From Verrucomicrobiota bacterium (GTDB lineage Bacteria; Verrucomicrobiota; Kiritimatiellia; Kiritimatiellales; Pontiellaceae): a stretch of DNA of 64,000 nucleotides. This document shows positions 1 to 64,000 of the stretch, piece after piece; within the stretch, counting starts at the first letter, position 1, and each line of letters opens with the position of its first letter. A program made the translations under genes and the position numbers. The notes under the pieces were generated by a model. The model had not been told where the DNA came from. It worked only from the letters and a program-made list of their open reading frames with translations, and did no database searches. The DNA is taken from NCBI GenBank assembly GCA_024279685.1, contig JAJRRI010000035.1, forward strand, positions 3,081-67,080. The letters run 5' to 3'.

Positions 1-246
1 CACAGTCTTTTGCGCGACTTAGGGCGAGCGGAATATTCCCACGTCAATGACATCGAAGCGGTTGATGGTTTCGATAAACTCTCGCAATGGGAGGGAATCC
101 TTCCCGCACTTGAAAGCTCGCACGCGATTGCGTGGACGATTAAAAACGCGGAACAATTCTCCAAAGAAGATCTATTAATTGTTAATGTCTCCGGCCGCGG
201 CGATAAGGATGTTCAACAAATCGTTGAATGGAAGAAGGAGCAATAA
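1..246 (+). CDS. trpB: Tryptophan synthase beta chain, C-terminal fragment (gene starts before the window)
   Basis: Frame is open from base 1 (HSLLRDLGRAEY...). Contains EGILPALESSHA and the C-terminal VNVSGRGDKD motif typical of TrpB. Confidence 0.93.
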   Translation, partial: HSLLRDLGRAEYSHVNDIEAVDGFDKLSQWEGILPALESSHAIAWTIKNAEQFSKEDLLIVNVSGRGDKDVQQIVEWKKEQ

Positions 247-1127
247 TGGCCCTAAAAAGCATGACTGGATTTGGTGAGGGAACAGCCTCGGCCAACGGCA
301 TTCACGTGGCGGTTGAGATGAGTTCCGTCAACCGCAAGCAACTGGACGTGAATCTTACCCTGCCACGGAACCTGGTTGCACTCGACGCCCGAATTCAGAG
401 TCTTGTACGACAGGAGTTTTCGCGCGGCCGTATCTCGGGTGTCGTCCGAGTCGAGGCGACCGATGGCTCCACGGGGATCGTGAAGATTGATTCCAAACTA
501 GCCGCGCAATATGTCGATGGGATTCGTGCGGTTGCCCAAAAACTAAAGCTGACCGATGATCTGAGCGCGGCGACACTCGCCCGGCTGCCCGGTTTGGTTT
601 CGGTGGAACAAGATGATCTCGATGCGGATCACGTTGCTGTGGCTCTCGATGGGGCCATGGAAAAGGCGTTGCGCGGCCTCGCCAAAATGCGCGCCGCCGA
701 AGGGAAGGCGCTTGCGACGGATCTACGTGAGCGATTGGCCTTGCTCGAAGAGGGCATGAAGTCGATCCATACGTGCTCGGCGGGTGTGGTGGAAAGTTAT
801 CGCCAAAAACTGCTTCAACGCCTGGCAGAAGCGGGGTTGGAAAACCTTGCTGCGGATGAGCGCATCGTCAAGGAGATCGCTCTTTTTGCCGACCGCTGCG
901 ATATTAGCGAGGAGCTCACCCGCCTCAAGAGTCATTTGATGCAAGCGCGCAAACTATTGCGTTCGGCCGAACCCGTTGGCCGTACCCTCGACTTTCTATG
1001 TCAGGAACTATTTCGGGAAATTAATACGGTGGGTTCCAAGGCCAATGAAATCGAAATCACCCGTCACGTCGTAGCCTTTAAGACTGAACTCGAACGCATT
1101 CGTGAGCAGGTTCAAAATGTTGAATAA
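246..1127 (+). CDS. yicC: YicC/YloC family endoribonuclease
   Basis: N-terminal LKSMTGFG, SVNRKQLD, and C-terminal GRTLDFLCQELFREINTVGSK...EQVQNVE. ATG at 246 overlaps the trpB stop. Sits upstream of gmk as is usual. Confidence 0.93.
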   Translation: MALKSMTGFGEGTASANGIHVAVEMSSVNRKQLDVNLTLPRNLVALDARIQSLVRQEFSRGRISGVVRVEATDGSTGIVKIDSKLAAQYVDGIRAVAQKLKLTDDLSAATLARLPGLVSVEQDDLDADHVAVALDGAMEKALRGLAKMRAAEGKALATDLRERLALLEEGMKSIHTCSAGVVESYRQKLLQRLAEAGLENLAADERIVKEIALFADRCDISEELTRLKSHLMQARKLLRSAEPVGRTLDFLCQELFREINTVGSKANEIEITRHVVAFKTELERIREQVQNVE

Positions 1128-1147
1128 TTTAGATCGGAGATAATATC

Positions 1148-1792
1148 GTGGGATCCAACAACGAACTGATCGAAGAACCCCCATCCACACCGCGCTCATC
1201 GCGCCCGCTGATGATTGTCGTGTCCGCGCCATCCGGCGCGGGTAAGAGCACGTTATGCAATCGGCTGATCGATGAGTTTTCCAGAGTAAGCTACTCCGTT
1301 TCCTGCACCACACGCGCACCGCGAGGAGCAGAAAAAGATGGCGAGCATTATTATTTCCTCTCCAAGAAGGAATTTAAGGAGCGGATTAAAAATAATGAGT
1401 TTTTGGAGTATGCCAAGGTGCATGGAAATTTTTACGGTACGCTCGGAGATACCGTGCTTTATGCGATGGAGGAGGGAAAGCACGTGCTGCTCGATATCGA
1501 TGTTCAGGGCGTGAATCAACTTCGGAAATCACTCATTCATCTCGATTCGCGCAATCCAATCCGCCGTGGATTTACCGATATTTTTATTTCGCCGCCGTCG
1601 CATGAGGAGCTTGAAAAGCGTTTGCGCGGTCGTGGAACGGATGATGAGAAAGTCATCCAGCAGCGACTGGATAATGCCACGGCCGAAATGGCCTGCGCTA
1701 AAGAGTATTCCTTTCAAATCATCAACGACGATCTCGAAACCGCCTACGACGAACTCAAGAGGGTCATTCTTTCCAAAACCGAACGGGGGTGA
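1148..1792 (+). CDS. gmk: Guanylate kinase
   Basis: P-loop SAPSGAGKST, SCTTRAPR, EYAKVHGNFYGT, LDIDVQG. Confidence 0.96.
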   Translation: MGSNNELIEEPPSTPRSSRPLMIVVSAPSGAGKSTLCNRLIDEFSRVSYSVSCTTRAPRGAEKDGEHYYFLSKKEFKERIKNNEFLEYAKVHGNFYGTLGDTVLYAMEEGKHVLLDIDVQGVNQLRKSLIHLDSRNPIRRGFTDIFISPPSHEELEKRLRGRGTDDEKVIQQRLDNATAEMACAKEYSFQIINDDLETAYDELKRVILSKTERG

Positions 1793-1861
1793 GCGTAGAA
1801 TCCCTAAGCCTAAAGGTCTTCGGCAGATCTCTTTTTCTCTTCAATGAGTCGGGGGAAGGGT

Positions 1862-3313
1862 CTATTGGATTTTGAGGGCGAGCATGGTCATGTCGTCGTA
1901 TTGCCGAGTGCTTCCGGCGAAGGCGAGGACTTGTTCGCGGATCGTGTCGAGCAGGTCGTGGGCGGAGGCATCGGCCATACGTTCGACGGCTTGGATGAGA
2001 TTTTCAGTTCCCCATTCGGCCTGCTCGCTGTTAATGGCTTCGGTGATTCCGTCGGTGTAGGTGACGATCAGGTCGCCGGGGTGCAAGCTGATGCTTTTGG
2101 TTTCGATGGCCCTTGAAAAAATGTCGTGATCGACCAGTCCAATCACAATGCCCCCGCTTTCGGGTTGGCTCGCTTTGGGTTCTCCATTACGAATGATAAT
2201 CGGAGCCTCGTGACCGGCTCGTGCAAAGCTGAGCTGGTGAGGTTCAAGATTGAGTACCATGTAGAGCATACTGATGAACATGTCGTCGGCCAGGTTGCTG
2301 GCGAGGGTTTGGTTGAGCGAGCAGAGCATGGCAGCGGGGTCGTAAACATTGGGGGCGTTCACGCGCAGAACGCTGCGACAGACGGCCATCATCAGTGCGC
2401 CGCCCACGCCTTTTCCGCTGACATCGGCAATGGCGAGGCCGATGTGCTTGTCGTCGATCTCGATGCAGTCGTAGTAGTCGCCGCCGATCTCCATGGCGGG
2501 TAGATTGAAGGCGGCGAGTTCGATGGAGGGATAGAAGGGTAATTCCTTTGGGAGCAATGAGCTTTGAACCTGCTGGGCAATTTGCATATCGCGATCACGC
2601 TGCCGTTTGTCTTCGAGGGCTTCCTGGAGGCCTGCATAGTGGATCGGGACGGAGGCTTGTGCGGCGAGCGCCTGTGCGAGATTGAGATCAGGAAGGGCAA
2701 AGTGGCTGTCGTTGGTTCGGTTAACCAGGGTCATGATGCCGATGGTATGGTTGCCGAAGCGCATGGGTACCACGAGCATGGTGCGGATTTTTAAGAAATT
2801 TTGCGGGAGCTGGTAAACGCGCGCATCCATTTCTGCATCTTCGATAAGAATGGAGTTTCCGACTACAGCGGCTTCACCGATGAGTCCCTTGCCAAAAGGA
2901 ATTGGCATTTCTCGAATGATCCGTTCGAGTGTTTCGGCGGAAGTAGGAGAGAGATCCGGCACTCTAGATTTAGGCTCGAAGGGGGGCGGGAAGATCCCTG
3001 AAATTGCGCGCGCTTCGAGCTGTTCGGATGTGGAATCGACCATATGGATGGCCCCGGCGCCGGCCTTACAGGTGCGGACGGCATAGTGGAGTACGCGATC
3101 GAGCAGTGTATCCATGGCCACGCTTTCGGCATCGGCAAAAATTTCGCCGACATTTTGCACAAACCCGAGGGTGGCCTCCTTTTCTTGAAGCAGCACATCA
3201 CGTTCTTTTCTTAGCTGGCCGCGGCGTCGACGGCAGGAGAGAAAAAAGAGGATAACGAGGGCCGGGATGAAGAGCTTGAAGAAGAGGATTAACCCATGTG
3301 GAACTCCATGCAT
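1862..3313 (-). CDS. Membrane-anchored GAF domain plus PP2C (SpoIIE/RsbU family) serine phosphatase
   Basis: N-terminal hydrophobic helix, GAF region (GKGLIGEAA..LVVPMRFG), PP2C motifs IGGDYYD, IADVSGKG, YTDGITEA, DDMTMLAL. Confidence 0.9.
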   Translation of the reverse strand: MHGVPHGLILFFKLFIPALVILFFLSCRRRRGQLRKERDVLLQEKEATLGFVQNVGEIFADAESVAMDTLLDRVLHYAVRTCKAGAGAIHMVDSTSEQLEARAISGIFPPPFEPKSRVPDLSPTSAETLERIIREMPIPFGKGLIGEAAVVGNSILIEDAEMDARVYQLPQNFLKIRTMLVVPMRFGNHTIGIMTLVNRTNDSHFALPDLNLAQALAAQASVPIHYAGLQEALEDKRQRDRDMQIAQQVQSSLLPKELPFYPSIELAAFNLPAMEIGGDYYDCIEIDDKHIGLAIADVSGKGVGGALMMAVCRSVLRVNAPNVYDPAAMLCSLNQTLASNLADDMFISMLYMVLNLEPHQLSFARAGHEAPIIIRNGEPKASQPESGGIVIGLVDHDIFSRAIETKSISLHPGDLIVTYTDGITEAINSEQAEWGTENLIQAVERMADASAHDLLDTIREQVLAFAGSTRQYDDMTMLALKIQ

Positions 3314-3319
3314 GGGAAC

Positions 3320-3859
3320 CTACTGTGGGCCGAGGGTGCGGACGTCATTTTGAAGGAGTTCGAGAACCGACTTAAATTTGTCGTAATTTTCGGGATTGAT
3401 ATCGGCGAGGGTTTTATGGGCTTCGAGGGTCGTTTTTGCCGCATCAAGTTTGTCTGAAAAGTCGGATTCCAGAGTTTGGCGCTCTCCTTCTTGGCCCTCG
3501 ACTAATTTTTGTTCCTCGCCGGTGCTGGAGAGGGAATAGTCCACCACCCGATCGACGCCTAGCGTGATGAGTAGTTTTTGATTTTTATTCGATAGATTGA
3601 TGAGCTTGAATGTGATGTCGGGCTTGTCCTTAACGTGGTAGGCGAGCCCTGCCAGAACACCCATGAAGGTGCTGTCCATACCGATGCAGTCCGACATATC
3701 AATCAGGATGCGGTGAGCCGAATTGGACTGGATTACCTGATGAATAAACTGCTTCATGGACGGGCTAATTTTGAACGAACCGCGCCCTTCGATCCGGATC
3801 ACAGCGGTCTGGTCGATAAATGCCGCCGTCAGATTATCCTGGTGGTTGGCTGAAGCCAT
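3320..3859 (-). CDS. STAS-domain anti-sigma factor antagonist
   Basis: IRIEGRG, ILIDMSDCIGMDSTFMGVL with the phosphorylatable DS motif. Directly upstream of the PP2C gene. Confidence 0.85.
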   Translation of the reverse strand: MASANHQDNLTAAFIDQTAVIRIEGRGSFKISPSMKQFIHQVIQSNSAHRILIDMSDCIGMDSTFMGVLAGLAYHVKDKPDITFKLINLSNKNQKLLITLGVDRVVDYSLSSTGEEQKLVEGQEGERQTLESDFSDKLDAAKTTLEAHKTLADINPENYDKFKSVLELLQNDVRTLGPQ

Positions 3860-3999
3860 ACGTTCTGAATCCTCTACTTACTTGAACTACGAGAATACTA
3901 GCACCGCCGCATTTGAGTTCAACGTGAATAGTTGGGAAAAACCGAAACGAACCCTTTGAGAGCGAGCGTGTAAATAAGGACAGCACCTCCGGATTTTGT

Positions 4000-4677
4000 T
4001 CAGGAGGCGGGCTGTACGATCACGACGCACTCGCCTTTGACGTTCCGCCCCTCGTAGGAGTCCCGAATTTCGGCGGGCGTTCCGGCGGTCAGTTCCTCGA
4101 ACTTCTTGGTCAGTTCCCGCCCGGTAAATACCATGCGGTCAGCGCCCAGATGCTCTTCAATCTCGCCGAGTAGTTTGATGAAACGGTAGGGGGATTCGTA
4201 GAAGACCACCGGCAGATCGGCCTCCGCCCACTTGAGTAGGTCGCGTTTGCGGCCCCCGCTCTTATGCGGCAGAAAGCCGGCAAAGATAAATCCCTTCTCG
4301 CCAAAGCCGCTGAGTGCGATGGCGGTGGTGACAGCGGCTGGGCCGGGGATGGATGTGATCATCACCTCGGCTTTGCGACAAAGCGCGACCACCCGCGCAC
4401 CGGGGTCGGAGATGCCCGGCATGCCCGAATCGGTTACCATAGCAACGGCCTCTCCATTTTGAATTCGCTCAATAATTTGTTCGGACCGCTGCACCTCGTT
4501 AAATTTATGACAGCTCATCAGGCGCGTGGTAATTTCGTAGCGACCGGTCAGCCGCCGCGTATGGCGGGTATCCTCCGCTACAATCAGATCGGCTTCCTTT
4601 AGCGTTTCCAGTGCGCGGATCGAGAGGTCGCCCAAATTCCCGATCGGTGTGCCTACAATGTAAAGTCCTGCATCCAT
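4000..4677 (-). CDS. rsmI: 16S rRNA (cytidine1402-2'-O)-methyltransferase
   Basis: LYIVGTPIGNLGD, AEDTRHT, DSGMPGISDPG, FYESPYR, RELTKKFEE, KGECV. Confidence 0.96.
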   Translation of the reverse strand: MDAGLYIVGTPIGNLGDLSIRALETLKEADLIVAEDTRHTRRLTGRYEITTRLMSCHKFNEVQRSEQIIERIQNGEAVAMVTDSGMPGISDPGARVVALCRKAEVMITSIPGPAAVTTAIALSGFGEKGFIFAGFLPHKSGGRKRDLLKWAEADLPVVFYESPYRFIKLLGEIEEHLGADRMVFTGRELTKKFEELTAGTPAEIRDSYEGRNVKGECVVIVQPAS

Positions 4678-4902
4678 AAGACACAGAATAGAGAAAAACC
4701 TGCCGCCGTAAAAGGAGCGAGGGAACTTTCTTTGGATGAACTCGATTTCGCGTTAAAAAAGAAATTAGCTTTAATCCGTTTGGATAATAAGCAATTCCTT
4801 CAGATTACGGCGTAGCGCACCCTTTTTAATCGGCCTGAATCGGTAGGCGGGTTCACGAATTTGAGTTTAGGCGAGTTGGAAAGGTTAAATAAAAGTGACC
4901 CT

Positions 4903-4976
4903 GTAGCTCGAAATTCTGTTTCGAGTTTTGCACGCGCACCGTTCCTCCGAAAATACGAAACAGAATTTCGCGCTAC
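4903..4976. repeat. Inverted repeat doublet, REP/REPIN-like (GTAG family)
   Basis: GTAGCT-CGAAATTCTGTTTCG at 4903-4923 and its reverse complement CGAAACAGAATTTCG-CGCTAC at 4956-4976. The 15-bp core is perfect and each arm is itself a CGAAA/TTTCG hairpin preceded by GTAG. Confidence 0.7.
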
Positions 4977-5053
4977 GTCGAGATCTCTGCGCCCAAGAGC
5001 TGCGTTTTACTTAATTTTAGATCCGGAATATTGGATATGTTGAAGATCTGATT

Positions 5054-6106
5054 TTAGCGCAGGATTTCGTTGATCTTTTCGAGTTGCGCGGAGCCGGGGC
5101 AGAGCTCTTTTTCGGTGAGGTTCCGTAGCGGGGTGGCGGTGGTATTCATGGTTTCGTGGATTTCCTGATAGTCTTCTTCGACGAAGAGCAATCCGGTGAG
5201 AACCTTACCTTCGGCCTTGTAGTCTTTCATCAGAGTGAGGGCGGAGCGACGGCTGTGGATGTCGTGTTTTTCATCGAGCTTCTGGAGATGGATGGCGGAG
5301 CCGTCGTGCATGGTGACGATTTCGGCGGTTCCGGGGGCATAGTCGGTCGTGATCTCTTCTTCGTGTGGCACGTAATCGACGGCGTTGGCGGAGGCCATAT
5401 GCTGGCGGATATAGTCGTAGGATTTGGTGGAGTTGGGGGTGTTGTTGAAGGTGACACAGGGCGAAATGACATTGATGAAGGCAAAGCCTTTGTGGGCAAT
5501 GGCGGCTTGAATGATCGGAACGAGTTGAGCCTTGTCGCCGGAGAAGCTGTTGGCCACAAACGTGGCTCCGAGTTGGAGTGCGATGGAGCAGAGATCGATC
5601 GGTTCGAGGGGGTTGGGTTCTCCCTTTTTGCTGATGGAGCCCATATCGGAGGTGGCAGAGTCTTGCCCTTTGGTCAGGCCGTACACCCCGTTGTTTTCGC
5701 AGATATAGATCATGTTGACGTTGCGGCGGACGGCGTGGACAAACTGACCCATGCCGATGGAGGCGGTGTCGCCATCGCCGGAGACACCGATGTAGAGCAG
5801 GTTTCGATTGGCCATATTGGCCCCGGTGGCGACGGCGGGCATACGGCCGTGTACCGAATTGAAGCCGTGGGAGTTTCCGAGAAAATAGGTTGGGGTTTTT
5901 GATGAGCAACCGATGCCGGAAAGTTTGGCGACGCGGTGGGGCGGGATCGACATTTCGAAGCAGGCCTCGATGATGGAGGCGCTGATGGAGTCGTGCCCGC
6001 ATCCGGCGCACAGAGTGGAGACGCGGCCTTCATAGTCCTTCGTCGTGAAGCCGAGGTCGTTCTTCGGTAGGTTGGGGTGGCGGAAGCCTGGGACGGTATA
6101 GCTCAT
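5054..6106 (-). CDS. 2-oxoacid:ferredoxin oxidoreductase beta subunit
   Basis: LCAGCGH, SGIGCSS, HGRMPAVATG, TPP-binding GDGD...NNGVYGLTKGQ, SPCVTFN. Confidence 0.93.
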   Translation of the reverse strand: MSYTVPGFRHPNLPKNDLGFTTKDYEGRVSTLCAGCGHDSISASIIEACFEMSIPPHRVAKLSGIGCSSKTPTYFLGNSHGFNSVHGRMPAVATGANMANRNLLYIGVSGDGDTASIGMGQFVHAVRRNVNMIYICENNGVYGLTKGQDSATSDMGSISKKGEPNPLEPIDLCSIALQLGATFVANSFSGDKAQLVPIIQAAIAHKGFAFINVISPCVTFNNTPNSTKSYDYIRQHMASANAVDYVPHEEEITTDYAPGTAEIVTMHDGSAIHLQKLDEKHDIHSRRSALTLMKDYKAEGKVLTGLLFVEEDYQEIHETMNTTATPLRNLTEKELCPGSAQLEKINEILR

Positions 6107-6119
6107 GGTGGAGACCTCT

Positions 6120-7970
6120 CTATTTTCTGCTGCTACGGCGCGTGCGCGGTGCGGTGGCGGTTTGCAGGATGTTATCGCGGATAATGTGGCGGATGAAGCG
6201 GGCGGTGATGGGGCTGCCGTCGTAGTGGAGCAGGGAGATCAGCTTGTGTGGGGTGAATTCGAATTCATTGATGAGTAGCGTGCGCATTTGTGCATCACGG
6301 TTTTGTTCGACCACAAAGACGTATTCGTGCTGCTCGATGAAGTCTTCGATCTCATTAGAGAAAGGGAAGGCCTTGATGCCGAGACTATCGAGCGAAATGC
6401 TGTGAAGCCGGTCGAGGTGGTGTAGGGCTTCGAGGGTAGAGGCTTCGCTGGTGCCATAGTAGATTACACCCACATTGCACGGTTTGTCGGTGGTGCGGAC
6501 ATCCGGCTTGGGCACATTGTGCCGGGCGGTTTCCCACTTCTTTTGCAATCGTTCCATGTTCTCGACATATTTTGATCCATCTTCGGTGTAGACCGCATAT
6601 TCGTCCTTGGAAGTGCCACGGGTAAAGTAGGCGCCTTTGGTGGGGTGGGTGCCGGGGAGGGTGCGGTAAGGAATGCCGTCCCCATCTGAGTCGAGGTAGC
6701 GGCCAAAGCGTTCGTCCATGGCTTCGAGGTCATCGGCGGTGAAGACCTTGCCACGGTCATAGGTACGTTCATCGTCCCATTCCAGTGGATCAGACATGTG
6801 CTCGTTCATGCCGAGATCAAGGTCGGACAATACCAGGACCGGCGTTTGGAAGCGTTCGGCTAAGTCGAGGGCTGTGGCGGTATGTTCAAAGCATTCCTTC
6901 GGGGTGGAGGGATAGAGGCAGATGTGCTTGGTATCGCCGTGCGAGGCATAGGCGCTATAGAGAACATCCGATTGTTGCGTCCGGGTTGGCATTCCAGTCG
7001 AAGGTCCCGAGCGCTGGATATTAATGAGTACCGTGGGGATTTCGGCAAAGTAGGCCAGCCCTAAAAATTCGTTCATTAGCGAAAGTCCTGGCCCGCTGGT
7101 GGCGGTGAAGGCGCGTGCGCCATTCCATGAGGCGCCGATCACCATACCAATCGCGGCCAGCTCATCCTCGGCTTGAACGATGGCAAAGTTTTTTTCGCCG
7201 GTTTCGGGGTCGATCCGTAGCTTCCGGCAATATTTGGCAAAGCTATCGATCACCGAGGTGGAGGGCGTGATGGGATACCAGCCGGCGACGGTGGCACCGC
7301 CGTAGACGGCGCCGAGTCCGCAGGCGGCGTTGCCGTCCATTAGAATTTTATTACCGACCTTATCGCGCCGTGAAAGGCGGAAGGCGATGGGGCATTCGTG
7401 GAGTTTTTTGGCGGCGTCGTAGCCCATTTGAAGAGCCTTAACATTTGGCGCAACCAACTTTTCTTTTCCTTTGAATTGCTCGCTGATCAATCCCTTGAGT
7501 ACGTCGAGTTCGATATCCAGGAGTGCGGCCAGCGCGCCGACATACATGACGTTACGGAAGAGCTGGCGATGACGTGGATCGGTGTAGGCTTCGCGGCAGT
7601 GTTCCATGAAGGGGATGCCGATAAAGTCGATATCGTTGCGGAGCAATTTTTTATCGATCGGCTTACTACTATCATAAATAAAGTAGCCGCCTCTTTGCAG
7701 CTCAGTAATGTCGCGCTCCATGCTCTGCGGGTTCATACAGACCATGATGTCGATTCCGCCGCGCCGTCCGAGAAATCCGTTGTCGTTGACGCGAACTTCG
7801 TACCACGTGGGCAATCCTTGGATGTTGGAGGGGAAGATATTTTTGGGGCTGATCGGGATGCCCATGCGGAAGATGGACTTCGAGAATAGGCTATTGGCAC
7901 TCGCGGATCCCGTTCCGTTAATGTTAGCGAATTTGATTACAAATTTATTGGTTTTAATATCACGCTTCAT
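6120..7970 (-). CDS. 2-oxoacid:ferredoxin oxidoreductase alpha subunit (gamma-alpha fusion)
   Basis: NINGTGSASAN gamma domain, WYPITPST, QAEDELAAIG, TATSGPGLSLM, QRSGPSTGMPT. Confidence 0.93.
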   Translation of the reverse strand: MKRDIKTNKFVIKFANINGTGSASANSLFSKSIFRMGIPISPKNIFPSNIQGLPTWYEVRVNDNGFLGRRGGIDIMVCMNPQSMERDITELQRGGYFIYDSSKPIDKKLLRNDIDFIGIPFMEHCREAYTDPRHRQLFRNVMYVGALAALLDIELDVLKGLISEQFKGKEKLVAPNVKALQMGYDAAKKLHECPIAFRLSRRDKVGNKILMDGNAACGLGAVYGGATVAGWYPITPSTSVIDSFAKYCRKLRIDPETGEKNFAIVQAEDELAAIGMVIGASWNGARAFTATSGPGLSLMNEFLGLAYFAEIPTVLINIQRSGPSTGMPTRTQQSDVLYSAYASHGDTKHICLYPSTPKECFEHTATALDLAERFQTPVLVLSDLDLGMNEHMSDPLEWDDERTYDRGKVFTADDLEAMDERFGRYLDSDGDGIPYRTLPGTHPTKGAYFTRGTSKDEYAVYTEDGSKYVENMERLQKKWETARHNVPKPDVRTTDKPCNVGVIYYGTSEASTLEALHHLDRLHSISLDSLGIKAFPFSNEIEDFIEQHEYVFVVEQNRDAQMRTLLINEFEFTPHKLISLLHYDGSPITARFIRHIIRDNILQTATAPRTRRSSRK

Positions 7971-7975
7971 ACCGA

Positions 7976-9760
7976 TTATCCTGCCTTGGTGGTTCTATAT
8001 TCAAATTTTTTCATATCCCATGCGGCGGTCGGACACCGTTCGGCACAGAGGCCACAGTGTAAACAGACATCTTCGTCCTTAACCATCACCCGGCCGGTCG
8101 GCAGGTCGGTCGAAACAAAGATATCCTGCAACAGATTGTTGGCGGGCATGGTTAGTTTCCTGCGCAAGGCCGCCTCCTCATCGTTGGTGGAAAAGGTCAG
8201 GCAATCGACGGGGCAGATATCGACGCAGGCATCGCACTCAATACATTTATCGGTCGTGAATACGGTCTGAACATCGCAGTTAAGACAGCGTTTTGCTTCC
8301 TCAAGAGCGGTCTCTAAATCAAACCCAAGTTCGACTTCCATGGTGCGGTTTTTTATCGAGGTAGCGAGGTCCGCGTGCGGCACGAGATAACGTTGGTCTT
8401 CGCTGATGACGCTACTATAGCTCCAATCGTGAATGCTCATTTTTTGACTCACCAGAATGGTTCCGGGAGCCGGGCGATCGTGAAGGTCTTTCTCATTAAA
8501 CATCATGTCGATCGAGAGGGCGGCTTGATGGCCTTGCGCCACGGCGGTAATGATATTCTGCGGGCCGAATGCGGCATCGCCCCCGAAAAAGACTTTGGGG
8601 TTGGTCGATTGGTGAGTCACCTCATCCACTTCCGCCAAGCCCGAATCTTTGAATTCGATGCCCATATCGCGCTCAATCCACGGGAAGGCGTTGGACTGAC
8701 CAATCGCCAAGAGCACCAGTTCGCAATCCGGCACTTCATTCTTTCCCGTGGGAGTGAAGACCTCTTTGCCATCGGCATCGATGGAATATTCAATGATCTC
8801 AAATTTCATTCCAACGAGTTTTCCATCCTGAACCACATAGTCGACCGGATTGTGGTTTTCGAGAATAGGAATATGTTCCGCCTGTGCATCTTCAATTTCC
8901 CATTCGGAGGCTAACATCGCTTGAATAGGGGTGCGGATCAGAATTCTGACGTTGCTCGCGCCGAGTCGAAGTGCGGTGCGGCAGCAGTCCATCGCCGTGT
9001 TTCCGCCCCCGAGTACAATGACATCCTTCGGGCATTCGGTATAGTGTCCAAACGAAACATCGGCCAACCACTCAACGCCTACGCGGATATTATTCCCTTC
9101 ATCGTTCGCGTAGCTGGGGAGTTTTAGATTACGCCCCGTCGGGGCTCCAGAGCCGATAAACACAGCGTCGTATCCTTGCTCAAGCAAGGCCTTAAGGCTG
9201 TCGACGCGCGTGTTAAAGAACGTGCCTACGCCCATGTCGAGAATGTATCCCGTCTCCTCGTCGATCACCTCACCCGGCAGGCGAAAGGAAGGGATTTGCG
9301 TGCGCATGAATCCGCCCGCCTTGAGGTTGGTTTCATAGAGGTCGACTTCATAGCCCAGTGGCATGAGATCGCGCGCCACGGTGAGTGACGAAGGACCCGC
9401 TCCGATTAGAGCCACACGATGGCCATTTTTTTGTTTCGGAATTTCGGGGAGGCGATCCTTGATTTCAGATTTATTGTCGGCACAAACCCGTTTTAGGCGA
9501 CAGATGGCCACGGGCTTGTCTTCTACGCGACCTCGCCGGCAGGCGGGTTCGCAGGGACGGTCGCACGTACGACCTAGAATACCCGGGAAAACATTGGATT
9601 CCCAGTTGATCATATAGGCATCGGTGTAACGGCCGGCGGCAATCAGCCGGATGTATTCCGGAACCGGAGTGTGTGAAGGGCACGCAAACTGGCAGTCGAC
9701 GACCTTGTGATAGTATTCCGGGTTGTTTACATCGGTTGGTTTCACGCTATTTTTCTCCAC
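7976..9760 (-). CDS. GltD-like FAD/NAD(P)H oxidoreductase with C-terminal 2x[4Fe-4S] ferredoxin domain
   Basis: CQFACP..GRTCDRPCEPACRR FeS region, IGAGPSS and GGGNTAMD nucleotide-binding motifs, CIECDACVDICP and CLHCGLCAERCP. Confidence 0.9.
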   Translation of the reverse strand: MEKNSVKPTDVNNPEYYHKVVDCQFACPSHTPVPEYIRLIAAGRYTDAYMINWESNVFPGILGRTCDRPCEPACRRGRVEDKPVAICRLKRVCADNKSEIKDRLPEIPKQKNGHRVALIGAGPSSLTVARDLMPLGYEVDLYETNLKAGGFMRTQIPSFRLPGEVIDEETGYILDMGVGTFFNTRVDSLKALLEQGYDAVFIGSGAPTGRNLKLPSYANDEGNNIRVGVEWLADVSFGHYTECPKDVIVLGGGNTAMDCCRTALRLGASNVRILIRTPIQAMLASEWEIEDAQAEHIPILENHNPVDYVVQDGKLVGMKFEIIEYSIDADGKEVFTPTGKNEVPDCELVLLAIGQSNAFPWIERDMGIEFKDSGLAEVDEVTHQSTNPKVFFGGDAAFGPQNIITAVAQGHQAALSIDMMFNEKDLHDRPAPGTILVSQKMSIHDWSYSSVISEDQRYLVPHADLATSIKNRTMEVELGFDLETALEEAKRCLNCDVQTVFTTDKCIECDACVDICPVDCLTFSTNDEEAALRRKLTMPANNLLQDIFVSTDLPTGRVMVKDEDVCLHCGLCAERCPTAAWDMKKFEYRTTKAG

Positions 9761-10117
9761 TATCGTCTGAAAATAACTAAGGAGGGCGTTTTGCGCACGC
9801 TCCTTTTTAAGAGCTCGAATTGGCTATATAAATCACAGTCGTTTATTGATTTCAGCATTAAAATGCCTAAATCGAACGGTATTTATCATCTAACCCATAA
9901 AAGAGGATTTTCGAGACGCTGAAGAACCACGAAACTTTGCGTCAGATCAAAGAGTGTGACGAGCCTCGGAAGTTATAATTTAACAGGGATTTAGCGGAAT
10001 AAATTCACGTTTCCGAGAAATTGTGAATGCCCTTTTAATGGAAATATGCGAAGAGTGGGAGTCGGTCGATAAAGCCTGCTTAAAAATGAAGGCTAACTAC
10101 ATAGAAAGGGGATAAAA

Positions 10118-10624
10118 ATGAATAAATCATTGATTATGGCGTTTATTGCAGGAGCTCTTACAGGATGTACCTCAACCTATAAGACGAGTACGCTTGAATT
10201 TCCATCAAAAAAACTCAACCGAGAATACACAGTAATTGTGCAAACCCCTCAAAATGGGTATTACGGCGCTCAGGAATATAAAAAATCGGGGTTAATGACA
10301 GCGAAGGCATTAAAAACTGGATTTTTGCAATATGCATCGAATGTTAATTCCGTACCGAACAAGACCTCAAAAAGTGATTTCAAAGGCATCGAGCGACATT
10401 ATTATGTAAGGCCTGAAATTTTAGAATGGGAAGATCGTGCTACGGAATGGTCCGGAAAACGGGATCGGATATCCGTTAAGATTGAAATTTATAATACGTC
10501 AACGATGGAGCGGGAATCGTCGATCATATTAAACGGGAAGAGCAAGTGGTTTACCCTCGGAGGAGACCATCCTCAGGACCTGCTGCAAAAGCCAGTACAT
10601 GACTATATCCGCACCCTTTATTAG
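10118..10624 (+). CDS. Lipoprotein, DUF4823-like
   Basis: Lipobox ALTG-C after a short signal peptide. PEILEWEDRATEWSGKRD motif recalled from DUF4823 proteins. RBS AGAAAGGGG upstream. Visibly AT-rich. Confidence 0.7.
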   Translation: MNKSLIMAFIAGALTGCTSTYKTSTLEFPSKKLNREYTVIVQTPQNGYYGAQEYKKSGLMTAKALKTGFLQYASNVNSVPNKTSKSDFKGIERHYYVRPEILEWEDRATEWSGKRDRISVKIEIYNTSTMERESSIILNGKSKWFTLGGDHPQDLLQKPVHDYIRTLY

Positions 10625-10671
10625 CTTGTGAACACCGCTCTCTGAAGCGGTATTCTTATGGGGTGTTAATT

Positions 10672-11898
10672 TTAAAGGCGCTTAAAAATCAATGAGGTGT
10701 TGATCCCGCCGAAGGCGAAGTTGTTGCTCATGATGTATTTGCAATCGATCTGTCGGCCGTCCCCCACGATATAATCGAGATCCCCGCAACGCTCATCGAT
10801 GGTCTTCAGGTTTAGTGTCGGATGGAACCACCCTTCGTTCATCATCTCTAGGCTCAGCCAGGCCTCGATAGCGCCGCAGGCTCCAAGGGTGTGGCCGAAA
10901 TAACTCTTTAACGAACTGATCGGTGTCTTCTTGCCGAAGAGGTTGGCTGTGGCATGGCTCTCTGCAATATCGCCTTTATCGGTGGCGGTGCCATGGGCTG
11001 AAACATAACCGATCATAGACGGATTGACCTGCGCATCATTCAGTGCCATTTCCATACAGCGTTGCATGCTTGCGCTATCTGGCTGGGTCACGTGCGCCGC
11101 ATCGCAGGTGGTTGCATAGCCGATCAGTTCGGCGTAAATTTGAGCTCCGCGAGCTTTAGCATGTTCATATTCTTCGAGCACCAATGTTCCGGCTCCCTCG
11201 CCAATCACTAGGCCATCGCGATCGGCATCGTATGGGCGCGGCGTAGTTTTTGGTGCCTCATTCCGCAGGCTGGTGGCATAGAGCACATCAAATGCCGCGG
11301 ATTCGGTGGGACAGAGTTCCTCTGCGCCTCCGGCGACCATGGCGGTTTGATATCCATGTTTGATGGCTTCATAGGCATATCCGATGGCCTGACTGCCGGA
11401 GGTGCATGCGCTACTGGTCGGAATTACGCGGCCCCGCAAGCCGAAGAAAATGGCTACGTTGACCGCCGTAGTATGCGGCATCATTTGAACATAGCTGTTG
11501 GCATGAATCGCCCGAGTATTCTTTTCATTCAACATGAGGCCAAAAGCGCCGGTGGCGTCCGTGCTGCCGGTGGAGGAGCCGTATGCAACTCCCGTTTGGC
11601 CATTGGTGAGGACGTCGAGCTCCAGCAAGCCGCTTTGCCGTAGGGCATTTTCCGAGGCCACCGTCGCTAGTTTGGATACCCGCCCCATGGAGCGGATCTT
11701 TTTTCGAGTGTAATGAGCGGGGAGGTCAAAATCGTTGATGGGTGCCGCTAGCTGAGTGTTCAATCCCTTATATTGCGCGTACTCGGGCATCCGTTGCACC
11801 GCGTTTTCACACGCCTTCAGGTTGGGTGCGACGGTTCCCCAATGGTTCCCGAAAGCGGTGACTCCGGACATTCCTGTAACGACCACTCGACGACTCAT
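10672..11898 (-). CDS. apeR: Beta-ketoacyl-ACP synthase (APE cluster, ApeR-type)
   Basis: RRVVVTGMSGVTAFG, catalytic SSACTSG, SAHGTAT, KSYFGHTLGA, SNNFAFGG. Last gene of the APE gene order. Confidence 0.9.
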   Translation of the reverse strand: MSRRVVVTGMSGVTAFGNHWGTVAPNLKACENAVQRMPEYAQYKGLNTQLAAPINDFDLPAHYTRKKIRSMGRVSKLATVASENALRQSGLLELDVLTNGQTGVAYGSSTGSTDATGAFGLMLNEKNTRAIHANSYVQMMPHTTAVNVAIFFGLRGRVIPTSSACTSGSQAIGYAYEAIKHGYQTAMVAGGAEELCPTESAAFDVLYATSLRNEAPKTTPRPYDADRDGLVIGEGAGTLVLEEYEHAKARGAQIYAELIGYATTCDAAHVTQPDSASMQRCMEMALNDAQVNPSMIGYVSAHGTATDKGDIAESHATANLFGKKTPISSLKSYFGHTLGACGAIEAWLSLEMMNEGWFHPTLNLKTIDERCGDLDYIVGDGRQIDCKYIMSNNFAFGGINTSLIFKRL

Positions 11899-12620
11899 AC
11901 CATACCTCCATTTACAGAAATGACCTGGCGGGTGATGTAGGACGCCGCATCAGACATTAGAAAGCGGGCTAGTCCCGCGACTTCTTCCGCCGTGCCCATT
12001 CGCCGGAGCGGAATCAGGGTCAAAGCTTGTTTTAAAACCTCTTCGTTCACGAGGCCTGTATCAATCAATCCTGGGGCGATGCAATTGACGGTAATTTTCC
12101 GTTTCGCCAACTCAAGGGCCAGCGATTTGGTCGCGCCGATGATCCCCGCCTTAGAAGCACTATAATTGGTTTGGCCCCGGTTTCCCGTGATCCCTGAAAC
12201 GGAGGAGAGCGTCACAATGCGCCCGCCTTTCCGCAATTGAACCATCGGCAGCACACACGGATGGAGTACATTATAAAATCCATCGAGGTTGGTGTGTAAA
12301 ACATGATCCCACTCCTGCTCCGTCATAGCAGGGAACGCATTATCGCGGACCACGCCCGCATTGGTCACGACGCCGTAATAGGCGCCGTGCGATTCGATAT
12401 CGGCCTCCAGTTGGGTGCGGCATTCCTCGCGTGCGCCGATATCGAAACAGATCGATCGGGCGGCCCCTCCGTGTTGGGTAATCTCCTGCATAGTTTGCTG
12501 CGCTCCGGCTTCATCGCTCCGGTAATGCACGACCACGGTAAACCCATCTTCCGCGAGTTGGAGGGCGATCGCTCGGCCTATTCCTTTACTCGCCCCGGTA
12601 ACTAATACGTGTCTTTCCAT
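11895..12620 (-). CDS. apeQ: 3-ketoacyl-ACP reductase (ApeQ, FabG-like)
   Basis: TGASKGIG, NAG, YSASK catalytic motif. Start moved to ATG 12620. Stop overlaps the apeR start. Confidence 0.9.
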   Translation of the reverse strand: MERHVLVTGASKGIGRAIALQLAEDGFTVVVHYRSDEAGAQQTMQEITQHGGAARSICFDIGAREECRTQLEADIESHGAYYGVVTNAGVVRDNAFPAMTEQEWDHVLHTNLDGFYNVLHPCVLPMVQLRKGGRIVTLSSVSGITGNRGQTNYSASKAGIIGATKSLALELAKRKITVNCIAPGLIDTGLVNEEVLKQALTLIPLRRMGTAEEVAGLARFLMSDAASYITRQVISVNGGMV

Positions 12621-12661
12621 GATCGTGCTCCCTTCCATTTTATCCGTTGATCTCATGTCGC

Positions 12662-13108
12662 CTAGGTTTCCGCTGGCGGCTCATATACATTCAATTCGCA
12701 CGTCGCTTGCAAGATTCCTTTATGGTGAATCGTGCAGGAAAAAGCCGCCATATTATCACTCTTCAAAATTTGTTTTGCATGGATATCCAAGACCATCCCT
12801 TCGGGAAAATGGGGCTGTTCGCTCCTATAACTTCGTCCCCCCAATAGGAATCCAATGGCGGGAGTTTCGTTCCGTTTCCAAGCGTGGTAGCCCGCCCAAA
12901 TCGCGACGGTCTGCGCCATGAATTCCATCCCGATATAGCCCGGAACCGCCCGCGTCTGCGCATTAAAAAAAATGCCCGACGCATGAATAATGACTCGGCA
13001 ATGTACCTTATCTTCTTCGGCATGTACCAGTTCATCAATAAGGATCATGGGTGCATCATGCGCGATGAGTTGGGCTATATTCGGCAGATCATTCATGAAC
13101 CCCTCCAA
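12662..13108 (-). CDS. apeP: Hotdog-fold dehydratase partner (ApeP)
   Basis: IAHDAPMILID, GMEFMAQTVA, IGFLLGGR. Located between KS and FabG. Confidence 0.85.
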   Translation of the reverse strand: MEGFMNDLPNIAQLIAHDAPMILIDELVHAEEDKVHCRVIIHASGIFFNAQTRAVPGYIGMEFMAQTVAIWAGYHAWKRNETPAIGFLLGGRSYRSEQPHFPEGMVLDIHAKQILKSDNMAAFSCTIHHKGILQATCELNVYEPPAET

Positions 13109-14306
13109 AAATTAGACTCACGTTATTCCCCCCAAAAGCGAAGGAATTGCTCAGCACCGCCCGTTTTTTCAGCCGCATGCCGGGTCTCGCCCATTGGACC
13201 GGCGGGAATTCAGCGGGGTATTCCCCGTCATTCACTTGCGCCGGAATTTCTAAATTATAGTGCAACAGGTGCCAGCAGATTGCCGCTTCAACGGCGCTGG
13301 CCGCACCGAGCGTGTGCCCGGTAAGCGGTTTGGTTGAGCTTACTGGAACCCGATCCCCAAACAGCCGGAAGATCGCTTTGGCTTCCATTTCATCGTTCAG
13401 TACGGTGGCGGTTCCATGGGCGTTAATATAACCAATGTCTTTCGGGCCGAGCGCCGCATCGGCCAGCGCCCGCCGCATCGACTCCTCGGCTCCGTTTCCT
13501 TCTGGGTGCGGCGCCGAAATATGGTGCGCATCCGAACTATCCCCAAACCCGAGCAGGGAAATATTTTTTGAATCGGGGTCGGCCTCGCGGGAGAGGACAA
13601 AAAAGGCCGCGCCTTCACCAATATTAATTCCGTTCCTATTTTTACTGAAGGGATTGCAGAGCGATTCGGATAGCGATTCCAAGGTATGAAATCCATTGAG
13701 CGTAAGCCGACAGAGCGAATCTGCCCCTCCTACAATGACGGCATCTGCCATGCCCGATCGGAGAAGCCGGGCTCCCGAAATAAAAGCGCGCCCGCTCGAT
13801 GAGCACGCGGTCGAAAGGGTATAGCTCGCCCCTTTGATGCCGAAGTAGGCCGCGATAAATTCGGAAAGGGTTCCAATTTCCTGCGTCTCATAGAGATAGT
13901 CGGCGGGGAACGCTCCCTTTTGGATCTGATGAAGCAAGGCTCGCTCGCCATCCGCAATACCGGACGTGCTCGTGCCCGCCACCACCGCCACGCGCTTGGC
14001 GCCATAGCGAGCCACGATCTGCTCCACCGAGGTTGAAATTTGTTGCAGCGCCGAGAGGGCTAGTCGATTGTTACCCGAGTGAATCAATCCCGTTGGGATT
14101 TCGGGTAAAGTGGACGCCACCTTTCCCACTCGAGTTTTCTGATCCGCATTCAGGAAATCATTTCCCCGTATCATGTCCGGCGAGCTCCCCTTCAACAGCC
14201 GTTCATGAATCTGTTCATGCCTTAAACCCAGCGCTGAATTAAATCCACAAGCGTGGATATAAACCGGGGGTGGTTTGTCGTTATTTGGGATGGATTTCGA
14301 GGGCAC
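13089..14306 (-). CDS. apeO: Beta-ketoacyl-ACP synthase (ApeO-type)
   Basis: GTSTSGI, STACSSS, NIGEGAA, SDAHHISAP, NAHGTAT, KPLTGHTLGA, SNSFAFGGNN. Confidence 0.9.
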   Translation of the reverse strand: MPSKSIPNNDKPPPVYIHACGFNSALGLRHEQIHERLLKGSSPDMIRGNDFLNADQKTRVGKVASTLPEIPTGLIHSGNNRLALSALQQISTSVEQIVARYGAKRVAVVAGTSTSGIADGERALLHQIQKGAFPADYLYETQEIGTLSEFIAAYFGIKGASYTLSTACSSSGRAFISGARLLRSGMADAVIVGGADSLCRLTLNGFHTLESLSESLCNPFSKNRNGINIGEGAAFFVLSREADPDSKNISLLGFGDSSDAHHISAPHPEGNGAEESMRRALADAALGPKDIGYINAHGTATVLNDEMEAKAIFRLFGDRVPVSSTKPLTGHTLGAASAVEAAICWHLLHYNLEIPAQVNDGEYPAEFPPVQWARPGMRLKKRAVLSNSFAFGGNNVSLIFGGVHE

Positions 14307-14309
14307 GTT

Positions 14310-14906
14310 TTACCGACTATAGTTGAGTGTTTTAATGGTTATTTTTAACCCTAAGAGATGATTCATAAACACAATGGTTCCGTCAAGGTCGGGTTCTTTT
14401 TCGTAGACTATCGTGGCCATCACCTGTTGGTTTTGATCCATCAACTGGCGTTGCTTCGACGTTCCTTCCAATCGCCAGCCGATCGCTTGTAAGGGTTCCT
14501 CCCAAGCTTCTAACGGCCAAAGCGTGATCATTAGGTTAAAGAGAATCTGTTCAGGATCAGGTAATTTTTTACCTAAGCCCGACATAACCGAAGTTGAAAT
14601 CGTCCCTTCTTCATAGGTCAGGCTCATAATACGTGACCCCCACGATGAAAACCCGGCCAGTACCAACCGTTCAGGATCCACTTGAAGTTGCACTGGCAAC
14701 TGGTGTTGCTCGCCTTGATAATCCACCGAGACCAACTGACTGGCGGAGAGGCAATAGCCCAGCGACTTCGGCAGCGGCATTTCGATGAAAAGGTTCGGAG
14801 CAATTTCCACCGTATTTTCGCGGAGTTGCGGGCGGCTGAGACATCCCCCCAAAAGGCATGCCGTACTCATCAACAGCCCGATCTTAAACCAAGAAAAACG
14901 CGTCAT
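14310..14906 (-). CDS. apeN: DUF3261 lipoprotein (ApeN)
   Basis: Lipobox LLGG-C from ATG 14906 (ATGA overlap with the MMPL stop). SASQLV, LVLAGFSSWG, LFNLMITLWP. Confidence 0.8.
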   Translation of the reverse strand: MTRFSWFKIGLLMSTACLLGGCLSRPQLRENTVEIAPNLFIEMPLPKSLGYCLSASQLVSVDYQGEQHQLPVQLQVDPERLVLAGFSSWGSRIMSLTYEEGTISTSVMSGLGKKLPDPEQILFNLMITLWPLEAWEEPLQAIGWRLEGTSKQRQLMDQNQQVMATIVYEKEPDLDGTIVFMNHLLGLKITIKTLNYSR

Positions 14907-17224
14907 GATCTCTTCTCCAGCGTCATGGCCAGCGGGGCTAGCAACCAGGATATAAAAATACCGACCAATACCGTCATTCCGAAACAATGAATCGCCGCCG
15001 TCTCACTTAACGCCAAGAGACCAAACGATAAAAGGGTGGTGGCGGCCGACAACGAAATAGACAGTTGGGTGCTGAGCAGGGCTTGGCCGGAACGCTCCCG
15101 CAGTTCGCCAAAGAAAAGCGTATAATCAATGCCGATCCCCAACACAATGGCCAAGGCCAGCAGGTTGAACAGATTCATCGGCGCGCCCGAAAGACCCGCG
15201 ATTGAAATACTAAACAGCCCAGCAAGGATGGGCGGGAGGACCATACGAGTGCCTTTTGCTACCCCATATCGGAGGGCTAAAAGAATCCAAATTGACAGCG
15301 TGGCCAAGAGGAGTAAATAGGTGATTCGAACTCGGTACACCGAAAAAAGAGCTGAAATTTCGGACGCCTTATCCAAAAAGTGAAGGTCTGGGTTTTGCGC
15401 CGCTAGTGCGTTCAAGGGCGCGGCGTTTTTTACCCCGTTTAGTAGAATCACCGAACCTACTTTTTCGGTGTCATCCAATTTTCCTAGCCATAGAAACCGA
15501 AGCGGTTCGGCGGCCGGGGATGCTAAGAAACTAGCGAGGGTTAGCGGCGAGAAATCGGTCGCCATGCTGGGGGTCTCGGAAAGGCCCAAGGTCTGCTTAA
15601 GTTGATGCCCTTGTTTTAGGTAGAGGCTTTGAACTAGCTCGAAATTATCGCGCTGAATACGCTCGGAAGGCGCATAGGGTTCTAGACTATGGAACCCGCC
15701 CAAAATCTCATTTTGAATCAACTCATTTAAGCGTAGGCCGGTCTCGTGAAGTCGTTCGAGCACCGCTTGCTCATCGTCACCGGTCACCAGTAACATGTGC
15801 TGACCATTCTGTATTCCCATCACCTGCTGCACCACTTTTTCTTGGGCTTTTAGGTCGGGAGAAAGGGCCTGTAGCTGGCGGATATCATCATTGAACTCGG
15901 CACGAAAGAGACCCGGAATAGCGAGTCCCAGCACCAGGAGCGGAAGTGCGATTCGGACCGAACGGTTGCTCCAAAATACGATCCAGCCGTTCATCGGAGC
16001 GGCCCATGGCAGGCCCGAATTCGTGCCCGGTTTGGCCGCCAGAACCGGATACCAACAGACCACTGTGGCGTAGGCTCCGGCCAGCCCGACGGTGGAAAAA
16101 ACAGCCAGTTGCTGTAGGCCTGGGAAGGGAGCCGCGAGTAATCCTGCATAGCCCATTACACTCGTAATTAACCCCATCGTGATGGCTGAAAAAATGGCCT
16201 TGAGGCCCGTTCCTGAATGCCAGCTCGAACCGGCCGCGAGGCGGTGCGTTAAATAGTGAAAGGCATAGTCGATGGAAATACCAATTAGGCTGGCTCCAAA
16301 AACCAAGCTGAACAGATGCACGCGTCCGAAGATCCAAACCGTGACCACAAATGCCGCCAGCAGTCCGCAACCGATCGATAATAACGAGAGACCAATCGGC
16401 AACAGGCTCCGGTAGACGATGATGAGCAGCACGAGCACTCCGATCAATGAACCGATGCCAATGGTACTGATTTCGCGCTGGGCACTTTTAATTCCCTCCG
16501 CCGCATAACAGAGCACGCCCGTATGATATAGCTCCACCGCATATCTTTCACGGATCTGTTGTTCGAGTTCCAGCAGGGCGGGCAGTTGATTGGCTCCGCG
16601 TGCGCCATAGGCGGAATCGGCCGCCTCGGCCGTAATTAGGAGGTAGCTTTTTTCCTCGTCGCTTTTGCCGGGAAATCCATCGATGAGGGTGAAAGCGCCG
16701 GATTGTGAAGTCAGGCCGGAGAGGAATTCACGAAATAAAAGAAAGGGATTGTTCTGCAACTCGCGTCCCGTCACTCCAGAGAAGGGGCTGTAGAGTTGCA
16801 TCTGAACTCGCTCCACCTGTGCTTCCGGCGTATGCCGGAGACGTTCGCGTTGCTCTGGGGTGAGCAGTTGAAATCGTTTGGGATAGTAGAGATCGCTCCA
16901 GGATTTCTGTTGGTTAGAATCGATCCGTCCGGACACGGAAGAAAAGAGCTCCATTTGTTTAAGCCCGCCCACTAGATCTTCAGCCGCCCGCACAGCCTGA
17001 TCCTTATCCTCGGCTTCAATGACAAAGAGCACTTTGCGTTCTAGCCCGCCGAGCACGCGATCCATCGCCGCCTGCGCAACAGGGTTCTGCCGGTCTCTAG
17101 GCAGAAGCGCCATGATGTCGGTCTCGATCAGCGTTCCACGACTCGATCCCAACCCCTGCCAGAGTAAGCTTCCGCCGAGAACCAGAATGACAACCAGCCA
17201 GCTATATGCTCTTTTAAAATTCAA
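14903..17224 (-). CDS. apeM: MMPL/RND-type exporter (ApeM)
   Basis: ETDIMALLP, two transmembrane bundles with GISIDYAFH and LGIGIDYTLF, NDDIRQLQ. Confidence 0.9.
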   Translation of the reverse strand: MNFKRAYSWLVVILVLGGSLLWQGLGSSRGTLIETDIMALLPRDRQNPVAQAAMDRVLGGLERKVLFVIEAEDKDQAVRAAEDLVGGLKQMELFSSVSGRIDSNQQKSWSDLYYPKRFQLLTPEQRERLRHTPEAQVERVQMQLYSPFSGVTGRELQNNPFLLFREFLSGLTSQSGAFTLIDGFPGKSDEEKSYLLITAEAADSAYGARGANQLPALLELEQQIRERYAVELYHTGVLCYAAEGIKSAQREISTIGIGSLIGVLVLLIIVYRSLLPIGLSLLSIGCGLLAAFVVTVWIFGRVHLFSLVFGASLIGISIDYAFHYLTHRLAAGSSWHSGTGLKAIFSAITMGLITSVMGYAGLLAAPFPGLQQLAVFSTVGLAGAYATVVCWYPVLAAKPGTNSGLPWAAPMNGWIVFWSNRSVRIALPLLVLGLAIPGLFRAEFNDDIRQLQALSPDLKAQEKVVQQVMGIQNGQHMLLVTGDDEQAVLERLHETGLRLNELIQNEILGGFHSLEPYAPSERIQRDNFELVQSLYLKQGHQLKQTLGLSETPSMATDFSPLTLASFLASPAAEPLRFLWLGKLDDTEKVGSVILLNGVKNAAPLNALAAQNPDLHFLDKASEISALFSVYRVRITYLLLLATLSIWILLALRYGVAKGTRMVLPPILAGLFSISIAGLSGAPMNLFNLLALAIVLGIGIDYTLFFGELRERSGQALLSTQLSISLSAATTLLSFGLLALSETAAIHCFGMTVLVGIFISWLLAPLAMTLEKRS

Positions 17225-17849
17225 ATGAACTCCGCTCTGCTTCAGTTAATGAGGCCGGATGGTTGCTCTGATGACTGAATTGGATGACGGAAATATCCCC
17301 GCTCGTCTCCTCAAGACGGATCGTGTCGATGTATTCACGACCCTGGAGTCGGATCGTTTTAAAGGCGGTTTTCAGGGGCCCTTGCTCCGGAGTCAGCTTC
17401 AACGTCCAGTATTTTTCCTCCTTCACTGGCGGGAAAAATTCCACGTTAAACTGTTCGGCTAGCCCCTCTGTCTCCCCACGAAAAATGGAAAGAAAAAGCC
17501 CGCTGAAATAAAACATCATTGGGTTTTCATCGGCCTGCATCACCTGCGCGGGCTGCTCGCCAAATTGTTGGCTCAACTGATCCTTCCCCAGAATGAGTGT
17601 AACGGAAAATGGGTGAGTCTGTAGCCATTGGAGTCCATGGGGCTCGGATAAAAGAAAGCGTCCCTCTGAGACCAGAGGTTGGTCAAATAGCTCCAACGTC
17701 CGGGTCTGTTTGAATGATCCACGGATCACCGTGTGGGCGGACAAAGTCCGCTGGAGTTCCACCAACGATTCGATCGGCTTTCCGCTCCCACTCATGGGGA
17801 ATGCGATCAGCATGGAGAACATAAATATCCAGCTTCTGCTACCGCGCAT
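17214..17849 (-). CDS. apeL: LolA-like lipid/lipoprotein carrier (ApeL)
   Basis: Signal peptide, GSFKQTR, PLVSEGRF, GLQWLQTHPF, WTLKLTP, ETSGD. Confidence 0.85.
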   Translation of the reverse strand: MRGSRSWIFMFSMLIAFPMSGSGKPIESLVELQRTLSAHTVIRGSFKQTRTLELFDQPLVSEGRFLLSEPHGLQWLQTHPFSVTLILGKDQLSQQFGEQPAQVMQADENPMMFYFSGLFLSIFRGETEGLAEQFNVEFFPPVKEEKYWTLKLTPEQGPLKTAFKTIRLQGREYIDTIRLEETSGDISVIQFSHQSNHPASLTEAERSSFEF

Positions 17850-18267
17850 GCCAGGCCTCCACTCGGTTCAGGAAGACTTTGGGCGACACATAACACATCT
17901 CTTCCGTCTCCATATCCACCGCTACCTGCAGGGTGTATCCGCGGGTGAGTCGCTCGCCCGTTTTTGCATCGTAGACGACATACTTTACCTTCAGGCGATT
18001 TTCCCATTCGGCGAGCTCGGCCGTCACTCGGATCTCGTGGTTGAAGGAGACCGGGCGGATATATTTAACGCGCACATCGATAATCGGCCAGACATAGCCC
18101 GACGCGCGCATGGCTAGATAGCTATATTCAATCTTTTCCAATAAAGCGTGACGAGCGGCCTCGAAAAATCGGAAATAATTTCCATGATAGATTACCCCCA
18201 TTGGGTCGGCATCTTGAAAAGAGGTCGTCAGCACCACTTCGGCTTGCAGGCGTTTTTCTGAGTTCAT
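17839..18267 (-). CDS. apeK: Acyl-CoA/ACP thioesterase, 4HBT-like (ApeK)
   Basis: FQDADPMGVIYHGNYFRFFE motif. ATG 18267 overlaps the ammonia-lyase stop (ATGA). Confidence 0.88.
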   Translation of the reverse strand: MNSEKRLQAEVVLTTSFQDADPMGVIYHGNYFRFFEAARHALLEKIEYSYLAMRASGYVWPIIDVRVKYIRPVSFNHEIRVTAELAEWENRLKVKYVVYDAKTGERLTRGYTLQVAVDMETEEMCYVSPKVFLNRVEAWHAR

Positions 18268-19811
18268 GCGCCGGCCTCCGGATAGAGAGGCCAATGCTGC
18301 GATCGGATACGTTTGATGCAAAGACGCAAGTCCGGTTCGAGCATTCGATCTTCAATGACGAGTTCAAAGTCTTCCAGTACCGTGGCCCTCATCGTTTGTA
18401 AGGCCGCGCTGAGGGGATGGTCGTCTAGATCGCCCTGTTTTTTACGAATTTCGAGGGCTTGCGTGGCGGCCAATAGCGAGGCTGCCGCCACCTGCTCGGT
18501 CAGCTCCAATACCCGAATACAGTCGCGCGCCGCAATGGTTCCCATACTGACCTTGTCCTGATTATGGCATTCCGTGGAGCGCGAAAAAACGCTGGCTGGC
18601 ATTGTGTGTTTAAGCGCTTCGGCGGTCCACGCCGACGTCCCAATTTGTACGGCTTTGAACCCATGATTAATCGCCTGCCGGTGTCCTTCTGCACCGGTCA
18701 GGTTCAGCGGCAATCCGTTATTAAATTTATAGTCCATCAGCTGCGCCATCTGCCGATCCAACAGATCCGCCAGATTCGCGACCGCGATTTTGAGCGTATC
18801 CATCGCCATCGCCACATGACCGCCATAAAAATGACCGCCATGCAAAACACGCTCGGTGTCGGGATCAATAATCGGATTATCGTTGCTGCTGTTCAGCTCA
18901 TTTTCGATCAGCTGGCGGAGCCAGGGTAGGCTGTCTTCCAGCACGCCGATCACATGCGGCGCGCAACGTAGCGAATAGCGATCTTGCAACCGGTCACTGT
19001 TGCGTGGCGGGCGCTCGGCCTGTAGGTCGGAGCGCAACCAACTGGCAACGGCCTGTTGACCCGGATGGGGCTTTACCGCAAATAGGGCTTCGTCAAAATG
19101 AAATTCGTTGCCCTGTAGCGCCACGGACATCATGGCCGTGATTCGGGTGGTCAGTTTTCCTAGGTAGGCCGCACGCTCAAAGGCCAAACACGCCACGCCG
19201 GTCATCACCGCCGTTCCGTTCATCAACGCCAGTCCCTCTTTGGGCTTCAGTTCAATGGGTTCCATATTTAGAACCTCAAAAACCTCTGCGGTGGAACGGA
19301 GGTTGCCTTCAAAGTAGACTTCGCGTTCACCAATCAGGACGGCCGCAACATAGGAGAGCGGAGTCAAATCGCCACTGGCCCCCACCGAACCTTCCTGTGG
19401 AATGCGCGGGTGTACATTCAAGTTGAGTAACTGGATGAGTTGATCGAGCACCACTAGGCGCACGCCTGAAAATCCACGTGCCAATGAGCTCAGTCGTGTC
19501 GCTAGAATGGCGCGCACGTGCTGCTCATCAAAATCGGCCCCGAGGCCGCATCCATGAAAGCGAATCAGATGCAGCGGCAACTCGCTCGTTAAATCGGGAG
19601 GAATGGCCACCGTACATGAATCTCCGTATCCGGTTGTGACGCCATAGATCACCCCTTCCTCGCGTAGTAATTGATCGAGGAAGGCCGCCCCGCGATTACT
19701 TTTTTCGATAAAGGCCGGATCTTCCGACAAGGCAACAGGCGCTCCTAAAGCAATCGCTGCAATCTGTTCAAGAGTCAGGTCGCCCTGGCCAAATATGATT
19801 GGTTTATTCAT
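18264..19811 (-). CDS. Aromatic amino acid ammonia-lyase (HAL/PAL/TAL family)
   Basis: IYGVTTGYG, MIO-forming GASGDL, KEGLALMNGT, QDRYSLRCAPHV, NDNP, HGGHFYG, HNQDKVSMG. Confidence 0.92.
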   Translation of the reverse strand: MNKPIIFGQGDLTLEQIAAIALGAPVALSEDPAFIEKSNRGAAFLDQLLREEGVIYGVTTGYGDSCTVAIPPDLTSELPLHLIRFHGCGLGADFDEQHVRAILATRLSSLARGFSGVRLVVLDQLIQLLNLNVHPRIPQEGSVGASGDLTPLSYVAAVLIGEREVYFEGNLRSTAEVFEVLNMEPIELKPKEGLALMNGTAVMTGVACLAFERAAYLGKLTTRITAMMSVALQGNEFHFDEALFAVKPHPGQQAVASWLRSDLQAERPPRNSDRLQDRYSLRCAPHVIGVLEDSLPWLRQLIENELNSSNDNPIIDPDTERVLHGGHFYGGHVAMAMDTLKIAVANLADLLDRQMAQLMDYKFNNGLPLNLTGAEGHRQAINHGFKAVQIGTSAWTAEALKHTMPASVFSRSTECHNQDKVSMGTIAARDCIRVLELTEQVAAASLLAATQALEIRKKQGDLDDHPLSAALQTMRATVLEDFELVIEDRMLEPDLRLCIKRIRSQHWPLYPEAGA

Positions 19812-21492
19812 TTTTATCCCCATCGTCCAGCTCCCAGAAATTGAAAAAATTATACCACTGCAACGGAGCTTTCAGCGCATAATAATTAAGACGTTCGGCA
19901 TAGGCCTGAACGATTTCGGCCAGCGCTTCCATGCGCCGGCTCCGGTCGAGTGTCATTGATTCTCGGAACGGTTCCACATAGAGCTCAAAGTGCGGTTTGT
20001 ATTTTGTTCCGCCGCGCAGCCCGAAACATAGAAAGGTCGGCACATTCAATACCGAAGCGAGAATGAAGGCCCCTTGCGGAAAGGGCGCTGGACGACCCAG
20101 GAAGTCGGCATACACGACGCGCTTCTCTTTCGAGACCGAGGTGCGATCGCCCATGATGACCACCATCTCACCTTGGTCGAGCTTCTCCTTCAAGTTCATC
20201 GCCACCTCGGGCCGCATATCCTTTACCTGAATCAGGTTCAGGCCGGAAGCCGGATTAACCGCTCTCATGACGGCATTGAACCGCGCCGCATTTTCGGTAA
20301 AAATTAACGCATTAATTTTTAGCTCTGGACACTGGATGCTTAACGCTCGAAACAGCTCAAGATTTCCCAGATGGGCGCCTAGTACGACCACGCCCTGTTT
20401 TTTTTCGAGGTAAGGGGCATACGTATCTAATCCGTGGAGGGTCACATTTTCCATCGTCCAATCCCCGCGCCAGCCTGCAATCTTATCCAGCATGGAGCGG
20501 CCAAACGAAAGAAAGTGCCGGAAGGGAGTCAAGTTTTGCGGCAAGGGTTTTTGGTGCGCCGCCGCATATGTTTTGAGCTGATTTAGGTATTCGTTGGAGG
20601 CGGATCGGGCCTGCTTGCGGGTGGCGTGATAGTACACCATGACCAGACTCATTAAGGCTTCGAACACGCGTATTCCGAAGATGGAGTAGGCGGCTAATAA
20701 GGTCTTCATGCCCAGAACACTTCCTTTTTCCGTGTACGCTGACCAGTGGATATTTCGCTGAAAATTACGAATTAGGAGCTTGGGGATACGGGGCAACATG
20801 CCAAAAAATAGGCGCGTGTGCATGAGGCTAATTCGGACGTTATCGCGCCGCACGTCAAAATGAGAAATACCGTTTTCGGGATAGATGACGCCCACGTCAA
20901 GAAAGCGGACTCCACACCCCGCCCAGTATATATGCACCATAATTTCCGTATCAAAATCCATGCGTTGGCCGGGCGCCTTCCGCTCTATCGTCGCCAGGGT
21001 TTCAGGTAGGGGATACGCTCGGAAGCCGCACATGCTGTCGGTAATGTGCAACGAGAGCGTTTCAATCCAAACCCAGATATGAGTGATGTATCGACCATAG
21101 TGCCGCGCTTTCGGGATAGACTCATCGTAGCGCGGCTTGCCTGAAATTAAGTCCGTGGGATATTTCTGGGATAGCCGGAGTAATTCGGGAAGTGCCTCCA
21201 GATCGTGCTGGCCGTCGGCATCCACCTGAATACCATGGCTAAACCCACGTTCGGCGGCGCGGCGGAAACCGGCCATGACGGCGGCTCCCTTGCCGTTGTT
21301 TTTCGGAAGCGTGAGAATTTCAATCCCATCCCGATGACGCTCCTCGGACAAGAGGCGGGCGGTTTCTGGGCCACTGCCATCATCAATAATCAGCACGGGA
21401 AGCCCCACCGATTCCAGCGCATCCAGCAGAGCGGGGATCGTTTCCCCATGGTCATAGCAGGGAATCAAAATCACTGGGCGGTACGCATTCAT
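19804..21492 (-). CDS. apeJ: Glycosyltransferase family 2 fused to LpxL-like acyltransferase (ApeJ)
   Basis: GT2 motifs IPCYDH, DDGS, KGAAV, QVDADGQH, DSMCGFR. C-terminal AHLGNLE and MGDR acyltransferase motifs. Confidence 0.9.
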   Translation of the reverse strand: MNAYRPVILIPCYDHGETIPALLDALESVGLPVLIIDDGSGPETARLLSEERHRDGIEILTLPKNNGKGAAVMAGFRRAAERGFSHGIQVDADGQHDLEALPELLRLSQKYPTDLISGKPRYDESIPKARHYGRYITHIWVWIETLSLHITDSMCGFRAYPLPETLATIERKAPGQRMDFDTEIMVHIYWAGCGVRFLDVGVIYPENGISHFDVRRDNVRISLMHTRLFFGMLPRIPKLLIRNFQRNIHWSAYTEKGSVLGMKTLLAAYSIFGIRVFEALMSLVMVYYHATRKQARSASNEYLNQLKTYAAAHQKPLPQNLTPFRHFLSFGRSMLDKIAGWRGDWTMENVTLHGLDTYAPYLEKKQGVVVLGAHLGNLELFRALSIQCPELKINALIFTENAARFNAVMRAVNPASGLNLIQVKDMRPEVAMNLKEKLDQGEMVVIMGDRTSVSKEKRVVYADFLGRPAPFPQGAFILASVLNVPTFLCFGLRGGTKYKPHFELYVEPFRESMTLDRSRRMEALAEIVQAYAERLNYYALKAPLQWYNFFNFWELDDGDKNE

Positions 21493-23246
21493 TCTGGGGG
21501 CGCCAAAAGAATCCGGCCGGAGGAATGTTTTCCCGCCTCGGAGCAGTAGGCAAATTTTAACTTTTGCTTTTCAGCGTCCCACTGGAGCGTTAACTCAACG
21601 AGATTGCCGGGGGTGATCGGCTTGAAAAATTTAATCACTTCCATCCCTTTAAAAATCGGCGGTGTGTCTAGAAACTCTCGTCCATACTCCACCGCCCAAT
21701 CGATCTGGGTGACGCCGGGCAAAAGTTGAAACTGGGTAAAATGGCCCTCGAAGTAAGTGATATCGGCATCGATTCGCAGGGTTAATCGAATTTGACTTTC
21801 ATCCGCCTCCTGAGCAAGAAGGGTGGGTTTAAGTTTTAGGGGGTTCTTTTCGTTCGTTGAAGTTGAAGGCGGTTGATCGAGGAAGAGACGTTTGAGTTCA
21901 GCCAGGCTATGCTTGCCTTGTGGATTGAGCGGAATGTGATCCACCACCCGATACCGACGTGGAATTCCAACCGGATCCACACTTCGGCGCAGTTCCGTTC
22001 GCAATAAAATCCAGAACCGCCCGCGCCCTAGCTCTTTAATTTTTTGGTGGCCCGCTTCGCTCAGCACGATTATCGCGCATACGGCTTGGCGGTTACTTTG
22101 TTCCAAGGAAACAGCGACGGCCTCCGAAATCCATTTTAACGCTTGAACATGATGCTCGACCTCCGTGAGGGAGATTCGTTTTTCCTCAATCTTTACAATC
22201 CGGTCGGAGCGCCCCTCCAAAAGGAACGTTCGTTCCGAAAGTGGACGGCAACGGTCGGCGGTTTCCATCCACTCATCTCCCGGAATAAATGGGGATCGCA
22301 GGCAAAGGTTTCCTGCGGTATTGCACTTCATTTTAATCGGCGGAAATAGGGACCAGGGTATCTGGGCGGTGGTGGCTCGGCGAAAGGCAATGCCGCCGGT
22401 TTCTGTACTGCCGAACACTTCAATCGGGGTGGTTTTCAGTAAATTCTCACCCTGTTGTGATACTGAAAATGGAAGAGCTCCGCCCGAAGAAAAAACCGCC
22501 CGAAATGGGGTGGGGGATCCGGTGGGGTCTAATCTTTTCAGCAGTGCGGGACTGCTGATGAGCGTACTATTTTCGCCCCCATGATCCATCACTTGCTCCG
22601 GGTGTTCTCGAATCCGGCGCTCGAACGGGCGGGAGGCACAGAGCGGCCAGAGGATGCGAAAGAGTAAGCCGTAGATATGCTGGTGAGAAACGGTTCCTGC
22701 CAAGCACGTACCGGCTAGCACATCCCCCCAGAGGGTTTCCAGAACCTGGATCTCTGCGTCGAGCAACGCCAAAGGTTTTTGAATAGGCGTCGGGGTTCCG
22801 GTGGAACCGGAGGTATATAAAGTAAGGATGATCTGGTTGAGATCTAAGGCTTGGAAAGGAAGAGGTATGGGCGGATGTTCCTTCTTCAATGGAAGCGAGA
22901 TGTGGGCTTCTGTGATGGAGTGCACAAACTCGGCCGATAACGGGCCGTCCTCTAGGAGGCCCTCGAACCCGCCCGAAATTTCTTTCAACGCATTGGGCTG
23001 AAGGTTGCCCGGCAAAATCAGTTCGCAATTTGCGTGAGCTGTGGCTAAAAATGCGACTGCAAAATGATAACTATCCCGTAGGCAAAGGGCCCATCGCTGG
23101 CAGGGGCTTTCGCGGAGTACGGCGGCGAGTACCGCAACGTCTTTTCTAAATTGGACTACACCGACGTCGCCAAAAAGTCCGGACACCACGAGTTGATCGT
23201 CCGACCGCCGCATCATCAATTCCGAGAGTGAATGGAGACCGGTCAT
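21489..23246 (-). CDS. apeH: Acyl-ACP/CoA synthetase (ApeH) fused to C-terminal FabA/Z-like dehydratase (ApeI)
   Basis: YTSGSTGTP, HQHIYGL, EVFGSTETGG, GRSDRIVKIEEKR. The last ~114 aa contain YFEGHF..LPGVTQIDW and EVIKFFKPI. Confidence 0.88.
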   Translation of the reverse strand: MTGLHSLSELMMRRSDDQLVVSGLFGDVGVVQFRKDVAVLAAVLRESPCQRWALCLRDSYHFAVAFLATAHANCELILPGNLQPNALKEISGGFEGLLEDGPLSAEFVHSITEAHISLPLKKEHPPIPLPFQALDLNQIILTLYTSGSTGTPTPIQKPLALLDAEIQVLETLWGDVLAGTCLAGTVSHQHIYGLLFRILWPLCASRPFERRIREHPEQVMDHGGENSTLISSPALLKRLDPTGSPTPFRAVFSSGGALPFSVSQQGENLLKTTPIEVFGSTETGGIAFRRATTAQIPWSLFPPIKMKCNTAGNLCLRSPFIPGDEWMETADRCRPLSERTFLLEGRSDRIVKIEEKRISLTEVEHHVQALKWISEAVAVSLEQSNRQAVCAIIVLSEAGHQKIKELGRGRFWILLRTELRRSVDPVGIPRRYRVVDHIPLNPQGKHSLAELKRLFLDQPPSTSTNEKNPLKLKPTLLAQEADESQIRLTLRIDADITYFEGHFTQFQLLPGVTQIDWAVEYGREFLDTPPIFKGMEVIKFFKPITPGNLVELTLQWDAEKQKLKFAYCSEAGKHSSGRILLAPPE

Positions 23247-23248
23247 CT

Positions 23249-23830
23249 TTAATTCGGCAACGGGGGTTTAGGTTCAAATTTTTGCTGAATGCGCTGGCGG
23301 ATGAGGAATTCAACGAGGAACAGATTCCCCATCAGTAGATAACTAATCAATCCATTATATAGGGTCCATACTTCCAACGATTGAAAGCAGGTGATGAGCG
23401 CGATGCTTCCGTTGAGGATGAAAAATAGACACCAGATTTGGGTGACGGTGCGCGTGTAGCGAACTCCACTTTCCGGCAGGTCGGGGTTTTTGAGGCGGGC
23501 AAAACGCTCAATCATCGATTGCTGCTGAAAAAGACTACTGCCAAATAGCGTGAGCATCAGGAGATTGACGACAACGGGATAATATAAAAACCAGCCGGTT
23601 TGCTTGAAGAGGAGACTGAATAGAACCAAGATTAAACCGGCTCCGGCGCTACTCATTGCAATCGGTTTAAGTCCTTTGATTTGTATGGCGCGGCCGCCGG
23701 CGAGGCGTAGGATAAACAAAATCGTGAGCAGACCTGCAACACCCCTGATTCCCCAGCGGCTCAATCCAAAATAAACCATCACCGGATAGGCGAGTAAGGC
23801 CAGCGTGGATAGAAGCATCAGCCCGCGCAT
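23249..23830 (-). CDS. apeG: Integral membrane protein COG4648-like (ApeG)
   Basis: AYPVMVYFGL, YYPVVVN, SMIERFAR, YTRTVTQIW, WTLYNGLISY. Confidence 0.85.
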   Translation of the reverse strand: MRGLMLLSTLALLAYPVMVYFGLSRWGIRGVAGLLTILFILRLAGGRAIQIKGLKPIAMSSAGAGLILVLFSLLFKQTGWFLYYPVVVNLLMLTLFGSSLFQQQSMIERFARLKNPDLPESGVRYTRTVTQIWCLFFILNGSIALITCFQSLEVWTLYNGLISYLLMGNLFLVEFLIRQRIQQKFEPKPPLPN

Positions 23831-24078
23831 TATTCAGCTTTTAAGAGGTTTGCCACCGCATCAACGACATCATTCACGGTCCGGATTTGCTTAAACTCTT
23901 CCGGCTGAATTTTTCGGTGCGTCAGGGTTTGAAGTTTAACGACCAGATCCACCGCATCAATGCTGTCCATATCAAGTTCATCAAATAGCCCCGTTTCTGG
24001 CTGGACCTGATTGGCATCCAACTCGGTCAGTTCCATAAGAACCTCTTGCACTTGGCTAAAAATTTCGTCCCGATTCAT
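23830..24078 (-). CDS. apeF: Acyl carrier protein (ApeF)
   Basis: LDMDSIDAVDL phosphopantetheine site, acidic 82-aa protein. Confidence 0.92.
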   Translation of the reverse strand: MNRDEIFSQVQEVLMELTELDANQVQPETGLFDELDMDSIDAVDLVVKLQTLTHRKIQPEEFKQIRTVNDVVDAVANLLKAE

Positions 24079-24113
24079 TCGTATTCCCCTTGAAAAATTC
24101 CTTTTAAACCGAG

Positions 24114-24374
24114 CTATTCAGCCTGATGGCTCGCGATATAGGCCGCCAGATTAGCTACCGATTCAAAGTGCTCTCGAATCTTCGGATCATCGGAGTCAAT
24201 GATGATATTGTACTGCTTCTTGATGGCCAGTCCCAGCTCTAGTGCATCGATCGAGTCCAGCCCCAACCCTTCGCCGAAGAGCGGCTCGGATGCGACAATA
24301 TCATCGGCCGTGATATCCTCTAGATTCAACGAATTTATAATTAGTTCTTTTACTTCAGTGTGTAATGCATCCAC
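24114..24374 (-). CDS. apeE: Acyl carrier protein (ApeE)
   Basis: PLFGEGLGLDSIDALELG. Confidence 0.92.
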   Translation of the reverse strand: MDALHTEVKELIINSLNLEDITADDIVASEPLFGEGLGLDSIDALELGLAIKKQYNIIIDSDDPKIREHFESVANLAAYIASHQAE

Positions 24375-24380
24375 AAGATT

Positions 24381-25172
24381 TCACCTTTCTGTTTCGTTTG
24401 TTTTTTCTTCTTCTGGAAAGAGCACTTCGGCTAAATGCAGGTTTAGATGGCGGGCGGCGGCATTGACTGAGCTCGCATTGGAGAGAAAGGGTTCGACCTC
24501 GATCAGCTCCTTTACCTCCACTCTAAAAACCGGTTTGACGTCCGGCATGTTGTACCATTTATGCTCTTTGGTTAAAAAACTGGGGTTCACCGTAACATGA
24601 ACCAGACGCAGGGCGACCTTTGAATGCGTTGTAATCTGTGCCGCACCACGCATCAAGGTCGACGGTTTTCCGGGCGTGGTTCGCGTTCCTTCGGGGAAAA
24701 TCAGGAGGACACGACCTTGGTGTAACCGCGTCACGCACTCGTCCACGAATTGGGAAGCATCTGCGTTGGAAATGTAGCCTGCCGTCTTGACGAGCCCCTT
24801 CATGCAGGGATTTTTAAAAATCGCCGGTTTCACGATGCAGTCGCACTGCGGCAGACTGGATGCAATCATCACATAGTCGATCAGGCTGGGATGGTTGGCC
24901 ACGATCAGGCATCCGCGGTCGCTCCTAAGGGTGTCCATCCCAACCCGCTCAATGTCAGCCACACCGATCCTTTGGATCATCCATAGGAATAAATTAAAGG
25001 TTCGTTGAATAAGGGCCTGCGCGCGGCGTTGTTTGACCCATGGATCGCGCTCAAAAATTCCGAGAATTGGAAAGCACACAAAGGAGAGAAACACGCCTCC
25101 GATCCCGAAGCAGGCAAAACTGATCCCTGTACCGAAAATCCGCCTATATCGTCTAAGTCGACTTAGGATCAT
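24381..25172 (-). CDS. apeD: Lysophospholipid acyltransferase, PlsC-like (ApeD)
   Basis: NHPSLID and FPEGTRT motifs, RGAAQI. Confidence 0.9.
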   Translation of the reverse strand: MILSRLRRYRRIFGTGISFACFGIGGVFLSFVCFPILGIFERDPWVKQRRAQALIQRTFNLFLWMIQRIGVADIERVGMDTLRSDRGCLIVANHPSLIDYVMIASSLPQCDCIVKPAIFKNPCMKGLVKTAGYISNADASQFVDECVTRLHQGRVLLIFPEGTRTTPGKPSTLMRGAAQITTHSKVALRLVHVTVNPSFLTKEHKWYNMPDVKPVFRVEVKELIEVEPFLSNASSVNAAARHLNLHLAEVLFPEEEKTNETER

Positions 25173-25175
25173 AGG

Positions 25176-25880
25176 TTACGCCAAGTTCAGGGTCATGTTG
25201 GCCCTGGGGCACCCTTGTTCGTCGGTCTCATGAAGAAGCTGGACGATAAGATCTAATGCCGCAGAAGACGTTTCTTTTTCGAAATTCAGAATCACCTCTA
25301 CCTGATCGCCCCCCGTTAACAGCAACCCGAGTGCATAGCCTGGGTGTGACGTTTTTATCAGCGTGTTATACGGCTCAGGCAGCGGTTCATCAAAGTCGAC
25401 CAGTAAGATGCGGTGGCCGGGATGCAGTGCCAGATAGACTCCCGCTTCGGTCAATGCCGCCGCAAGCGACTTCGATCCGGCTCCGATCGAAGTCACCGGA
25501 ACCGGCTTTTGGCTGATAATCGTATAATGACTGGCGGCGGTATTATGCACCGATTGGGAAAACATCGTGGGCGATGCATCTTCCCCGATTAGGATCTCTT
25601 TCAGCAGGGCGGTCGTTCGGGTGAGCTCGCCGTGTCGGCTGGAAAAAATGATGTAATCCAGCTCTTCACCTTGGGTGAGCATCAGCGCATTCTGCACCGC
25701 AAGTTTACTTAGGGAGCTCATGCGGCGGCGTACCATCGCCGGGATTCGATCGGTCAGCAGTTGGCCCTCAACTCCATCCCACGAACATCCATTCTCTGCC
25801 CAACCCTGCCAGGCGAACCGTTCAGAAAGTCCGGCGGAAAGCGCCTGCCACTTGATTAAATTGAAACTTACATTGCTCAT
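25176..25880 (-). CDS. apeC: Ketosynthase chain-length factor (ApeC)
   Basis: RRRMSSLSK, FSSRHGE, SPTMFSQSVHN, with no catalytic Cys. First gene of the minus-strand operon. Confidence 0.88.
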   Translation of the reverse strand: MSNVSFNLIKWQALSAGLSERFAWQGWAENGCSWDGVEGQLLTDRIPAMVRRRMSSLSKLAVQNALMLTQGEELDYIIFSSRHGELTRTTALLKEILIGEDASPTMFSQSVHNTAASHYTIISQKPVPVTSIGAGSKSLAAALTEAGVYLALHPGHRILLVDFDEPLPEPYNTLIKTSHPGYALGLLLTGGDQVEVILNFEKETSSAALDLIVQLLHETDEQGCPRANMTLNLA

Positions 25881-25993
25881 TTAAATAGATTATATAATTC
25901 AACCGTCCTATGATCTATCGCTAAACGAGAATAGTTTGGGGCAGGAAAAAAGTAGGCCAACGGCGGCCTACCACCCTTTTCAGGAATCAGGAT

Positions 25994-27061
25994 ATGACAT
26001 CGTACGAGAAAGAACCTTTTAATGCGTTTCAGGCTAAGGAAGAAGCCCAGAAGCTCGCCTTTGCTCCTATCCTTTTTCACTGCGCGAGAACCCTACGGGA
26101 TTTAGGAATCCTCGCGGCGCTCGACCGCGCTGGAGATCCTGGACTGGATGCGACAACACTGGCCAAAGAAACCGGAGTCAGCGAATATGGCGTGAAGGTC
26201 TTGTTGGATATGGCACTCAGTGGAAGCATCGTAACCTGGGTCGCCCCACGCTATAAACTAGCCAATCTCGGCCACTTTCTCGAACATGATGGCATGACTC
26301 GAGCCAATATGGATTTCTCGGCTGACGTCTGTTATGCCGCCATGATGCATCTCACCGAAGCCATCCAAACCGGAACACCCGCCGGACTGAAAGAGCTGGG
26401 CGACTGGGCAACCATCTACGAAGGACTCACACAGTTGCCGCAGAAAGCGAAAGAGAGTTGGTTCAATTTTGACCACTTCTATTCCGATCGTTCCTTTCCG
26501 ATTCTTCTCGAACGCATCTTTACAGAAAAACCGGCGAAAATTTATGACATTGGCGGAAATACGGGGAAATGGGCCATGCAGTGCTGCGAGTATGATCCCG
26601 ATGTGGAAGTCACCATCATTGATCTTCCACCGCAAATTAATATGGCCATGGAAAATGCAAAAGAGACCGGGCTTGAAGATCGGATTAAGGGATATCCGGC
26701 CAATATGCTCGTTCCCAAGCAACTCCTCCCCGACGAGGCCGACATTTGGTGGATGAGCCAGTTTCTTGATTGTTTTTCACCGATGGAGATTCTGGCGATT
26801 TTAAAAAATGTGCGGGCGTCGATGAAACAGGGGGCTAGGGTATTCATTCTTGAACTCTTCTGGGATATTCAGCAGTACGATGCCGCTGCGCTCAGCCTGA
26901 ATGCCACCTCGCTCTACTTCACCTGTCTGGCCAATGGAAATAGCCGATTTTATCGATGCGACGATTTTCTGGAAATCGTTAAGGAGGCCGGCTTCCAGGT
27001 GACCGAGCAGACGAACGAGATCGGATTGGGACATACCTTATTGGAGCTGGCTACGAGGTGA
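25994..27061 (+). CDS. apeB: SAM-dependent O-methyltransferase (ApeB-like), divergent from the APE operon
   Basis: AQKLAFAP N-terminus, DIGGNTGKW SAM motif, WMSQFLDCFS, LYFTCLANGNS. Confidence 0.88.
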   Translation: MTSYEKEPFNAFQAKEEAQKLAFAPILFHCARTLRDLGILAALDRAGDPGLDATTLAKETGVSEYGVKVLLDMALSGSIVTWVAPRYKLANLGHFLEHDGMTRANMDFSADVCYAAMMHLTEAIQTGTPAGLKELGDWATIYEGLTQLPQKAKESWFNFDHFYSDRSFPILLERIFTEKPAKIYDIGGNTGKWAMQCCEYDPDVEVTIIDLPPQINMAMENAKETGLEDRIKGYPANMLVPKQLLPDEADIWWMSQFLDCFSPMEILAILKNVRASMKQGARVFILELFWDIQQYDAAALSLNATSLYFTCLANGNSRFYRCDDFLEIVKEAGFQVTEQTNEIGLGHTLLELATR

Positions 27062-27097
27062 TTGGTGTCACGTTAAAATGACCCCATTCTTTTTGTT

Positions 27098-27682
27098 ATG
27101 AAAACATCTATAGCCGCACTTTTACTCTTTATATCCTTACTCTCCGTCCTCCAAGCGGAGACCGACGACCCGCTTCCGGAACCCCACTTTGCTCTTATTA
27201 CGGGCGGAGGTTCATCCATCAAGGGGTTCGGCGAGACCGATCAAATTGTCTACACCGCCGATGTTATGTGGCGCTATGCTAAGCCGCTATTTTCAGTCGA
27301 TAAAAAGTGGATAAAGGGCACGCACCACATGTGGATTGAGACCCCCGTCTCCATACTCATTCATGATTCCGATTCGAACGATACATTCGATCTAGGAATC
27401 ATCGGCGTGAATTTCTTAGCCGTCTGGGTATTTCCAGAATGGAAAGGGATGAGCCCCTACCTGCTGGCCGGAGGCGGCCCGCGCTATATAATCGCCGATA
27501 TTGAGGGGATGGGATCCGATATGTCCGGCAACTACCAACTCGGCGCGGGCGCCTTTCTGTTCAACGAAAGCGATCACCCGTTGAGCCTTGAAATTCGCTA
27601 TGACCACATTTCAAATGGCGATCGGGCCGACCCCAACGTCCCTTTAAATTCAGTAAAAATCCTTCTCGGTATCCGCCTGTAA
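27098..27682 (+). CDS. Acyloxyacyl hydrolase / PagL-like outer-membrane beta-barrel deacylase
   Basis: Signal peptide, alternating beta-strand pattern, NYQLGAGA and the catalytic-type YDHISNG..PN..LNS motif near the C-terminus. Confidence 0.75.
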   Translation: MKTSIAALLLFISLLSVLQAETDDPLPEPHFALITGGGSSIKGFGETDQIVYTADVMWRYAKPLFSVDKKWIKGTHHMWIETPVSILIHDSDSNDTFDLGIIGVNFLAVWVFPEWKGMSPYLLAGGGPRYIIADIEGMGSDMSGNYQLGAGAFLFNESDHPLSLEIRYDHISNGDRADPNVPLNSVKILLGIRL

Positions 27683-27707
27683 CTTCAATTTTTTAGAAGT
27701 AAAAACC

Positions 27708-27965
27708 GGCTCTTCGAATATTCTTATGGTGAGAGCTCCAGCGTTCCGCAAAAGAACAGGATGCTCACACGATAGTTTTCAAAGCTCTGGAACTCTCGGG
27801 CATGATCCTTCATCGCCTGGATTTTTGAGAGCACTTCAGTTTGCCTCGTTCCGATACTCTTTTTGCTTTGTTTGGGATGATAGAGAAAAGGGTCATAGCC
27901 GCTTCGCTGCCGTCGCGTTGCGCCAGCCTCACTTCATATCTGGCATGAGGCTCTTCGTTTTCCAG
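27708..27965 (-). mobile_element. ISL3-family transposase C-terminal remnant with terminal inverted repeat
   Basis: Minus frame ending TAA at 27724-27726 reads ..SKIQAMKDHAREFQSFENYRVSILFFCGTLELSP*, matching the ISL3 C-terminal pattern SKIQ.IK..ARGF.SFENYR..ILFFCG.L.L.P. GGCTCTTCG at 27708 is an ISL3-type end. Upstream sequence is degenerate, with a stop and a frameshift. Confidence 0.72.
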
Positions 27966-28142
27966 TTTTAGAGAGGGTTTAATTTGAAGTATATCCTTAT
28001 AGAATTCGATTGAGATAATGTAAATTTTATCTTGTGAGAGGGCGCTGATCAGTGTATTTATGAAGGATATTCAGTGGGAAAGGATTCTCATCTGATAATT
28101 CAGGTTAAACGTTTAGTTAACTTAAGTATGGAGGAGGCAGTG

Positions 28143-30197
28143 ATGAGGAAAAACAAAGGATGCAAACTATTTACGGCGATAGTGGCTTTTGTCATGATGG
28201 CCAGTCTATCGATGGGACAGCAGGATTTTCGCTACCGGCTGAGTGGGGATTGGTTCAATTTGCGAATGTCGACAGACGATTCGGGTTGGTACGAACCCGG
28301 CACGCTAGTCCCTCTCGCACCCGGAGTAGCGGACAACGCCCGAATAAACTGGGGCGGAAATACGGTAACGCTCACCAATGGCGCGGTCGTGGTGGGGGGG
28401 ATGCAATCGGGGTGGGATTCGCCCGGAACGTTGCTGATTGGTGCGGGCGGCGACTTGAGCACCAGCTTAAGTGTGGTTACGAACAACTCGGTGATTGGAT
28501 TTAACAATGTGGGCGTGTTGACCGTCGAAACGGGCGGTTCGGCTCTGTTTCGTTCGGACTTTTTGGTGGGGCAACAAGCCTCTGGAGTTGGCACGGTAAA
28601 TATTAATGGCGGAACCATTACGGTGGACGGCGAATTTCGTGCGGGAGATTTAGGCACCGGATCAATCTTTGTGAATGAGGGCGGCACTTTGAATCTGAGT
28701 GGCTTAGCCACCAACGGAATCGATTCGATCCGCGTGGGATCCAAACTGGATATTGTCGGTACCGGCCAAGTCATTATTTCGGGCGACGCGGAAGATACCG
28801 TGAACCTATATGTGGCCAATGGAACCCTTCTGGGAAATGGCGTAAGTAATAATGTGATTGTGCAGGTGACCTTCGGCGCAGAAACGAATACCACCATTAC
28901 CGCCATCGTGGTCGTGCCTAATGTCGTGGGTAGCTTCTTGGGTTCAGCAACGAATGCGATTCAAAATTTGGGTTATGTGACTGGAACCGTTGTTGATGGC
29001 TATGAGCCAGGCGTGCTATCGGGTGCGGTCATCGGGCAGGACCCGTTAGGCGGATCGAGCGCTGCGCCTGGAACGGTTGTAAACCTGATCATTCAGGAAC
29101 CCTTTCTTCCCGTCAGCGTTCAAGAGAATACGTGGTGGGGTCCTACCAGTGGCGATTGGTTGGCTGCCACGAACTGGAGTGCCGGCGTGGCTCCCATCCG
29201 GGAAACGCAGAACTATTCGGTCAGGCTTAGATTGGGGCCGATCGTAACCTTGACTAACTCGATTCGAGTCAGTTCATTGGAAGTTGGAACGAGGGCCACA
29301 CCTGGAACTCGGTTGACGATTTCAAATGGCGGGAGCCTCATTGGCGGCGGACGGGCGAATGGAGGCACAATCCATTGCTCCTTTGGCGTCAGTGCAGAAA
29401 CGGTTGTAACGGTTCAGACGAACTCGCTCTTGCAAACGCAATCCTTTGCTATTTTGGGGCACGGTATAGGCACACCAACCGATTACACGGTCACACTAAA
29501 TATTGATGGGGGAAGTTTTATTAGTAAAGACTGGATGGGGGTCGGATACCTCTCGAAGCAGATTTGGGGAGTGATCAATGTTGATAATGGCGGATACTTC
29601 GAAGTCCTTCGCTTTCACGATGGGCGCGACGGTGCGGGGAACTCGACGAATGGCGTGATTAACCTGAACCATGGCACGATGGTCATGAATGGGAATGCGA
29701 CGAACTTCATTAATGGAGCCATCGCAAATGGGTTTATTGCACCCAACCCAGATACACCTTATACGTTGGACTATAATGTGACGACCGCGGGTAAGACGAC
29801 CTTACGCCTTATACCCGCCAGCTATACGGCGTGGGCGGAAACCTGGGGCGTGGACATTGGCTCGGAAACCGATGACTATGACAACGATCAGGCGGATAAC
29901 CTCTGGGAATACGCCGCAAACGGAAACCCCACCAATGCTCAGGATACGGGAGTCGCTCCTGTGCTGGCAAATGATGCCGGAGTGCTGACGTATACTCACC
30001 TTGTGCGCGCTGACGACCTTAATCTCGTCTACACGGTACAAACCACAGGGATACTGACGCCGGCCAATTGGGTGGATACTGGGTCGACCGTTATTGGAAC
30101 GGAGGTCAGTGGCGGCGATTATAACACGGTGACTAACCTCGTTTCACCGGTGGCCGTCGATCAATCCTTCCTGCGTGTGGAAGTCGACAATCCCTAG
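28143..30197 (+). CDS. Secreted modular protein: two autotransporter/PEP-CTERM-type passenger modules, a central PASTA domain and a C-terminal DxDxD...FLRV domain
   Basis: RBS GGAGGAGG before ATG 28143, then a signal peptide. GxLTxxxGG beta-repeats. PASTA VPNVVG..IGQDP..GTVVNL at about 28911-29102. Terminal domain from 29823. Confidence 0.75.
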   Translation: MRKNKGCKLFTAIVAFVMMASLSMGQQDFRYRLSGDWFNLRMSTDDSGWYEPGTLVPLAPGVADNARINWGGNTVTLTNGAVVVGGMQSGWDSPGTLLIGAGGDLSTSLSVVTNNSVIGFNNVGVLTVETGGSALFRSDFLVGQQASGVGTVNINGGTITVDGEFRAGDLGTGSIFVNEGGTLNLSGLATNGIDSIRVGSKLDIVGTGQVIISGDAEDTVNLYVANGTLLGNGVSNNVIVQVTFGAETNTTITAIVVVPNVVGSFLGSATNAIQNLGYVTGTVVDGYEPGVLSGAVIGQDPLGGSSAAPGTVVNLIIQEPFLPVSVQENTWWGPTSGDWLAATNWSAGVAPIRETQNYSVRLRLGPIVTLTNSIRVSSLEVGTRATPGTRLTISNGGSLIGGGRANGGTIHCSFGVSAETVVTVQTNSLLQTQSFAILGHGIGTPTDYTVTLNIDGGSFISKDWMGVGYLSKQIWGVINVDNGGYFEVLRFHDGRDGAGNSTNGVINLNHGTMVMNGNATNFINGAIANGFIAPNPDTPYTLDYNVTTAGKTTLRLIPASYTAWAETWGVDIGSETDDYDNDQADNLWEYAANGNPTNAQDTGVAPVLANDAGVLTYTHLVRADDLNLVYTVQTTGILTPANWVDTGSTVIGTEVSGGDYNTVTNLVSPVAVDQSFLRVEVDNP

Positions 30198-30211
30198 TCG
30201 GATAAAAATCA

Positions 30212-30236
30212 GAGCGGGGGGAATCTTCCCCCGCTC
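30212..30236 (+). terminator. GC-rich hairpin, probable intrinsic terminator
   Basis: GAGCGGGGG-gaatctt-CCCCCGCTC 15 nt after the stop. Weak U-tract. Confidence 0.55.
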
Positions 30237-30309
30237 CTTATACTCCGTTTTAGAAAAAATATTGTGGTGAGCGGAATAAGCCACTCACCTAAAAAAAAGG
30301 AACATACAT

Positions 30310-31242
30310 ATGAATAAAAAACTACTGATGGGACTCGTATTTTGCGGCATGGCCGTAGGTAGCGCAAATGCGCTATTTTATCGAGGTAGCGGAAATTGGA
30401 CAGATACGACACCTTCCGCTCCCGGCCCCGGCTGGCAGTCGACTGTGCCAGGCTCAACGGACACTGCCGAGCTGAGACTGGGCAATACCGTGACGCTAGG
30501 CTATGCAGCGCCCAGCGTGGCAAGCCTGCAGATCGGCCGAGGAAGAACCGGGTTTACGGATGACCGTTCCGGCACGTTGAACATTCAAAGTGGTGGAAGC
30601 GTGACCTCCTCCGGCGACATTATAGTCGGCTTGAGCGGAAACACGGCGGCCCCAGTGGCTAACTACCAAGGTACGCTTAATATTAATGCGGGTGGATTGT
30701 TAACCGGGCTCACTTCCATGCGGGTCGGCGACCAGACGGGCGACGGCCCAGACGTTGGAGTCGGTGTTGTGGTGGTAGATGGAACTCTAACTCTCGCTCA
30801 GCACTTGTGGTTTGGCCGTCTTGGCGGAATCGGTACCATGACGATCAATAACGGCGGCGTGGTAAATGTAGGCGGAGGCCTTGGTCTTGGAACTTCGAAT
30901 GGTCTGGCTCCTTCGGGCGGAACCGGCACCCTTACGGTTGAAAGCGGCGGTCTGCTGGCGTTGAACACCTGGAATAATGATGGCACGAACGCGATTCAAT
31001 CGGGATCTGTGCTGAATATTAATGGAACCGGTGTGGTGACCATAAACGGAGACCGTCTTGCTTCGGCTGATTCCTACATTGCAGCGGGAAAGATTCTTAC
31101 GGATGACGTCAGTCTTTCGGTTACGTACGATACGGTATCGGATGTTACCACGATCGTAGCCATTCCAGAACCTGCAACGCTCGGAATGGTTGCGGCCTTT
31201 GGTGGTGCTTTGATCTTCATTCGTCGCAGAATGTCCATCTAA
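30310..31242 (+). CDS. PEP-CTERM sorting-domain protein
   Basis: Signal peptide (..AVGSANA), passenger beta-repeats, C-terminal IPEPATLGMVAAFGGALIFIRRRMSI. Confidence 0.92.
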   Translation: MNKKLLMGLVFCGMAVGSANALFYRGSGNWTDTTPSAPGPGWQSTVPGSTDTAELRLGNTVTLGYAAPSVASLQIGRGRTGFTDDRSGTLNIQSGGSVTSSGDIIVGLSGNTAAPVANYQGTLNINAGGLLTGLTSMRVGDQTGDGPDVGVGVVVVDGTLTLAQHLWFGRLGGIGTMTINNGGVVNVGGGLGLGTSNGLAPSGGTGTLTVESGGLLALNTWNNDGTNAIQSGSVLNINGTGVVTINGDRLASADSYIAAGKILTDDVSLSVTYDTVSDVTTIVAIPEPATLGMVAAFGGALIFIRRRMSI

Positions 31243-31277
31243 TTCATGGAATAAACTAGACGTTTAATACACGAATC

Positions 31278-31303
31278 GGCGGCAGAGGTTTTCCTCTGTC
31301 GCC
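31278..31303 (+). terminator. Intrinsic terminator
   Basis: GGCGGCAGAGG-tttt-CCTCTGTCGCC followed by ATTTT. Confidence 0.7.
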
Positions 31304-31457
31304 ATTTTAGGTGAAAAACCGCATGATCGAGCCTTTTTTCACTCACGCAGTACGATTGAGGCATGAAAATAAAGAAGGGGTTCGAGATTCACCGAGCCCT
31401 GTAATAGGCGCAGGCTTATATCGAATCGCTGGTGTTTAAAATGAAATTTACTCGCCA

Positions 31458-31483
31458 CACGATCTCTAAATTTTTAGATCGTG
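31458..31483. promoter_or_regulatory. Inverted repeat, candidate operator upstream of the GH87 fusion
   Basis: CACGATCT-N10-AGATCGTG, about 70 nt upstream of the start codon. Confidence 0.35.
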
Positions 31484-31551
31484 AAGAACTAAGCTCCATC
31501 GGATGGCAGTGCTTTATATTTTTTTAAAAACCCGACCCAATGAAGGAATAG

Positions 31552-34431
31552 ATGATGATAAATAAAAACAGAAAAATACGATTTAATCCGACGGCCTTCT
31601 TAATAAGTGCGGTTCTATTCGCTTCGGGGGGTGCGCTAAAAACAGATGCAGCGGTTCTATTGTCCGACGGGATGGATTATGCGAACGATACGACCCTTCA
31701 AAGTGCCTGGACGAGTGTCCACGGAAATGGAAATGTTAAAACTCAAACTTCGTATACGCCCGCGCCTTTGGCGGGGCAGTCGGATAGTCCGGTTTCAGGA
31801 AAGTTTATGGAACTGGACAATCAAGTGGTCTATCGGGAGTTGTCGGCCAATACCGCCGGCGACTGGAGTCTGAGTGCGAAATTACTCCATAACACGTACG
31901 GTCGGCGGCTGATTGTTTTTTTGCTGAATGAAACCGGAACGCAGGGATATGGGATGCTTTGGGACTCTGCCCAGGTGAGTAGCTCCGGCGGGGAAGGATT
32001 CTATCGAATCAGAAAATTCGATAACTCCAGCTATACCGATTGGACCACGTTTGGAAACGGAATTTCAATTCCTGGGGATTGGCCGAGCTCTCATCCGATC
32101 ACCGGATATGCCGTGACGAGTGCGCCGAGTTCAGATCAAGATACAGCGACGTATGATACTGCTTCTTGGGCCGATTTTGTTTCCCTCCGGCTGGAATGGA
32201 CAGCGGCAACCGGAACGCTTACGTTATTCGAAAATAATGTTCAGGTGGGACAGGTCGTTGATACGAGTTTTACGAATTTTAAACGTATTTATCTGAGTGG
32301 AAATACCGCTGGATTTTTTGACGATATTGAACTCAACGGTACTTTTTACATGGGGGGTTATGCGGGGTGGGCGGCAAGCTACCCTGCTCTGGTTGGGGGG
32401 GAATCGGATGACGAGGATAACGATGGCTTATCGAATTTAGAAGAATATGCGCTAGGCGGAAATCCAACGAATGCCAACGATATCGGTTATGTTCCAACCA
32501 CGGGGGTTTCGGGCGATTTCTTTGAAGTGATTCATGTGCGCCGTATCGCAGCGGCGAACGAACTGCTCTACTATTTGGAGCAGAACGAGGATCTGGTGGC
32601 TAGCCCGGGATGGGATAGAACCGGGGAATATGAGATCACGGGGATAGGCCCCTTTCCGGCTAATCCAGAATTTGAAGTCGTGACGAATCAGATTTCGATG
32701 GTGGGTAATTCGCAAGAATTTTTTCAGTTGAAGGTCAGTAATCGTTCGGATCCATTTCCTCCGCTGTTCAATACAACCACGTTTGGGGCCACCGTTCCAT
32801 TTGTCACTTTGGAAGGCGAGGATGCTGCGGCCACCAGCGGTTCTATCGTTCAGTTAGGCGCTCCGTATCCGTGGCCATCGACCCCCGCACAGGAAGCTTC
32901 TGGACGGGCGTTTGTTGAATTGGATAGTACGGGAGAATATGTTGAATTTAATGTGCCGGCCGACGCCGATGGGATGGTGATTCGCCACTGTATTCCGGAT
33001 GCGCCCGGGGGTGGGGGAATGAGCGCCACGTTGGGGCTCTATGTGAACGGAGTACGCGTTCAGGACGTGAATCTCTCGTCTAAATTTAACTGGCTCTACA
33101 TCACCGATCCCACGCCGTATTCAAACGGACAGGACAATACGCCCAATGGCTTCCCGCATGTCTTTTGGGATGAAACCCGGTTGCTTATTTCGGGCGGCGT
33201 TGTGGCGGGCGATGTAATCCGCCTCCAGAAGGATGCGGGCGATACGGCGGCCTATTACCGGATTGATTTGGTGGAGCTTGAAGAAGTTCCGCCGCCGCTG
33301 ACCCAGCCGGCCAACTCGCTTTCGATCGCCGATTATGGCGCTGACGGCTCTTCGGCCGCCAACGATACGCCTGCGATCAAAAACTGTATTGCCGCCGCGC
33401 AAGCTCAGGGGAAAACGGTTTGGTTCCCGGTTGGTACGTTTTTGCAGGATGAATATTTTACATTGACTGGAGTCAGGGTGCAGGGCGCCGGGATGTGGCA
33501 CACGACCTTGTCCGACACCGTGGGAGATGCTGGCACGAATGGGAGGGGGCATTTTGGCTTTTATCTTCAGGGGGATGGCCCTGGGGTTTCTGACATGATG
33601 CTTAATAGTTTGGAAAATACACGCCGCCAGGGGAACTCTCCAAGACCGCTTTTTGGACGGTCAAATAATTGGGCCGTCGAACGGGTGTGGATCACGCATA
33701 CGGCATACGGCATGTGGCTGGCCGGGAACAATGGCGTGGTTCGAGACTGCCGCGTTCGGTTTACCTATGCGGATGGCATTAATGTGAATGACGGCAGTGC
33801 ACATGAGTTGAACAATGTGCTGGTCGAAAATAACCATGTGCGCGGAACGGGTGACGATGGCATTGCGGTACTGGCTCACATGTCTTCCCCCGGGAAGGTC
33901 AGCCAGATTACGGTGCGCCATAATACGGTGATCGCTCCCTATTGGGCGGCCAATCTGGATATGACGGGGGGAACGGATATTCTGATGCATAATAATGTCC
34001 TCGCGGACGGCGGTGGGTTTGTAGTGAATCTACCCAGTGCATACGGAATGGAACCGCTGGACAATGCGCTCTTTACCTATAATAAAATTATGCGGTGCGG
34101 TTATATTTCTGGGGGAGGGGGGCAGCGGCGCGGGGCCATTTGGATTCTTCCAAATACGTCTTCACTCAGTGATTTTCGGATCGAAAACAACGTGGTGGAA
34201 GACGCCCTCTACCATGGGATTGAAATTGTGGGAACTCAGTTCCAGGAGATCCTCTTTAAAAATAATACCATTAACAATAGCGGCCGCAAGGCGGTTTCGA
34301 TTGGCTCGTCGGCAAATGGAATAGGCACGTTCGAGGACAACGTATCCACGGGATCCAGTGAGTTGCCGTACTTCGATAATAATTCAGGAACCTACACCGT
34401 CGTGGATGACGGTAGTAATAGCTGGAACTGA
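31552..34431 (+). CDS. Secreted multidomain GH87-like (alpha-1,3-glucanase/mycodextranase-type) beta-helix glycoside hydrolase with an N-terminal beta-sandwich and an internal DxDxD...FFQL domain
   Basis: Signal peptide. GATVPFVTLEGED, QEASGRAFVEL, VIRHCIPD, GAGMWHT, YADGIN and RGTGDDGIA match GH87 catalytic modules as recalled. Internal domain at 32359-32739. Confidence 0.78.
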   Translation: MMINKNRKIRFNPTAFLISAVLFASGGALKTDAAVLLSDGMDYANDTTLQSAWTSVHGNGNVKTQTSYTPAPLAGQSDSPVSGKFMELDNQVVYRELSANTAGDWSLSAKLLHNTYGRRLIVFLLNETGTQGYGMLWDSAQVSSSGGEGFYRIRKFDNSSYTDWTTFGNGISIPGDWPSSHPITGYAVTSAPSSDQDTATYDTASWADFVSLRLEWTAATGTLTLFENNVQVGQVVDTSFTNFKRIYLSGNTAGFFDDIELNGTFYMGGYAGWAASYPALVGGESDDEDNDGLSNLEEYALGGNPTNANDIGYVPTTGVSGDFFEVIHVRRIAAANELLYYLEQNEDLVASPGWDRTGEYEITGIGPFPANPEFEVVTNQISMVGNSQEFFQLKVSNRSDPFPPLFNTTTFGATVPFVTLEGEDAAATSGSIVQLGAPYPWPSTPAQEASGRAFVELDSTGEYVEFNVPADADGMVIRHCIPDAPGGGGMSATLGLYVNGVRVQDVNLSSKFNWLYITDPTPYSNGQDNTPNGFPHVFWDETRLLISGGVVAGDVIRLQKDAGDTAAYYRIDLVELEEVPPPLTQPANSLSIADYGADGSSAANDTPAIKNCIAAAQAQGKTVWFPVGTFLQDEYFTLTGVRVQGAGMWHTTLSDTVGDAGTNGRGHFGFYLQGDGPGVSDMMLNSLENTRRQGNSPRPLFGRSNNWAVERVWITHTAYGMWLAGNNGVVRDCRVRFTYADGINVNDGSAHELNNVLVENNHVRGTGDDGIAVLAHMSSPGKVSQITVRHNTVIAPYWAANLDMTGGTDILMHNNVLADGGGFVVNLPSAYGMEPLDNALFTYNKIMRCGYISGGGGQRRGAIWILPNTSSLSDFRIENNVVEDALYHGIEIVGTQFQEILFKNNTINNSGRKAVSIGSSANGIGTFEDNVSTGSSELPYFDNNSGTYTVVDDGSNSWN

Positions 34432-34516
34432 TGACTTCCCCTCCGTTTTAACCCTCTTGAAAAAAGGGGGCGGCGGGGCTGAAAAATAAATAGAGCACCA
34501 TGTGGAGTATAAAATA

Positions 34517-36319
34517 ATGAAAATCGATTTTAGGTTTAGTGTGGCGGTTCTTACCCTGGCGATAGGGGGCGGGGTTTCCCCGGTGGAAGCGGGGGTTGCG
34601 ACGTTGACGAAGGACCGGGTCGCTGAGGGTAAAGTTTGGGTGCCCCGGGCGTTAGTGAATACGAATGTTTTTGGGGCAACGGTTCCATTTGTCACACTCG
34701 AAGGTGAGGATGGTTCTTCAAATGGCTCGGTGGTTCAGCTGGGGACGCCTTTTCCTTGGCCGTCCGTTCCTGCTCAGGAGGCTTCAGGTCGTGCGTTTGT
34801 TGAATTAGAAAACACGGGCGAATACGTGGAGTTTAAGGTGTCTGATAAAGCGAATACCTTGGTGATTCGCCACTGCATCCCTGATGCCTCCGAGGGCGGG
34901 GGCATTACGGCCTCGCTGGGATTGTATATAAATGGAACCCGCGTGCAAAACCTCAGTCTCTCCTCCAAATTTAACTGGGTGTATATTACGAATCCGAGGC
35001 CGTATTCAAATGGGCATGACAATACGCCGAATGGCTTCCCGCATATGTTTTGGGATGAAACGCGATTTTTCCTCTCGCAGGAGGTGAAAGCGGGCGACGT
35101 AATTCGCCTCCAAAAAGATGCGGATGATACGGCGGCATACTATCGCATTGATTTGATAGAGCTCGAAGACGTTGCGCCAGCCCTCCAACAACCTGAAGGG
35201 TCTTTGTCGATTGTTGATTATGGCGCCACCGGGCAGTCGGCGGATATCGATACCCCCGCGATTAAGAAGTGTATTGCGGCGGCAAAAGCGGAAGGTAAAA
35301 CGGTTTGGTTTCCGGCCGGTACGTATTTTCAAAATGAATATTTTGTATTGGACGGAGTCAAGGTGCAGGGCGCCGGGATGTGGCACACCACGTTGTCCGA
35401 TGTCGTGGGCAATGCCGCGACGGGCTGGAAGGCGAACTCTGGGTTTTGGTTTGGTGGTGTTGGACCGAGTGTTTCTGACCTAACGTTTAATAGTATCGCC
35501 AATACCCGCCGTCATCTAGGGGCTCCAAAGTCATTCTTCGGAAACTCACGAGATTGGTCGGTTGAACGGGTTTGGGTAACGCATACCGGAACCGGCATGT
35601 GGCTCGCAGGGCAGAACGGGGTTATTCGAGATTGCCGGATCCGCTTCACCTACGCTGACGGGATTAACGTGAATAACGGAAATACTTTTTATTCGGTCGA
35701 TAATGTGTTGGTCGAAAATAACCATGTGCGCGGAGCGGGCGATGATAGCATTGCGATTTTAGCTCATGGAGACTCGACCGGCGGCGTTTCCCGAGTCACG
35801 GTTCGCCATAACACCGTGGTGGCCGATTGGTGGGGAGCGAGTTTGGATATGACGGGCGGGAATGACCATCTCGTTCATAACAATCTAATTTTAGATGGAG
35901 GTGGATTTGTGATCAATCTGCCTGGAGCTTATCCGATGATCGCGTTGAGCGATAGTCTCTTTGCTTATAATAAGATTATACGCTGTGGAAAACGGTATGG
36001 AACGACGTCGGCCTTGGAGCGCGGGGCTCTTTGGGTTTTTCCATCGACGGCGGGGATTCAGAATTTAAGAATCGAGAATAACTGGATTGAAGATTCCTTT
36101 TATCACGGGATTCATGTGACTGGAGATGAACCTCAAGAGATTTACTTTAAGAATAATAAAATTGGACGGAGTGGTCGGGAAGCGGTCTTTATCTCTTCCT
36201 CAGCCGTCGGGACGGGAACGTTTGAAGGCAATGTATCCAGAGAATCTGGAGCCGCCTCGCCCCTGGTAAACCGCTCCAAAAAGTATAAAGTGACCGACCT
36301 AAATAACGATTGGGAGTAA
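34517..36319 (+). CDS. Secreted GH87-like glycoside hydrolase, paralog of the preceding catalytic module
   Basis: Signal peptide from ATG 34517. Same motifs: GATVPFVTLEGED, QEASGRAFVEL, YADGIN, RGAGDDSIA. Near-identical DNTPNGFPH.FWDETR segment. Confidence 0.8.
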   Translation: MKIDFRFSVAVLTLAIGGGVSPVEAGVATLTKDRVAEGKVWVPRALVNTNVFGATVPFVTLEGEDGSSNGSVVQLGTPFPWPSVPAQEASGRAFVELENTGEYVEFKVSDKANTLVIRHCIPDASEGGGITASLGLYINGTRVQNLSLSSKFNWVYITNPRPYSNGHDNTPNGFPHMFWDETRFFLSQEVKAGDVIRLQKDADDTAAYYRIDLIELEDVAPALQQPEGSLSIVDYGATGQSADIDTPAIKKCIAAAKAEGKTVWFPAGTYFQNEYFVLDGVKVQGAGMWHTTLSDVVGNAATGWKANSGFWFGGVGPSVSDLTFNSIANTRRHLGAPKSFFGNSRDWSVERVWVTHTGTGMWLAGQNGVIRDCRIRFTYADGINVNNGNTFYSVDNVLVENNHVRGAGDDSIAILAHGDSTGGVSRVTVRHNTVVADWWGASLDMTGGNDHLVHNNLILDGGGFVINLPGAYPMIALSDSLFAYNKIIRCGKRYGTTSALERGALWVFPSTAGIQNLRIENNWIEDSFYHGIHVTGDEPQEIYFKNNKIGRSGREAVFISSSAVGTGTFEGNVSRESGAASPLVNRSKKYKVTDLNNDWE

Positions 36320-36425
36320 ATCGGCACGTTGTTCTGAGCTCGACGCGGAGAAGGACGGTGTAGATTTGGGATTGCTCGGCGTCGGAGGTGCTGATTTTAC
36401 GCATCGTGATGATGCCCTCTCCAAT

Positions 36426-37199
36426 TTATAATCGTTGCAACGTTAAGCCTCCATCCACATAGATCACCTGCCCCGTCGCGTAGGGCAGGTCGCCCCGAGC
36501 CATCGCAGCCGCAAGTTTCCCGACATCTTCCGGTAGGCCCCATCGCTTGAGTACGCATAGATCGGTTTCAAAAATCAGCTGGTCATATTTTTCCGTTACC
36601 CCAGCGGTCATATCGGTTGTGATGATGCCGGGGCGAATTTCATAGACTGGAATTTCATATTCGCCAAGACGTGCGGCAAACAGCTCACTCATCATACCCA
36701 AACCTGCCTTGGAGATGCAGTAGTCGCCTCGATTGGGCGATACGACCGTTGCGGAAATTGAACCGATATTTATGATGCAGCCCGTAAAATAATCATCGGC
36801 TTGTCGTTGCTTAACCATCCAGTTGGCCACCGCCTGCGTTAGAAAATAGGGACCCTGAAGATTAATTTTTATGATCCACTCAAAACTCTCTTCGTCGGCC
36901 TCTAGAATATCGGCACGGGTCTTTGGTGCGACGCCCGCATTGTTGACGAGTACGTCGAGGCGGCCAAACCGCTCGTTAATCTCTTCGAGCATGGCCGCGC
37001 GGTCCTCGGCGGAGGAAACATCACCGGAGCAGTAAAGAACTTCAGCCCCTTTGTTTTCTAAGGACTGAATAGAATCAGCCACCTTCGAGTCCTCGCTGCG
37101 ACCGCTTAAAACAAGATTAAACCCGTCTGCTGCTAACTTTTCGCAAATGCCAAATCCAATACCTCGCCCGCCGCCGGTTACTAAGGCTACTTTTTTCAT
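36426..37199 (-). CDS. Short-chain dehydrogenase/reductase (sugar-acid SDR, often annotated 3-ketoacyl-ACP reductase)
   Basis: TGGGRGIG, NNAG, catalytic YCISK, EIRPGII, YATGQVIYVDGG. Confidence 0.88.
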   Translation of the reverse strand: MKKVALVTGGGRGIGFGICEKLAADGFNLVLSGRSEDSKVADSIQSLENKGAEVLYCSGDVSSAEDRAAMLEEINERFGRLDVLVNNAGVAPKTRADILEADEESFEWIIKINLQGPYFLTQAVANWMVKQRQADDYFTGCIINIGSISATVVSPNRGDYCISKAGLGMMSELFAARLGEYEIPVYEIRPGIITTDMTAGVTEKYDQLIFETDLCVLKRWGLPEDVGKLAAAMARGDLPYATGQVIYVDGGLTLQRL

Positions 37200-37217
37200 G
37201 ATTCGTTTTCCTTAAGG

Positions 37218-37766
37218 TTAAAAACGTTTTTGTTTACGTATATGTTGAATGATAATTCGGCAGTCTTCGAGGACTTCATAGGTATGCTCGAAAACCGCAT
37301 CAAACTGAAGGCATTCGCCCCTAGAGAGGACATGGTTTTCATACGGAAGATTAATTTTTAACGTTCCCTCTAATACCCAACAAATTTCAAAATCATCACG
37401 GTGCGCATCCGGATTGGACCGGGAGGCCCCTTTCGGGGCTTCCGCGTAGAAACATTTTGAGTTAGCAAACTCGATTTGTCGAAAATGAAAGTCCCCCGCA
37501 ATGCGCTCGCTCTCGTGCTGGCACTGCGCGGTTCTTGATTCCACCAGCGCTAGCATTTCAGAGGCTGTTAATCCAAAAGCGCGTGCCAAGCGAAACAGGG
37601 TTTTAAGTTCGGCAGTGGTCTGATTGCGCTCCAGTTTAGAGATAACCGCGGGCGAAATCCCGGTTCGCTCGGAAAGATCGGCAATCGTCATCTCCGCTCG
37701 TTTTCGCAAATCTCGCAAGACCGAAAAATTGTACATCTGCATACTGTCATCTCTCTCTCTAGCCAC
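37218..37766 (-). CDS. XRE-family HTH transcriptional regulator with C-terminal cupin sensor
   Basis: LRDLRKRAEMTIADLSERTGISPAVISKLERN HTH. Cupin HRDDFE..GTL..GECLQFDA..HTY. The true start may be ATG 37742 or 37736. Confidence 0.88.
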   Translation of the reverse strand: MARERDDSMQMYNFSVLRDLRKRAEMTIADLSERTGISPAVISKLERNQTTAELKTLFRLARAFGLTASEMLALVESRTAQCQHESERIAGDFHFRQIEFANSKCFYAEAPKGASRSNPDAHRDDFEICWVLEGTLKINLPYENHVLSRGECLQFDAVFEHTYEVLEDCRIIIQHIRKQKRF

Positions 37767-37859
37767 GTCTTATCTCCAATGAATGTTTGGATAATATAGG
37801 CCTTGACTATTTTCTTGTACAATATATTTTCACATTAAATATATCTATGGAGAAGTTTA

Positions 37860-39211
37860 ATGCGCATTGATACCCTTCTTACAACACAGAGTCTGCTGCC
37901 GGATCTTGAGCGATTTTGGACGGTTTCCGGCCAGAAAATTAACGACTTGAATCAAAACTATAACCCCGCTAAAGGCTCACCCGTTTTCACGGTTGAAGGG
38001 GAATACACGACTCGAGGTTGGACCGAATGGACGCAAGGTTTTCAGTATGGTGGGGAAATTCTGCAGTTCGATGCGACCGACGATGCCTCCTTTCTCGAAA
38101 TGGGCAAAAAAACACCGTCGAAAAGATGGCTCCGCACGTTAGTCACTTCGGGGTGCACGACCATGGATTTAACAATGTCAGCACCTACGGGAATCTACTG
38201 CGCCTGATGAATGAAGGGCGTATGCCTGAAAATGAATGGGAACGCAATTTTTACGAAATGGCGCTAAAGACTTCGGGATCCGTGCAGGCCCGTCGCTGGA
38301 CCAGCCTTCCTTCCGGAGGTTATATCTACTCCTTTAACGGGCCGCACTCCTTGTTTGCCGACACGATTCGCTCATTGCGCGCACTCGCCGTGGCTCATCA
38401 ATTGGGTCATTCCTTCATGGGTGAATGGGATGTAGAAACCTCTCTGCTGGCTCGATTGGTCCAACACGCCAAAACCCCCGCTGATTACGCGGTCTACTAC
38501 GGCGAGGGGCGCGATCACTATGATCTATGGGGTCGCACCGCACACGAAAGTATTTTTAATCTAAACGACGGAAACTATCGCTGTCCCAATTCACAGCAAG
38601 GCTTCTCGCCCTTCACCACGTGGACGCGCGGTCTCGCATGGATCATGCTCGGTGCTCCGGAGCAGCTTGAGTTCTTAAAGACCCTTGATGACGCCGAACT
38701 TGAACCGCTTGGCGGACGCGAATCCATCGAAGCCTTCCTGCTTAAAATGGCGAAATCCACCTGCGATTTTTACATCGAAAATACGGCCACCGATGGGATT
38801 CCCTATTGGGACACCGGCGCACTCAACACTCATCAACTCGGGGATAAGGTCTACGACCGTGAATCTGAACCGTTCAATTCTGCTGAACCCGTCGATTCTT
38901 CGGCTGCCGCCATCGGAGCGCAAGGGTTACTCCGCCTGGGTCATTATCTAAACGATGAGAAGTATATTCAAGCGGGGTTAACCGTCATGAAAACGTTGCT
39001 GAGCGATACATATCTCAGTCTCAACGAATCGCACCAAGGATTAATCCTCCACTCGGTTTATCACCGCCCCAACGGATGGGATCATATTCCGGAAGGTCAG
39101 TCCGTGCCGTGCGGCGAATCCAGCATGTGGGGCGACTACCATGCTCGCGAGGCCGCGCTCTATGTCCAGCGCCTTGCGAAAAATGAGCCATACCTAAAAT
39201 TTTATCTGTAA
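37860..39211 (+). pseudogene. GH88-like unsaturated glucuronyl hydrolase split by a one-base frameshift at A7 (38106-38112)
   Basis: The first frame gives WTEWTQGFQYG. The second gives HDHGFNN, FADT, WTRGLAW, DSSAAAIG and WGDYH. Adding one A joins them (EMGKKNTVEKMAPH) into a 450-aa ORF. This may be a sequencing error or a real frameshift. Confidence 0.8.
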
Positions 39212-39228
39212 CCCAAAAGGAAAGCATC

Positions 39229-39693
39229 ATGATCATTGGAGACCTCAATCAAATTAAAGGCCGCACCTATCCCGCCCAGCGACTCACCCAAAATCTCGTG
39301 GGAGGTGCCTCGCCCGTCCAGTGCGATAATTTTGCTATGGGTTTCGTGACGCTCGAACCCAACGGCGGTCAGGTTCCATGGCACAACCAGGAGCAAGAAG
39401 AAGTCTACTTCGTCGTCTCCGGGAAAACCGAAATGTGTCTCGGCGAAGAACGTTGCGAAATGAAAGCGGGCCAAATTGTTCATATTCCAACCGGCATCTT
39501 TCATCAAATGACCAATATCGGCACCGAACCCGCCACCTTTATCTATTGCTACGGCCCCGCAGGTGACGTTGCTCACTGGAGGCAGGAGTTGGCCGGAACC
39601 CTACCGAAGGAAGGGATCGATGTTCCCGCCTTGCCTGAAGGTGCACAGCCCCAATGTACCGAAATGCCCGAGGGCGGGCCCATTATAATATAG
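39229..39693 (+). CDS. Cupin-domain protein
   Basis: Cupin motifs PWHNQEQEEVYFVVSG and GQIVHIPTGIFHQMTN. Confidence 0.88.
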   Translation: MIIGDLNQIKGRTYPAQRLTQNLVGGASPVQCDNFAMGFVTLEPNGGQVPWHNQEQEEVYFVVSGKTEMCLGEERCEMKAGQIVHIPTGIFHQMTNIGTEPATFIYCYGPAGDVAHWRQELAGTLPKEGIDVPALPEGAQPQCTEMPEGGPIII

Positions 39694-39758
39694 GCATTGG
39701 GCCAGCGAGCTTGAGCCACTGATCACTTAAAATTTAAAAATTGAATCGGAGATTCATC

Positions 39759-40934
39759 ATGGAAATAAAACGGATTGGAATCATTATGAACGGCGTGACG
39801 GGGCGCATGGGAACCAACCAGCACCTCGCACGATCCATCAGCGAAATCATCAAGCAAGGGGGAATCAAGGTAGGTAACGACTTAGTCATCATGCCTGATC
39901 CAATCCTAACGGGTCGGCGCGAGCATGCCCTTAAGGAGCTCGCGGAAAAATATGGGAACGACGCCCGTGGCGAGGCCTATAAATACACCACTGACGTGCA
40001 GGGCGCACTGGACGGGAAATATGGCGAATACGAAATATTTTTCGACGCCTCGGGTACGCTCCAACGCGCGGGATTCATCGAGCAAGCTGTGAAAGCCGGC
40101 AAAGCGATCTACTGCGAAAAACCAACGGCGGTTAAAACGAAGGAAGCCGTTCGTCTGGCCAAACTCGTTGATGATGCGGGTCTGAAAAATGGAGTGGTGC
40201 AAGACAAGTTGTGGCTCCCCGGATTTCGCAAAATAAAGATGCTCAAGGAGCAGGGTTTCTTCGGGAAAATCCTTTCCGTCAAAGGCGATTTTGGCTATTG
40301 GGTTTTCACCGGCATGGATTACGATCAGCCCGCGCAACGCCCAAGCTGGAACTATCGTTCCGAAGACGGTGGCGGCATGATGATTGACATGTTTTGTCAC
40401 TGGCGCTACGTGATCGACAACGTGTTCGGCCCCATCAAAAGTCTTGTGGCCTGTGGGGCAATCGATTTGCCCGAACGGCGAGCCGAAGACGGCACTCCAT
40501 TCGACTGCACGGCCGACGATTCGGCCTATGCCATGTTCCTCCTCGAAGATGGAACTATGGTTCAGTTCAATTCTTCATGGTGTACCCGCGTACGGCGCGA
40601 CGATCTGCTGACGATACACGTCGATGGGGTAAAGGGTTCAGCCGTTGCTGGCCTACGTGAAGTCAAAACTCAGAGCGCGGCCAATACGCCAAAACCGACT
40701 TGGAATCCTGACATCAAGCAACCCATCGATTTTCTGGGTGGCTGGCAGGATGTACCCAATAATATTGAATACGAGAACGCCTTCAAAATCCAATGGGAAA
40801 TGTTCATCAAGCACGTCGTGCTCGATGAAGCATGGAACTACTCGTTGATGGAAGGGGCCAAAGGCGTTCAGCTTGCCGAGCTGGGTATGGAGAGCTGGAA
40901 AGAACGCAAGTGGGTTGATGTCCCGAGCTTATAG
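39759..40934 (+). CDS. Gfo/Idh/MocA family oxidoreductase
   Basis: IGIIMNGVTGRMG, IYCEKP, VVQDKLWLPG, GGGMMIDMFCHW. Confidence 0.9.
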   Translation: MEIKRIGIIMNGVTGRMGTNQHLARSISEIIKQGGIKVGNDLVIMPDPILTGRREHALKELAEKYGNDARGEAYKYTTDVQGALDGKYGEYEIFFDASGTLQRAGFIEQAVKAGKAIYCEKPTAVKTKEAVRLAKLVDDAGLKNGVVQDKLWLPGFRKIKMLKEQGFFGKILSVKGDFGYWVFTGMDYDQPAQRPSWNYRSEDGGGMMIDMFCHWRYVIDNVFGPIKSLVACGAIDLPERRAEDGTPFDCTADDSAYAMFLLEDGTMVQFNSSWCTRVRRDDLLTIHVDGVKGSAVAGLREVKTQSAANTPKPTWNPDIKQPIDFLGGWQDVPNNIEYENAFKIQWEMFIKHVVLDEAWNYSLMEGAKGVQLAELGMESWKERKWVDVPSL

Positions 40935-41014
40935 GATGGATTATCTATAGATTACGCAGGGGTTCACTCTTTTTTCTTTCATCGGTGTCCCCTGCGAAAT
41001 TGGAAGCGGACAGG

Positions 41015-41647
41015 CTACTCGGCCTCTTCCGCCTTGGCGAGCGCCGCAACAACTTGGGCCGTGATGACACTCCATTGCTGGTCGGCGATCTGTTGTTGAG
41101 TGGCGAGCCACGAGCCGCCGATAGAACTGACGGCCGGCAGCGAAAGATAGTCGTTCATATTTCCAAGTCCCACTCCGCCCGTTGGGCAGAATTTTATTCC
41201 AAGCGAGGCATACGGAGCGGTTAGATTCTTGAGCATTCCCACTCCTCCCGCGGCACCGGCTGGGAAAAACTTGAGCAACTTACAGTCCAGCGCAAGCCCC
41301 TGTTCAATTTCCGAGGGCGTCATGACGCCGGGAATGAAGAGCGTTTCCGCCGCTTGGAAAAATTTAACGGTATCGGGGTTGAGCCCCGGAGCAAGGCCAA
41401 AGTCGACCCCGGTATCCACGCACATTTGAGCTTGGTCGCGGGTGACCACCGTGCCGCCTCCTAAAAGCATTTCGGGAAAGGTTTTCTTGATCCGCGCAAG
41501 TGCTTCGGCAGCGGCGGCGGTGCGGCAGGTTATTTCAATCACATCCATCCCGCCTTTCAGTAGGGCTTCAGCCAGCGGCTCAGCATCGTTGGCGTTGTCG
41601 ATCACAATGACCGGGATCACCGGGCGCTTTAAAATTTTATGTAGCAT
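41015..41647 (-). CDS. eda: KDPG/KHG aldolase
   Basis: VIPVIVI, IEITCRT, GGGTV, PGVMTPSE, LKFFPA, FCPTGGV, IGGSW. Confidence 0.95.
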   Translation of the reverse strand: MLHKILKRPVIPVIVIDNANDAEPLAEALLKGGMDVIEITCRTAAAAEALARIKKTFPEMLLGGGTVVTRDQAQMCVDTGVDFGLAPGLNPDTVKFFQAAETLFIPGVMTPSEIEQGLALDCKLLKFFPAGAAGGVGMLKNLTAPYASLGIKFCPTGGVGLGNMNDYLSLPAVSSIGGSWLATQQQIADQQWSVITAQVVAALAKAEEAE

Positions 41648-41661
41648 ATTTTCTTTTCCTT

Positions 41662-42762
41662 TTAGCGGTCTACGCGCGCGCCGGAACCGGCGACGACTTT
41701 TTTAACTTCTGCGAGCGAGACCATGGTGGTATCGCCCGGCGTGGTCATGGCCAGCGCACCGTGTGCCGCGCCGTATTCGATGGCTAATTGTGGGTCGTTC
41801 AATTCCATGAGGCCGTAGATAAATCCGGAGGCAAAGCTGTCCCCGCCGCCGACGCGATCCATGATTTCAAGCTCAGGGCGATGCGTTGCGGTATAGAATT
41901 CTCCGTCGATCCAGCACATGGCCCCCCAGTCGTTGGAGGTGGCCGTTCTAACCCCGCGCATCGTGGTGGCTGTGGCCTTAAAATTGGGAAACTCGGCGAC
42001 GGCTTGGGCGATCATCCGTTGAAATGAGCCGACATCGAGATCCGTCAGATTTTCATCCGAGCCTTCGATTTCGAAACCAAGACAGGCGGTGAAGTCTTCT
42101 TCATTTCCCATCATTACGTCGACGTATTTTGCGATCTCGCGGTTTATTTCTTGGCATTTTTCAAGACCGCCGAATCCTTTCCAAAGCGATGGGCGGTAGT
42201 TGAGGTCGTACGAAATTAGAGTTCCATGTTTTTTAGCCGCTTGAGCGGCCTCGATCACGACTGCGCTGGTGCTTTCAGAAAGCGCCGCAAAGATCCCGCC
42301 GGTATGGAACCACCGTACGCCGAGCGTGCCGAAGATTTCTTCCCAGTCGATGTCGCCCGGTTTTAACTGCGAGGCCGCTGTGTTTCCCCGGTCGGAGCAG
42401 CCCACCGCTCCGCGAATACCAAAACCGCGTTCGGTAAAATTCATCCCGTTGCGAACGATTCGGCCAATGCCGTCGTAGTCCATCCATTTGACCAGCGAAG
42501 TATCCACTCCGCCCTGTAAAATAAAATCCTCCATGAGCAGGCCGATCTCATTTTTTGCAAAAGCAGTAGCCACTGCCGCACGCTGTCCGAAACAACGACG
42601 TAGACCCCGGGCTACGTTATATTCGCCTCCGCCCTCCCAAGCACGGAATTCGCGTGCGGTACGGATTCGACCTTCGCCCGGATCAAGACGAAGCATGACC
42701 TCGCCCAAAGATAAAATATCATAACGGCAGTCCGCCGCCGATTTAACATTCAAAACACTCAT
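41662..42762 (-). CDS. kdgK: PfkB-family sugar kinase, 2-keto-3-deoxygluconate kinase type
   Basis: SLGEVMLRL, GGGEYNVA, SYDLNYRPSLW, DRVGGGDSFASG. Adjacent to eda. Confidence 0.88.
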   Translation of the reverse strand: MSVLNVKSAADCRYDILSLGEVMLRLDPGEGRIRTAREFRAWEGGGEYNVARGLRRCFGQRAAVATAFAKNEIGLLMEDFILQGGVDTSLVKWMDYDGIGRIVRNGMNFTERGFGIRGAVGCSDRGNTAASQLKPGDIDWEEIFGTLGVRWFHTGGIFAALSESTSAVVIEAAQAAKKHGTLISYDLNYRPSLWKGFGGLEKCQEINREIAKYVDVMMGNEEDFTACLGFEIEGSDENLTDLDVGSFQRMIAQAVAEFPNFKATATTMRGVRTATSNDWGAMCWIDGEFYTATHRPELEIMDRVGGGDSFASGFIYGLMELNDPQLAIEYGAAHGALAMTTPGDTTMVSLAEVKKVVAGSGARVDR

Positions 42763-42774
42763 TCAAATCTCCTC

Positions 42775-43227
42775 TTATTCAACCGATAATAGATAAAAAA
42801 TCAGACTTAATAAATAGCCCGTTAGGCCAATCATCAGCAAAACCATGGCTACCCGATAAAATGTGGTGCGTAAATTTCTCTGGCGCAGGTGTAAAATAAG
42901 CGTCTGCTCTATGTCCGCCGCTCGCCACGCCGTCATCCAACGAAGGCGCAATGGACCTGCCACCAGCGCCATCACTGAAAACAGCACGAAAATAAGACCG
43001 AAACCAATTAAAAAACGGCTGTAGACATTCGACTGCGCCATGCGCGGGCCAGAAAATCCGGTAATCGTGAGGCAGATGGTGGCCAATCCCAATAGCATTT
43101 GGGCGCGGGTCTGCAAGAGGGAGAAGCCTTCTTTCAGGACGTTGAACAGTTTAGCATAGTCGTCTGTTCCATGGATTTCTTTTAAGAAGTCCAGTTCTTC
43201 TTCAGGGGTTAGCTTTTTAAGACTCAT
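42775..43227 (-). CDS. Hypothetical three-TM membrane protein
   Basis: ATG 43227 with GGAGA RBS, three hydrophobic segments, apparently co-transcribed with kdgK-eda. Confidence 0.7.
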   Translation of the reverse strand: MSLKKLTPEEELDFLKEIHGTDDYAKLFNVLKEGFSLLQTRAQMLLGLATICLTITGFSGPRMAQSNVYSRFLIGFGLIFVLFSVMALVAGPLRLRWMTAWRAADIEQTLILHLRQRNLRTTFYRVAMVLLMIGLTGYLLSLIFYLLSVE

Positions 43228-43307
43228 ATCCGTTTCTCCAACAAACTCCGAGTAGATGCCTTTAATCGTTTTCTCAATCGAGGTAGAGAGTATCAAATCG
43301 AAATCAC

Positions 43308-43345
43308 TACACACTTTTTAAAGACGCTTTGCCAGTGCTATCGCC
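43308..43345 (-). promoter_or_regulatory. Copy 1 of a duplicated 38-bp upstream motif
   Basis: 30/38 ungapped identity to 45281-45318. Confidence 0.6.
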
Positions 43346-43385
43346 TTTGTAAATCACCCTAATTTTTAAGGTAATTGATCTGAAT

Positions 43386-43404
43386 CGGATGAATGATTCA
43401 TCCG
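43386..43404. terminator. Palindrome right after the symporter stop (terminator or operator)
   Basis: CGGATGAAT-G-ATTCATCCG. Confidence 0.4.
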
Positions 43405-43405
43405 G

Positions 43406-45121
43406 TCAGTCTGCATTTCGATTCATTTTACGACCTAAAGAAAAGAGAACCGATCCGACCAATAGGATGAGGGTCGCCACGGAGGCAATGTAGCCTCGGG
43501 CGGAGGCGGGATTGGGGAGCAGTAGAAAGAGCGCAACAAATCCACCCAGGAAAAGAGCCAATATGCCGATCAGCGTCAACTGTTGCGCATCGTTAGCCTC
43601 GCCCACCTCTTCTTCGAAGTTGACGGGGGTGTGTATCCGAGTGAAAAATTCGGCTAATTTTTCGCGGGAGGCTACCGAGGTTTTGTTCCAGAAGAGGCGG
43701 GTGGAGATGAAGGCAAGGAATCCGATCACGCTATTGACGAGGGCTTGCCGGAACGAGGGAAGTTCTATGGCCGTTCCTACGACTGAACCCACCATGCCCG
43801 CACCGAAGCAGACCCATCCAGACCACATCGGCGTCTTGCGGATAAAGTAACCAAAGAACAGGGGCATGAATAACGGGGTAATCAGAAGAGCGGAGAAACG
43901 GAAGATGAGTTCAAAGATTCCCTGTCCCTCGGCGGTGGAGGCGAAATAGAGGGCGCAAGAGACCAGACCGATGGCGAGTAGGGAGGTGAATACGCGGCCA
44001 AGCCGGAGCAGGAAACGATGGTCGGTGCGCGGGGTGCGGCCACAGAGCCGAGCTAACGCGGGATAGGCGTTTTTTACGAAAAGAGCGGCATTGGCATTAA
44101 GCGAAGTGTCCATGGTACTCATCTGGGCGGAAAACATGGCCACCACCATGAGGGGAACAAAGCCAAAGGGAAGAAGTTTCGTGGCCATGAAGGCATAGGA
44201 AATATCGCCCGGGTTTGGCACATCCATCTGAGCAAGCTCGTCGGCATACATCAAACGAGCCACCATCGGCTGAATAAAATAGACGACCAGACCGAGTAAT
44301 CCCGCCACCGTGCAGAGTAGGGCGGCCTTCCGCGCTTCGCGCCCATCTTTGCAGGAGAAAAAACGCTGGCCGCCCTGCATACCTAAAATGCCGTAGACCT
44401 GCATGATGCCTACCCCTATGAGCCACTCAATTCCGTAGAGTCCATCGGATCGGCCCGTGGTCACCATCCGAAAGTCATTCTCCAGGCCCGCGCTGCGGAT
44501 CGCCTCCAAAAACCCGGAAATACCGCCGATATGCTTTAGGCAGAGTACGGCCATAAGCGTGGCCATCGAAAAGAGGACTAGGCTTTGAAGGAAGTCGGCA
44601 GCTAACACCGCCCAGTTCCCGCCGGTTAGGGTGTAGAAAAGAACGATCATCCCCAGCGCAAGAATGGTCAATTTGATCGGGAATCCAAAGACACTATGTG
44701 TGAACAGCGCAAGCATGAAGAGCCCGATCCCGCCGAAGATCACCAGGCAGATAATGTTGTAATAGGTGAAACACTGCTGAAACGACACGCCGAAGCGGTC
44801 CCGTACAATTTCGGCAAAGGTCGTTACTCGCGCCTGCCGGTACCAAGCGGCGACCCCTAACACGAGGACAATTCCACAGAGGGAATTGACGATGTAGATC
44901 CACCAGATGCTGAACCCTGACCGGTACGCAACCCCGGCGTTGGCAATGAAGGTCTGCGTGCTAATACTGCTCATCAGAAGGCTCATGCCTACCATCCACC
45001 AGGACGAGCGCGAGCCTGCGCGGAAAAAATCATCTTCGTCGCGGTTCAGCCGTTTGAAGACCATCCCAATTGACGCAAGGAAAACAAAGTAGAACCCAAT
45101 TACGATATAGTTAAGAAGCAT
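43406..45121 (-). CDS. Sodium:solute symporter (SSS) family sugar transporter
   Basis: FFRAG, WWMVGMSL, YTLTGGNWAVLAADFLQ, AQMSTMDTSLN, multiple TM helices. Confidence 0.92.
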   Translation of the reverse strand: MLLNYIVIGFYFVFLASIGMVFKRLNRDEDDFFRAGSRSSWWMVGMSLLMSSISTQTFIANAGVAYRSGFSIWWIYIVNSLCGIVLVLGVAAWYRQARVTTFAEIVRDRFGVSFQQCFTYYNIICLVIFGGIGLFMLALFTHSVFGFPIKLTILALGMIVLFYTLTGGNWAVLAADFLQSLVLFSMATLMAVLCLKHIGGISGFLEAIRSAGLENDFRMVTTGRSDGLYGIEWLIGVGIMQVYGILGMQGGQRFFSCKDGREARKAALLCTVAGLLGLVVYFIQPMVARLMYADELAQMDVPNPGDISYAFMATKLLPFGFVPLMVVAMFSAQMSTMDTSLNANAALFVKNAYPALARLCGRTPRTDHRFLLRLGRVFTSLLAIGLVSCALYFASTAEGQGIFELIFRFSALLITPLFMPLFFGYFIRKTPMWSGWVCFGAGMVGSVVGTAIELPSFRQALVNSVIGFLAFISTRLFWNKTSVASREKLAEFFTRIHTPVNFEEEVGEANDAQQLTLIGILALFLGGFVALFLLLPNPASARGYIASVATLILLVGSVLFSLGRKMNRNAD

Positions 45122-45280
45122 TTTTTATGGGTTCCCTTTGAGTGATCTCTCCGGCCTATGATGGACAAGCGGGAGTTCTTGTTAGGCCTAGCCTCGAGCG
45201 CATAGTCTCCGCGTTGGTTCATGGGCGAAATTTGTCATTTTCAGAATAACGTCTGTGAGTAGGAATTAAACTGAAATAAA

Positions 45281-45318
45281 TACACACTTTTTAAATCACT
45301 TTTGCCAGATCCATCGCC
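45281..45318 (-). promoter_or_regulatory. Copy 2 of the duplicated 38-bp upstream motif
   Basis: TACACACTTTTTAAA..TTTGCCAG..ATCGCC shared with 43308-43345. Confidence 0.6.
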
Positions 45319-45402
45319 CTCGAATCCTCCCTCTTGGAAGAGGGTCTAATTCCCCGAATTTTTAAATTGAAGTCTGCGCGCGAGAGTTCTATTTTTGGCG
45401 AT

Positions 45403-45414
45403 ATGAAACGTTTA
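45403..45414. promoter_or_regulatory. Candidate LacI-type operator ATGAAACGTTTA
   Basis: Identical 12-mer at 50566-50577 and related sites at 28106 and 52094, all intergenic. Confidence 0.45.
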
Positions 45415-45534
45415 ACTTCGTCCTATCACTAAGACGCCAAACCTGTCCAACGGCACGTCATAACGGAGGAAATGAACCTTCTATTTAACCCACTTAGAAG
45501 GCTCATTCATCTACTTAATAAATCATGGAGAATT

Positions 45535-46380
45535 ATGACAGAACAACCTAAATTTAAATGGGGTATTTCCACGCTGGGGTGTCATGAATTCACTCTGGAA
45601 GAAACCTGCAAGCTGGCCGAGCGCTACGATATCCACACGTTTGAAATCCGTTCGCTTGAAGATCGACAGGATTTGGCGAAATATTTCGATGAAACCTATC
45701 CAGATCCCGGAAAAATAATAGAACTTCTCGGGCGGTATAAACAATCCATTGTGGCTCTCAATAGCTCCTTCAAGCTGATCGGAACGCAGGAAGAAGACCG
45801 CGAGGAGCTCTTGGAATTTGCCCGTTGGGCCGAACGATTAAACGTACCCTTCATTCGTACATTCGGCGGCGGAAGTATGGATCGGCCTTTTCGTCAGGCT
45901 GAAATAAATGAGGCGGCGGAAAACCTCCGCTGGTGGCATCAAATTCGTCAAGAAAATGGATGGCAGACCCGATTGGCTCTTGAAACCCATGATGGGTTCA
46001 GTAGCGGGGCGCGTTGCCTCGAACTTCAGGCCTGCTGTGAAACTCCGTTGGATCTAATTTGGGACACTCACCACAGCTGGAAGATAGGAGGAGAAACTCC
46101 GCAAGAAACTTGGAATCATATTGCACCACTTGTCCGGCATGTGCACATTAAAGACAGCGTTTCAGTTCCGGGAATCCATCTTCCCTATACCTATGTTGTT
46201 CCCGGTACGGGAGAGTTCCCTGCGAAGGAAACGCTCTCTCTTTTAAGAGAAAATAACTACACGGGTGTCGTCAGTTTGGAATGGGAACGCAAATGGCACC
46301 CTGATTTAGTGCCGCTGGCCGAAGCTCTGGAGGCTCTCGTTTCCAGCGGCTGGAAATCGGATGCCTTCGCTATCGCATAA
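45535..46380 (+). CDS. Sugar phosphate isomerase/epimerase (xylose isomerase-like TIM barrel)
   Basis: ISTLGC, metal-binding LETHD, WDTHH, HVHIKD, SLEWERKWHP. Confidence 0.88.
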   Translation: MTEQPKFKWGISTLGCHEFTLEETCKLAERYDIHTFEIRSLEDRQDLAKYFDETYPDPGKIIELLGRYKQSIVALNSSFKLIGTQEEDREELLEFARWAERLNVPFIRTFGGGSMDRPFRQAEINEAAENLRWWHQIRQENGWQTRLALETHDGFSSGARCLELQACCETPLDLIWDTHHSWKIGGETPQETWNHIAPLVRHVHIKDSVSVPGIHLPYTYVVPGTGEFPAKETLSLLRENNYTGVVSLEWERKWHPDLVPLAEALEALVSSGWKSDAFAIA

Positions 46381-46420
46381 GGATGACCCAACCCGTTTAG
46401 TATTAAAAAGGAAGTATCCT

Positions 46421-47671
46421 ATGCCCACTCGACCTCTAGAGGAAAATATCTTGAAATTGGCCATGATCGGCTGCGGTGGCTATGCCGGAGACTGGATTGA
46501 TCGACTGGCCGAAATACCTGATCTCTGCGAGTTGATCGCCGTTACTACGCTTGATCCGGACGACCCTGCTGCGCAGGCCTGTCGAGCCAAAGGTTTGCTC
46601 GTCTATAACAGCGTAGATGAATTACTTGACCACCTTTCGCCGGAAACTTGCTCTGCTGTAATTGTTCCAACAAGTATTGATAGCCATTATGAATACGCCT
46701 TCAAGGTGGTTGAACGCGGGTTTCATGTCCTCCTCGAAAAGCCTCCTGTTTCGGTCATTCAAGATCTCGATCGGCTAATTAAACTCCAACGCGAAAGTGG
46801 GAAGTTTATTGCCATCACCTTTCAGCATCTCTACAGCACGGGCGTACAGCGGCTTAAGACCCGATTGGCTTCCGGCGAGTTCGGCGCAATTAAGACCGTC
46901 CGAGCTCATGCCGTGTGGCCGCGACCGGAATCCTATTTTTCTCGGAGCTTTTGGAGCGGCCGCATTCAGATGGATGGGAGGTGGGTGCTCGATGGAACTC
47001 TTGGAAATCCGCTGGCTCACCTCATGGCCGAGGCGCTTTATTTAGCCACTCCAGATTTGGGGATGGCCATTCCCGTTCACTTGGAAGCGGAGCTTTATCA
47101 GACCAATAACATCGAAAGCGAGGATACCAGCGTGGTTCGGATTAAAACCAAAAAGGGCGTATCCGTCTTTTACAGCGCAAGCCTCTGCGGCACCAAGCTT
47201 ATGCCCATCTGTTGCGAAATCGAGACCGAGCGAGCTGTCATTCGCCTGACCGATCACGCTCAACTGGAAATCACCTACTCTGATGGACGTAAGGAGCTTC
47301 AGGACGATCCAGGGCGTAACGATCACTCCACCGATCGCTGTTTAATGATCGAGGCGATTATCCGAAAATTGTTGCGGAATGAGCGCCCGATGATCACCGT
47401 CGAAGAGTGCCGTCCTTACATGCTGGCATGGAACGGCGCTTTCGAATCTGCGCAACGCCCGGTCGCTGTTCCCTTTTCCAAAAAAGAGATTGAGGCGGGA
47501 ATCATGCGCTTTATCCCTGGGATCGGCGAGCTAGGCCAAAAGGCCGTTAAAGAGCAAAGTCTGTTCTCTGAATTAGGTGTAGAATGGGCCGTGGCCGGAA
47601 CCCCCGTCGACCTTACCGAATACACCCACTTCCCATCGATCAATCCAGAATGGATTGATCGATCTCCCTGA
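46421..47671 (+). CDS. Gfo/Idh/MocA family oxidoreductase
   Basis: MIGCGGY, PTSIDSH, VLLEKPP, DGTLGNPLAH. Confidence 0.88.
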   Translation: MPTRPLEENILKLAMIGCGGYAGDWIDRLAEIPDLCELIAVTTLDPDDPAAQACRAKGLLVYNSVDELLDHLSPETCSAVIVPTSIDSHYEYAFKVVERGFHVLLEKPPVSVIQDLDRLIKLQRESGKFIAITFQHLYSTGVQRLKTRLASGEFGAIKTVRAHAVWPRPESYFSRSFWSGRIQMDGRWVLDGTLGNPLAHLMAEALYLATPDLGMAIPVHLEAELYQTNNIESEDTSVVRIKTKKGVSVFYSASLCGTKLMPICCEIETERAVIRLTDHAQLEITYSDGRKELQDDPGRNDHSTDRCLMIEAIIRKLLRNERPMITVEECRPYMLAWNGAFESAQRPVAVPFSKKEIEAGIMRFIPGIGELGQKAVKEQSLFSELGVEWAVAGTPVDLTEYTHFPSINPEWIDRSP

Positions 47672-47703
47672 GGCTGGCTGCACTACGCCCTCCGAGAAAA
47701 GAT

Positions 47704-48294
47704 CTACGTTTCGAGTAAGACGAGTAGGGAGCGCGAGCCATGAGCACCGATCACGAGGCACTGTTCTACATCGGCAGTTTTGGATGGTCCAGCGATGAAT
47801 CCGGCCCATGGTTGGGCGGTGTGATCCAGTCCCAAACTGGCGTAAGCCTCGTGGAGATTATGGAGTAGAGTGCTGGCTTTAACGACTAGAACCAAGTGTT
47901 GGGTGAGAAAAAATAAGCTGCGTTGGGGAAGCTGCTTCTCTTCAACCCAGATCGCCCCGTTTTCAGCAACCCCAAGCGTGCCACGGGTAATAAGCAAGTC
48001 GAGTTTGTCGCCGTCGTGAGGAGTGCTAAATTCGCGAGCACTTAGACTGGGAATAGGCAACTCATCACCGATCGTATGGAATATAGTTTTTGCGTCTGCG
48101 TAGTGTTGATCAATCAGCGGCTTAATCTCTTCCACGGCATTAATTTCGGTGCAGATTCCTCCAACGGATTCGACGGCTTGCTTGAACTGGGTGCTGATGT
48201 CCTCGTAGCGAATGCCAAACGTAGGGGCGGAGGGCAAATCAATGGAGGCCGGCTTATGCGCACGGACGGAGGCGAGGATGCTTTCGCGGCTCAT
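47704..48294 (-). CDS. lutC: Lactate utilization protein C (LUD domain)
   Basis: SRESILA, GVAENGAIW, FIAGPSKTADVEQ..GAHG. Confidence 0.9.
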   Translation of the reverse strand: MSRESILASVRAHKPASIDLPSAPTFGIRYEDISTQFKQAVESVGGICTEINAVEEIKPLIDQHYADAKTIFHTIGDELPIPSLSAREFSTPHDGDKLDLLITRGTLGVAENGAIWVEEKQLPQRSLFFLTQHLVLVVKASTLLHNLHEAYASLGLDHTAQPWAGFIAGPSKTADVEQCLVIGAHGSRSLLVLLET

Positions 48295-49673
48295 GAGTTT
48301 TTATCCCTGTTTTTTGTGTACCACTCTTGAAAACTTTCTGGCGGGGCGGGCGGAAGATCGCGTTGGCGCCCCCAAATATTGAGCGGGTTGTAAAGAAAGA
48401 CCCGTGGAAGTTTCATGGCGAGGCGAGCGCACTTTCCTGCGAGTTTATAGCGCTGTGGAGACTGGAGAACCCAGCTTGTAAGTTTCATGGCCAGACGCTT
48501 TCCGGGATTGAGCTTTCCAGCTTTGACCACTTCTTCGCGCCACGCGAGCAGTTGGTGATGCAGGTCGATTTTCACCGGACAAACATCGGTGCACGATCCG
48601 CAGAGGGTTGATGCGAAAGGTAGACTTTTATGAGCCGCTAAGTCCTTATTTGGGGCTAGTACGGAGCCAATCGGACCTGGAATGACATAGCCGTAGCTGT
48701 GTCCTCCACTGCGCCTGTAAATGGGGCAGGTATTCATGCAAGCTCCGCAGCGAATACAGGAGAGCGATCGCCAAAATTTCTTGCGGGATAAAAGTTCGCT
48801 GCGCCCATTGTCGACGATGACGACATGCATTTCGCTGCCCTTTTGGGGGCCGTTAAAGTGAGAGCTGTAGGTGGTGATGGGCTGGCCGGTCGCCGAGCGT
48901 GCGAGTAGACGGAGAAAGACACCGAGGTTTTCTTGTTTGGGGATAATTTTTTCCAGACCCATGCAGGCGATGTGAATGGGGGGCAAGACGGTTCCGAGAT
49001 CCGCATTACCTTCATTGGTGCACACGACTACGCTACCGGTTTCGGCAACGGCAAAATTAACTCCTGTAATACCAGCCTCTGCATCGAGGAATTTTTTACG
49101 CAAATCAAGACGCGCAGATTCCGTGAGGTACTTCGGATCGGAGGCGCCCTTTTTTGTGCCCATATGCTCATGAAAAAGCTCACCAATTTCTTCTTTTTTT
49201 ACATGAATGGCCGGCAAGACGATATGGCTGGGCGGCTCATTACGTAATTGCACAATCCGCTCGCCAAGATCCGTGTCTATGACCGTTATGCCGCGTTTTT
49301 CTAAAAAGGGGTTGAGATGGCACTCTTCTGTGAGCATGGATTTGCTTTTAACCACCTCGCGAACCTGGTGCGTTTTTAAAATATCGTAGACGATTTGATT
49401 GTGCTCATCGCCTGTGGCCGCCCAATGAATGGTAATGCCTTTGGCTTGGGCGTTGCGCTCAAACTCTTCGAGGTACTCATCGAGGTTAGAGAGGCTGTGC
49501 GCTTTGATTTGCGCCGCAGTATCGCGGAGTTGTTCCCACTCGGGGAGACTGGCGGCGGCTTTGTCGCGCTTTTGACGCACAAACCAAAGGGCCTTATTAT
49601 GCCATGTAGTTCGCGCTTGATCAGAAACAAAGGCGGCGGCTTTTTTGGGGTGATGGGTATGCATTTGTGTCAT
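48291..49673 (-). CDS. lutB: Lactate utilization FeS protein B
   Basis: VVKSKSMLTEE, DTDLGE, PSHIVLPAIH, CTNEGN, CIRCGACMNTCP, STLCGSCTDVCPV. Confidence 0.95.
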   Translation of the reverse strand: MTQMHTHHPKKAAAFVSDQARTTWHNKALWFVRQKRDKAAASLPEWEQLRDTAAQIKAHSLSNLDEYLEEFERNAQAKGITIHWAATGDEHNQIVYDILKTHQVREVVKSKSMLTEECHLNPFLEKRGITVIDTDLGERIVQLRNEPPSHIVLPAIHVKKEEIGELFHEHMGTKKGASDPKYLTESARLDLRKKFLDAEAGITGVNFAVAETGSVVVCTNEGNADLGTVLPPIHIACMGLEKIIPKQENLGVFLRLLARSATGQPITTYSSHFNGPQKGSEMHVVIVDNGRSELLSRKKFWRSLSCIRCGACMNTCPIYRRSGGHSYGYVIPGPIGSVLAPNKDLAAHKSLPFASTLCGSCTDVCPVKIDLHHQLLAWREEVVKAGKLNPGKRLAMKLTSWVLQSPQRYKLAGKCARLAMKLPRVFLYNPLNIWGRQRDLPPAPPESFQEWYTKNRDKNS

Positions 49674-49681
49674 GGCCTACT

Positions 49682-50434
49682 CTATTTAATCGTGCCCGCT
49701 AAAATTTCCGCGATATGAACCACCCGCAACGGATCACCATTGCGTGTGATAAGACCGTTTAAGTGCATGAGGCAGGACATATCGATGCCGGTCATGATTT
49801 GTGCACCTGCTTGGAGATGGTCGGCGATACGGTCTTTGCCCATCTGACAGGAGATCGCCTCTTCAGCAATTGCAAAAGTGCCGCCAAAACCACAGCATTC
49901 GTCTTTGCGATCCAGCTCAACGAGTTCGATGCCTTTAACCATGGCGAGCAGTTGGGTGACTTTTGAAAAAGGTGCGTCCATGCGTTCGCTTGACTTGGCG
50001 AGACGTAATTCACGCAGACCGTGGCAACTTTGGTGCAAGCCCACTCGATAAGGTAGGCTGGCATTGATTTCTTTGATTTGGATGACATCCACTAAAAATT
50101 CGCAAAGTTCCATCGTTCGGGTGCTAACATGGTCGTAGCCCTCGCAGTGTGAGGCAACATCTTTGTAGTGGTTGCGTACCATGGACGTGCAGCTGCCGGA
50201 GGGGCAGACGATATAATCGTAGGGTTTAAACGTTTTAATGAAATGCTCGGCAACGGGTTTTACATCGTCGCTACAGCCCGTATTACCCATAGGTTGCCCG
50301 CAGCAGGTCTGCGCAAGTGGGTAATCAACATCCAGATTAAGCTGTTGGAGTAAGGTCAGTGTGGCTTTAGCTACATGAGGGTACAGCTGATCAACATAAC
50401 AGGGGATAAATAAACCAATTTTCATAGGACTCAC
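49682..50434 (-). CDS. lutA: Lactate utilization protein A (two CCG domains)
   Basis: LFIPCYVD, QTCCGQP, PSGSC, HQSCHG, ECCGFGGTF, DMSCLMH. Confidence 0.95.
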   Translation of the reverse strand: MSPMKIGLFIPCYVDQLYPHVAKATLTLLQQLNLDVDYPLAQTCCGQPMGNTGCSDDVKPVAEHFIKTFKPYDYIVCPSGSCTSMVRNHYKDVASHCEGYDHVSTRTMELCEFLVDVIQIKEINASLPYRVGLHQSCHGLRELRLAKSSERMDAPFSKVTQLLAMVKGIELVELDRKDECCGFGGTFAIAEEAISCQMGKDRIADHLQAGAQIMTGIDMSCLMHLNGLITRNGDPLRVVHIAEILAGTIK

Positions 50435-50565
50435 TGTACTTCTTTTGGGGGAGGCATGGCAGATTAAATAGTGAAAATATTGGCCTGGGGTAACCTAACT
50501 TTATGGGCGAATTAACGTCCATGATCTGCACCCGACCTAACTACAAAAAATAATTGACAGTGGAG

Positions 50566-50577
50566 ATGAAACGTTTA
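50566..50577. promoter_or_regulatory. Candidate LacI-type operator ATGAAACGTTTA just downstream of a TTGACA hexamer (50554-50559)
   Basis: Identical to 45403-45414. Lies in the divergent lutA / BNR-4 intergenic region. Confidence 0.45.
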
Positions 50578-50661
50578 GTTTTTTCTTTTATAATTATCGA
50601 ATTCAGAAGGGGTATATGTAGAGTGAAGAATCCGATAAAAAACGATGGAGAAGATGTCCGC

Positions 50662-52047
50662 ATGGTAACGGTAAATAAAAAAGCCGATGGCTATCGAGGT
50701 GTCTGGTGTATGGACCAGGCTTCGGATGATGAATATGTTTATAAATATAGTGGGGGGCTCGGGACGTATTGTGCCAAACACCAACCTTTTGCTGTGTACT
50801 CGCCGGAGTCCAAGAAAACATTTTTCTGCTATGGGGGGGCTGCAAAGGAGAATCATCAGCAACTTCTTCACATGGTGTCTTACTATGACCATGCAACTGG
50901 AATGGTGCCAAGGCCCACTTTGTTGTTGGACAAGCAGACCGATGACGCTCACGATAATCCGATTATTTCGCTCGATGAAGAGGGTTACATTTGGATATTT
51001 TCTACCTCACATGGAACCGGGCGACCTTCCTATATTCACCGTAGCGCTAAGCCCTATGACATCAATGAGTTTGAACTCGTTCCCGCAACACGCCTTGTTG
51101 ACGGAAAAAGGGTTCCTTTCGACAACTTCTCGTATATGCAGGTCTGGAATATTCCCCAGCGCGGTTTTGTCGCGTTCTTGACCCACTATAACGACCCCGC
51201 CATTCGCACCAATTTCTTCATAGAAAGCCGAGATGGGATTGATTGGGGAGAATGGCAACGGCTTGCGGGTATAGAACAGGGGCACTATCAAATCAGTGCA
51301 TCCCTCGCCGGGAAGATAGCGAGCGCCTGTAATTTTCACCCCTCCGAAAAAGGAAATGGCCTGAACTGGCGGACCAATTTATATTACATGGAGTCTTTGG
51401 ATTTTGGCGGGACATGGATCTCAATCGAGGGCAAGCCGCTGAAGTGCCCGCTCATTGATGTTAAAAATCCAGCCTTGGTTCATGATTATCAAAAAGAAGG
51501 ACTGAACGTTTACCTCAAAGATATCCGACTGGACGATGCCGGCCGGCCGATTATTTTATATTTGACCAGCGGGGGCTATGAATCAGGTCCTGAAAATGCG
51601 CCTCGCACTTGGACGACCGCGCATTGGAACGGAATGAATTGGGATGTCAGGCCTGCCATGGAATCGGATAGCAATTATGATATGGGTTCGCTCTATGTTG
51701 AAGGCGATGGGATTTGGCGAATCATCGCGCCCACCGAGACAGGACCCCAGCCCTTCAACCCTGGAGGTGAAGTGGCGATGTGGATGACCGAAGATTATGG
51801 AATGACTTGGAACCGCATTAAGAACCTCACATCAGATAGCGAGTGCAACCATACCTTCGTGCGGCGCCCGGTGAATGCCCATCCCGATTTCTACGCTCTA
51901 TGGGCAGATGGCCATGCTCGGAAACCGTCCTCCTCTCGGATCTATTTCTGCGACAAGGAGGGAAATGTCAGCATGCTTCCGGAAGAGATGGATGCTGATT
52001 TTGTTCAGCCGACACGAGTCGCCTCCACAGATAAATTAAGCGATTGA
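50662..52047 (+). CDS. BNR-4 repeat beta-propeller protein, possible polysaccharide/oligosaccharide lyase
   Basis: YSGGLGTYCAKH, DDAHDNP..LDEEGYIWIF..HG, and Asp-box-like YMESLDFGGTW and WMTEDYGMTW. No signal peptide from ATG 50662. Confidence 0.75.
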   Translation: MVTVNKKADGYRGVWCMDQASDDEYVYKYSGGLGTYCAKHQPFAVYSPESKKTFFCYGGAAKENHQQLLHMVSYYDHATGMVPRPTLLLDKQTDDAHDNPIISLDEEGYIWIFSTSHGTGRPSYIHRSAKPYDINEFELVPATRLVDGKRVPFDNFSYMQVWNIPQRGFVAFLTHYNDPAIRTNFFIESRDGIDWGEWQRLAGIEQGHYQISASLAGKIASACNFHPSEKGNGLNWRTNLYYMESLDFGGTWISIEGKPLKCPLIDVKNPALVHDYQKEGLNVYLKDIRLDDAGRPIILYLTSGGYESGPENAPRTWTTAHWNGMNWDVRPAMESDSNYDMGSLYVEGDGIWRIIAPTETGPQPFNPGGEVAMWMTEDYGMTWNRIKNLTSDSECNHTFVRRPVNAHPDFYALWADGHARKPSSSRIYFCDKEGNVSMLPEEMDADFVQPTRVASTDKLSD

Positions 52048-52165
52048 CCGAGAGGTTTCTGGGGGCAGTATTTTTTGAATGACCCTGGAGTTTTGAACGT
52101 TTATTCTAACTATTTTCCATACGATTGAGCGTGCATTAATAGGGTACCTCGCAAGGAGAGAAAAA

Positions 52166-52330
52166 ATGATAAAGACAGAAGATAGAATGAAATCTTTTCT
52201 GCTCTCTTTGAGTAGGGAGAGTATTGTGTGGCCGGTACGTGCAGGCGACAGAGCTCCAGTGGCTCCCCGTTCTATGAACGGATCTGTTCATTTGATCTCT
52301 ATGATCCAACTCCCCTCCGTAATATCATGA
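52166..52330 (+). CDS. Small 54-aa ORF coupled to the symporter start (not in the ORF track)
   Basis: AAGGAG RBS before ATG 52166. Stop TGA 52328-52330 overlaps ATG 52327 of the symporter. No recognisable domain. Confidence 0.35.
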   Translation: MIKTEDRMKSFLLSLSRESIVWPVRAGDRAPVAPRSMNGSVHLISMIQLPSVIS

Positions 52331-54630
52331 ACGGTAGCATGCATTGGGTTGATTGGTTGATCGTGGTCCTTCCTGTGGCCTTCGTATTGGGTATTGCGAT
52401 TGATTCAAAACGCTACGCAAAGGGGGTCGTCAATTATTTAGCGGCCGGCCGAGTCGCGGGAAGATATGTCCTGACGGTTGGGGATATGACTACGGGCATT
52501 GGCATTGTTACGCTGATGGCCTATGTAGAGTCCCACTACAAAACAGGATTCGGGGTCATGTTTTGGAATACAGCGACCATTCCTTTGTTAATCTTTTTTG
52601 CGTTATCAGGGTTTTGTATCTACCGATTCCGGGAGAGTAAGGCTATCTCCAATGGCCAATTTCTTGAGATGCGTTACAGTCGCTCGCTTCGCATTATTGC
52701 TTCAACCATACGGGTTACTGCAGAGCTACTTACCAATTGCATTGGTCCCGCCATTGCCACTCAATTTTTTATCTATTTTCTAGGCATCCCCCATACGATC
52801 ATGCTCGGAGAAGTGGTGATTCAAACCTACCCCTTTCTAGTAGGAGTGATTCTAATTCTCGCACTCATTGTTATTCTGCCCGGCGGTCGGATTGCTTTGC
52901 TTATTACCGATGGAATTCAGGGATTGGTCTGTTATCCAGTTTTTGTCCTTATTGTGGGTTATGTCATGTTCCAATTTTCATGGAGCGAACAAATCTCCCC
53001 CGTGTTATTAGATCGGGTGCCGGGTGAGAGCTTAATGAACCCATTTGATGTGAGTAACTTGAGGGATTTTAATGTGGTTACGGTGTTAATCATCGTCATT
53101 GCAAAAATTTACAATACGGCCAGCTTTGCCGGTAATGATGTCACCGCATCTGGACGAACTCCACACGAGCAAAAGATGGCCGGTGTGTTGGGGGTTTGGC
53201 GCCTAGGAATCGGGTTGGTGTTGTTCATTATGGTTTCCATGGTCGTCTTAACCGTAATGAATCACGCTTCTCTGGCTCCGCGAGCTCATGAAATACGTCA
53301 AGCGCTCTCAGAAAAGGTTATCGCCCAAGTTATACCAGAATCTGAGCAACAACGGGAGGCTCTCAACCAGGCCATAGCGACCATTCCGTTGCAGGTGCAC
53401 GAAATTGGGGTGGATACCCCGCTCTCCCATGTACAGAACCTCGATACAGTCTACATGGATGTTGTCAAATTGGGCTTGGGCGATACGCCCGAAGGAAATG
53501 CCCATTTCCAAAAATTCCGTACACTGTATCATCAGATGATGATGCCCTTGGGGCTTCGGCAAATCCTGCCCGCGGGTCTGATGGGATTATTTTGCCTACT
53601 CGCTCTGTTGCTGATGCTGTCAACGGATGATTCGCGCATTTTTAATGCAGCGTCCGCCTCTGTTCAGGACTTGGTCATCCCGTTTCAGAAAAAAGCCATG
53701 ACTCCGCATCAACATATACGCTTGGTAAAATGGATGGCCGTCTTAGTTGCGGGTATCTTTTTTATGGGGTCGGTGTTCTTTTCCCAGATGGACTACATTA
53801 ATATGTTTATTACCATCATGGTCTCCATCTGGCTGGGAGCTGCTGCACCGATTATGGTATTTGGCCTCTACAGCCGTTTGGGAAATACGGTGGGGGCCTA
53901 CGGCGCAATCATCTTTGGTTCAGGCAGTGCGGTTACGGGTGCGATTCTGCAACGCAAATGGGCGGATGGAGTCTACCCTTTTCTTCAGGATCAGGGCTGG
54001 GTTGAAGGAGTTGGAAGCTTTTTGGCCGCCATCAGCAAGCCGCTTAATCCCTATGTTGTCTGGGAGATGAATCCCGTAAAATTCCCGATCAATAGCTATG
54101 AATTGTCCTTTATTGCTCTGTTGTTTGGAACGATTGCCTACGTGACCGGTTCTTTGCTGGCCAACCGCAAGCCGTTCAATCTCGATCGCCTGTTGCACCG
54201 CGGAAAATACAATACGGATGGAACCGCAGAAATTCAGTCTAAATGGACTTGGAGATCGGCAGGAGGCAAGCTGGTCGGGATTACGTCTGACTACACACGC
54301 GGTGATAAGATCATCGCTTGGGGAGTCGTTGGGTATACACTCGTCTATCAACTTATTCTCTCCTTTCTGGTGGTTCTCATTTGGAATCTTATCGACCCTT
54401 GGCCCTTGTCCTGGTGGTCGTCCTATTATTTCATCATCTATTTTGTGACCTCTCCCTTGATTGGCATTATAACAGCGATCTGGTTCTGCTGGGGTGGTGT
54501 CCGGGATATTAGGCAACTCTTTAGAGACCTCGCCAAGCGGGTCGACAATCCTCTTGATGACGGCCGCGTGGAAGGAGATGTGGCGCTTTCAGATTTGGAC
54601 TTGCTGAAGAAGGATGAAGAGGAGAAGTAA
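52327..54630 (+). CDS. Large sodium:solute symporter family transporter
   Basis: HWVDWLIV, YLAAGRVAGRY, GQFLEMRYSR, GGRIALLITD, LSTDDSRIF, many TM helices and a long soluble insert. Confidence 0.88.
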   Translation: MNGSMHWVDWLIVVLPVAFVLGIAIDSKRYAKGVVNYLAAGRVAGRYVLTVGDMTTGIGIVTLMAYVESHYKTGFGVMFWNTATIPLLIFFALSGFCIYRFRESKAISNGQFLEMRYSRSLRIIASTIRVTAELLTNCIGPAIATQFFIYFLGIPHTIMLGEVVIQTYPFLVGVILILALIVILPGGRIALLITDGIQGLVCYPVFVLIVGYVMFQFSWSEQISPVLLDRVPGESLMNPFDVSNLRDFNVVTVLIIVIAKIYNTASFAGNDVTASGRTPHEQKMAGVLGVWRLGIGLVLFIMVSMVVLTVMNHASLAPRAHEIRQALSEKVIAQVIPESEQQREALNQAIATIPLQVHEIGVDTPLSHVQNLDTVYMDVVKLGLGDTPEGNAHFQKFRTLYHQMMMPLGLRQILPAGLMGLFCLLALLLMLSTDDSRIFNAASASVQDLVIPFQKKAMTPHQHIRLVKWMAVLVAGIFFMGSVFFSQMDYINMFITIMVSIWLGAAAPIMVFGLYSRLGNTVGAYGAIIFGSGSAVTGAILQRKWADGVYPFLQDQGWVEGVGSFLAAISKPLNPYVVWEMNPVKFPINSYELSFIALLFGTIAYVTGSLLANRKPFNLDRLLHRGKYNTDGTAEIQSKWTWRSAGGKLVGITSDYTRGDKIIAWGVVGYTLVYQLILSFLVVLIWNLIDPWPLSWWSSYYFIIYFVTSPLIGIITAIWFCWGGVRDIRQLFRDLAKRVDNPLDDGRVEGDVALSDLDLLKKDEEEK

Positions 54631-54831
54631 TTTAGACTTTTCTTCGGATCATTCTTGATTACACGGTGGCAATTCCCGTTTGGAAATCCGCATCGATGAG
54701 AACATGTTCTATCTGAGCCTGATCCATCGAGGGGTACTCGCAGAAACTGCCACGCCGGAAATACACTGGACTTAAATCAAAAGAAAAGCAGAGCGAGAAA
54801 CGATCCCTAAAAAGCGGTACGTGACAGGGGA

Positions 54832-55335
54832 CTAAATCAGCCCCTCGCGGGCTAGCTCGCGGAAAATGCGGTCGACCTCGTTGTGGGCGATGGGGATAAA
54901 CGCTTCATAGTCAGCCGTATTTTTCCCGGTCGGATCAGGGATGTCACGAATTTCGGAAGGGTTGTCTTTCCAGAGATATTCCATGATGCGGAAAGTTTTC
55001 TCTGTGGCGTGTGGAAAACGTTTAAGGATATCGTCTTTCTGCCATTGCTCCATGACGAGAATGACATCCGCAGATTTGATGGTCTTGCGGGTGAGGGGGG
55101 CGGAGTGGTGATTCCTGAGCGAGAAGCCGTTAAGCCGAGCGACGTGTTTGACTACCTGGCTGGCCGATCCTCCGCGTCGCGCTTTCACGCCGGCGGAAAG
55201 AATGCGTATCTTTTTATGGACATGGGGGAGGTGTTCTTTGAGGTAGTGTTCCATGTAGCCATGGAGGTAGGCGCTGCGCGTTATATTGGCCTTGCAGACT
55301 ACGATGATCGTAAATTTTTTCCCAAATAGGCCCAT
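54832..55335 (-). CDS. Low-molecular-weight protein tyrosine/arginine phosphatase
   Basis: P-loop VCKANITRS, SAGV, ADVILVME, DIPDP. Confidence 0.85.
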   Translation of the reverse strand: MGLFGKKFTIIVVCKANITRSAYLHGYMEHYLKEHLPHVHKKIRILSAGVKARRGGSASQVVKHVARLNGFSLRNHHSAPLTRKTIKSADVILVMEQWQKDDILKRFPHATEKTFRIMEYLWKDNPSEIRDIPDPTGKNTADYEAFIPIAHNEVDRIFRELAREGLI

Positions 55336-55353
55336 GGTGGTTCCGTGGATAAA

Positions 55354-55381
55354 AAAGAGCCATTCATAGGAATGGCTCTTT
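55354..55381 (-). terminator. Intrinsic terminator of the minus-strand secreted-protein gene
   Basis: 12-bp stem AAAGAGCCATTC-atag-GAATGGCTCTTT, with the A-run giving a U-tract on the minus strand. Confidence 0.7.
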
Positions 55382-55401
55382 ACTGTAACGGCGGGTTTTG
55401 C

Positions 55402-56118
55402 CTACATGAATTGTTTTGCATAGGCTTGGGCTTCGCGGGAGAGTTTATGCAACGAGAAGCCTTTCTCCGATCCGCCAGCCTCTAATTTGAGGTATACCTT
55501 TCCTGCTGAAAATCTAACAAATATAGCGCGGGCCGGAATTTTTTTCCCGTTGTGCATGATGGTCCACTCTCGGTATTCAGGAACGGGACCTTCATCTTCC
55601 ATCGTAGCTTTATCATCTGCGTTATCTGCTGAAGGGGTTCCTGTTTTAGCTCCTTCAGGGAGCGGGGCTTTCATAAATTCGGAAGGTATGCCTCCGATGG
55701 AAACTTTGCCGGGCGGGCCTTTTTTTGGATTAATGGGGATGGCATAGTATTTTTGATCTCCGTTCTCATCCACATCGCCAGAGTCTAGTGCGATGGATCC
55801 TTCGATCTCATTATTGGAAGGGGGATAGTTGCTTTTGTAGTAGCCGAGATAGTTCTTGTAGTTATCGAATACAATAATGTGGAAGTTCAATTTATCGAGC
55901 TTGCCTTCATAGATATGGTAGTAGGTATCGCCCACCTCGATGGATGAAACGCGTTTAATTTTAATTTTTTCTGGGAAATGTTCATCCCCAATCGCTTCTA
56001 TCGCCTCTTTGGCCTCGCGACTTTTTGGCTGATTTTTACGTTCTTGTTTTGCCAGAGCATCGGTTGTAAAGCCTGCTGCCAGTGCAAAAATAGTTATCAT
56101 ACACAGTGTTTTTTTCAT
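55402..56118 (-). CDS. Secreted hypothetical protein with C-terminal SHD1-like domain
   Basis: Signal peptide (..TTDALA). C-terminal REWT..GKKIPA.FV....KVYLK...LHKLSREAQAY resembles SLA1 homology domain 1. Confidence 0.65.
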   Translation of the reverse strand: MKKTLCMITIFALAAGFTTDALAKQERKNQPKSREAKEAIEAIGDEHFPEKIKIKRVSSIEVGDTYYHIYEGKLDKLNFHIIVFDNYKNYLGYYKSNYPPSNNEIEGSIALDSGDVDENGDQKYYAIPINPKKGPPGKVSIGGIPSEFMKAPLPEGAKTGTPSADNADDKATMEDEGPVPEYREWTIMHNGKKIPARAIFVRFSAGKVYLKLEAGGSEKGFSLHKLSREAQAYAKQFM

Positions 56119-56288
56119 CTCTGTATCCTCCTTTACGTGATCTATCCATCTTGCTGCTCGGGAAATCCAAGCTCTTATAAGTATAAGGGAATAAAATAGA
56201 GGTTTTATCTCTAAATACCATATTTTTTCACGGAATTTTTAGGCTTTTATATTTTTGACCCCAGATCAAGCGGACCAGAAAAAACCAC

Positions 56289-56317
56289 TTGGCAGGCTAA
56301 GAGGCATTCGGCATACT
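56289..56317 (+). promoter_or_regulatory. Candidate sigma70 promoter of efp
   Basis: TTGGCA-17 nt-CATACT, 40 nt upstream of the efp ATG. Confidence 0.4.
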
Positions 56318-56357
56318 GCCTGTTCTTTTTGAAAAGTTAAACCTAGAGGGAAACCCC

Positions 56358-56924
56358 ATGTACAGTGCATCCGACCTAAAGAAAGGCCTGAAAATTGAAA
56401 TCGACGGCGATCCCTGCATGATTACAAACTTCGAATTTTCCAAGCCCGGAAAGGGGCAGGCGCTCTACCGCTGTAAGATCAAAAATTTGGTCACCGGAAA
56501 CCAATTCGACAAAACCTATCGCTCCGTTGAAAAGGTCAAACGTTGCGCACTCATGTCACGCGATTTCACCTTTTCCTATATTGATAGCAACAACTATGTT
56601 TTCTCGGACAATGAAACCTACGAAGAGGTGTTGTTGAATGAGGAACTACTGGGAAACTTGAAACGCTTTATCGTCGATGATATGCAGGTGGAGATCCTCT
56701 TTCACGATGACCGCGCGCTCGACATCACCTTGCCGAACTTTGTGGAGATGGAGATTGCCGAAACCGAACCCGGTGCGCGGGGCGATACCGCCACCAATGT
56801 CATGAAGCCAGCCAAGCTCATCAATGGCTATGAAATCAACGTGCCAATTTTCATTAACGAAGGCGATGTCATCCGCCTTGATACGCGCACGGGTGCCTAT
56901 TCCGACCGTGTGTCCAAGGGATAG
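56358..56924 (+). CDS. efp: Translation elongation factor P
   Basis: SKPGKGQA loop, EPGARGDTAT, VPIFINEGD, DTRTGAY. Confidence 0.97.
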   Translation: MYSASDLKKGLKIEIDGDPCMITNFEFSKPGKGQALYRCKIKNLVTGNQFDKTYRSVEKVKRCALMSRDFTFSYIDSNNYVFSDNETYEEVLLNEELLGNLKRFIVDDMQVEILFHDDRALDITLPNFVEMEIAETEPGARGDTATNVMKPAKLINGYEINVPIFINEGDVIRLDTRTGAYSDRVSKG

Positions 56925-57770
56925 ATGATGGCTGACAGCACGATGCTTAGAAACGCTATGATGCGAAGCATCCGGGCGTTTTTTTTTGACCGTGACTTTA
57001 TCGAAGTCGAAACCCCAATTCGGTTGAAAACCCCTTGTATGGAGCAGCACATTGATGCTGAGCCTAGCGGCGATTACTTTCTACGGACCTCTCCAGAAAT
57101 CTTCCATACACGACTACTCGCCGCCGGACACGAACGAATTTTTGAGATGGGAAAATGCTTTCGTCGAGGCGAGTTTGGCCCGTTGCACCACCCTGAATAC
57201 ACCATGTTGGAGTGGTACCGCGCTAATGCCGATTACATGGATATCCTCGCCGATACTAAAGCGTTGATCCAAGCGGTCGCTGGGATTGATGATCTTGTTT
57301 GGCGTCAATGGACGGTGTCCGAAGCGTTCCTTGAATATGCCGAGTGGGATCCGGTGGGGCACTATGATGAAAATCGATTTGATATCGATTTGGTCGAAAA
57401 AGTTGAGCCTGCTTTAAAAAAAATCGGAGGGCCGATTGTGTTGATCGACTATCCGGTTGAGGCCGCCGCGCTCTCGCGTCGCAAGCCAGGTAATTCGCCC
57501 CTCGCCGAACGCTGGGAACTGTATATTGATGGGGTCGAAATCGCTAATGCGTACTCCGAACTCACGGATCCGGTTGAGCAACGCCACCGTTTCGAAGAAT
57601 GTGCCGAGCAACGCAGAGTAATGGGCAAGGCGATCTACCCGATTGATGAAGAATTTATCGAGGCTCTAGAGACGATGCCCCCGTCTGGTGGTGTGGCACT
57701 CGGCGTTGACCGCCTGCTTATGCTCATTGCGGGGGCTTCGAATCTTGATGCGGTACTACCCTTTCGTTGA
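56925..57770 (+). CDS. epmA: EF-P lysine aminoacylase (EpmA/GenX)
   Basis: FIEVETP, LRTSPE, CFRRGE..HHPEYTMLEWY, EIANAYSEL, SGGVALGVDRL. Directly after efp. Confidence 0.92.
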   Translation: MMADSTMLRNAMMRSIRAFFFDRDFIEVETPIRLKTPCMEQHIDAEPSGDYFLRTSPEIFHTRLLAAGHERIFEMGKCFRRGEFGPLHHPEYTMLEWYRANADYMDILADTKALIQAVAGIDDLVWRQWTVSEAFLEYAEWDPVGHYDENRFDIDLVEKVEPALKKIGGPIVLIDYPVEAAALSRRKPGNSPLAERWELYIDGVEIANAYSELTDPVEQRHRFEECAEQRRVMGKAIYPIDEEFIEALETMPPSGGVALGVDRLLMLIAGASNLDAVLPFR

Positions 57771-58169
57771 GAGGTTTTCAGCGTGGTATTTCGCGATATT
57801 TTTTTCCACCACTTGAAGTTGTTTTGCGACATCGTTGAGTCGAAACTCGATGGAATTAAGGATCCAGAACTGAAAGTGCTCCACCTTGTTGGCTTTGTGC
57901 ATCATCCAAATAATTTTTACCGAAACCAAGAGCACCGCGATCTCAAGGGAGAAGAGCGATGGGATGGGGGTATTGAAGCCGAAGACATAATGCAGGATAT
58001 CGTTGAGAGCCAGAAGGCTGATGGCGAGGATGAAGAAGAAGTTGATCCATCGATCTTTCTTGGCGGCATTTTTCCCCCCGATCTGTCCTACCAGTCTCCT
58101 GATCGTTTCTTTCTCTTTTTTGAATTGATCCAGTTCTGCTTTCAGTTGGATAGGGTCTAGTTCTTCCAT
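57756..58169 (-). CDS. Hypothetical two-TM membrane protein with coiled-coil ends
   Basis: 137-aa ORF with two hydrophobic segments and HFQFWILNSIEFRLN. Convergent with epmA. Confidence 0.7.
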   Translation of the reverse strand: MEELDPIQLKAELDQFKKEKETIRRLVGQIGGKNAAKKDRWINFFFILAISLLALNDILHYVFGFNTPIPSLFSLEIAVLLVSVKIIWMMHKANKVEHFQFWILNSIEFRLNDVAKQLQVVEKNIAKYHAENLSTKG

Positions 58170-58297
58170 ACATTCACTCCATTAAAAAAATGTGGGATTG
58201 AGTATTAGGTTTGAATAGGGGTTCGGCAATAAATTAGAGTGTTAATTTTTAGTGCACATGCTACAACCTGCTCCTTATTTTTTTGCGGGTGGGATTT

Positions 58298-59392
58298 ATG
58301 GGAAAGAAACTAAAGATTGTCATTGCTTGCGGAGGTACTGGAGGACACATATTCCCGGGATTGGCCACGGGATATGAGATGGTCGAACGCGGTCACGATG
58401 TAACGCTTTGGATGGCCGGAAAGGACATTGAACATGATGCCGTCAAGGATTGGCCGGGAGAGATAGTCACTATTCCTTCCGAAGGGTTTCAATTTGGTCT
58501 TTCGTTGCGCAGCGTTGGAACGCTCTACAAGTTGTTCAGAGCCTATCGATTGTCGCTTGCTCCTATGCGTAAAATAAATCCGGATGTGGTCCTGGCGATG
58601 GGAAGCTATGCTTCGTTTGGTCCGGTGAAGGCGGCAAAAAAGCTCAAAATTCCTTACGTCCTGCATGAATCGAATCTACTTCCCGGTCGGGCGGTAAGCT
58701 TGCTTGCTCGTCAGGCGAGCACCGTCGCCGTGAGCTTTGAAAAATCACGGTTCTATTTAAAGCATGGCCAGATTGAAAAAACGGGCATGCCCTTGCGTCA
58801 GGCGCTCCAACGAGCGAGTGACCGACCTTCACGCAAGCGAGGAGCGGACGATCCTTTACGCATCCTTGTGATGGGCGGAAGCAGGGGCTCTAAAGCACTC
58901 AATGAAACCGTGCCCGTAGCCATCGTTGCGGCCATCGCAAAAGGGATTAACATCGAAGTGGAGCACATTGCCGGGCTTCAGAATAGCGAGGCGGTTGAGG
59001 AAATTTATGCGGCGGCGGGCGTGCAGGCGAACGTGCACCATTGTGTTCAGCACATGGAAGAAATCTACCCTAAAATTGACCTCGCTATCTGCCGCTCAGG
59101 AGCCGCAACTTGCGCCGAACTCTCGGCCTTTGCTCTGCCCGCATTGCTGATTCCCTATCCGACGGCGATCCGCGACCACCAGATGGGGAATGCCCGTGTT
59201 TTGCAGGATTTTTCCGCTGCCGACGTCGTGGCGCAGAGCGACCTTACCGCCAGCTGGTTGCGCGACTATCTCATTCGTGTGGTCGAGCAGCCCGAGCGGC
59301 TTGAACGCATGTCAGTCGCTATGAAGAAGCGGGCGCAACCTAACGCAGGCAGCCGATTGGCGGATCTGCTCGAAAAAGTGGCCGGGCCGTAG
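58298..59392 (+). CDS. murG: Undecaprenyl-PP-MurNAc-pentapeptide GlcNAc transferase
   Basis: GGTGGHIFPG, HESNLLPG, TGMPLR, MGGSRG, CRSGAAT, LIPYP..DHQ..NA. Confidence 0.95.
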   Translation: MGKKLKIVIACGGTGGHIFPGLATGYEMVERGHDVTLWMAGKDIEHDAVKDWPGEIVTIPSEGFQFGLSLRSVGTLYKLFRAYRLSLAPMRKINPDVVLAMGSYASFGPVKAAKKLKIPYVLHESNLLPGRAVSLLARQASTVAVSFEKSRFYLKHGQIEKTGMPLRQALQRASDRPSRKRGADDPLRILVMGGSRGSKALNETVPVAIVAAIAKGINIEVEHIAGLQNSEAVEEIYAAAGVQANVHHCVQHMEEIYPKIDLAICRSGAATCAELSAFALPALLIPYPTAIRDHQMGNARVLQDFSAADVVAQSDLTASWLRDYLIRVVEQPERLERMSVAMKKRAQPNAGSRLADLLEKVAGP

Positions 59393-60687
59393 TGCTGAGT
59401 TCGGTTGATCGTGCAGAGAAAATCCTTCAGAAAGGAGGATGTGTTCATCTGGTCGGCGTGGCTGGGATCGGTATGGCAGGGATTGCCTTTTTACTTAAAG
59501 AACGCAACTTTTCCGTTAGCGGTTGCGATGTGCAGGAAAATCGTCAGACCGATTGGTTGCGAAAGGTCGGGGTCCATGTTTTTACCGGTCATGACGAAGG
59601 GCATATTACCGAACATATAGACTGGCTCATTCGATCCACGGCCGTGCCCGACACCCATCCCGAAGTGTGCCGTGCCAAGGCATTAGGCATTCCTATTTCT
59701 CGGCGAGGTGAAGTTCTTCCCGCACTCATGCGCAATCGCACCTGCATCGCGGTCGCCGGAACACACGGGAAAACCACCACGACAGCGATGATCGCCCAAG
59801 TACTCGATTGTGGGTACTGCATCGGTGGCGAGGTTTCAGGAGTGGAAGGCGTTGCAAAGGATGCTCCATTGATGGTCGTCGAGGCGGATGAATCCGATGG
59901 CACGGTCGCGGGCTACACCCCCGATTATGCCATCATCACCAACATTGAATACGACCACATGGAGCACCATGCTTCCGAGGCGGACTTTGTGGAGTGCTTT
60001 GAACATTTAATTCGCAACACCCAAGAAAAAGTTTTCTTCTGCGCAGAAGATTCGATCGCCAGTCGACTTGGTTTGGGGAATCAAAAATGTGAACCCTTCA
60101 CGCTTTTAAATCCACCGCTTCAATTGCCCATCCCCGGTCGGCATAATCAATGGAACGCCGCCGCCGCAATGGCGGTTTGCAAGGGGTGGAAAAGCACGGC
60201 GGAAATTTCCCACGCGCTGGCAAACCTCCGGCCGATCCGCCGCCGCTTTGAGCGTGTATTTGAGGGAGGCGGGATTCAAATTATCTCTGACTATGCGCAC
60301 CACCCAACCGAAGTTGCGGCACTGGTTCAAACGGCATTAGAGCTGAAACCCAAGCGATTACTCGGAATTTTCCAGCCCCACCGCTATACCCGTACGCGTG
60401 CGCTAGGGGCTGATTTTCCGTCTAGTTTTGAGGGGCTGGAAAAACTCTGGCTCGTGCCGGTCTACGCCGCTTCCGAGCCGCCGATCCGAGGCGGAACCAC
60501 ACAGGATTTGATGGCGCATTTTCCGCCGAACTCGGACCTTCGATTATCCCTTTGTGATGGGCTGGAAGCGGCTTGGGTTGAGGTTCAATCTGAATTGAAA
60601 GCCGGCGACATAGTGCTGATTATCGGAGCCGGCGATATCGAAAAAATTGCCGATCAGGCGAAAAGAAGGCTCGGAAATACCTCCTGA
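59392..60687 (+). CDS. murC: UDP-N-acetylmuramate--L-alanine ligase
   Basis: HLVGVAGIGM, STAV, AGTHGKTTTT, VEADESDG, DYAHHPTE, FQPHRYTRT, GAGDI. Confidence 0.93.
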   Translation: MLSSVDRAEKILQKGGCVHLVGVAGIGMAGIAFLLKERNFSVSGCDVQENRQTDWLRKVGVHVFTGHDEGHITEHIDWLIRSTAVPDTHPEVCRAKALGIPISRRGEVLPALMRNRTCIAVAGTHGKTTTTAMIAQVLDCGYCIGGEVSGVEGVAKDAPLMVVEADESDGTVAGYTPDYAIITNIEYDHMEHHASEADFVECFEHLIRNTQEKVFFCAEDSIASRLGLGNQKCEPFTLLNPPLQLPIPGRHNQWNAAAAMAVCKGWKSTAEISHALANLRPIRRRFERVFEGGGIQIISDYAHHPTEVAALVQTALELKPKRLLGIFQPHRYTRTRALGADFPSSFEGLEKLWLVPVYAASEPPIRGGTTQDLMAHFPPNSDLRLSLCDGLEAAWVEVQSELKAGDIVLIIGAGDIEKIADQAKRRLGNTS

Positions 60688-60731
60688 AAGTTCGGTTGTG
60701 AATCCAGTGGGTATCTGTATATTTACCATCC

Positions 60732-62213
60732 ATGGAATTCTCTAAGGCCATCCAGGAAAAGCTGAAGACCCTGACGGATGCGCCGGGGTGTTACTTAATG
60801 CGCGATCGGGATGGAAAGATTATCTATATCGGCAAGGCGGCCTCGTTGCGGAAGCGCGTACAGAGCTATTTTCGGAAACAGACCCAACGAACGGCATCGC
60901 CGAAGATCCGTAGCCTGATTCATTCCATCGAGGATTTTGATATCGTGGTGCTCAAGTCAGAAGCGGAGGCGATTCTGACCGAGGGAAAACTGATCAAAGA
61001 GTATCGCCCGCACTACAACACGCTGTGGAAGGACGACAAGCGTTTCACGATGATTCGCGTCGATGTGCAATACCCTTTTCCGACACTGGCCAAGTGTCGG
61101 ATCAAAAAGAAGGATGGCGCCTCGTATTTTGTACCCTACACTTCGGGCATGGCGGCAAAGGTGACCCTAGAGTTTTTAGAGCGTCGGTTTGGCCTCCGCC
61201 GCTGTCGGCCCCGCGAACCGGATGTAGATACATACAAACACTGTAGCAACGACATTATCGCCAACTGTTCGGCGCCGTGCATCGGGAAGGTTTCGCCGGA
61301 GGCTTATCGCGAACGAGTGGAGGAAGCTTGTGCTTTTCTGCGAGGCGAGCGGATGGAGATGCTCAAGGAATTACGTGCGGAAATGAAGGCGGTTGCGATT
61401 GAACAGCGGTTTGAAGAGGCGGCCGCGTTGCGCGATATGCTGGCGCACCTCCATCAGGCGGTAAAGGAAAAGGCGAAGGTGTGTAAGAGTCCAAAGATGA
61501 AGCAGGATGAAGCACGGTTAGGTCTGACGGAGTTGAAGAATCAGCTCCAGCTCACGGTGGAGCCCCGCGTGATTGAGTGTTTCGATATTTCCAATATTTC
61601 GGGCACTAACTCGGTGGCCAGCATGGTGTGCGCGATGGATGGAGTGCCCTATTCCAACCGCTATCGCCGTGTTCGGATTAAGACCGTCGAAGGCGCGGAC
61701 GATCCTCGCTCGATGGCTGAGGTGGTACGGCGGCGCTACTCGCGCCTGCTAAAGGAAAATAAACCGTTGCCGGATTTAGTGATGGTAGACGGCGGCATTA
61801 CCCAATTGCGTGCGGCCAAGGCGGAGCTCATGCGGCTTGGCTTGGACGCACTGCCTATCGTCGGCTTGGCCAAACGCTACGAGGAACTAGTATGGGATTC
61901 CGAATACAACTCGGGAAACCTATTTTTGCCGCGCCATTCCGCCGGACTGATGGTCGTAACGCGCCTGCGCGACGAGGCTCACCGATTTGCCATCACCTAC
62001 CATCGCGAGCTACGCCGCCAGCGGATTAAAGAATCAAGATTAGACGAAATTCCGAGCGTTGGGCCGGCGAAAAAAAATAGATTATTAAATCATTTTGGAT
62101 CCATCACTCGGCTAAATCGTGCTTCGGTTGAGCAGATCGCAGAAGCGCCAGGGATTGGCAAAAAAACCGCGGAACTCATCCGCAGCGAACTCAATAAAAA
62201 GGACTCAAAATGA
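60732..62213 (+). CDS. uvrC: Excinuclease ABC subunit C
   Basis: GIY-YIG PGCYLM..IIYIGKA, UVR domain, IECFDISN, MVDGGITQ, RDEAHRFA, C-terminal HhH. Confidence 0.96.
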   Translation: MEFSKAIQEKLKTLTDAPGCYLMRDRDGKIIYIGKAASLRKRVQSYFRKQTQRTASPKIRSLIHSIEDFDIVVLKSEAEAILTEGKLIKEYRPHYNTLWKDDKRFTMIRVDVQYPFPTLAKCRIKKKDGASYFVPYTSGMAAKVTLEFLERRFGLRRCRPREPDVDTYKHCSNDIIANCSAPCIGKVSPEAYRERVEEACAFLRGERMEMLKELRAEMKAVAIEQRFEEAAALRDMLAHLHQAVKEKAKVCKSPKMKQDEARLGLTELKNQLQLTVEPRVIECFDISNISGTNSVASMVCAMDGVPYSNRYRRVRIKTVEGADDPRSMAEVVRRRYSRLLKENKPLPDLVMVDGGITQLRAAKAELMRLGLDALPIVGLAKRYEELVWDSEYNSGNLFLPRHSAGLMVVTRLRDEAHRFAITYHRELRRQRIKESRLDEIPSVGPAKKNRLLNHFGSITRLNRASVEQIAEAPGIGKKTAELIRSELNKKDSK

Positions 62214-63400
62214 AAGTACCCACCAAACGGTTTGGACGAACGGAAGTGCAGATACCCGTGTTGAGTTGCGGCGGTATGCGCTACCAGCAGGACTGGGAAG
62301 AGATTGATCCCGATAAGATTGAGAAGGCGGGGCAAGAAAATCTGGAGGCGACCATTCATTATGCGTTGGAGTGTGGCATTAACCACATCGAAACCGCACG
62401 TGGCTATGGGTCGTCCGAGATGCAACTCGGTTGGGTCCTTCCGAAGATCGAGCGCGATCGCTTGCTGGTACAAACTAAGATTGGCGTAAAGGAATCTGCG
62501 GCGGAATTTTTGGCAGACTTTGAGATTTCGATGAACTATCTAAAACTCGATCACGTTGATTTTCTTTCGATCCATGGCATCAATAACCCCGAGTTGCTTG
62601 AGACGACGTTGAAGAAGGGCGGCTGTATGGAGGCGGTGCGGCAGCTTCAGCAGGAGGGGCGCGTACGCTTTGCGGGCTACTCCACTCACGGCGGCCCGGA
62701 GACGGCAATCCCCGCAGCAAAGTCGGGCGAGTTTGACTATGTAAATCTCCACTGGTACTACATCTATAATCAACTTCATTGGCCAATGGTCGAAGCTTCG
62801 GCCAAAGCTGACATGGGTGTTTTCATCATTAGCCCGAACGACAAAGGAGGCATGCTCTACCACCCCACACCCAAAATGGCGGGCTTATGCGATCCACTCA
62901 CACCGATGCAGTGGAACGATCTCTATTGCCTTGCCCGCCCCGAAGTTCACACCCTCAGCATCGGTGCGAGCAAACCTTCAGATTTCGACGAACATGTGGC
63001 CGCCGTCACGCAGCATTGGGCCGAGCGGGAGACGCTGGCCGGAACGATTGAGGAGCGCATGGGTCAATCCATGGAAGCTGATCTGGGCGCAGACTGGATG
63101 AACCATTGGCACGAAGGCTTGCCGCATCACACGGAAACGCCGGGAAACATTAACGTACGAGAAATCCTACGCCTGTGGACGTTCCACAAGGGACTGGGTC
63201 TAACCGAAGTCGCTACGCTGCGCTACAATCTACTGGGCAATGCAGAGCATTGGTTCCCGGGGCAACCTGCTGTGGATGTGGAGAAACAAGATTGGACGTG
63301 TCTAGCGGCCAGCCCATTTGCAGATCGAATTCCCCGTATTCTCGCCGAAGCTCACACCCTATTTGTCGAGGCTCCGGCCGAGCGGTTGAGTAAATCGTAG
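62210..63400 (+). CDS. Aldo/keto reductase family protein
   Basis: RFGRTE..PVLSCGGMR, HIETARGYG.SE, VQTK, SIHGIN, YSTHG, ISPNDKGG. Confidence 0.88.
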   Translation: MKVPTKRFGRTEVQIPVLSCGGMRYQQDWEEIDPDKIEKAGQENLEATIHYALECGINHIETARGYGSSEMQLGWVLPKIERDRLLVQTKIGVKESAAEFLADFEISMNYLKLDHVDFLSIHGINNPELLETTLKKGGCMEAVRQLQQEGRVRFAGYSTHGGPETAIPAAKSGEFDYVNLHWYYIYNQLHWPMVEASAKADMGVFIISPNDKGGMLYHPTPKMAGLCDPLTPMQWNDLYCLARPEVHTLSIGASKPSDFDEHVAAVTQHWAERETLAGTIEERMGQSMEADLGADWMNHWHEGLPHHTETPGNINVREILRLWTFHKGLGLTEVATLRYNLLGNAEHWFPGQPAVDVEKQDWTCLAASPFADRIPRILAEAHTLFVEAPAERLSKS

Positions 63401-63408
63401 ACCCAAAT

Positions 63409-63434
63409 AAAAGGGCTCCGTTGGGAGCCCTTTT
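63409..63434. terminator. Bidirectional intrinsic terminator between convergent genes
   Basis: AAAAGGGCTCC-gttg-GGAGCCCTTTT. Confidence 0.8.
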
Positions 63435-63455
63435 TCGCGTAAACAAAAGTACGAA

Positions 63456-63638
63456 TTACTTTTGTTCCTGTAGCGTCAGTTTACTTCCTGATTCAAGCCA
63501 TTCTGTCAGAATGACCTTGCAGGATTTACTGGTAGAAAGATGCATGGAGTGAGCACGCACTTCCAATTCATCGGCCATTTCTTTCGCCATATTAATACCA
63601 ATAGTTTTAGTGTTCTTTCCGATCGGCTTTGTTGACAT
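63456..63638 (-). CDS. Small protein, ribbon-helix-helix-like
   Basis: 60 aa with GAGG RBS, followed by the terminator. KTIGINM strand then two predicted helices. Confidence 0.65.
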   Translation of the reverse strand: MSTKPIGKNTKTIGINMAKEMADELEVRAHSMHLSTSKSCKVILTEWLESGSKLTLQEQK

Positions 63639-63868
63639 GTATTACCTCGTTGTTTGTTAAAGATTGTATGTATAAATGATAATTCAACTTGGTACTAGTA
63701 AAAACTACTAAAAATATTCATTGGCTCAACTTACTGCCTAATCAGCTGCCCTTAAAACAGAAGCCGAGTCAGGTCCTGGGAATTAAAGAATAAAGATGAT
63801 TTAGAGCAGTCATATTTTTGGATCAACCTGCGCTTGTTAATCTCCTGAGCGGACACTATGTTCCGCGC

Positions 63869-64000
63869 ATGTTGAATCAAAATCAAACCGGTACTAAAGG
63901 CCGCGTGGCGATTGGCATGAGTGGCGGCACCGATTCTTCGGCGGCCGCCGCCATGCTGGTCGACCAAGGCTATGAAGTCATTGGCCTTACGGCTCATATG
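63869..64000 (+). CDS. mnmA: tRNA 2-thiouridylase, N-terminal fragment (not in the ORF track, runs off the window)
   Basis: Translated by hand from ATG 63869: MLNQNQTGTKGRVAIGMSGGTDSSAAAAMLVDQGYEVIGLTAHM (SGGxDS PP-loop). Confidence 0.9.
   Translation, partial: MLNQNQTGTKGRVAIGMSGGTDSSAAAAMLVDQGYEVIGLTAHM

Follow-up and report, generated by a model that had tools for sequence, protein, structure and literature searches.

The window, which is the whole 64,000-nucleotide stretch of DNA analysed here, very likely holds an aryl polyene (APE) lipid cluster of the Aliivibrio fischeri ES114 subtype that is complete, appears functional, has been acquired horizontally and is seated in a Pontiella chromosome. 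Sixteen co-linear genes (apeC-D-E-F-G-HI-J-lyase-K-L-M-N-O-P-Q-R) occupy positions 10672-25880 of the minus strand, with apeB diverging from them; coordinates and domains are all as in the initial annotation, which had described a 16-gene minus-strand operon and a divergent methyltransferase. The features of the locus are as follows:

9912..10117, unstranded: left junction (end of homology to congeneric genomes; dispersed Pontiella repeat)
10118..10624, plus: DUF4823 lipoprotein, convergent with apeR (PF16105; lipobox LTGC)
10672..11898, minus: apeR, second, FabF-like ketosynthase (PF00109 and PF02801)
11895..12656, minus: apeQ, 3-ketoacyl-ACP reductase (SDR families, SDR/KR)
12662..13108, minus: apeP, hot-dog dehydratase (PF22817, E 6e-27)
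13089..14306, minus: apeO, ketosynthase pairing with ApeC (PF00109 and PF02801)
14310..14987, minus: apeN, DUF3261, LolB-like outer-membrane acceptor (PF11659, E 2e-35)
14903..17224, minus: apeM, MMPL/RND-type inner-membrane exporter (PF03176)
17214..17849, minus: apeL, LolA-like periplasmic carrier (PF03548)
17839..18267, minus: apeK, 4HBT-fold thioesterase (Pfam)
18264..19823, minus: aromatic amino-acid ammonia-lyase, a MIO enzyme (PF00221, Lyase_aromatic, E 1e-165)
19804..21492, minus: apeJ, GT2 glycosyltransferase and LPLAT acyltransferase fusion (Pfam: GT2 and Lip_A_acyltrans)
21489..23246, minus: apeH-apeI fusion, aryl-acid adenylating/ACP-loading enzyme and ApeI dehydratase (AMP-binding and ApeI-like)
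23249..23830, minus: apeG, 193-aa integral membrane protein of the export set (orthologue identity)
23830..24078, minus: apeF, acyl carrier protein (PF00550; DS serine motif)
24114..24374, minus: apeE, acyl carrier protein (PF00550; DSI serine motif)
24381..25172, minus: apeD, lysophospholipid-type acyltransferase (PF01553)
25176..25880, minus: apeC, chain-length-factor (CLF) partner of the ApeO ketosynthase (PF13723, Ketoacyl-synt_2/CLF, E 9e-57)
25994..27061, plus: apeB, SAM-dependent methyltransferase, divergent from the operon (Pfam: Methyltransf_2 and dimerisation domain)
27098..27682, plus: PagL-family lipid A 3-O-deacylase (PF09411)
27700..27965, minus: right-hand dispersed repeat, with a decayed 3' remnant of an ISL3-family transposase gene (multi-copy matches)

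Gene content and predicted product

The catalytic residues of ApeO (Cys in TACSSS, His in DAHH and His in AHGT) and the Cys-His-His triad of ApeR are in place, and the PF22817 match of apeP is the single one in the whole metagenome-assembled genome (MAG). The apeG product, which found no match in the Pfam search, is 48-70% identical to the protein at the ApeG position of Vibrionaceae and 51% to E. coli ApeG; in E. coli the protein is COG4648-like. Judging by orthologue lengths (142 aa for ApeK, 192-205 aa for ApeN), the starts of apeK, apeP and apeN in the mechanical list of open reading frames are probably too long: apeK probably begins at its second ATG, at 18267, so that its start and the stop codon of the lyase gene share an ATGA; for apeP the likely start is 13096, and for apeN it lies downstream of 14987. 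The ATGA overlaps noted earlier comprise three true start/stop cases, namely apeQ/R, apeHI/J and, with the second ATG, lyase/apeK.

The pathway roles of ape genes have been described (PMC8253772; bioRxiv 10.1101/2020.12.19.423268), and the orthologues in E. coli and Xenorhabdus suggest the starter, product and physiological role of the present cluster: (i) the MIO ammonia-lyase would convert an aromatic amino acid, most probably tyrosine, to an aryl-acrylic starter acid; (ii) the ApeH part of the ApeH-I fusion would adenylate the starter and load it on ApeE/F; (iii) ApeO-ApeC and ApeR would extend it with malonyl units; (iv) ApeQ and ApeI/ApeP would carry out reduction and dehydration in every round, leading to a conjugated polyene; (v) ApeB would methylate the aromatic head group; (vi) ApeK, ApeD and ApeJ would release the polyene and then attach it to a glycolipid-type anchor; and (vii) ApeG, ApeM, ApeL and ApeN would transport the lipid to the outer membrane, where pigments of this kind quench reactive oxygen species. 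For its starter the cluster appears self-sufficient, the lyase being the sole member of its family in the MAG, in which UbiC was searched for and not found.

A product other than the A. fischeri-type 4-hydroxy-methylphenyl polyene, either because the lyase is not a tyrosine ammonia-lyase (acting, perhaps, on phenylalanine or histidine) or because the loss of ApeA and of a halogenase-like flavoprotein alters the lipid, is unlikely. The lyase has the ASG MIO motif, and its selectivity-switch position reads F-H, which differs from both the H-L of TAL and the S-H of HAL; tyrosine is only a presumptive substrate, since F-H stands where characterised tyrosine ammonia-lyases have H-L. ApeA, without which lipid assembly in E. 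coli is incomplete (PMC8253772), and the Trp-halogenase-like flavoprotein are both absent from the MAG, while an ApeA-like lipoprotein gene is present in 55/82 and the flavoprotein gene in 61/82 gammaproteobacterial loci. Furthermore, ApeH and ApeI are fused, as in a metagenome relative (locus L038), whereas they are separate genes in Vibrionaceae, E. coli and the P0004 contig, and the PagL gene, which follows apeB on the same strand after a gap of 36 bp, is probably co-transcribed with it. However, the RFHGCG (F-H) motif is invariant across all Vibrio-type cluster lyases, including that of ES114, whose cluster yields an aryl polyene upon heterologous expression (PMC8253772); the core enzymes are, without exception, orthologues subject to purifying selection; and the flavoprotein is also missing from 21/82 gammaproteobacterial loci.

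[quoted passage not shown] The methylated, non-halogenated lipid foreseen by the initial annotation fits the presence of the methyltransferase and the absence of a flavin halogenase from the cluster and from the rest of the 94%-complete MAG, but the 'O-methyltransferase' of that description is a Pfam family name only. The A. fischeri product is said to have a 4-hydroxy-dimethylphenyl structure. Flexirubin (Bacteroidota) and xanthomonadin clusters also specify aryl-primed polyene pigments made by type II PKS/FAS-like enzymes and exported through LolA/MMPL proteins, and flexirubin clusters, too, obtain their starter via an ammonia-lyase. The Pontiella cluster differs from them in that every ORF is assigned, with none left over for DarA or DarB (the absence of DAR genes had been noted before) or for a halogenase, and in its gene order, which is that of gammaproteobacterial ape clusters.

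Host chromosome and junctions

The host is an uncultured marine sugar-fermenting Pontiella species (Kiritimatiellales), and the cluster is resident in its chromosome. The MAG consists of 178 contigs, with 2.4% estimated contamination, the cluster contig being 71.7 kb long. The korA gene lies 2.7 kb from the cluster, and its product shares 78-81% identity with KorA of named Pontiella species; the flanks at 7.0-9.9 kb and 36.4-43.2 kb have 68-82% nucleotide identity to congeneric genomes. The host is thus not a proteobacterium, in line with the earlier description of the genome as probably of Kiritimatiellota. The DNA of the cluster has no match in congeneric genomes except for short conserved ketosynthase stretches. 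On the left, congeneric homology stops at about 9890-9912, and a dispersed Pontiella repeat of 59-77 bp lies at 10021-10098; in close relatives (KorA 92-93% identical) the site is occupied by sodB-tyrA-aroA, which in this MAG are found on contig C49. The right-hand repeat is multi-copy in congeneric genomes (80-100% identity), with copies in the MAG too, a fuller one of which, on contig C110, matches PF01610 (E 7e-32).

It is very improbable that assembly or binning joined the 17-kb cluster of a co-occurring gammaproteobacterium to Pontiella DNA, although the fragmentation and estimated contamination of the MAG, the short dispersed repeats near both junctions and the break of synteny with relatives exactly at the left junction would be compatible with such an artefact; an independent assembly with the same junctions was searched for, and none was found. 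Pontiella DNA flanks the cluster on both sides of the same contig, the copies of the junction repeats are just 77-88% identical, and seemingly too divergent for a mis-join, and no protein is more than 80% identical to any known gammaproteobacterial cluster. Base composition is genome-typical: GC is 52.8%, far from the 40-44% of Vibrionaceae and Psychromonas clusters and the 57% of the Shewanella cluster, and in tetranucleotide distance to the genome mean the cluster ranks at the 64th percentile among 15-kb windows of the host; Vibrio, Psychromonas and Shewanella clusters lie about four times farther from the host. Finally, a second copy (L038, 77% identical) has the same host-like composition.

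The two neighbours of the cluster differ in likely origin. PagL is a native Pontiella-type gene (58% amino acid and 69-72% nucleotide identity to PagL of congeneric genomes), absent from the flanks of all gammaproteobacterial clusters compared, and any functional link between it and the ape cluster would be hypothetical. The DUF4823 lipoprotein gene has no DNA match among 52 congeneric genomes, and its closest named relatives are in marine Proteobacteria (39-45%); homologues adjoin apeR in Halomonas and head an APE-like cluster in locus L211, whereas those in two other genomes are not APE-adjacent. It probably belongs to the acquired segment as an accessory gene.

Relatives, distribution and origin

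All 17 genes are co-linear in 80 gammaproteobacterial species-representative genomes, among them A. fischeri ES114, and the cluster belongs to the Vibrionaceae/Psychromonas/Shewanella subtype (APE_Vf), with the same order and orientation, the lyase between apeJ and apeK, the divergent apeB and the RFHGCG motif. The apeB-R architecture recognized initially is therefore borne out, but as this subtype and not that of E. coli or Xenorhabdus. APE_Vf differs in host phylum, in GC (40-44%, against 53% in Pontiella) and in having separate apeH and apeI, while the Pontiella cluster is bordered by a DUF4823 lipoprotein gene next to apeR and by the PagL gene behind apeB. E. coli CFT073 (APE_Ec, apeA-R) and Xenorhabdus doucetiae, whose cluster has been reconstituted in vitro, share the apeC-R set and order, and the predicted enzymology and export system (PMC8253772). 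APE_Ec, however, has no ammonia-lyase, using 4-hydroxybenzoate from UbiC as the starter, and its apeB is co-directional and apeA present.

Protein identities are 71-88% to L038, 37-80% to Vibrio-type clusters, 27-67% to E. coli CFT073 (ApeR 67, ApeJ 46, ApeM 33) and 22-60% to Verrucomicrobiota clusters. ApeR is 74-80% identical to Vibrio-type and 50-57% to Verrucomicrobiota proteins; apeB, 67-76% to Vibrionaceae apeB in the same divergent position and 52% to E. coli ApeB; and the lyase, 70-75% to the same-position lyase of the 80 gammaproteobacterial clusters. Identity to gammaproteobacterial orthologues is 68-76% for ApeQ, 47-55% for ApeD and 43-54% for ApeM; ApeC is 40-57% identical to Vibrionaceae ApeC, and the best named relatives of apeJ are in Photobacterium, Vibrio and Aliivibrio (56-59%, full-length).

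Searches of 52 further species of the genus, 88 of the order and a class sample of 400 genomes found no counterpart of the cluster, and full-length ApeJ is confined to this genome both within 89 species of the order and within the 401-genome class sample. The lineage is not APE-free, since APE-class clusters of other subtypes are reported to rank second in abundance among the BGC classes of Kiritimatiellia (bioRxiv 10.64898/2026.10.06.756941) and ApeP-like-containing clusters of other subtypes are seen in 23/401 genomes of the GTDB phylum, the same class included. Thus, of the earlier remark that no characterised APE was known in this lineage, it holds that no product has been characterised, but clusters of unrelated subtypes had already been reported. 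These (GCF-2 and GCF-3 of bioRxiv 10.64898/2026.10.06.756941; loci L024-L037) share a core of two ketosynthases, ketoreductase, dehydratase and ACPs, some also having LolA, MMPL, GT2 and thioesterase genes. In the trees they are a clade of their own, and they are without the lyase, have apeJ split into two genes and mostly give no CLF or DUF3261 match.

In the trees, the Pontiella cluster and L038 group with the Vibrio-type clade, leaving outside both E. coli (SH-aLRT 99-100), as in the 13-gene tree, and the Verrucomicrobiota clusters (SH-aLRT 95-100). Grouping with the latter is rejected by the AU test on 13 genes (p 4e-7); with four core genes only, under a site-heterogeneous model, an alternative placement is not rejected (p 0.088). 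Descent from an ancestral Verrucomicrobiota or Kiritimatiellia cluster lost almost everywhere else, for which the frequency of APE clusters in class and phylum and the host-like composition might speak, is scarcely credible against the distinct clade and gene content of those clusters, their absence from 88 other species of the order, the 13-gene test, a gene order identical to that of Vibrionaceae and, with present sampling, the placement with gammaproteobacteria.

Horizontal origin, as initially proposed, is instead supported by distribution, synteny break and phylogeny. Most likely, this Pontiella sub-lineage received a segment of about 17 kb (about 9.9-27.1 kb), to which the DUF4823 lipoprotein gene probably belonged, from a marine gammaproteobacterium that was a relative, though not a member, of the sampled Vibrionaceae/Psychromonas/Shewanella group. 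The clade made up of this cluster and L038 stands as sister to the Vibrio-type clade sampled and is not nested within it. Parsimony is the basis for naming the donor and, strictly, for the direction of transfer. Host-like tetranucleotides, together with dN/dS of 0.05-0.15 against L038 (dS > 1), point to an old, fully ameliorated transfer, not a recent one, and to maintenance of the cluster; time would have sufficed for base composition to match the host in full, with purifying selection acting since.

Meaning for the lineage

Aryl polyene lipids are yellow antioxidant membrane pigments, and cultured members of the lineage are strict fermentative anaerobes, so that the usefulness of such a pigment to this host is not self-evident. 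The pathway itself is well known; its presence in Pontiella offers a clear example of genes passing from one phylum to another.

Gene content and predicted product

The cluster is a real, intact and anciently transferred Vibrio-type aryl polyene (APE) cluster in Pontiella. Aryl polyene clusters are described as the most widespread family of biosynthetic gene clusters of Gram-negative bacteria (PMC8253772). The ORF list and Pfam scans uphold the genes and positions of the initial annotation, i.e. a minus-strand operon and a divergent methyltransferase gene; the ATGA overlaps that it described are real as well, three being verified in the cluster.

Features of the cluster and its borders (window positions; gene naming after Johnston et al. 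2021, PMC8253772)
10021-10098: dispersed repeat (59-77 bp, 77-86% identical), after the point where synteny ends and before the DUF4823 gene
10118-10624: DUF4823 lipoprotein gene, without a congeneric DNA match
25880 down to 10672, minus strand: operon, from ORF list and Pfam scans
Minus-strand operon: ApeC, CLF (PF13723, E 9e-57)
Minus-strand operon: ApeD, acyltransferase
Minus-strand operon: ApeE and ApeF, two PP-binding ACPs, each with a DS serine
Minus-strand operon: ApeG, membrane protein without a Pfam match
21489-23246, minus strand: ApeH-ApeI fusion, 585-aa ORF, AMP-binding (E 3e-9) and ApeI-like PF22818
Minus-strand operon: ApeJ, GT2 and lipid A-type acyltransferase
Minus-strand operon: aromatic ammonia-lyase (PF00221, E 1e-165)
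Minus-strand operon: ApeK, 4HBT thioesterase
Minus-strand operon: ApeL, LolA
Minus-strand operon: ApeM, MMPL
Minus-strand operon: ApeN, DUF3261
Minus-strand operon: ApeO, KS (PF00109 and PF02801)
Minus-strand operon: ApeP, dehydratase (PF22817)
Minus-strand operon: ApeQ, ketoreductase (SDR families)
Minus-strand operon: ApeR, second KS
25994-27061, divergent from the operon: ApeB, Methyltransf_2 protein
27098-27682, same strand as apeB and 36 bp downstream: PagL-family lipid A deacylase gene
27700-27965, minus strand: 3′ remnant of an ISL3-family transposase gene, decayed and frameshifted, just beyond PagL

The cluster holds the KS and CLF pair expected of the ape family (ApeO and ApeC), the family's set of ApeR, ApeQ and two hot-dog dehydratases (ApeI and ApeP) and, as judged from domains and orthology, that of two ACPs with a predicted aryl-acid adenylating/ACP-loading ApeH, which is 42-54% identical to Vibrionaceae ApeH and 35% to the E. 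coli protein; by the same means, the lipid-attachment (ApeD, ApeJ and ApeK) and export genes (ApeG, ApeL, ApeM and ApeN) are present seven out of seven, and in order. Pfam scores for PF22817 (ApeP, 94.5 bits) and PF22818 (ApeI, 60.9 bits) exceed their cut-offs, and a motif check finds intact Cys-His-His triads in the ketosynthases ApeO and ApeR and intact ACP serines. The apeH and apeI genes form one ORF in the window and on L038, a metagenome contig with a related cluster; since all gammaproteobacteria, and also the equally close metagenome contig P0004, have them as two overlapping genes, the fusion is recent within the clade.

By tblastn with the E. coli and Photobacterium proteins, neither the cluster nor the MAG has a homologue of ApeA, the lipoprotein of the ape family, and ApeA is likewise missing at 27 of 82 gammaproteobacterial loci. 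The absence of a flavin halogenase from the cluster, noted initially, extends to the whole MAG, where no Trp-halogenase-like flavoprotein was found; such a protein is encoded at 61 of the 82 loci, that of Aliivibrio fischeri ES114 among them. DAR genes are also absent, as first stated: a flexirubin pathway would be expected to have darA/darB in or beside the cluster, whereas every ORF between 9.9 and 27.7 kb was assigned and none is DarA- or DarB-like. A xanthomonadin pathway would be expected to draw on 3- or 4-hydroxybenzoate supplied by a XanB2-type enzyme and to include a halogenase; no halogenase is present in this MAG.

By orthology, the expected product of the cluster is an aryl polyene lipid that is exported to the outer membrane (PMC8253772; bioRxiv 10.1101/2020.12.19.423268), and a methylated, non-halogenated product is a fair prediction, because the methyltransferase is present and no halogenase-like flavoprotein was found. 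That the MAG contains no UbiC and no PF00221 member other than the cluster lyase fits a role of the latter in supplying the aryl starter. The lyase carries the MIO Ala-Ser-Gly motif; in alignments its selectivity switch (19550-19575, residues 85-93) is Phe-His, as against His-Leu in Rhodobacter TAL and Ser-His in HAL. Since the RFHGCG motif, which gives this Phe-His pair, is invariant in the lyases of all Vibrio-type clusters (i.e. those of Vibrionaceae, Psychromonas and Shewanella), the window enzyme should act as that of A. fischeri, and its substrate is likely to be tyrosine.

The 113-bp apeB-apeC intergenic region contains, upstream of apeC, a 9-bp GC-rich hairpin followed by a T run (25951-25972, minus strand), which could be a leader/attenuator-like element or a chance match; a scan for sigma-70 promoters gave no enrichment relative to shuffles.

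Relatives and origin of the cluster

The apeB-R architecture of gammaproteobacteria, to which the initial annotation had likened the cluster, is indeed that of the window, its 17 genes standing in the same order in the Photobacterium leiognathi and Aliivibrio logei loci. Scanning a single representative genome for each GTDB species gave more than 587 matching stretches, of which the 80 best come without exception from Vibrionaceae, Psychromonas or Shewanella, A. fischeri ES114 included; all 17 genes are present in every complete locus among them. The marks of the APE_Vf type, namely a divergent apeB and an MIO ammonia-lyase gene lying between apeJ and apeK, have the same position and orientation in the window as in 80 gammaproteobacterial loci. 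Among named proteins, those closest to ApeJ (56-59% identity, full-length) come from Photobacterium, Vibrio and Aliivibrio, while four metagenome proteins are 77-81% identical to it; relatives at this level are found in JGI samples 3300033151 and 3300072015.

Identity (%) between the window cluster and its relatives
L038: 71-88 overall; ApeR 87, ApeJ 81, ApeM 78
Vibrio-type clusters: 37-80 overall; ApeR 74-80, ApeJ 52-58, ApeM 43-54
E. coli CFT073: 27-67 overall; ApeR 67, ApeJ 46, ApeM 33
Other Verrucomicrobiota clusters: 22-60 overall; ApeR 50-57, ApeJ 31-47, ApeM 22-29

In the Vibrio-type clusters the lyase is 70-75% and ApeB 67-76% identical to the window proteins, while the E. coli CFT073 cluster has no lyase and a co-directional apeB, and the Verrucomicrobiota clusters have no lyase and an apeJ split in two, in contrast to the lyase, divergent apeB and fused apeJ of the window.

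In a tree of ApeO, ApeP, ApeQ and ApeR (60 rows), the window and L038 share a clade with the Vibrio-type clusters, and the 11 Verrucomicrobiota clusters are separate (SH-aLRT 100); in a C20 mixture-model tree with E. coli added, support of 99 unites the window clade with Vibrionaceae, Psychromonas and Shewanella to the exclusion of E. coli. With this small data set of four genes, a tree that groups the window with the Verrucomicrobiota clusters is not rejected by an AU test (p 0.088). Enlarging the data set to 13 genes (3829 columns, LG+G4) makes the Vibrio-type clusters the sister group of the window clade; E. coli and the Verrucomicrobiota lie outside, all support is 100, and here the AU test rejects the grouping of window and Verrucomicrobiota (p 4e-7). 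The trees thus place the cluster in the gammaproteobacterial radiation. The window clade being sister to, and not nested in, the sampled Vibrio-type clade, the donor would be an unsampled relative; carriage by hundreds of gammaproteobacterial species as against one Pontiella species makes a gammaproteobacterial origin the parsimonious reading. A search for a closer donor in JGI metagenomes (ApeB query) gave nothing above 76% identity, the best matches being all low-GC and Vibrio-like. Halomonas, suggested as donor by a common position of the DUF4823 gene, is rejected because its ApeR is just 60% identical.

Host, junctions and age of the transfer

The window lies within C38, the longest contig (71.7 kb) of a 2.69-Mb MAG in 178 contigs (93.9% complete, 2.4% contamination). 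KorA, whose gene lies 2.7 kb to the left of the cluster, shares 78-81% identity with its counterparts in Pontiella agarivorans, P. desulfatans and P. sulfatireligans and 92-96% with metagenome proteins. For window 7000-9912 and 36420-43220, most of the 52 other species of the GTDB genus give matches at 68-82% nucleotide identity, and paralogues of the 28-36 kb region exist at other places in the MAG. Since KorA and both flanks match Pontiella genomes, the host is a Pontiella and not a proteobacterium; it belongs to Kiritimatiellota (NCBI) or class Kiritimatiellia of Verrucomicrobiota (GTDB), in agreement with the initial annotation.

Above its cut-off, the ApeP-like profile matches none of 24 congeneric genomes and none of 16 others from the order; in the phylum sample it matches 23 genomes out of 401, representing 14 of 184 genera. 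A full-length ApeJ homologue is confined to this genome, both across all 89 species of the order and in a class sample of 401 genomes, where the next best match (47%) covers the GT half. Between about 9.9 and 27.2 kb, congeneric genomes give no DNA match except short conserved ketosynthase stretches; the non-native stretch begins at about 9.9 kb and ends together with apeB at 27.06 kb. In two close relatives (KorA 92-93% identical), sodB, tyrA and aroA lie directly upstream of the gltD-like/korAB operon; as this block is on another contig of the MAG (C49; the positions concerned are C49:1-1320 and window 9760-9912), and homology to the relatives ends at window 9890, the site is rearranged and not a simple clean insertion. 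At its start, C49 carries the 3′ part of a beta-helix gene that is duplicated (96% identical to the copy on C167) and that probably broke the assembly there. Absence from congeners and order, the synteny break and the tree placement bear out the horizontal acquisition originally proposed.

No tRNAs occur anywhere in the window, and a tRNA integration site was discarded. A supposed native 'aryl polyene' locus near the syntenic right flank of P. desulfatans-like genomes proved to be a housekeeping fabG-fabF region. A separate locus with a GT2 gene exists in other Kiritimatiellales genomes (G028:C42:37569-48895 and G431:C295:7988-10019), with an LPLAT gene adjoining the GT2 gene in G431 and a sub-threshold ApeP-like match in a 496-aa ORF about 10 kb off in G028; this locus may be what genome miners label 'arylpolyene' in Kiritimatiellales.

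The DUF4823 lipoprotein gene is a probable accessory of the acquired segment. Its named relatives are from marine Proteobacteria (39-45%), and homologues directly follow apeR in Halomonas lysinitropha, head an APE-like lipid cluster on the metagenome contig L211 (946-11494) and, in two other genomes, are not APE-adjacent. The L211 cluster also encodes a flavoprotein resembling amine oxidases and a fusion of a radical-SAM/SPASM protein with an ApeP-like dehydratase. On the other side, PagL is of native type (58% identity to a congener, with 27.2-27.7 kb matching congeners at 69-72% nucleotide identity); pagL is possibly co-transcribed with apeB, which is suggestive since aryl polyenes are proposed to be glycolipid-anchored.

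That the cluster is a chimera or contaminant, not truly resident in a Pontiella contig, is argued against by the Pontiella DNA on both flanks and by junction repeats that are specific to the MAG and its congeners, their copies being just 77-88% identical. The 10021-10098 repeat recurs in further Pontiella genomes and on five more contigs of the MAG, and pieces related to the ISL3 remnant are multi-copy in the MAG and congeneric genomes; Pfam gave no direct match for the latter repeat, at 27.7 kb, which was identified only via a fuller copy on C110 that matches PF01610. Furthermore, no known donor-like sequence is near the cluster in identity. Independent assemblies of the junction genes are not on record.

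The GC content is 52.8% in the cluster and 51.1% in the genome, as against 40-44% in Vibrionaceae and Psychromonas clusters; in tetranucleotide distance to the genome mean, 5-kb windows of the cluster fall at the 9th-61st percentile and the whole cluster at the 64th, gammaproteobacterial clusters being about four times further away. The L038 cluster has the same composition, 77% nucleotide identity to the window and a different gene beyond apeR; dN/dS between the two is 0.05-0.15, with dS saturated. Therefore, given the host-like composition, the divergence from L038 and these ratios, the transfer is old, and the cluster has diversified in a small clade of host-like composition and is kept under purifying selection.

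Significance for Pontiella and the aryl polyene family

A 2026 preprint on 898 Kiritimatiellia genomes reports that APE makes up 14.2% of biosynthetic gene cluster annotations, chiefly from UBA1067, a gut genus; the gene sets there differ from that of the window cluster (bioRxiv 10.64898/2026.10.06.756941). The window cluster shows that 'aryl polyene' counts for the class mix at least two unrelated origins. In the Pontiella species description, aryl polyenes were speculated to occur in the yellow strain F1, from fab genes (PMC7356697), and the corresponding genome has, at the locus examined, housekeeping fabG-fabF only.

The case is a well-documented passage of a whole 17-kb outer-membrane pigment pathway from marine Gammaproteobacteria to the PVC group, followed by its domestication, as indicated by host-like composition, purifying selection and the small clade of carriers. 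The cluster leaves knowledge of the APE pathway itself unchanged; it is a natural minimal variant, with neither ApeA nor the halogenase-like flavoprotein and with fused ApeH-I, and a host without UbiC fits the lyase as the starter-supplying step of the APE_Vf subtype.

Two further readings are speculative and rather unlikely. By one, a strictly fermentative anaerobic polysaccharide degrader would be keeping a foreign antioxidant pigment pathway, self-sufficient for its aryl starter through its own lyase, under strong purifying selection, and aryl polyene lipids would serve as an oxygen/ROS shield that allows this sub-lineage of Pontiella to live on algae or particles with oxic surfaces. By the other, the DUF4823 lipoprotein, whose homologues stand beside apeR in Halomonas and at the head of the L211 cluster, may be an accessory of APE-type lipid systems, so far overlooked, that takes the place of ApeA.

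Follow-up and report, generated by a model that had tools for sequence, protein, structure and literature searches.

A C-terminal domain family apparently exchanged with PEP-CTERM on paralogous exported proteins of Verrucomicrobiota

A 64,000-nucleotide stretch of a Pontiellaceae genome (the window) encodes a protein, P1, whose last 124 residues belong to a real, autonomously folding domain family (hereafter CTD) absent from the Pfam-A, NCBIfam and PDB sequences searched. In Kiritimatiellales and further Verrucomicrobiota, CTD serves as a modular end-piece of Sec-exported proteins whose bodies differ widely, and sequence comparison shows that on paralogous passengers CTD and PEP-CTERM are exchanged for each other as cassettes. 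CTD probably offers these bacteria a second means of positioning proteins on the cell surface.

P1 (28143-30197; all features described here are on the plus strand) is a 684-residue protein composed of a signal peptide predicted from the translation (28143..28220, beginning MRKNKGCKLFTAIVAFVMMASLSMG...), a passenger module (module A, 28215..28910, residues ~25-256), a PASTA domain (28908..29093, residues 256-317), a diverged copy of the module (module B, 29118..29822, residues ~326-560) and CTD (29823..30194). An alternative GTG start at 28074 is less likely, as it would add a non-signal leader. Module A contains beta-helix-like GxLxI..GG repeats and terminates in VTF....TTITAI, module B terminates in ...TTLRLIPAS, and the segment that separates them was recognized by the Pfam PASTA model PF03793 (E=2.2e-7, 31.2 bits vs a cut-off of 23.2, model positions 1-62 of 64). 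P2 (30310-31242) carries a signal peptide and one passenger module homologous to module A (30310..31158), followed by a PEP-CTERM tail (31159..31239). The proposal of the earlier note that P2 and both halves of P1 share one module was borne out by BLASTP for module A and P2 (E=5e-13; E=4e-15 in the hhalign comparison of their profiles) and at the profile level for module B, which gave no significant BLASTP match to module A or P2 and aligned to their joint profile over 199 columns (hhalign, probability 96%, E=4.7e-9). A paralogue of P2 (C27_4960_5844) was found in a duplicated cluster on another contig.

PEP-CTERM is processed by exosortase. The P2 tail, IPEPATLGMVAAFGGALIFIRRRMSI, displays by sequence reading the PEP motif, TM helix and basic cluster (IPEP-TM-RRR) and scores slightly under the curated cut-offs of PF07589 (16.6 vs 20.7 bits) and TIGR02595 (14.5 vs 16). 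An exosortase (PF09721, E=1.5e-52) is encoded in the same genome at C131:4761-5507, PF09721 and TIGR02595 being families of the PEP-CTERM/exosortase system (Haft 2006, PMC1569441). In contrast to this tail of ~25 residues, CTD is a soluble folded domain of about 125 residues; neither a TM-length hydrophobic stretch, as already stated in the earlier note, nor a PEP motif or basic tail occurs in its 124 residues in P1, and for this reason it is unlikely to be an exosortase substrate.

The CTD of P1 ends in FLRVEVDNP immediately before the stop codon. Its structure, predicted by AF2 from a 57-sequence alignment (pLDDT 94.1), is a six-strand Ig-like beta-sandwich; its cap consists of two short helices joined by a canonical EF-hand-type Ca loop. 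An earlier model built from 10 sequences was dropped, with a pLDDT of just 66. The single EF-hand loop reads D18-x-D20-x-D22-x-x-x-N26-x-x-E29, and the ligands D20, D22, N26 and E29 are invariant or near-invariant in the family alignment, in which the mean column identity is 44% and the conserved positions are largely hydrophobic or aromatic residues together with the Ca ligands. Considering the Sec signal peptides located upstream, CTD is presumably extracytoplasmic.

Pfam and NCBIfam scans that covered the proteins of the window and 57 CTD sequences assigned CTD to no family, and a profile search of the PDB gave no sequence match; the domain is distinct and uncatalogued. The scans with CTD returned only weak matches to TSP3-like or Amuc_1099 motifs. 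The best 50 Foldseek matches to the confident model were Ig domains of the MHC/cytokine-receptor type with TM<=0.43, none of them a specific neighbour; Foldseek gave no lectin neighbour, and no carbohydrate-binding module (CBM) was matched in Pfam, PDB sequences or the Foldseek best 50. A word-indexed homologue search with the CTD region recovered five proteins with uninformative names, the NCBI/UniRef names of Pontiella proteins carrying CTD refer to the passenger alone, and no description of CTD was found in the literature searched. As a whole, the domain thus matches no characterized carbohydrate- or Ca-binding module, although it does contain an EF-hand/TSP3-like Ca loop. The bacterial TSP3 repeat (PF18884) and thrombospondin type 3 share with CTD the Ca-binding motif DxDxDGxxNxxE, but have neither a helix before the motif nor a beta-sandwich after it; PF18884 scored 14.1-18.3 bits in CTD (threshold 25 bits) over ~22 residues, and only one of the 57 sequences matched at E<=0.1.

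The family is large (12,437 clusters at E<=1e-3, falling to 2,105 at the stricter E<=1e-10) and its location is nearly constant. Around 97% of the full-length matches are flush with the C-terminus: among loci from other genomes 96 of 99 lie within 6 residues of the stop, and among the best 150 representatives the domain is C-terminal in 141 of 144. Most full-length members have signal peptides, in agreement with the predicted enrichment of this domain at the C-termini of exported proteins. Furthermore, the last strand carries the motif F-x-R-L, and 136 of 138 chains end 7-10 residues past its F. Sorting signals show such a terminal position together with a tightly fixed chain end more typically than binding modules do. 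The passengers are varied and include BNR_4, CBM96, pectate-lyase-like and cadherin-like proteins, esterases, FGE-sulfatase, PA14 and peptidase S9.

The claim that CTD and PEP-CTERM are interchangeable on homologous passengers gained support from at least 10 gene pairs in other genomes and from 3-4 loci in this genome, where adjacent paralogues with swapped tails also occur. The same-strand pairs elsewhere (L030, L032, L036, L042, L043, L061, L071, L078 twice, and L079) are separated by 6-376 bp, with the exception of the second L078 pair (1.5 kb), and share passengers that align over 180-668 residues with 41-81% identity. In most of them the homology ends at the last passenger strand, from which one protein continues into (V/I)PEP-TM-RR and the other into a short linker and Y/FxxW...CTD. 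In this genome five CTD genes have a PEP-CTERM gene at a distance of 310 bp or less, vs ~0.25 expected. Both end-pieces occur at an identical position of shared passengers in the same genomes, have expanded by paralogy and are found on signal-peptide proteins with few known domains. An analogous situation is that of Haft's "choice-of-anchor" domains and TIGR04393, in which one passenger family bears alternative C-terminal export or anchoring devices; however, there the variants are orthologues from species that differ in their sorting system, whereas the present cases are tandem paralogues in one genome and the alternative device is a folded domain new to the databases searched.

With regard to genome distribution, exosortase was detected in 125/125 CTD-positive vs 96/176 CTD-negative genomes in a set of 301 Verrucomicrobiota (a count that ignores kinship). 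The exclusive presence of CTD in exosortase-positive genomes ties it to an exosortase/exopolysaccharide context rather than to an independent system. The earlier note had also postulated a dedicated export or attachment machinery. This prediction was not supported: no candidate emerged, and clustering of 425 ORFs from 79 loci revealed no conserved partner or receptor gene beside the CTD genes. The recurring neighbours were glycan-utilization genes (GH2, rhamnosidase, MFS, BNR), and the small PEP-CTERM proteins that adjoin CTD genes were heterogeneous and formed no receptor family. SprA (TIGR04189) was matched in 0/8 genomes of the genus, in a comparison whose control set had no positive genome.

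A second copy of CTD (32359-32739; 35% identical to that of P1, E=4e-21) sits inside P3 and not at its end, a point that the earlier note omitted. P3 (31552-34431) contains an N-terminal domain, CTD and a GH87-like beta-helix of the alpha-1,3-glucanase type, with CatAgl_D1/D2 downstream of CTD. The unfused comparator is P4 (34502..36319), a GH87-like module with its own signal peptide and without CTD (CatAgl_D1 1.8e-43, CatAgl_D2 1.2e-17), whose mature N-terminus, ...FGATVPFVTLEGED, corresponds to the P3 segment directly after the internal CTD. The P3 layout of N-domain, CTD and beta-helix recurs in L076 and L023. The internal CTDs of three GH87-type paralogues, copies that stem from a few related fusions, are 70-74% identical vs 59-77% for the catalytic domains; being conserved to a similar degree as these, they argue against a purely disposable terminal signal. 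This conservation may reflect structural constraint alone.

Altogether, that part of the earlier proposal which described a distinct terminal domain swapped with PEP-CTERM stands, and its designation as a dedicated surface-targeting or secretion signal is only partly supported, considering that the machinery was not found and that internal copies are conserved. A module for binding or retention accounts for the exosortase-only distribution and the conserved internal copies no less well than does a cleaved export signal of the T9SS type. It is tentatively predicted, at a confidence somewhat short of even, that CTD is a Ca2+-dependent, non-covalent end-module that binds to the surface or matrix. 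The domain would determine the final location of its passenger and would retain it by binding a cell-surface or exopolymer-matrix glycan, or possibly a substrate glycan, and a tandem pair would provide two forms of one passenger, the PEP-CTERM form processed by exosortase and the CTD form retained. The high conservation of CTD, compared with the 7-19% pairwise identity of T9SS CTDs (PMC11285876), favors a binding module over a disposable signal, and the absence of a conserved machinery gene beside the CTD genes was counted in the same direction; the lack of a CBM or lectin neighbour in Foldseek counts against it. That CTD is cleaved off as a disposable export signal is less likely.

The closest competitor of this binding module, although on balance rather unlikely, is the reading of the earlier note, that CTD is the cargo tag of a novel, dedicated pathway for translocation or attachment at the outer membrane, in which the sandwich would be recognized in the folded state, as in T9SS, and then possibly removed or covalently attached. 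Like CTD as modelled, the T9SS CTD of Bacteroidota (Por_Secre_tail, TIGR04183/PF18962) is a folded, TM-less Ig-like sandwich; it is placed at the very end of many unrelated Sec-exported proteins, is present in multiple copies per genome and has a conserved last strand and chain end. It differs in the phylum, in its seven (3+4) strands vs six predicted and in its much lower sequence conservation, and CTD adds an N-terminal helix-EF-hand loop-helix cap and has internal copies; none of 57 CTD sequences matched Por_Secre_tail at E<=0.1 in Pfam and NCBIfam, and no T9SS CTD structure was among the Foldseek best 50. The cargo tag would agree with the terminal position and fixed chain end, with the precise exchange for an established sorting signal, and with a distribution in which CTD is multi-copy in positive genomes (copies counted to at most 14 per genome) and missing in 176 of the 301. 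In addition, the passenger repeat resembles TIGR04393, annotated in NCBIfam as T5SS/PEP-CTERM-associated, with scores under the 23-bit cut-off (17.4 bits in P1 and 19.6 bits in P2), and the 4-7 secretin genes per genome found in the genus could serve specialized export. Against it stand the lack of candidate machinery and of any conserved neighbour gene, the constraint on internal copies, a conservation far above that of T9SS CTDs and the confinement to exosortase-positive genomes. In its broader form, that of a second surface-sorting route parallel to exosortase in Verrucomicrobiota including Kiritimatiellales, with the Ca-capped terminal sandwich as cargo tag and a novel receptor, translocon or processing enzyme that would recognize it, the proposal is doubtful; the enzyme of such a route might be one of the many secretin-based systems or be connected with the export of exopolysaccharide.

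Dockerins (types I-III, cellulosomes) act by non-covalent docking. They resemble CTD in that a helix comes after an EF-hand-type Ca loop of 12 residues and in their usually C-terminal position on secreted carbohydrate-active enzymes. By analogy, CTD could be a protein-protein plug whose partner is a receptor protein of the cell, such as the adjoining PEP-CTERM-anchored protein, or a homologous passenger (homotypic binding). CTD shares the single loop with the helix that follows and the C-terminal location on enzymes, a small PEP-CTERM gene very often lies directly before or after the CTD gene, and in L030 and L032 the arrangement of [module-module-CTD] and [module-PEP-CTERM] recurs on the basis of a module unrelated to that of P1 and P2. 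Nevertheless, dockerins are all-alpha domains of ~70 residues with two F-hand repeats, unlike the one loop plus beta-sandwich of CTD; CTDs gave no HMM match to PF00404, Pfam Cohesin (PF00963) was missing in 8/8 genomes of the genus, the adjoining PEP-CTERM proteins are heterogeneous and about half of the gene pairs are plain passenger paralogues, which makes a plug improbable. Equally improbable is a generic Ca-stabilized cap or folding aid devoid of any localization role, with a terminal bias due to easy shuffling of 3'-cassettes alone: an Ig-like fold without a specific structural neighbour, a conservation pattern that may be mainly structural and the tolerance of internal positions are compatible with it, but it leaves unexplained why CTD and PEP-CTERM have repeatedly replaced each other at one junction, why CTD is confined to exosortase-positive genomes and why N-terminal or middle CTDs are nearly absent across hundreds of architectures.

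Kiritimatiellales, like other Verrucomicrobiota, play a major part in the degradation of sulfated and algal polysaccharides. The apparent exchange of CTD with PEP-CTERM offers a handle on how Verrucomicrobiota place hundreds of enzymes and adhesins outside their double membrane. A database model for the CTD family would give thousands of "hypothetical" proteins an informative annotation. The tandem pairs, with the same passenger and a different tail, constitute natural experiments and, if a second route exists, these paralogues would be natural two-route versions of one passenger.

The four genes considered in the window, P1 to P4, share the same orientation. P1 (28143-30197; 684 aa from the ATG) encodes a signal peptide, a beta-helix-like passenger copy (module A), a PASTA domain, a second passenger copy (module B) and a 124-aa C-terminal domain (CTD; 29823-30194) devoid of a TM helix, and P2 (30310-31242; 310 aa) a signal peptide, a single module and an IPEP-TM-RRR tail. 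This tail scored slightly under the cut-offs of the PEP-CTERM HMMs, with the motif plainly visible in the sequence. Module A was related to the P2 module by BLASTP (5e-13) and by profile comparison (4e-15); module B gave no significant match to either with BLASTP or phmmer, and aligned with the A+P2 profile by hhalign with a probability of 96% (E=4.7e-9, 199 columns), a figure to be read with caution since the repeats are compositionally simple. On these comparisons the motif-level description of three passenger modules in the earlier note was correct. The PASTA domain (aa 256-317; 28908-29093) exceeded the Pfam threshold (E=2.2e-7) and is bona fide, flanked by two beta-helix-like modules in a signal-peptide protein of a diderm; PASTA domains are typical of PBPs and PknB-type kinases, and occur on 2 of 64 other CTD proteins. 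The 112-bp P1-P2 spacer contains two GC-rich hairpins (30211-30237 and 30266-30289), and a terminator-like hairpin with a T-run lies 3' of P2 (31278-31303). P1 and P2 may be separate transcription units, as reported for PEP-CTERM genes by Haft 2006.

The TM-less CTD, claimed previously as a distinct module, was absent from the catalogues searched. Scans of the window proteins and 57 CTD members against Pfam-A and NCBIfam returned only sub-threshold TSP3_bac and motif-level Amuc_1099 matches, a profile search of PDB sequences found no match, NCBI/UniRef names of Pontiella members referred to the passenger or read 'hypothetical' and never named the CTD, and full-text literature searches yielded no account of it. 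The AF2 model built from the 57-sequence alignment (pLDDT 94.1, pTM 0.85) comprises, in order, a helix (2-6), a 12-residue loop, a second helix (26-31) and a set of six beta-strands. Compared with the PDB by Foldseek, it had no match at E<=1e-3; the best were generic Ig domains (TM<=0.43), and the top 50 included neither a CBM nor a T9SS CTD.

Searching 1.84 billion representative proteins with a profile of 10 copies revealed a large family: 12,437 clusters reached E<=1e-3, of which 2,105 passed E<=1e-10 and 103 passed E<=1e-30. Among the best 150 representatives (135 to 1,829 aa long), 141 of 144 full-length matches were C-terminal, 139 of them ending at most one residue from the chain end, and in 79 loci from named genomes 96/99 stopped within 6 aa of it, which confirms enrichment at C-termini. 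The consensus ends ...VTNRvsT...FIRLiIE followed by the stop, and the chain terminates 7-10 residues beyond the F of the final F-x-R-L strand in 136/138. A crude signal-peptide test was passed by 90 of the 141 C-terminal representatives; those failing are short and probably correspond to truncated gene calls. Passengers are highly varied, many without any Pfam domain, others with BNR_4, CBM96, pectate-lyase-like, cadherin-like, GDSL and other esterase, FGE-sulfatase, PA14, peptidase S9 or PASTA domains, and the flanking genes relate to glycan utilisation (GH2, rhamnosidase, MFS transporter, BNR). Named matches belong chiefly to Kiritimatiellales (Pontiella, Tichowtungia, Pontiellaceae), plus some other Verrucomicrobiota. 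One 35-kb contig with three CTD genes binned as 'Chromatiaceae' (JBGSUY010000551.1; loci L037, L041 and L045) is probably a mis-binned Kiritimatiellales contig; the Pontiella MAG JTS-AC199 shares its isolate-name prefix.

Iterated HMM searches of the genome to which the window belongs (2.69 Mb, 178 contigs) identified about 10 close full-length copies, 7 of which stop 3-4 residues short of the chain end, the remaining 3 being internal in three GH87-type paralogues. P3 (31552-34431) has this layout, with an N-terminal domain, a CTD copy (32359-32739; 35% identity to that of P1, E=4e-21) and a GH87-like alpha-1,3-glucanase-type beta-helix (CatAgl_D1/D2), and P4 (34502-36319) is a lone beta-helix with its own signal peptide. 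P3 looks like an [N-domain-CTD] gene fused to a P4-like glycanase minus its signal peptide, because the segment past the CTD (...LFNTTTFGATVPFVTLEGED; 32740-32800) matches the P4 mature N-terminus (...VNTNVFGATVPFVTLEGED; 34560-34680); the fusion is represented by three paralogues, on contigs C38, C17 and C27. A more distant C-terminal subfamily (G-x-P-x-x-W-E...D-x-D-G-D...E-Y-x-A-G-T-D-P...GRLY.VE...FYRI/L), ending in FYR(I/L), forms the tail of large pectate-lyase-like proteins (C139:684-4304, C166:44-2833, C109:2828-4015, C176:31283-32884 and C31:30598-31191).

The association with PEP-CTERM extends well past the window. The 79 loci contain 22 PEP-CTERM ORFs, 16 of them within 400 bp of a same-strand CTD gene, and pairs with passengers 41-81% identical over 180-668 aa were found at L030, L032, L036, L042, L043, L061, L071, L078 (twice) and L079. 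In most pairs the local alignment ends at, or a few residues from, the last passenger strand, beyond which one partner continues into (V/I)PEP-TM-RR and the other into a short linker and Y/FxxW...CTD. Two loci (L030:425-3016 and L032:4501-10107) repeat the window's layout, [module-module-CTD] beside [module-PEP-CTERM], with an unrelated module (GYTVGSGLL...VSVAGxV), suggesting that the arrangement itself is under selection. In the window's own genome 5 CTD genes have a PEP-CTERM gene no more than 310 bp away, where about 0.25 would be expected (rough Poisson P ~1e-4); the P1-P2-P3 order is repeated in a duplicated cluster on C27, and further adjacent pairs occur on C139 and C124. At C25:24911-26170 the passenger end ...GKTTVWA runs directly into a CTD cut by the contig end, and its relatives (C139:4394-5443 and C109:44-301) end in ...GQTTVWATVIPEP-TM-RR, swapped at the identical junction. 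The claim of one passenger with two anchors was thus borne out by paralogous passengers bearing either tail, and, since swapped pairs recur in many loci of other genomes and in this one, the swap is a general and recurrent evolutionary pattern.

An exosortase gene is present on contig C131 of the same genome (E=1.5e-52). In an even sample of Verrucomicrobiota the CTD occurred in 125/301 genomes and 75/148 genera, mostly in several copies (a count of 14 standing for at least 14), and exosortase (PF09721) in 221/301: all 125 CTD-positive genomes versus 96/176 CTD-negative ones (Fisher P = 1e-23, a value that ignores kinship, so that the independent support is weaker). Among the 301 genomes none was CTD-positive and exosortase-negative.

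The best reading, a tentative one, is that the CTD would act as a Ca2+-dependent binding or retention module. Loop positions 1, 3, 5, 9 and 12 (D18, D20, D22, N26 and E29) have the canonical EF-hand/dockerin spacing; across the 57 aligned sequences all of these but D18 vary hardly or not at all, and D18 is near-invariant among the 10 own-genome copies. A less probable reading makes the CTD the tag of a dedicated sorting pathway, favoured by the extreme positional bias and fixed chain end, the multi-copy, patchy spread, the exchange with PEP-CTERM, itself an established sorting signal, and a passenger resembling, at sub-threshold scores only, the TIGR04393 repeat, described in NCBIfam as a companion of T5SS and PEP-CTERM proteins. 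Three results speak against an export signal of the disposable, T9SS-like kind: the internal copies (70-74% identical to each other) match the catalytic domains (59-77%) in conservation and exceed the N-domain (58-67%), their layout is found again at L076 and L023 in other genomes, and the family is much better conserved than T9SS CTDs, with 7-19% pairwise identity (PMC11285876). SprA had no match in the genus in a search run without a positive control. Secretin genes (PF00263) number 4-7 in every genome of the genus (here C72:21738-22232, C132:3147-3674, C98:10215-10736, C20 and C95), many for genomes of 2.5-8.7 Mb, which points to several outer-membrane channels of a T2SS- or T4P-like kind and makes secretin-based export of CTD proteins possible. 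Dockerin-like protein docking, to which the loop spacing would also conform, is improbable, cohesin being absent from the genus, and a purely structural cap is equally improbable.

Altogether, the earlier observation was confirmed and extended to a family, its loci and the swap. Its interpretation stood in part: the CTD is a real terminal module, without an entry in the databases searched and found in alternation with PEP-CTERM, and for the new secretion or attachment machine also proposed no linked candidate gene was found among the neighbours in CTD loci. The generality of the anchor swap is the main new result, and under Ca2+-dependent retention the CTD-tailed passenger would represent a non-covalently held form beside the exosortase-processed one.

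Follow-up and report, generated by a model that had tools for sequence, protein, structure and literature searches.

The locus analysed here raises the question of whether a domain that nearly always closes secreted proteins needs a free C-terminal end, or whether it can also serve in the middle of a chain. Kiritimatiellales and Verrucomicrobiota play an important part in the degradation of marine sulfated glycans, and the domain caps many of their secreted polysaccharide-degrading enzymes. The family to which it belongs has more than 12,000 clusters and lacks a curated model. How the secretomes of these bacteria are to be read depends on whether the domain acts as sorting signal, anchor or spacer. 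The window, that is, the whole stretch of 64,000 nucleotides of Kiritimatiellales DNA that was analysed, contains on its forward strand an ORF (31552..34431, stop included) that stays open for 959 codons, and the encoded 959-aa protein, a secreted sugar-cutting enzyme as predicted from its sequence, carries the domain internally. Shuffled domains are nothing unusual in CAZyme evolution; here an uncurated domain is involved, and this fusion, a modest curiosity in itself, has its main value as a test, provided by nature, of the need for a free end.

The initial annotation had considered the domain to be of a terminal type and had called for a count of internal versus terminal profile hits, which was carried out and bears this out. 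The family comprises 12,264 clusters at E<=1e-3 (clusters at 50% identity), its named members being mainly from Kiritimatiellales and Verrucomicrobiota, and the domain is terminal in 144 of the best 150 representatives, in 94 of the 95 full-length copies found across 79 named loci, and in 157/167 copies in which the distance was measured as the protein end lying 0-6 residues past the last strand (117 of these 157 end 0-1 residues beyond it). At least 94% of full-length copies thus stop 0-6 residues after the domain, and these counts refute the view that it is routinely internal. Internal copies are rare, but turn up in a small number of architectures unrelated to one another (P0152/L062, P0018/P0055 and P0163-165); between P0152 and L062 the stretch that spans the junction of domain and beta-helix is 33% identical, and the two represent, as far as their sequences tell, other long-lived internal copies. 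Searches of Pfam and NCBIfam rendered nothing above threshold by which the domain could be named, and a full-text search of the literature on the domain, or on GH87 in Kiritimatiellota, rendered nothing relevant.

The fusion protein consists, in this order, of a signal peptide, a ConA/lectin-like module, the domain composed of a Ca-loop and an Ig-like part, a linker of 15 aa and, last, a complete GH87 unit; an identical protein, begun at the second Met and 958 aa long, is found in a public collection as P0001. The Sec-type signal peptide (aa 1-33; 31552..31650, + strand), read from the translation, has a basic start (KNRKIR), a hydrophobic core (TAFLISAVLFASGGAL) and a putative cleavage site between KTDA and AV, and is 82% identical in the paralog on contig C17. 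The N-terminal module (aa 34-265; 31651..32346, +) had no match in Pfam, and its AF2 model (pLDDT 70, pTM 0.74) is a beta-jelly-roll whose best Foldseek matches were CBM66 (4e-6), legume-lectin-like domains and galectins, so that according to the model it is a probable carbohydrate-binding module.

The normally terminal domain follows at aa 268-397 (~130 aa; 32353..32742, +), as delimited by BLASTP, the family profile and AF2. It had initially been described, at 32359-32739, as a full copy of the domain that ends a 707-aa protein encoded upstream (28074..30197), and this holds: aa 270-397 of the fusion aligned in BLASTP with aa 584-706 of that product (29823..30191, +), where the stop comes 1 residue later, with 46/129 identical residues (36%) and an E of 2e-16, the alignment reaching the last residues of the neighbour. 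All of the motifs listed at that time are present (Y.GWA, DDEDNDGLSNLEEY..GGNPTN, VIHVRR, YYLEQ..DL....W, VTN and EFFQLKV). The copy covers positions 6-134 of the 135 of the family profile (iE 1e-39) and is modelled by AF2 (pLDDT 91.7) as two short helices, a DxDxDG Ca-loop and a 6-strand Ig-like sandwich; 562 residues come after it, far outside the 0-6 residues of an extreme C-terminus. The Ca-loop motif, DDEDNDGLSNLEEY (aa 286-299; 32407..32448, +), is TSP3/EF-hand-like, as judged from its conservation and from a weak match to TSP3_bac (PF18884) at aa 287-308, which is below the cut-off (14.1 bits vs 25, E 0.043).

The domain had also been regarded as trapped inside the fusion, and the idea of a dead relic that this conveys does not stand. 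The dN/dS of the internal domain is 0.11-0.15, indicating purifying selection, and every conserved residue has been kept, namely W11, D27, D29, N33, E36, G40, G41, P43, T44, Y78, L86, W92, VTN115-117 and L131, which amounts to 4/4 invariant and 12/12 nearly invariant family positions; D27, D29, N33 and E36 are invariant or nearly so in 88 sequences. A decaying relic is ruled out on both grounds. Against a profile built from terminal copies only, the internal copy of the window scored 132-133 bits (held-out terminal copies: median 149, 10th percentile 128), and this match to the terminal family is, as a sequence match, far beyond chance. The sequences closest to the internal copy are themselves terminal (P0072, P0020 and P0002, the last with 51% identity). 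These results show that the internal domain is an intact, folded and selected module in the middle of a protein.

As had been proposed, the frame runs on without a stop into a complete catalytic unit of GH87, the CAZy family of alpha-1,3-glucanases and mycodextranases (aa 406-959; 32767..34428, +), identified by matches to Pfam and to solved GH87 structures. Both domains of the two-domain catalytic unit described for GH87 enzymes (PMC6814745) are found: the galactose-binding-like D1 (CatAgl_D1, aa 415-579) at 143.7 bits and 6e-42, and the right-handed beta-helix D2 (CatAgl_D2, aa 618-914) at 59.4 bits and 4e-16, each with a cut-off of 27. Solved units were matched with E-values of 3.3e-50 (7c7d, over aa 404-957), 2.6e-48 (5zru) and 9e-38 (6k0m). 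Asp741 (33772..33774, +), in FTYADGINVN, aligned with the Asp of the first catalytic motif (TADGLNLN of 7c7d, TFADGINM of 6k0m), and Asp768-Asp769 (33853..33858, +), in RGTGDDGIAV, with the GDD catalytic pair of 7c7d and 6k0m, the site at which PDB 6k0s differs from 6k0m by a change of GDD to GDA. From motifs and spacing, these three residues would be the equivalents of the catalytic triad of Agl-KA, Asp1067, Asp1090 and Asp1091 (PMC6814745), and with them aligned to the catalytic motifs the unit looks catalytically competent. The next gene (34502..36319, +) had been said to encode the same module alone, and by ORF, Pfam and BLASTP it is indeed a stand-alone GH87 paralog, of 605 aa and with its own signal peptide, 358/550 residues being identical (65%) to the GH87 unit of the fusion.

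The source is a MAG of 178 contigs, and it could be asked whether two genes were joined through an assembly error, or because a stop or frameshift was overlooked. Three diverged copies of the fusion were found on three contigs (C38, C17 and C27), with identical module order, frame and junction, SDPF(SY)PL(F/L)NT.TFGATVPF, and in the public collection all three are called as full-length genes (P0001, P0003 and P0004). Identity among the three is 58-68% in the N-terminal module, 66-73% in the domain, 59-68% in the beta-helix and 75-92% in the linker, the domain being no less conserved than N-terminal module and beta-helix. Moreover, the GH87 part lacks a signal peptide and a start of its own; this also rules out an internal start that would give a separate GH87 enzyme. 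We therefore consider an artefact very improbable indeed, the three diverged copies with a common open junction being effectively a refutation of it. It may be that the copies belong to several co-binned relatives and not to a single genome (contamination is estimated at 2.4%), which leaves the reality of the fusion unaffected.

Regarding its origin, the initial annotation had seen in the fusion a once-complete secreted protein joined to a duplicated hydrolase. In favour of this are the fusion itself, the occurrence of the N-terminal half alone as P0002 and the GH87 tree, in which the four modules of this genome, three fused and one stand-alone, form one lineage-specific clade; the three fused modules grouped together with 84/92 support in a first tree, resolution within the clade being weak in a second one. 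An unfused arrangement is seen on a related contig (L090), where P0002, with two N-terminal modules and a terminal domain, ends in a stop, and P0169, with an N-terminal module and a GH87 unit, comes 71 bp downstream. The particular route proposed has an equal alternative, since the N-terminal module also lies directly before GH87, as a common partner of it without the domain, in P0169 and in some 8 further homologues, so that the event can be described equally well as the landing of the domain in the linker between N-terminal module and GH87. The fusion was not found in relatives: among 60 related genomes only 4 have GH87, in 0/4 cases with the domain, and when 116 further GH87 homologues among the matches listed were checked with the domain profile, an internal domain appeared only in the three proteins of this genome. 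One GH87 clade offers a natural permutation series, with the domain at its normal C-terminal end (P0189, P0198 and P0212), absent (P0169) or in the middle of the protein (the window and its two paralogs), and this allows localisation, processing and activity to be compared with no need of artificial constructs.

We lean, with a confidence slightly better than even, towards a genuine, old and lineage-specific fusion in which the domain acts internally as it does at protein ends and the product is one uncleaved surface enzyme. A gene for lectin module(s) and terminal domain would have been joined to an adjacent or duplicated GH87 gene, the stop codon and spacer being lost along with the GH87 signal peptide, and the fused gene would afterwards have multiplied to three copies. 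The single polypeptide exported by Sec, with lectin-like module, Ca-loop and Ig-like domain, and GH87 hydrolase, would then remain uncleaved, the domain keeping the binding module joined to the catalytic unit at the cell surface. The domain would keep its protein-end role, possibly that of holding on to an envelope or glycan partner in a calcium-dependent manner, or would act at the minimum as a rigid Ig-like spacer, and the near-universal terminal position of the family could result from the shuffling of 3' ends together with their stop codons, rather than from an absolute need for a free C-terminus.

A tight C-terminal end, as in the 0-6 residues left past the last strand, is typical of sorting signals and not of spacers or binding modules, so that a terminal function may have been lost in the fusion. 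It can also be the case, therefore, that the internal copy lost a function in sorting or attachment and was kept only as an Ig-like spacer, similar to the Ig/Fn3 "X modules", a reading that we consider possible but rather unlikely. Besides the strict terminal placement elsewhere, it would agree with the scores of the three fusion copies on the terminal-only profile (119-133 bits, which lie within the terminal range but among its lowest 7-18%), with the loss of the acidic residue usual after the last strand (FIRLxIE, against FFQLKVS or FTRLGVG in the fusions), and with Foldseek against PDB, which rendered no more than generic Ig-like sandwiches (MHC, beta-2-microglobulin), with no match at E<=1e-3, so that no specific structural relative of the domain can be claimed. 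In addition, Agl-EK14 has two Ig-like domains between its catalytic and lectin domains (PMC10696023). However, what has been kept goes beyond a mere hydrophobic core, since it includes the Ca-loop residues and all family-conserved positions; the internal domain evolves as slowly as the terminal copy of the syntenic C38/C27 loci (69% identity in the internal pair, 73% in the terminal pair); and P0169-type enzymes, which pair N-terminal module and GH87 without the domain, need no spacer or bridge.

The linker, SNRSDPFPPLFNTTT (aa 396-410; 32737..32781, +), was defined by alignment of the three fusions with the stand-alone GH87, and comprises RSDPF, found in the fusions only, and L.NT..FGATVPF, with which the GH87 unit starts. 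It is the most conserved short stretch of the three fusions, and a pro-protein cut at RSDPF after export would give the domain its terminal position back, rendering a surface protein with lectin and terminal domain, and a free GH87 enzyme, each half being known as a separate protein elsewhere. We find such processing doubtful: there is no known protease motif and no processing enzyme, a conserved linker of 15 residues is equally compatible with a fixed inter-domain contact, and P0152/L062 have a direct junction of domain to beta-helix without RSDPF. The free GH87 would correspond to what the neighbouring gene encodes. A docking role in enzyme assembly, which the initial annotation had named beside cleavage, would be equally conjectural. 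A further idea, to which we assign a low probability, is that the domain is the cargo tag of an undescribed sorting or attachment pathway of Kiritimatiellota/Verrucomicrobiota that reads a free C-terminus, exposed in the fusions by cleavage at RSDPF. If so, one gene would provide two products, a lectin held at the surface and a GH87 enzyme that is either released or held on its own, and the series N-GH87-domain, N-GH87 and N-domain-GH87 could define a positional rule.

The nearest functional analogy for the whole family is the T9SS C-terminal domain of Bacteroidota cargo (Por_Secre_tail, TIGR04183 / PF18962), a small Ig-like beta-sandwich that ends many unrelated secreted enzymes of one lineage. 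The domain described here differs in its additional N-terminal Ca-loop sub-domain, in its lineage, Kiritimatiellales/Verrucomicrobiota, and in being internal in the fusion; TIGR04183 / PF18962 had no match in the fusion protein at E<=0.1 (Pfam, NCBIfam), and a search of the genome (G000) for SprA_N of the T9SS translocon rendered no match, control genomes being equally silent. Dockerins (PF00404) are usually terminal CAZyme modules that hold enzymes on a scaffold, and they share with the domain, as does the bacterial TSP3 repeat (PF18884), a DxDxDG-type calcium loop and a short helix (DNDGLSNLEEY). Dockerin PF00404 had no match in the fusion protein in Pfam, and the domain has one DxDxDG loop instead of a duplicated segment and, unlike dockerin and TSP3 repeat, about 90 further residues that form a beta-sandwich; we know of no cohesin-like partner of it. 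The Ig-like/Fn3 "X" spacers of glycoside hydrolases place, as the fusion does, an Ig-like sandwich between binding and catalytic modules, but are position-free, whereas the domain family is at least 94% terminal.

With the multimodular GH87 alpha-1,3-glucanases (Agl-KA of Bacillus circulans, Agl-FH1 [PDB 6k0m], 7c7d and Agl-EK14 of Flavobacterium sp. EK-14) the fusion shares the two-domain catalytic unit and the aligned ADG...GDD aspartates, at about 30% identity only. As in Agl-KA, accessory binding modules precede a C-terminal catalytic unit, which is the usual GH87 layout (PMC6814745), these modules being ConA-like and Ca-loop/Ig in the fusion versus discoidin, CBM6 or ricin in the known enzymes. 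Agl-EK14 bears its sorting domain, a T9SS CTD, at the C-terminus (PMC10696023), in contrast to the internal position of the end-type domain here. The genomic context of the fusion includes sulfatases and uronate genes, and a GH87-sulfatase fusion is present in a congener; the sulfatases in both cases may point to a substrate other than alpha-1,3-glucan. The 959-aa protein lacks the C-terminal PEP motif, TM helix and basic tail of PEP-CTERM proteins (Pfam, NCBIfam), features that a neighbouring 310-aa protein has, and the genome contains an exosortase gene. After the PEP-CTERM gene, a consensus scan alone indicated a terminator-like hairpin (31278..31303, +) with an 11-bp stem, 8 of them GC, and a T-rich tail, so that the fusion gene probably begins its own transcript.

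The ORF at 31552..34431 (+ strand) comprises 959 codons without interruption. The initial annotation, according to which this frame runs on into a GH87-like module, proved right, since both CatAgl_D1 (aa 415-579, 6e-42) and CatAgl_D2 (aa 618-914, 4e-16) were matched in Pfam. The encoded fusion protein consists of a Sec-type signal peptide recognized by sequence inspection at the N-terminus only (aa 1-33), an N-module without Pfam or NCBIfam match (aa 34-265), a Ca-loop/Ig domain (aa 268-397), a linker (SNRSDPFPPLFNTTT, aa 396-410) and a GH87 catalytic unit (aa 406-959). The model of the N-module has a ConA/lectin-like fold (pLDDT 70), with structural matches to CBM66 (4e-6), legume-lectin-like domains and galectins. 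The protein also matched the solved alpha-1,3-glucanases 7c7d (3e-50, aa 404-957) and 5zru (3e-48). The catalytic residues of one such enzyme, Agl-KA, are three aspartates (PMC6814745). In the fusion, Asp741 aligned with the ADG motif and Asp768/769 with the GDD motif of solved GH87 enzymes, and catalysis by this unit appears plausible from the alignment. By every sequence criterion tested the fusion enzyme is a GH87 member, and it represents a new module arrangement within a known kind of enzyme. The internal domain had been described as a copy of the one ending a neighbouring protein, and it is indeed 36% identical (E 2e-16) to the C-terminal 123 residues of the 707-aa product of 28074..30197. 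Likewise, the next gene (34502..36319) encodes, as noted earlier, the GH87 module alone: a 605-aa protein that has a signal peptide of its own and shares 65% identity with the GH87 part of the fusion over 550 residues.

Three fusion genes with identical module order and junction are present in this genome, on contigs C38 (the window), C17 and C27. Identities among them amount to 58-68% in the N-module, 66-73% in the domain, 75-92% in the linker, 75-78% in D1 and 59-68% in D2, the two parts of the GH87 unit. The conserved RSDPF linker might be a site at which the polypeptide is cut, a proposal that we consider improbable. The dN/dS of the domain among the fusions is 0.11-0.15, similar to that of the remaining modules, and the copy in the window retains every invariant and nearly invariant family position. 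Against a profile of terminal copies only, this copy scored 132-133 bits and the other two fusions 119-128; for held-out terminal copies the score is 149 at the median and 128 at the 10th percentile. Decay of the domain was ruled out on these grounds. Because the three fusions are built alike, with low dN/dS and the conserved positions kept, an assembly or frameshift artefact at the junction is extremely unlikely. At the C27 locus the 707-aa gene, the PEP-CTERM gene and the fusion gene are found in synteny with the window, interrupted by an inserted sulfatase gene; between both loci the internal domains are 69% and the terminal ones 73% identical.

The domain is uncharacterised yet very common. 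A family profile built from nine aligned copies, all from this genome (a MAG of 2.69 Mb in 178 contigs, 94% complete, 2.4% contamination), was compared with 1.84 billion cluster representatives and rendered 12,264 proteins at E<=1e-3, 2,155 of them at E<=1e-10. Named carriers belong mainly to Pontiella, Tichowtungia and other Kiritimatiellales, plus Verrucomicrobiota MAGs. Pfam and NCBIfam hold no model for it; TSP3_bac matched below threshold and in the Ca-loop only, and comparison with the HMMs for T9SS CTD, dockerin and TSP3_bac did not place the domain in any of these families. An AlphaFold2 model (88 sequences, pLDDT 91.7) consists of two short helices, a DxDxDG loop and a six-strand sandwich, for which Foldseek found only generic Ig-like sandwiches in the PDB, none at E<=1e-3.

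The domain had been regarded as terminal in type, with a tally of its placements proposed, and that description is borne out: in 169 proteins, 157 copies are terminal, 10 internal (in 9 proteins, three of the copies belonging to this genome) and 15 partial. Among the best 150 of the 12,264 representatives, 144 carry it within 6 residues of the C-terminus and four have full-length internal copies (P0004, a paralog from the same genome, P0152, P0018 and P0055), the remaining two being TSP3-only partial matches. A six-frame scan of 79 named loci gave 94 terminal copies (stop within 12 codons), one internal (L062) and three partial. A routinely internal domain is ruled out by these three counts. 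Terminal copies finish in FIRLxI(E) and then 0-3 residues; in the 157 copies counted, the distance from domain end to C-terminus is 0 (57 copies), 1 (60), 2 (30), 3 (6), 5 (2) or 6 (2). This genome has eight terminal copies and three internal ones, the latter all GH87 fusions. Internal copies are also seen in a handful of unrelated settings: P0152 (CBM96 and SASA esterase, domain, beta-helix), L062 (lectin-like module, domain, beta-helix, CBM6-like), P0163-165 (PKD or another tail after the domain), and P0018 and P0055 (within repeated units). The unit of domain plus beta-helix is common to P0152 and L062, with 33% identity across the junction; it represents a second line of internal copies, one that is independent and older. 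In both P0152 and L062:2251-5439 the beta-helix is pectate-lyase-like, and the unit stands behind unrelated N-terminal parts. A 916-aa ORF at G000:C127:7207-9954 (-) has a weak, partial internal match (profile positions 8-98, aa 627-726, iE 3e-5) that may be a degenerate internal copy.

With regard to its origin, apart from the genome's own proteins only P0002 (638 aa; 628-2544 of L090, Logan contig SRR28720263) shares the first 400 residues of the fusion; in it the domain forms the very C-terminus, behind two N-modules. Located 71 bp downstream is P0169 (2616-5096, 826 aa), made of signal peptide, N-module and GH87 without the domain. This arrangement is the unfused state, and a deletion spanning the end of the first gene and reaching into the second would yield the module order found in the window. 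The closest relatives of the internal domain are the terminal copies P0072, P0020 and P0002 (51% identity). By maximum likelihood all four GH87 modules of this genome fall into a single clade (88/86). The first of the trees unites the three fused modules (84/92); their sister is the neighbouring stand-alone enzyme, and a stand-alone enzyme of a different family in the order (G038) branches outside. The three N-modules also form one clade (100/99). Terminal nearest relatives and both clades support a single fusion followed by duplication. The earlier proposal that a complete secreted protein was fused with a duplicated hydrolase is supported by the unfused pair and the trees, with one qualification: an N-module ahead of GH87 is widespread in this GH87 clade (P0169, P0222, P0225, P0233, P0244, P0245, P0256, P0257, P0266), so that insertion of the domain into the linker between N-module and GH87 is an equally good description of the event. 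On L090 the N-module occurs three times in two adjoining genes, two ahead of the terminal domain and one joined straight to GH87; since these three group in the tree, lineage-specific duplication or homogenisation is indicated.

When 116 further GH87 homologues among the matches listed were checked with the domain profile, P0189, P0198 and P0212 (954-968 aa) were found to have N-module, GH87 and domain in this order, the domain ending one residue before the stop. The clade thus includes N-GH87-domain, N-GH87, GH87 alone (the majority) and N-domain-GH87, the last, among these homologues, in the window's genome only. This natural permutation series is the most useful product of the analysis, as it would test the positional requirement of the domain. 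In 60 related genomes GH87 was present in four, never with the domain. A congener (L089, G029:C57:6500-12500, minus strand 4630..1364) has a 1089-aa ORF with signal peptide, GH87-like unit and sulfatase, and on both C17 and C27 sulfatase genes adjoin the fusion gene, which suggests a sulfated glycan, not plain alpha-1,3-glucan, as substrate of this clade. A further combination of accessory modules within the order is seen in L086 (G032:C195), a 1176-aa GH87 ORF with an N-terminal 'YSLE..S.L..W...FYRL' beta-sandwich without Ca-loop and a CBM6-like C-terminus.

The fusion protein would be exported via Sec and act as a single three-module enzyme, whose lectin-like N-module would bind substrate and whose Ca-loop/Ig domain would either do what it normally does, probably hold an envelope or glycan partner in a Ca-dependent manner, or act as a rigid spacer. 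The chief reason to think that the free end matters is how tightly the family is placed at C-termini; the chief reason to doubt it is that internal copies have survived for long and evolve at an equal rate. That the internal domain is a spacer only, with its terminal function gone, seems to us rather unlikely; an uncleaved fusion with a still functional domain is the reading that we favour, by a little over even chances. Agl-KA likewise has its binding modules first and its catalytic unit last (PMC6814745). In Agl-EK14, from the Gram-negative Flavobacterium, a sorting domain (T9SS CTD) makes up the C-terminus (PMC10696023). The domain family would resemble T9SS CTD and dockerin as terminal tags by analogy only.

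Long antisense ORFs lie within both GH87 genes (33121-33552, 33661-33990 and 35006-35386, all on the minus strand) and also on C17. Their recurrence follows from the paralogy of the two GH87 genes, and nothing suggests that they are genes themselves. A strong terminator-like hairpin (31278-31303, +) is located immediately 3' of the gene for a 310-aa PEP-CTERM protein. No similar hairpin was found in the 70 bp that separate the fusion gene from the stand-alone GH87 gene, and these two genes are therefore probably co-transcribed. An exosortase and PEP-CTERM proteins are present in the genome. For the T9SS translocon, SprA_N gave no match in this genome, nor in the control genomes. At 28074-31242 the 707-aa protein (T5SS/PEP-CTERM-associated repeat, PASTA, terminal domain) adjoins the 310-aa protein, which has the same repeat type plus a PEP-CTERM tail, and this pair recurs on C27 (54% and 45% identity).
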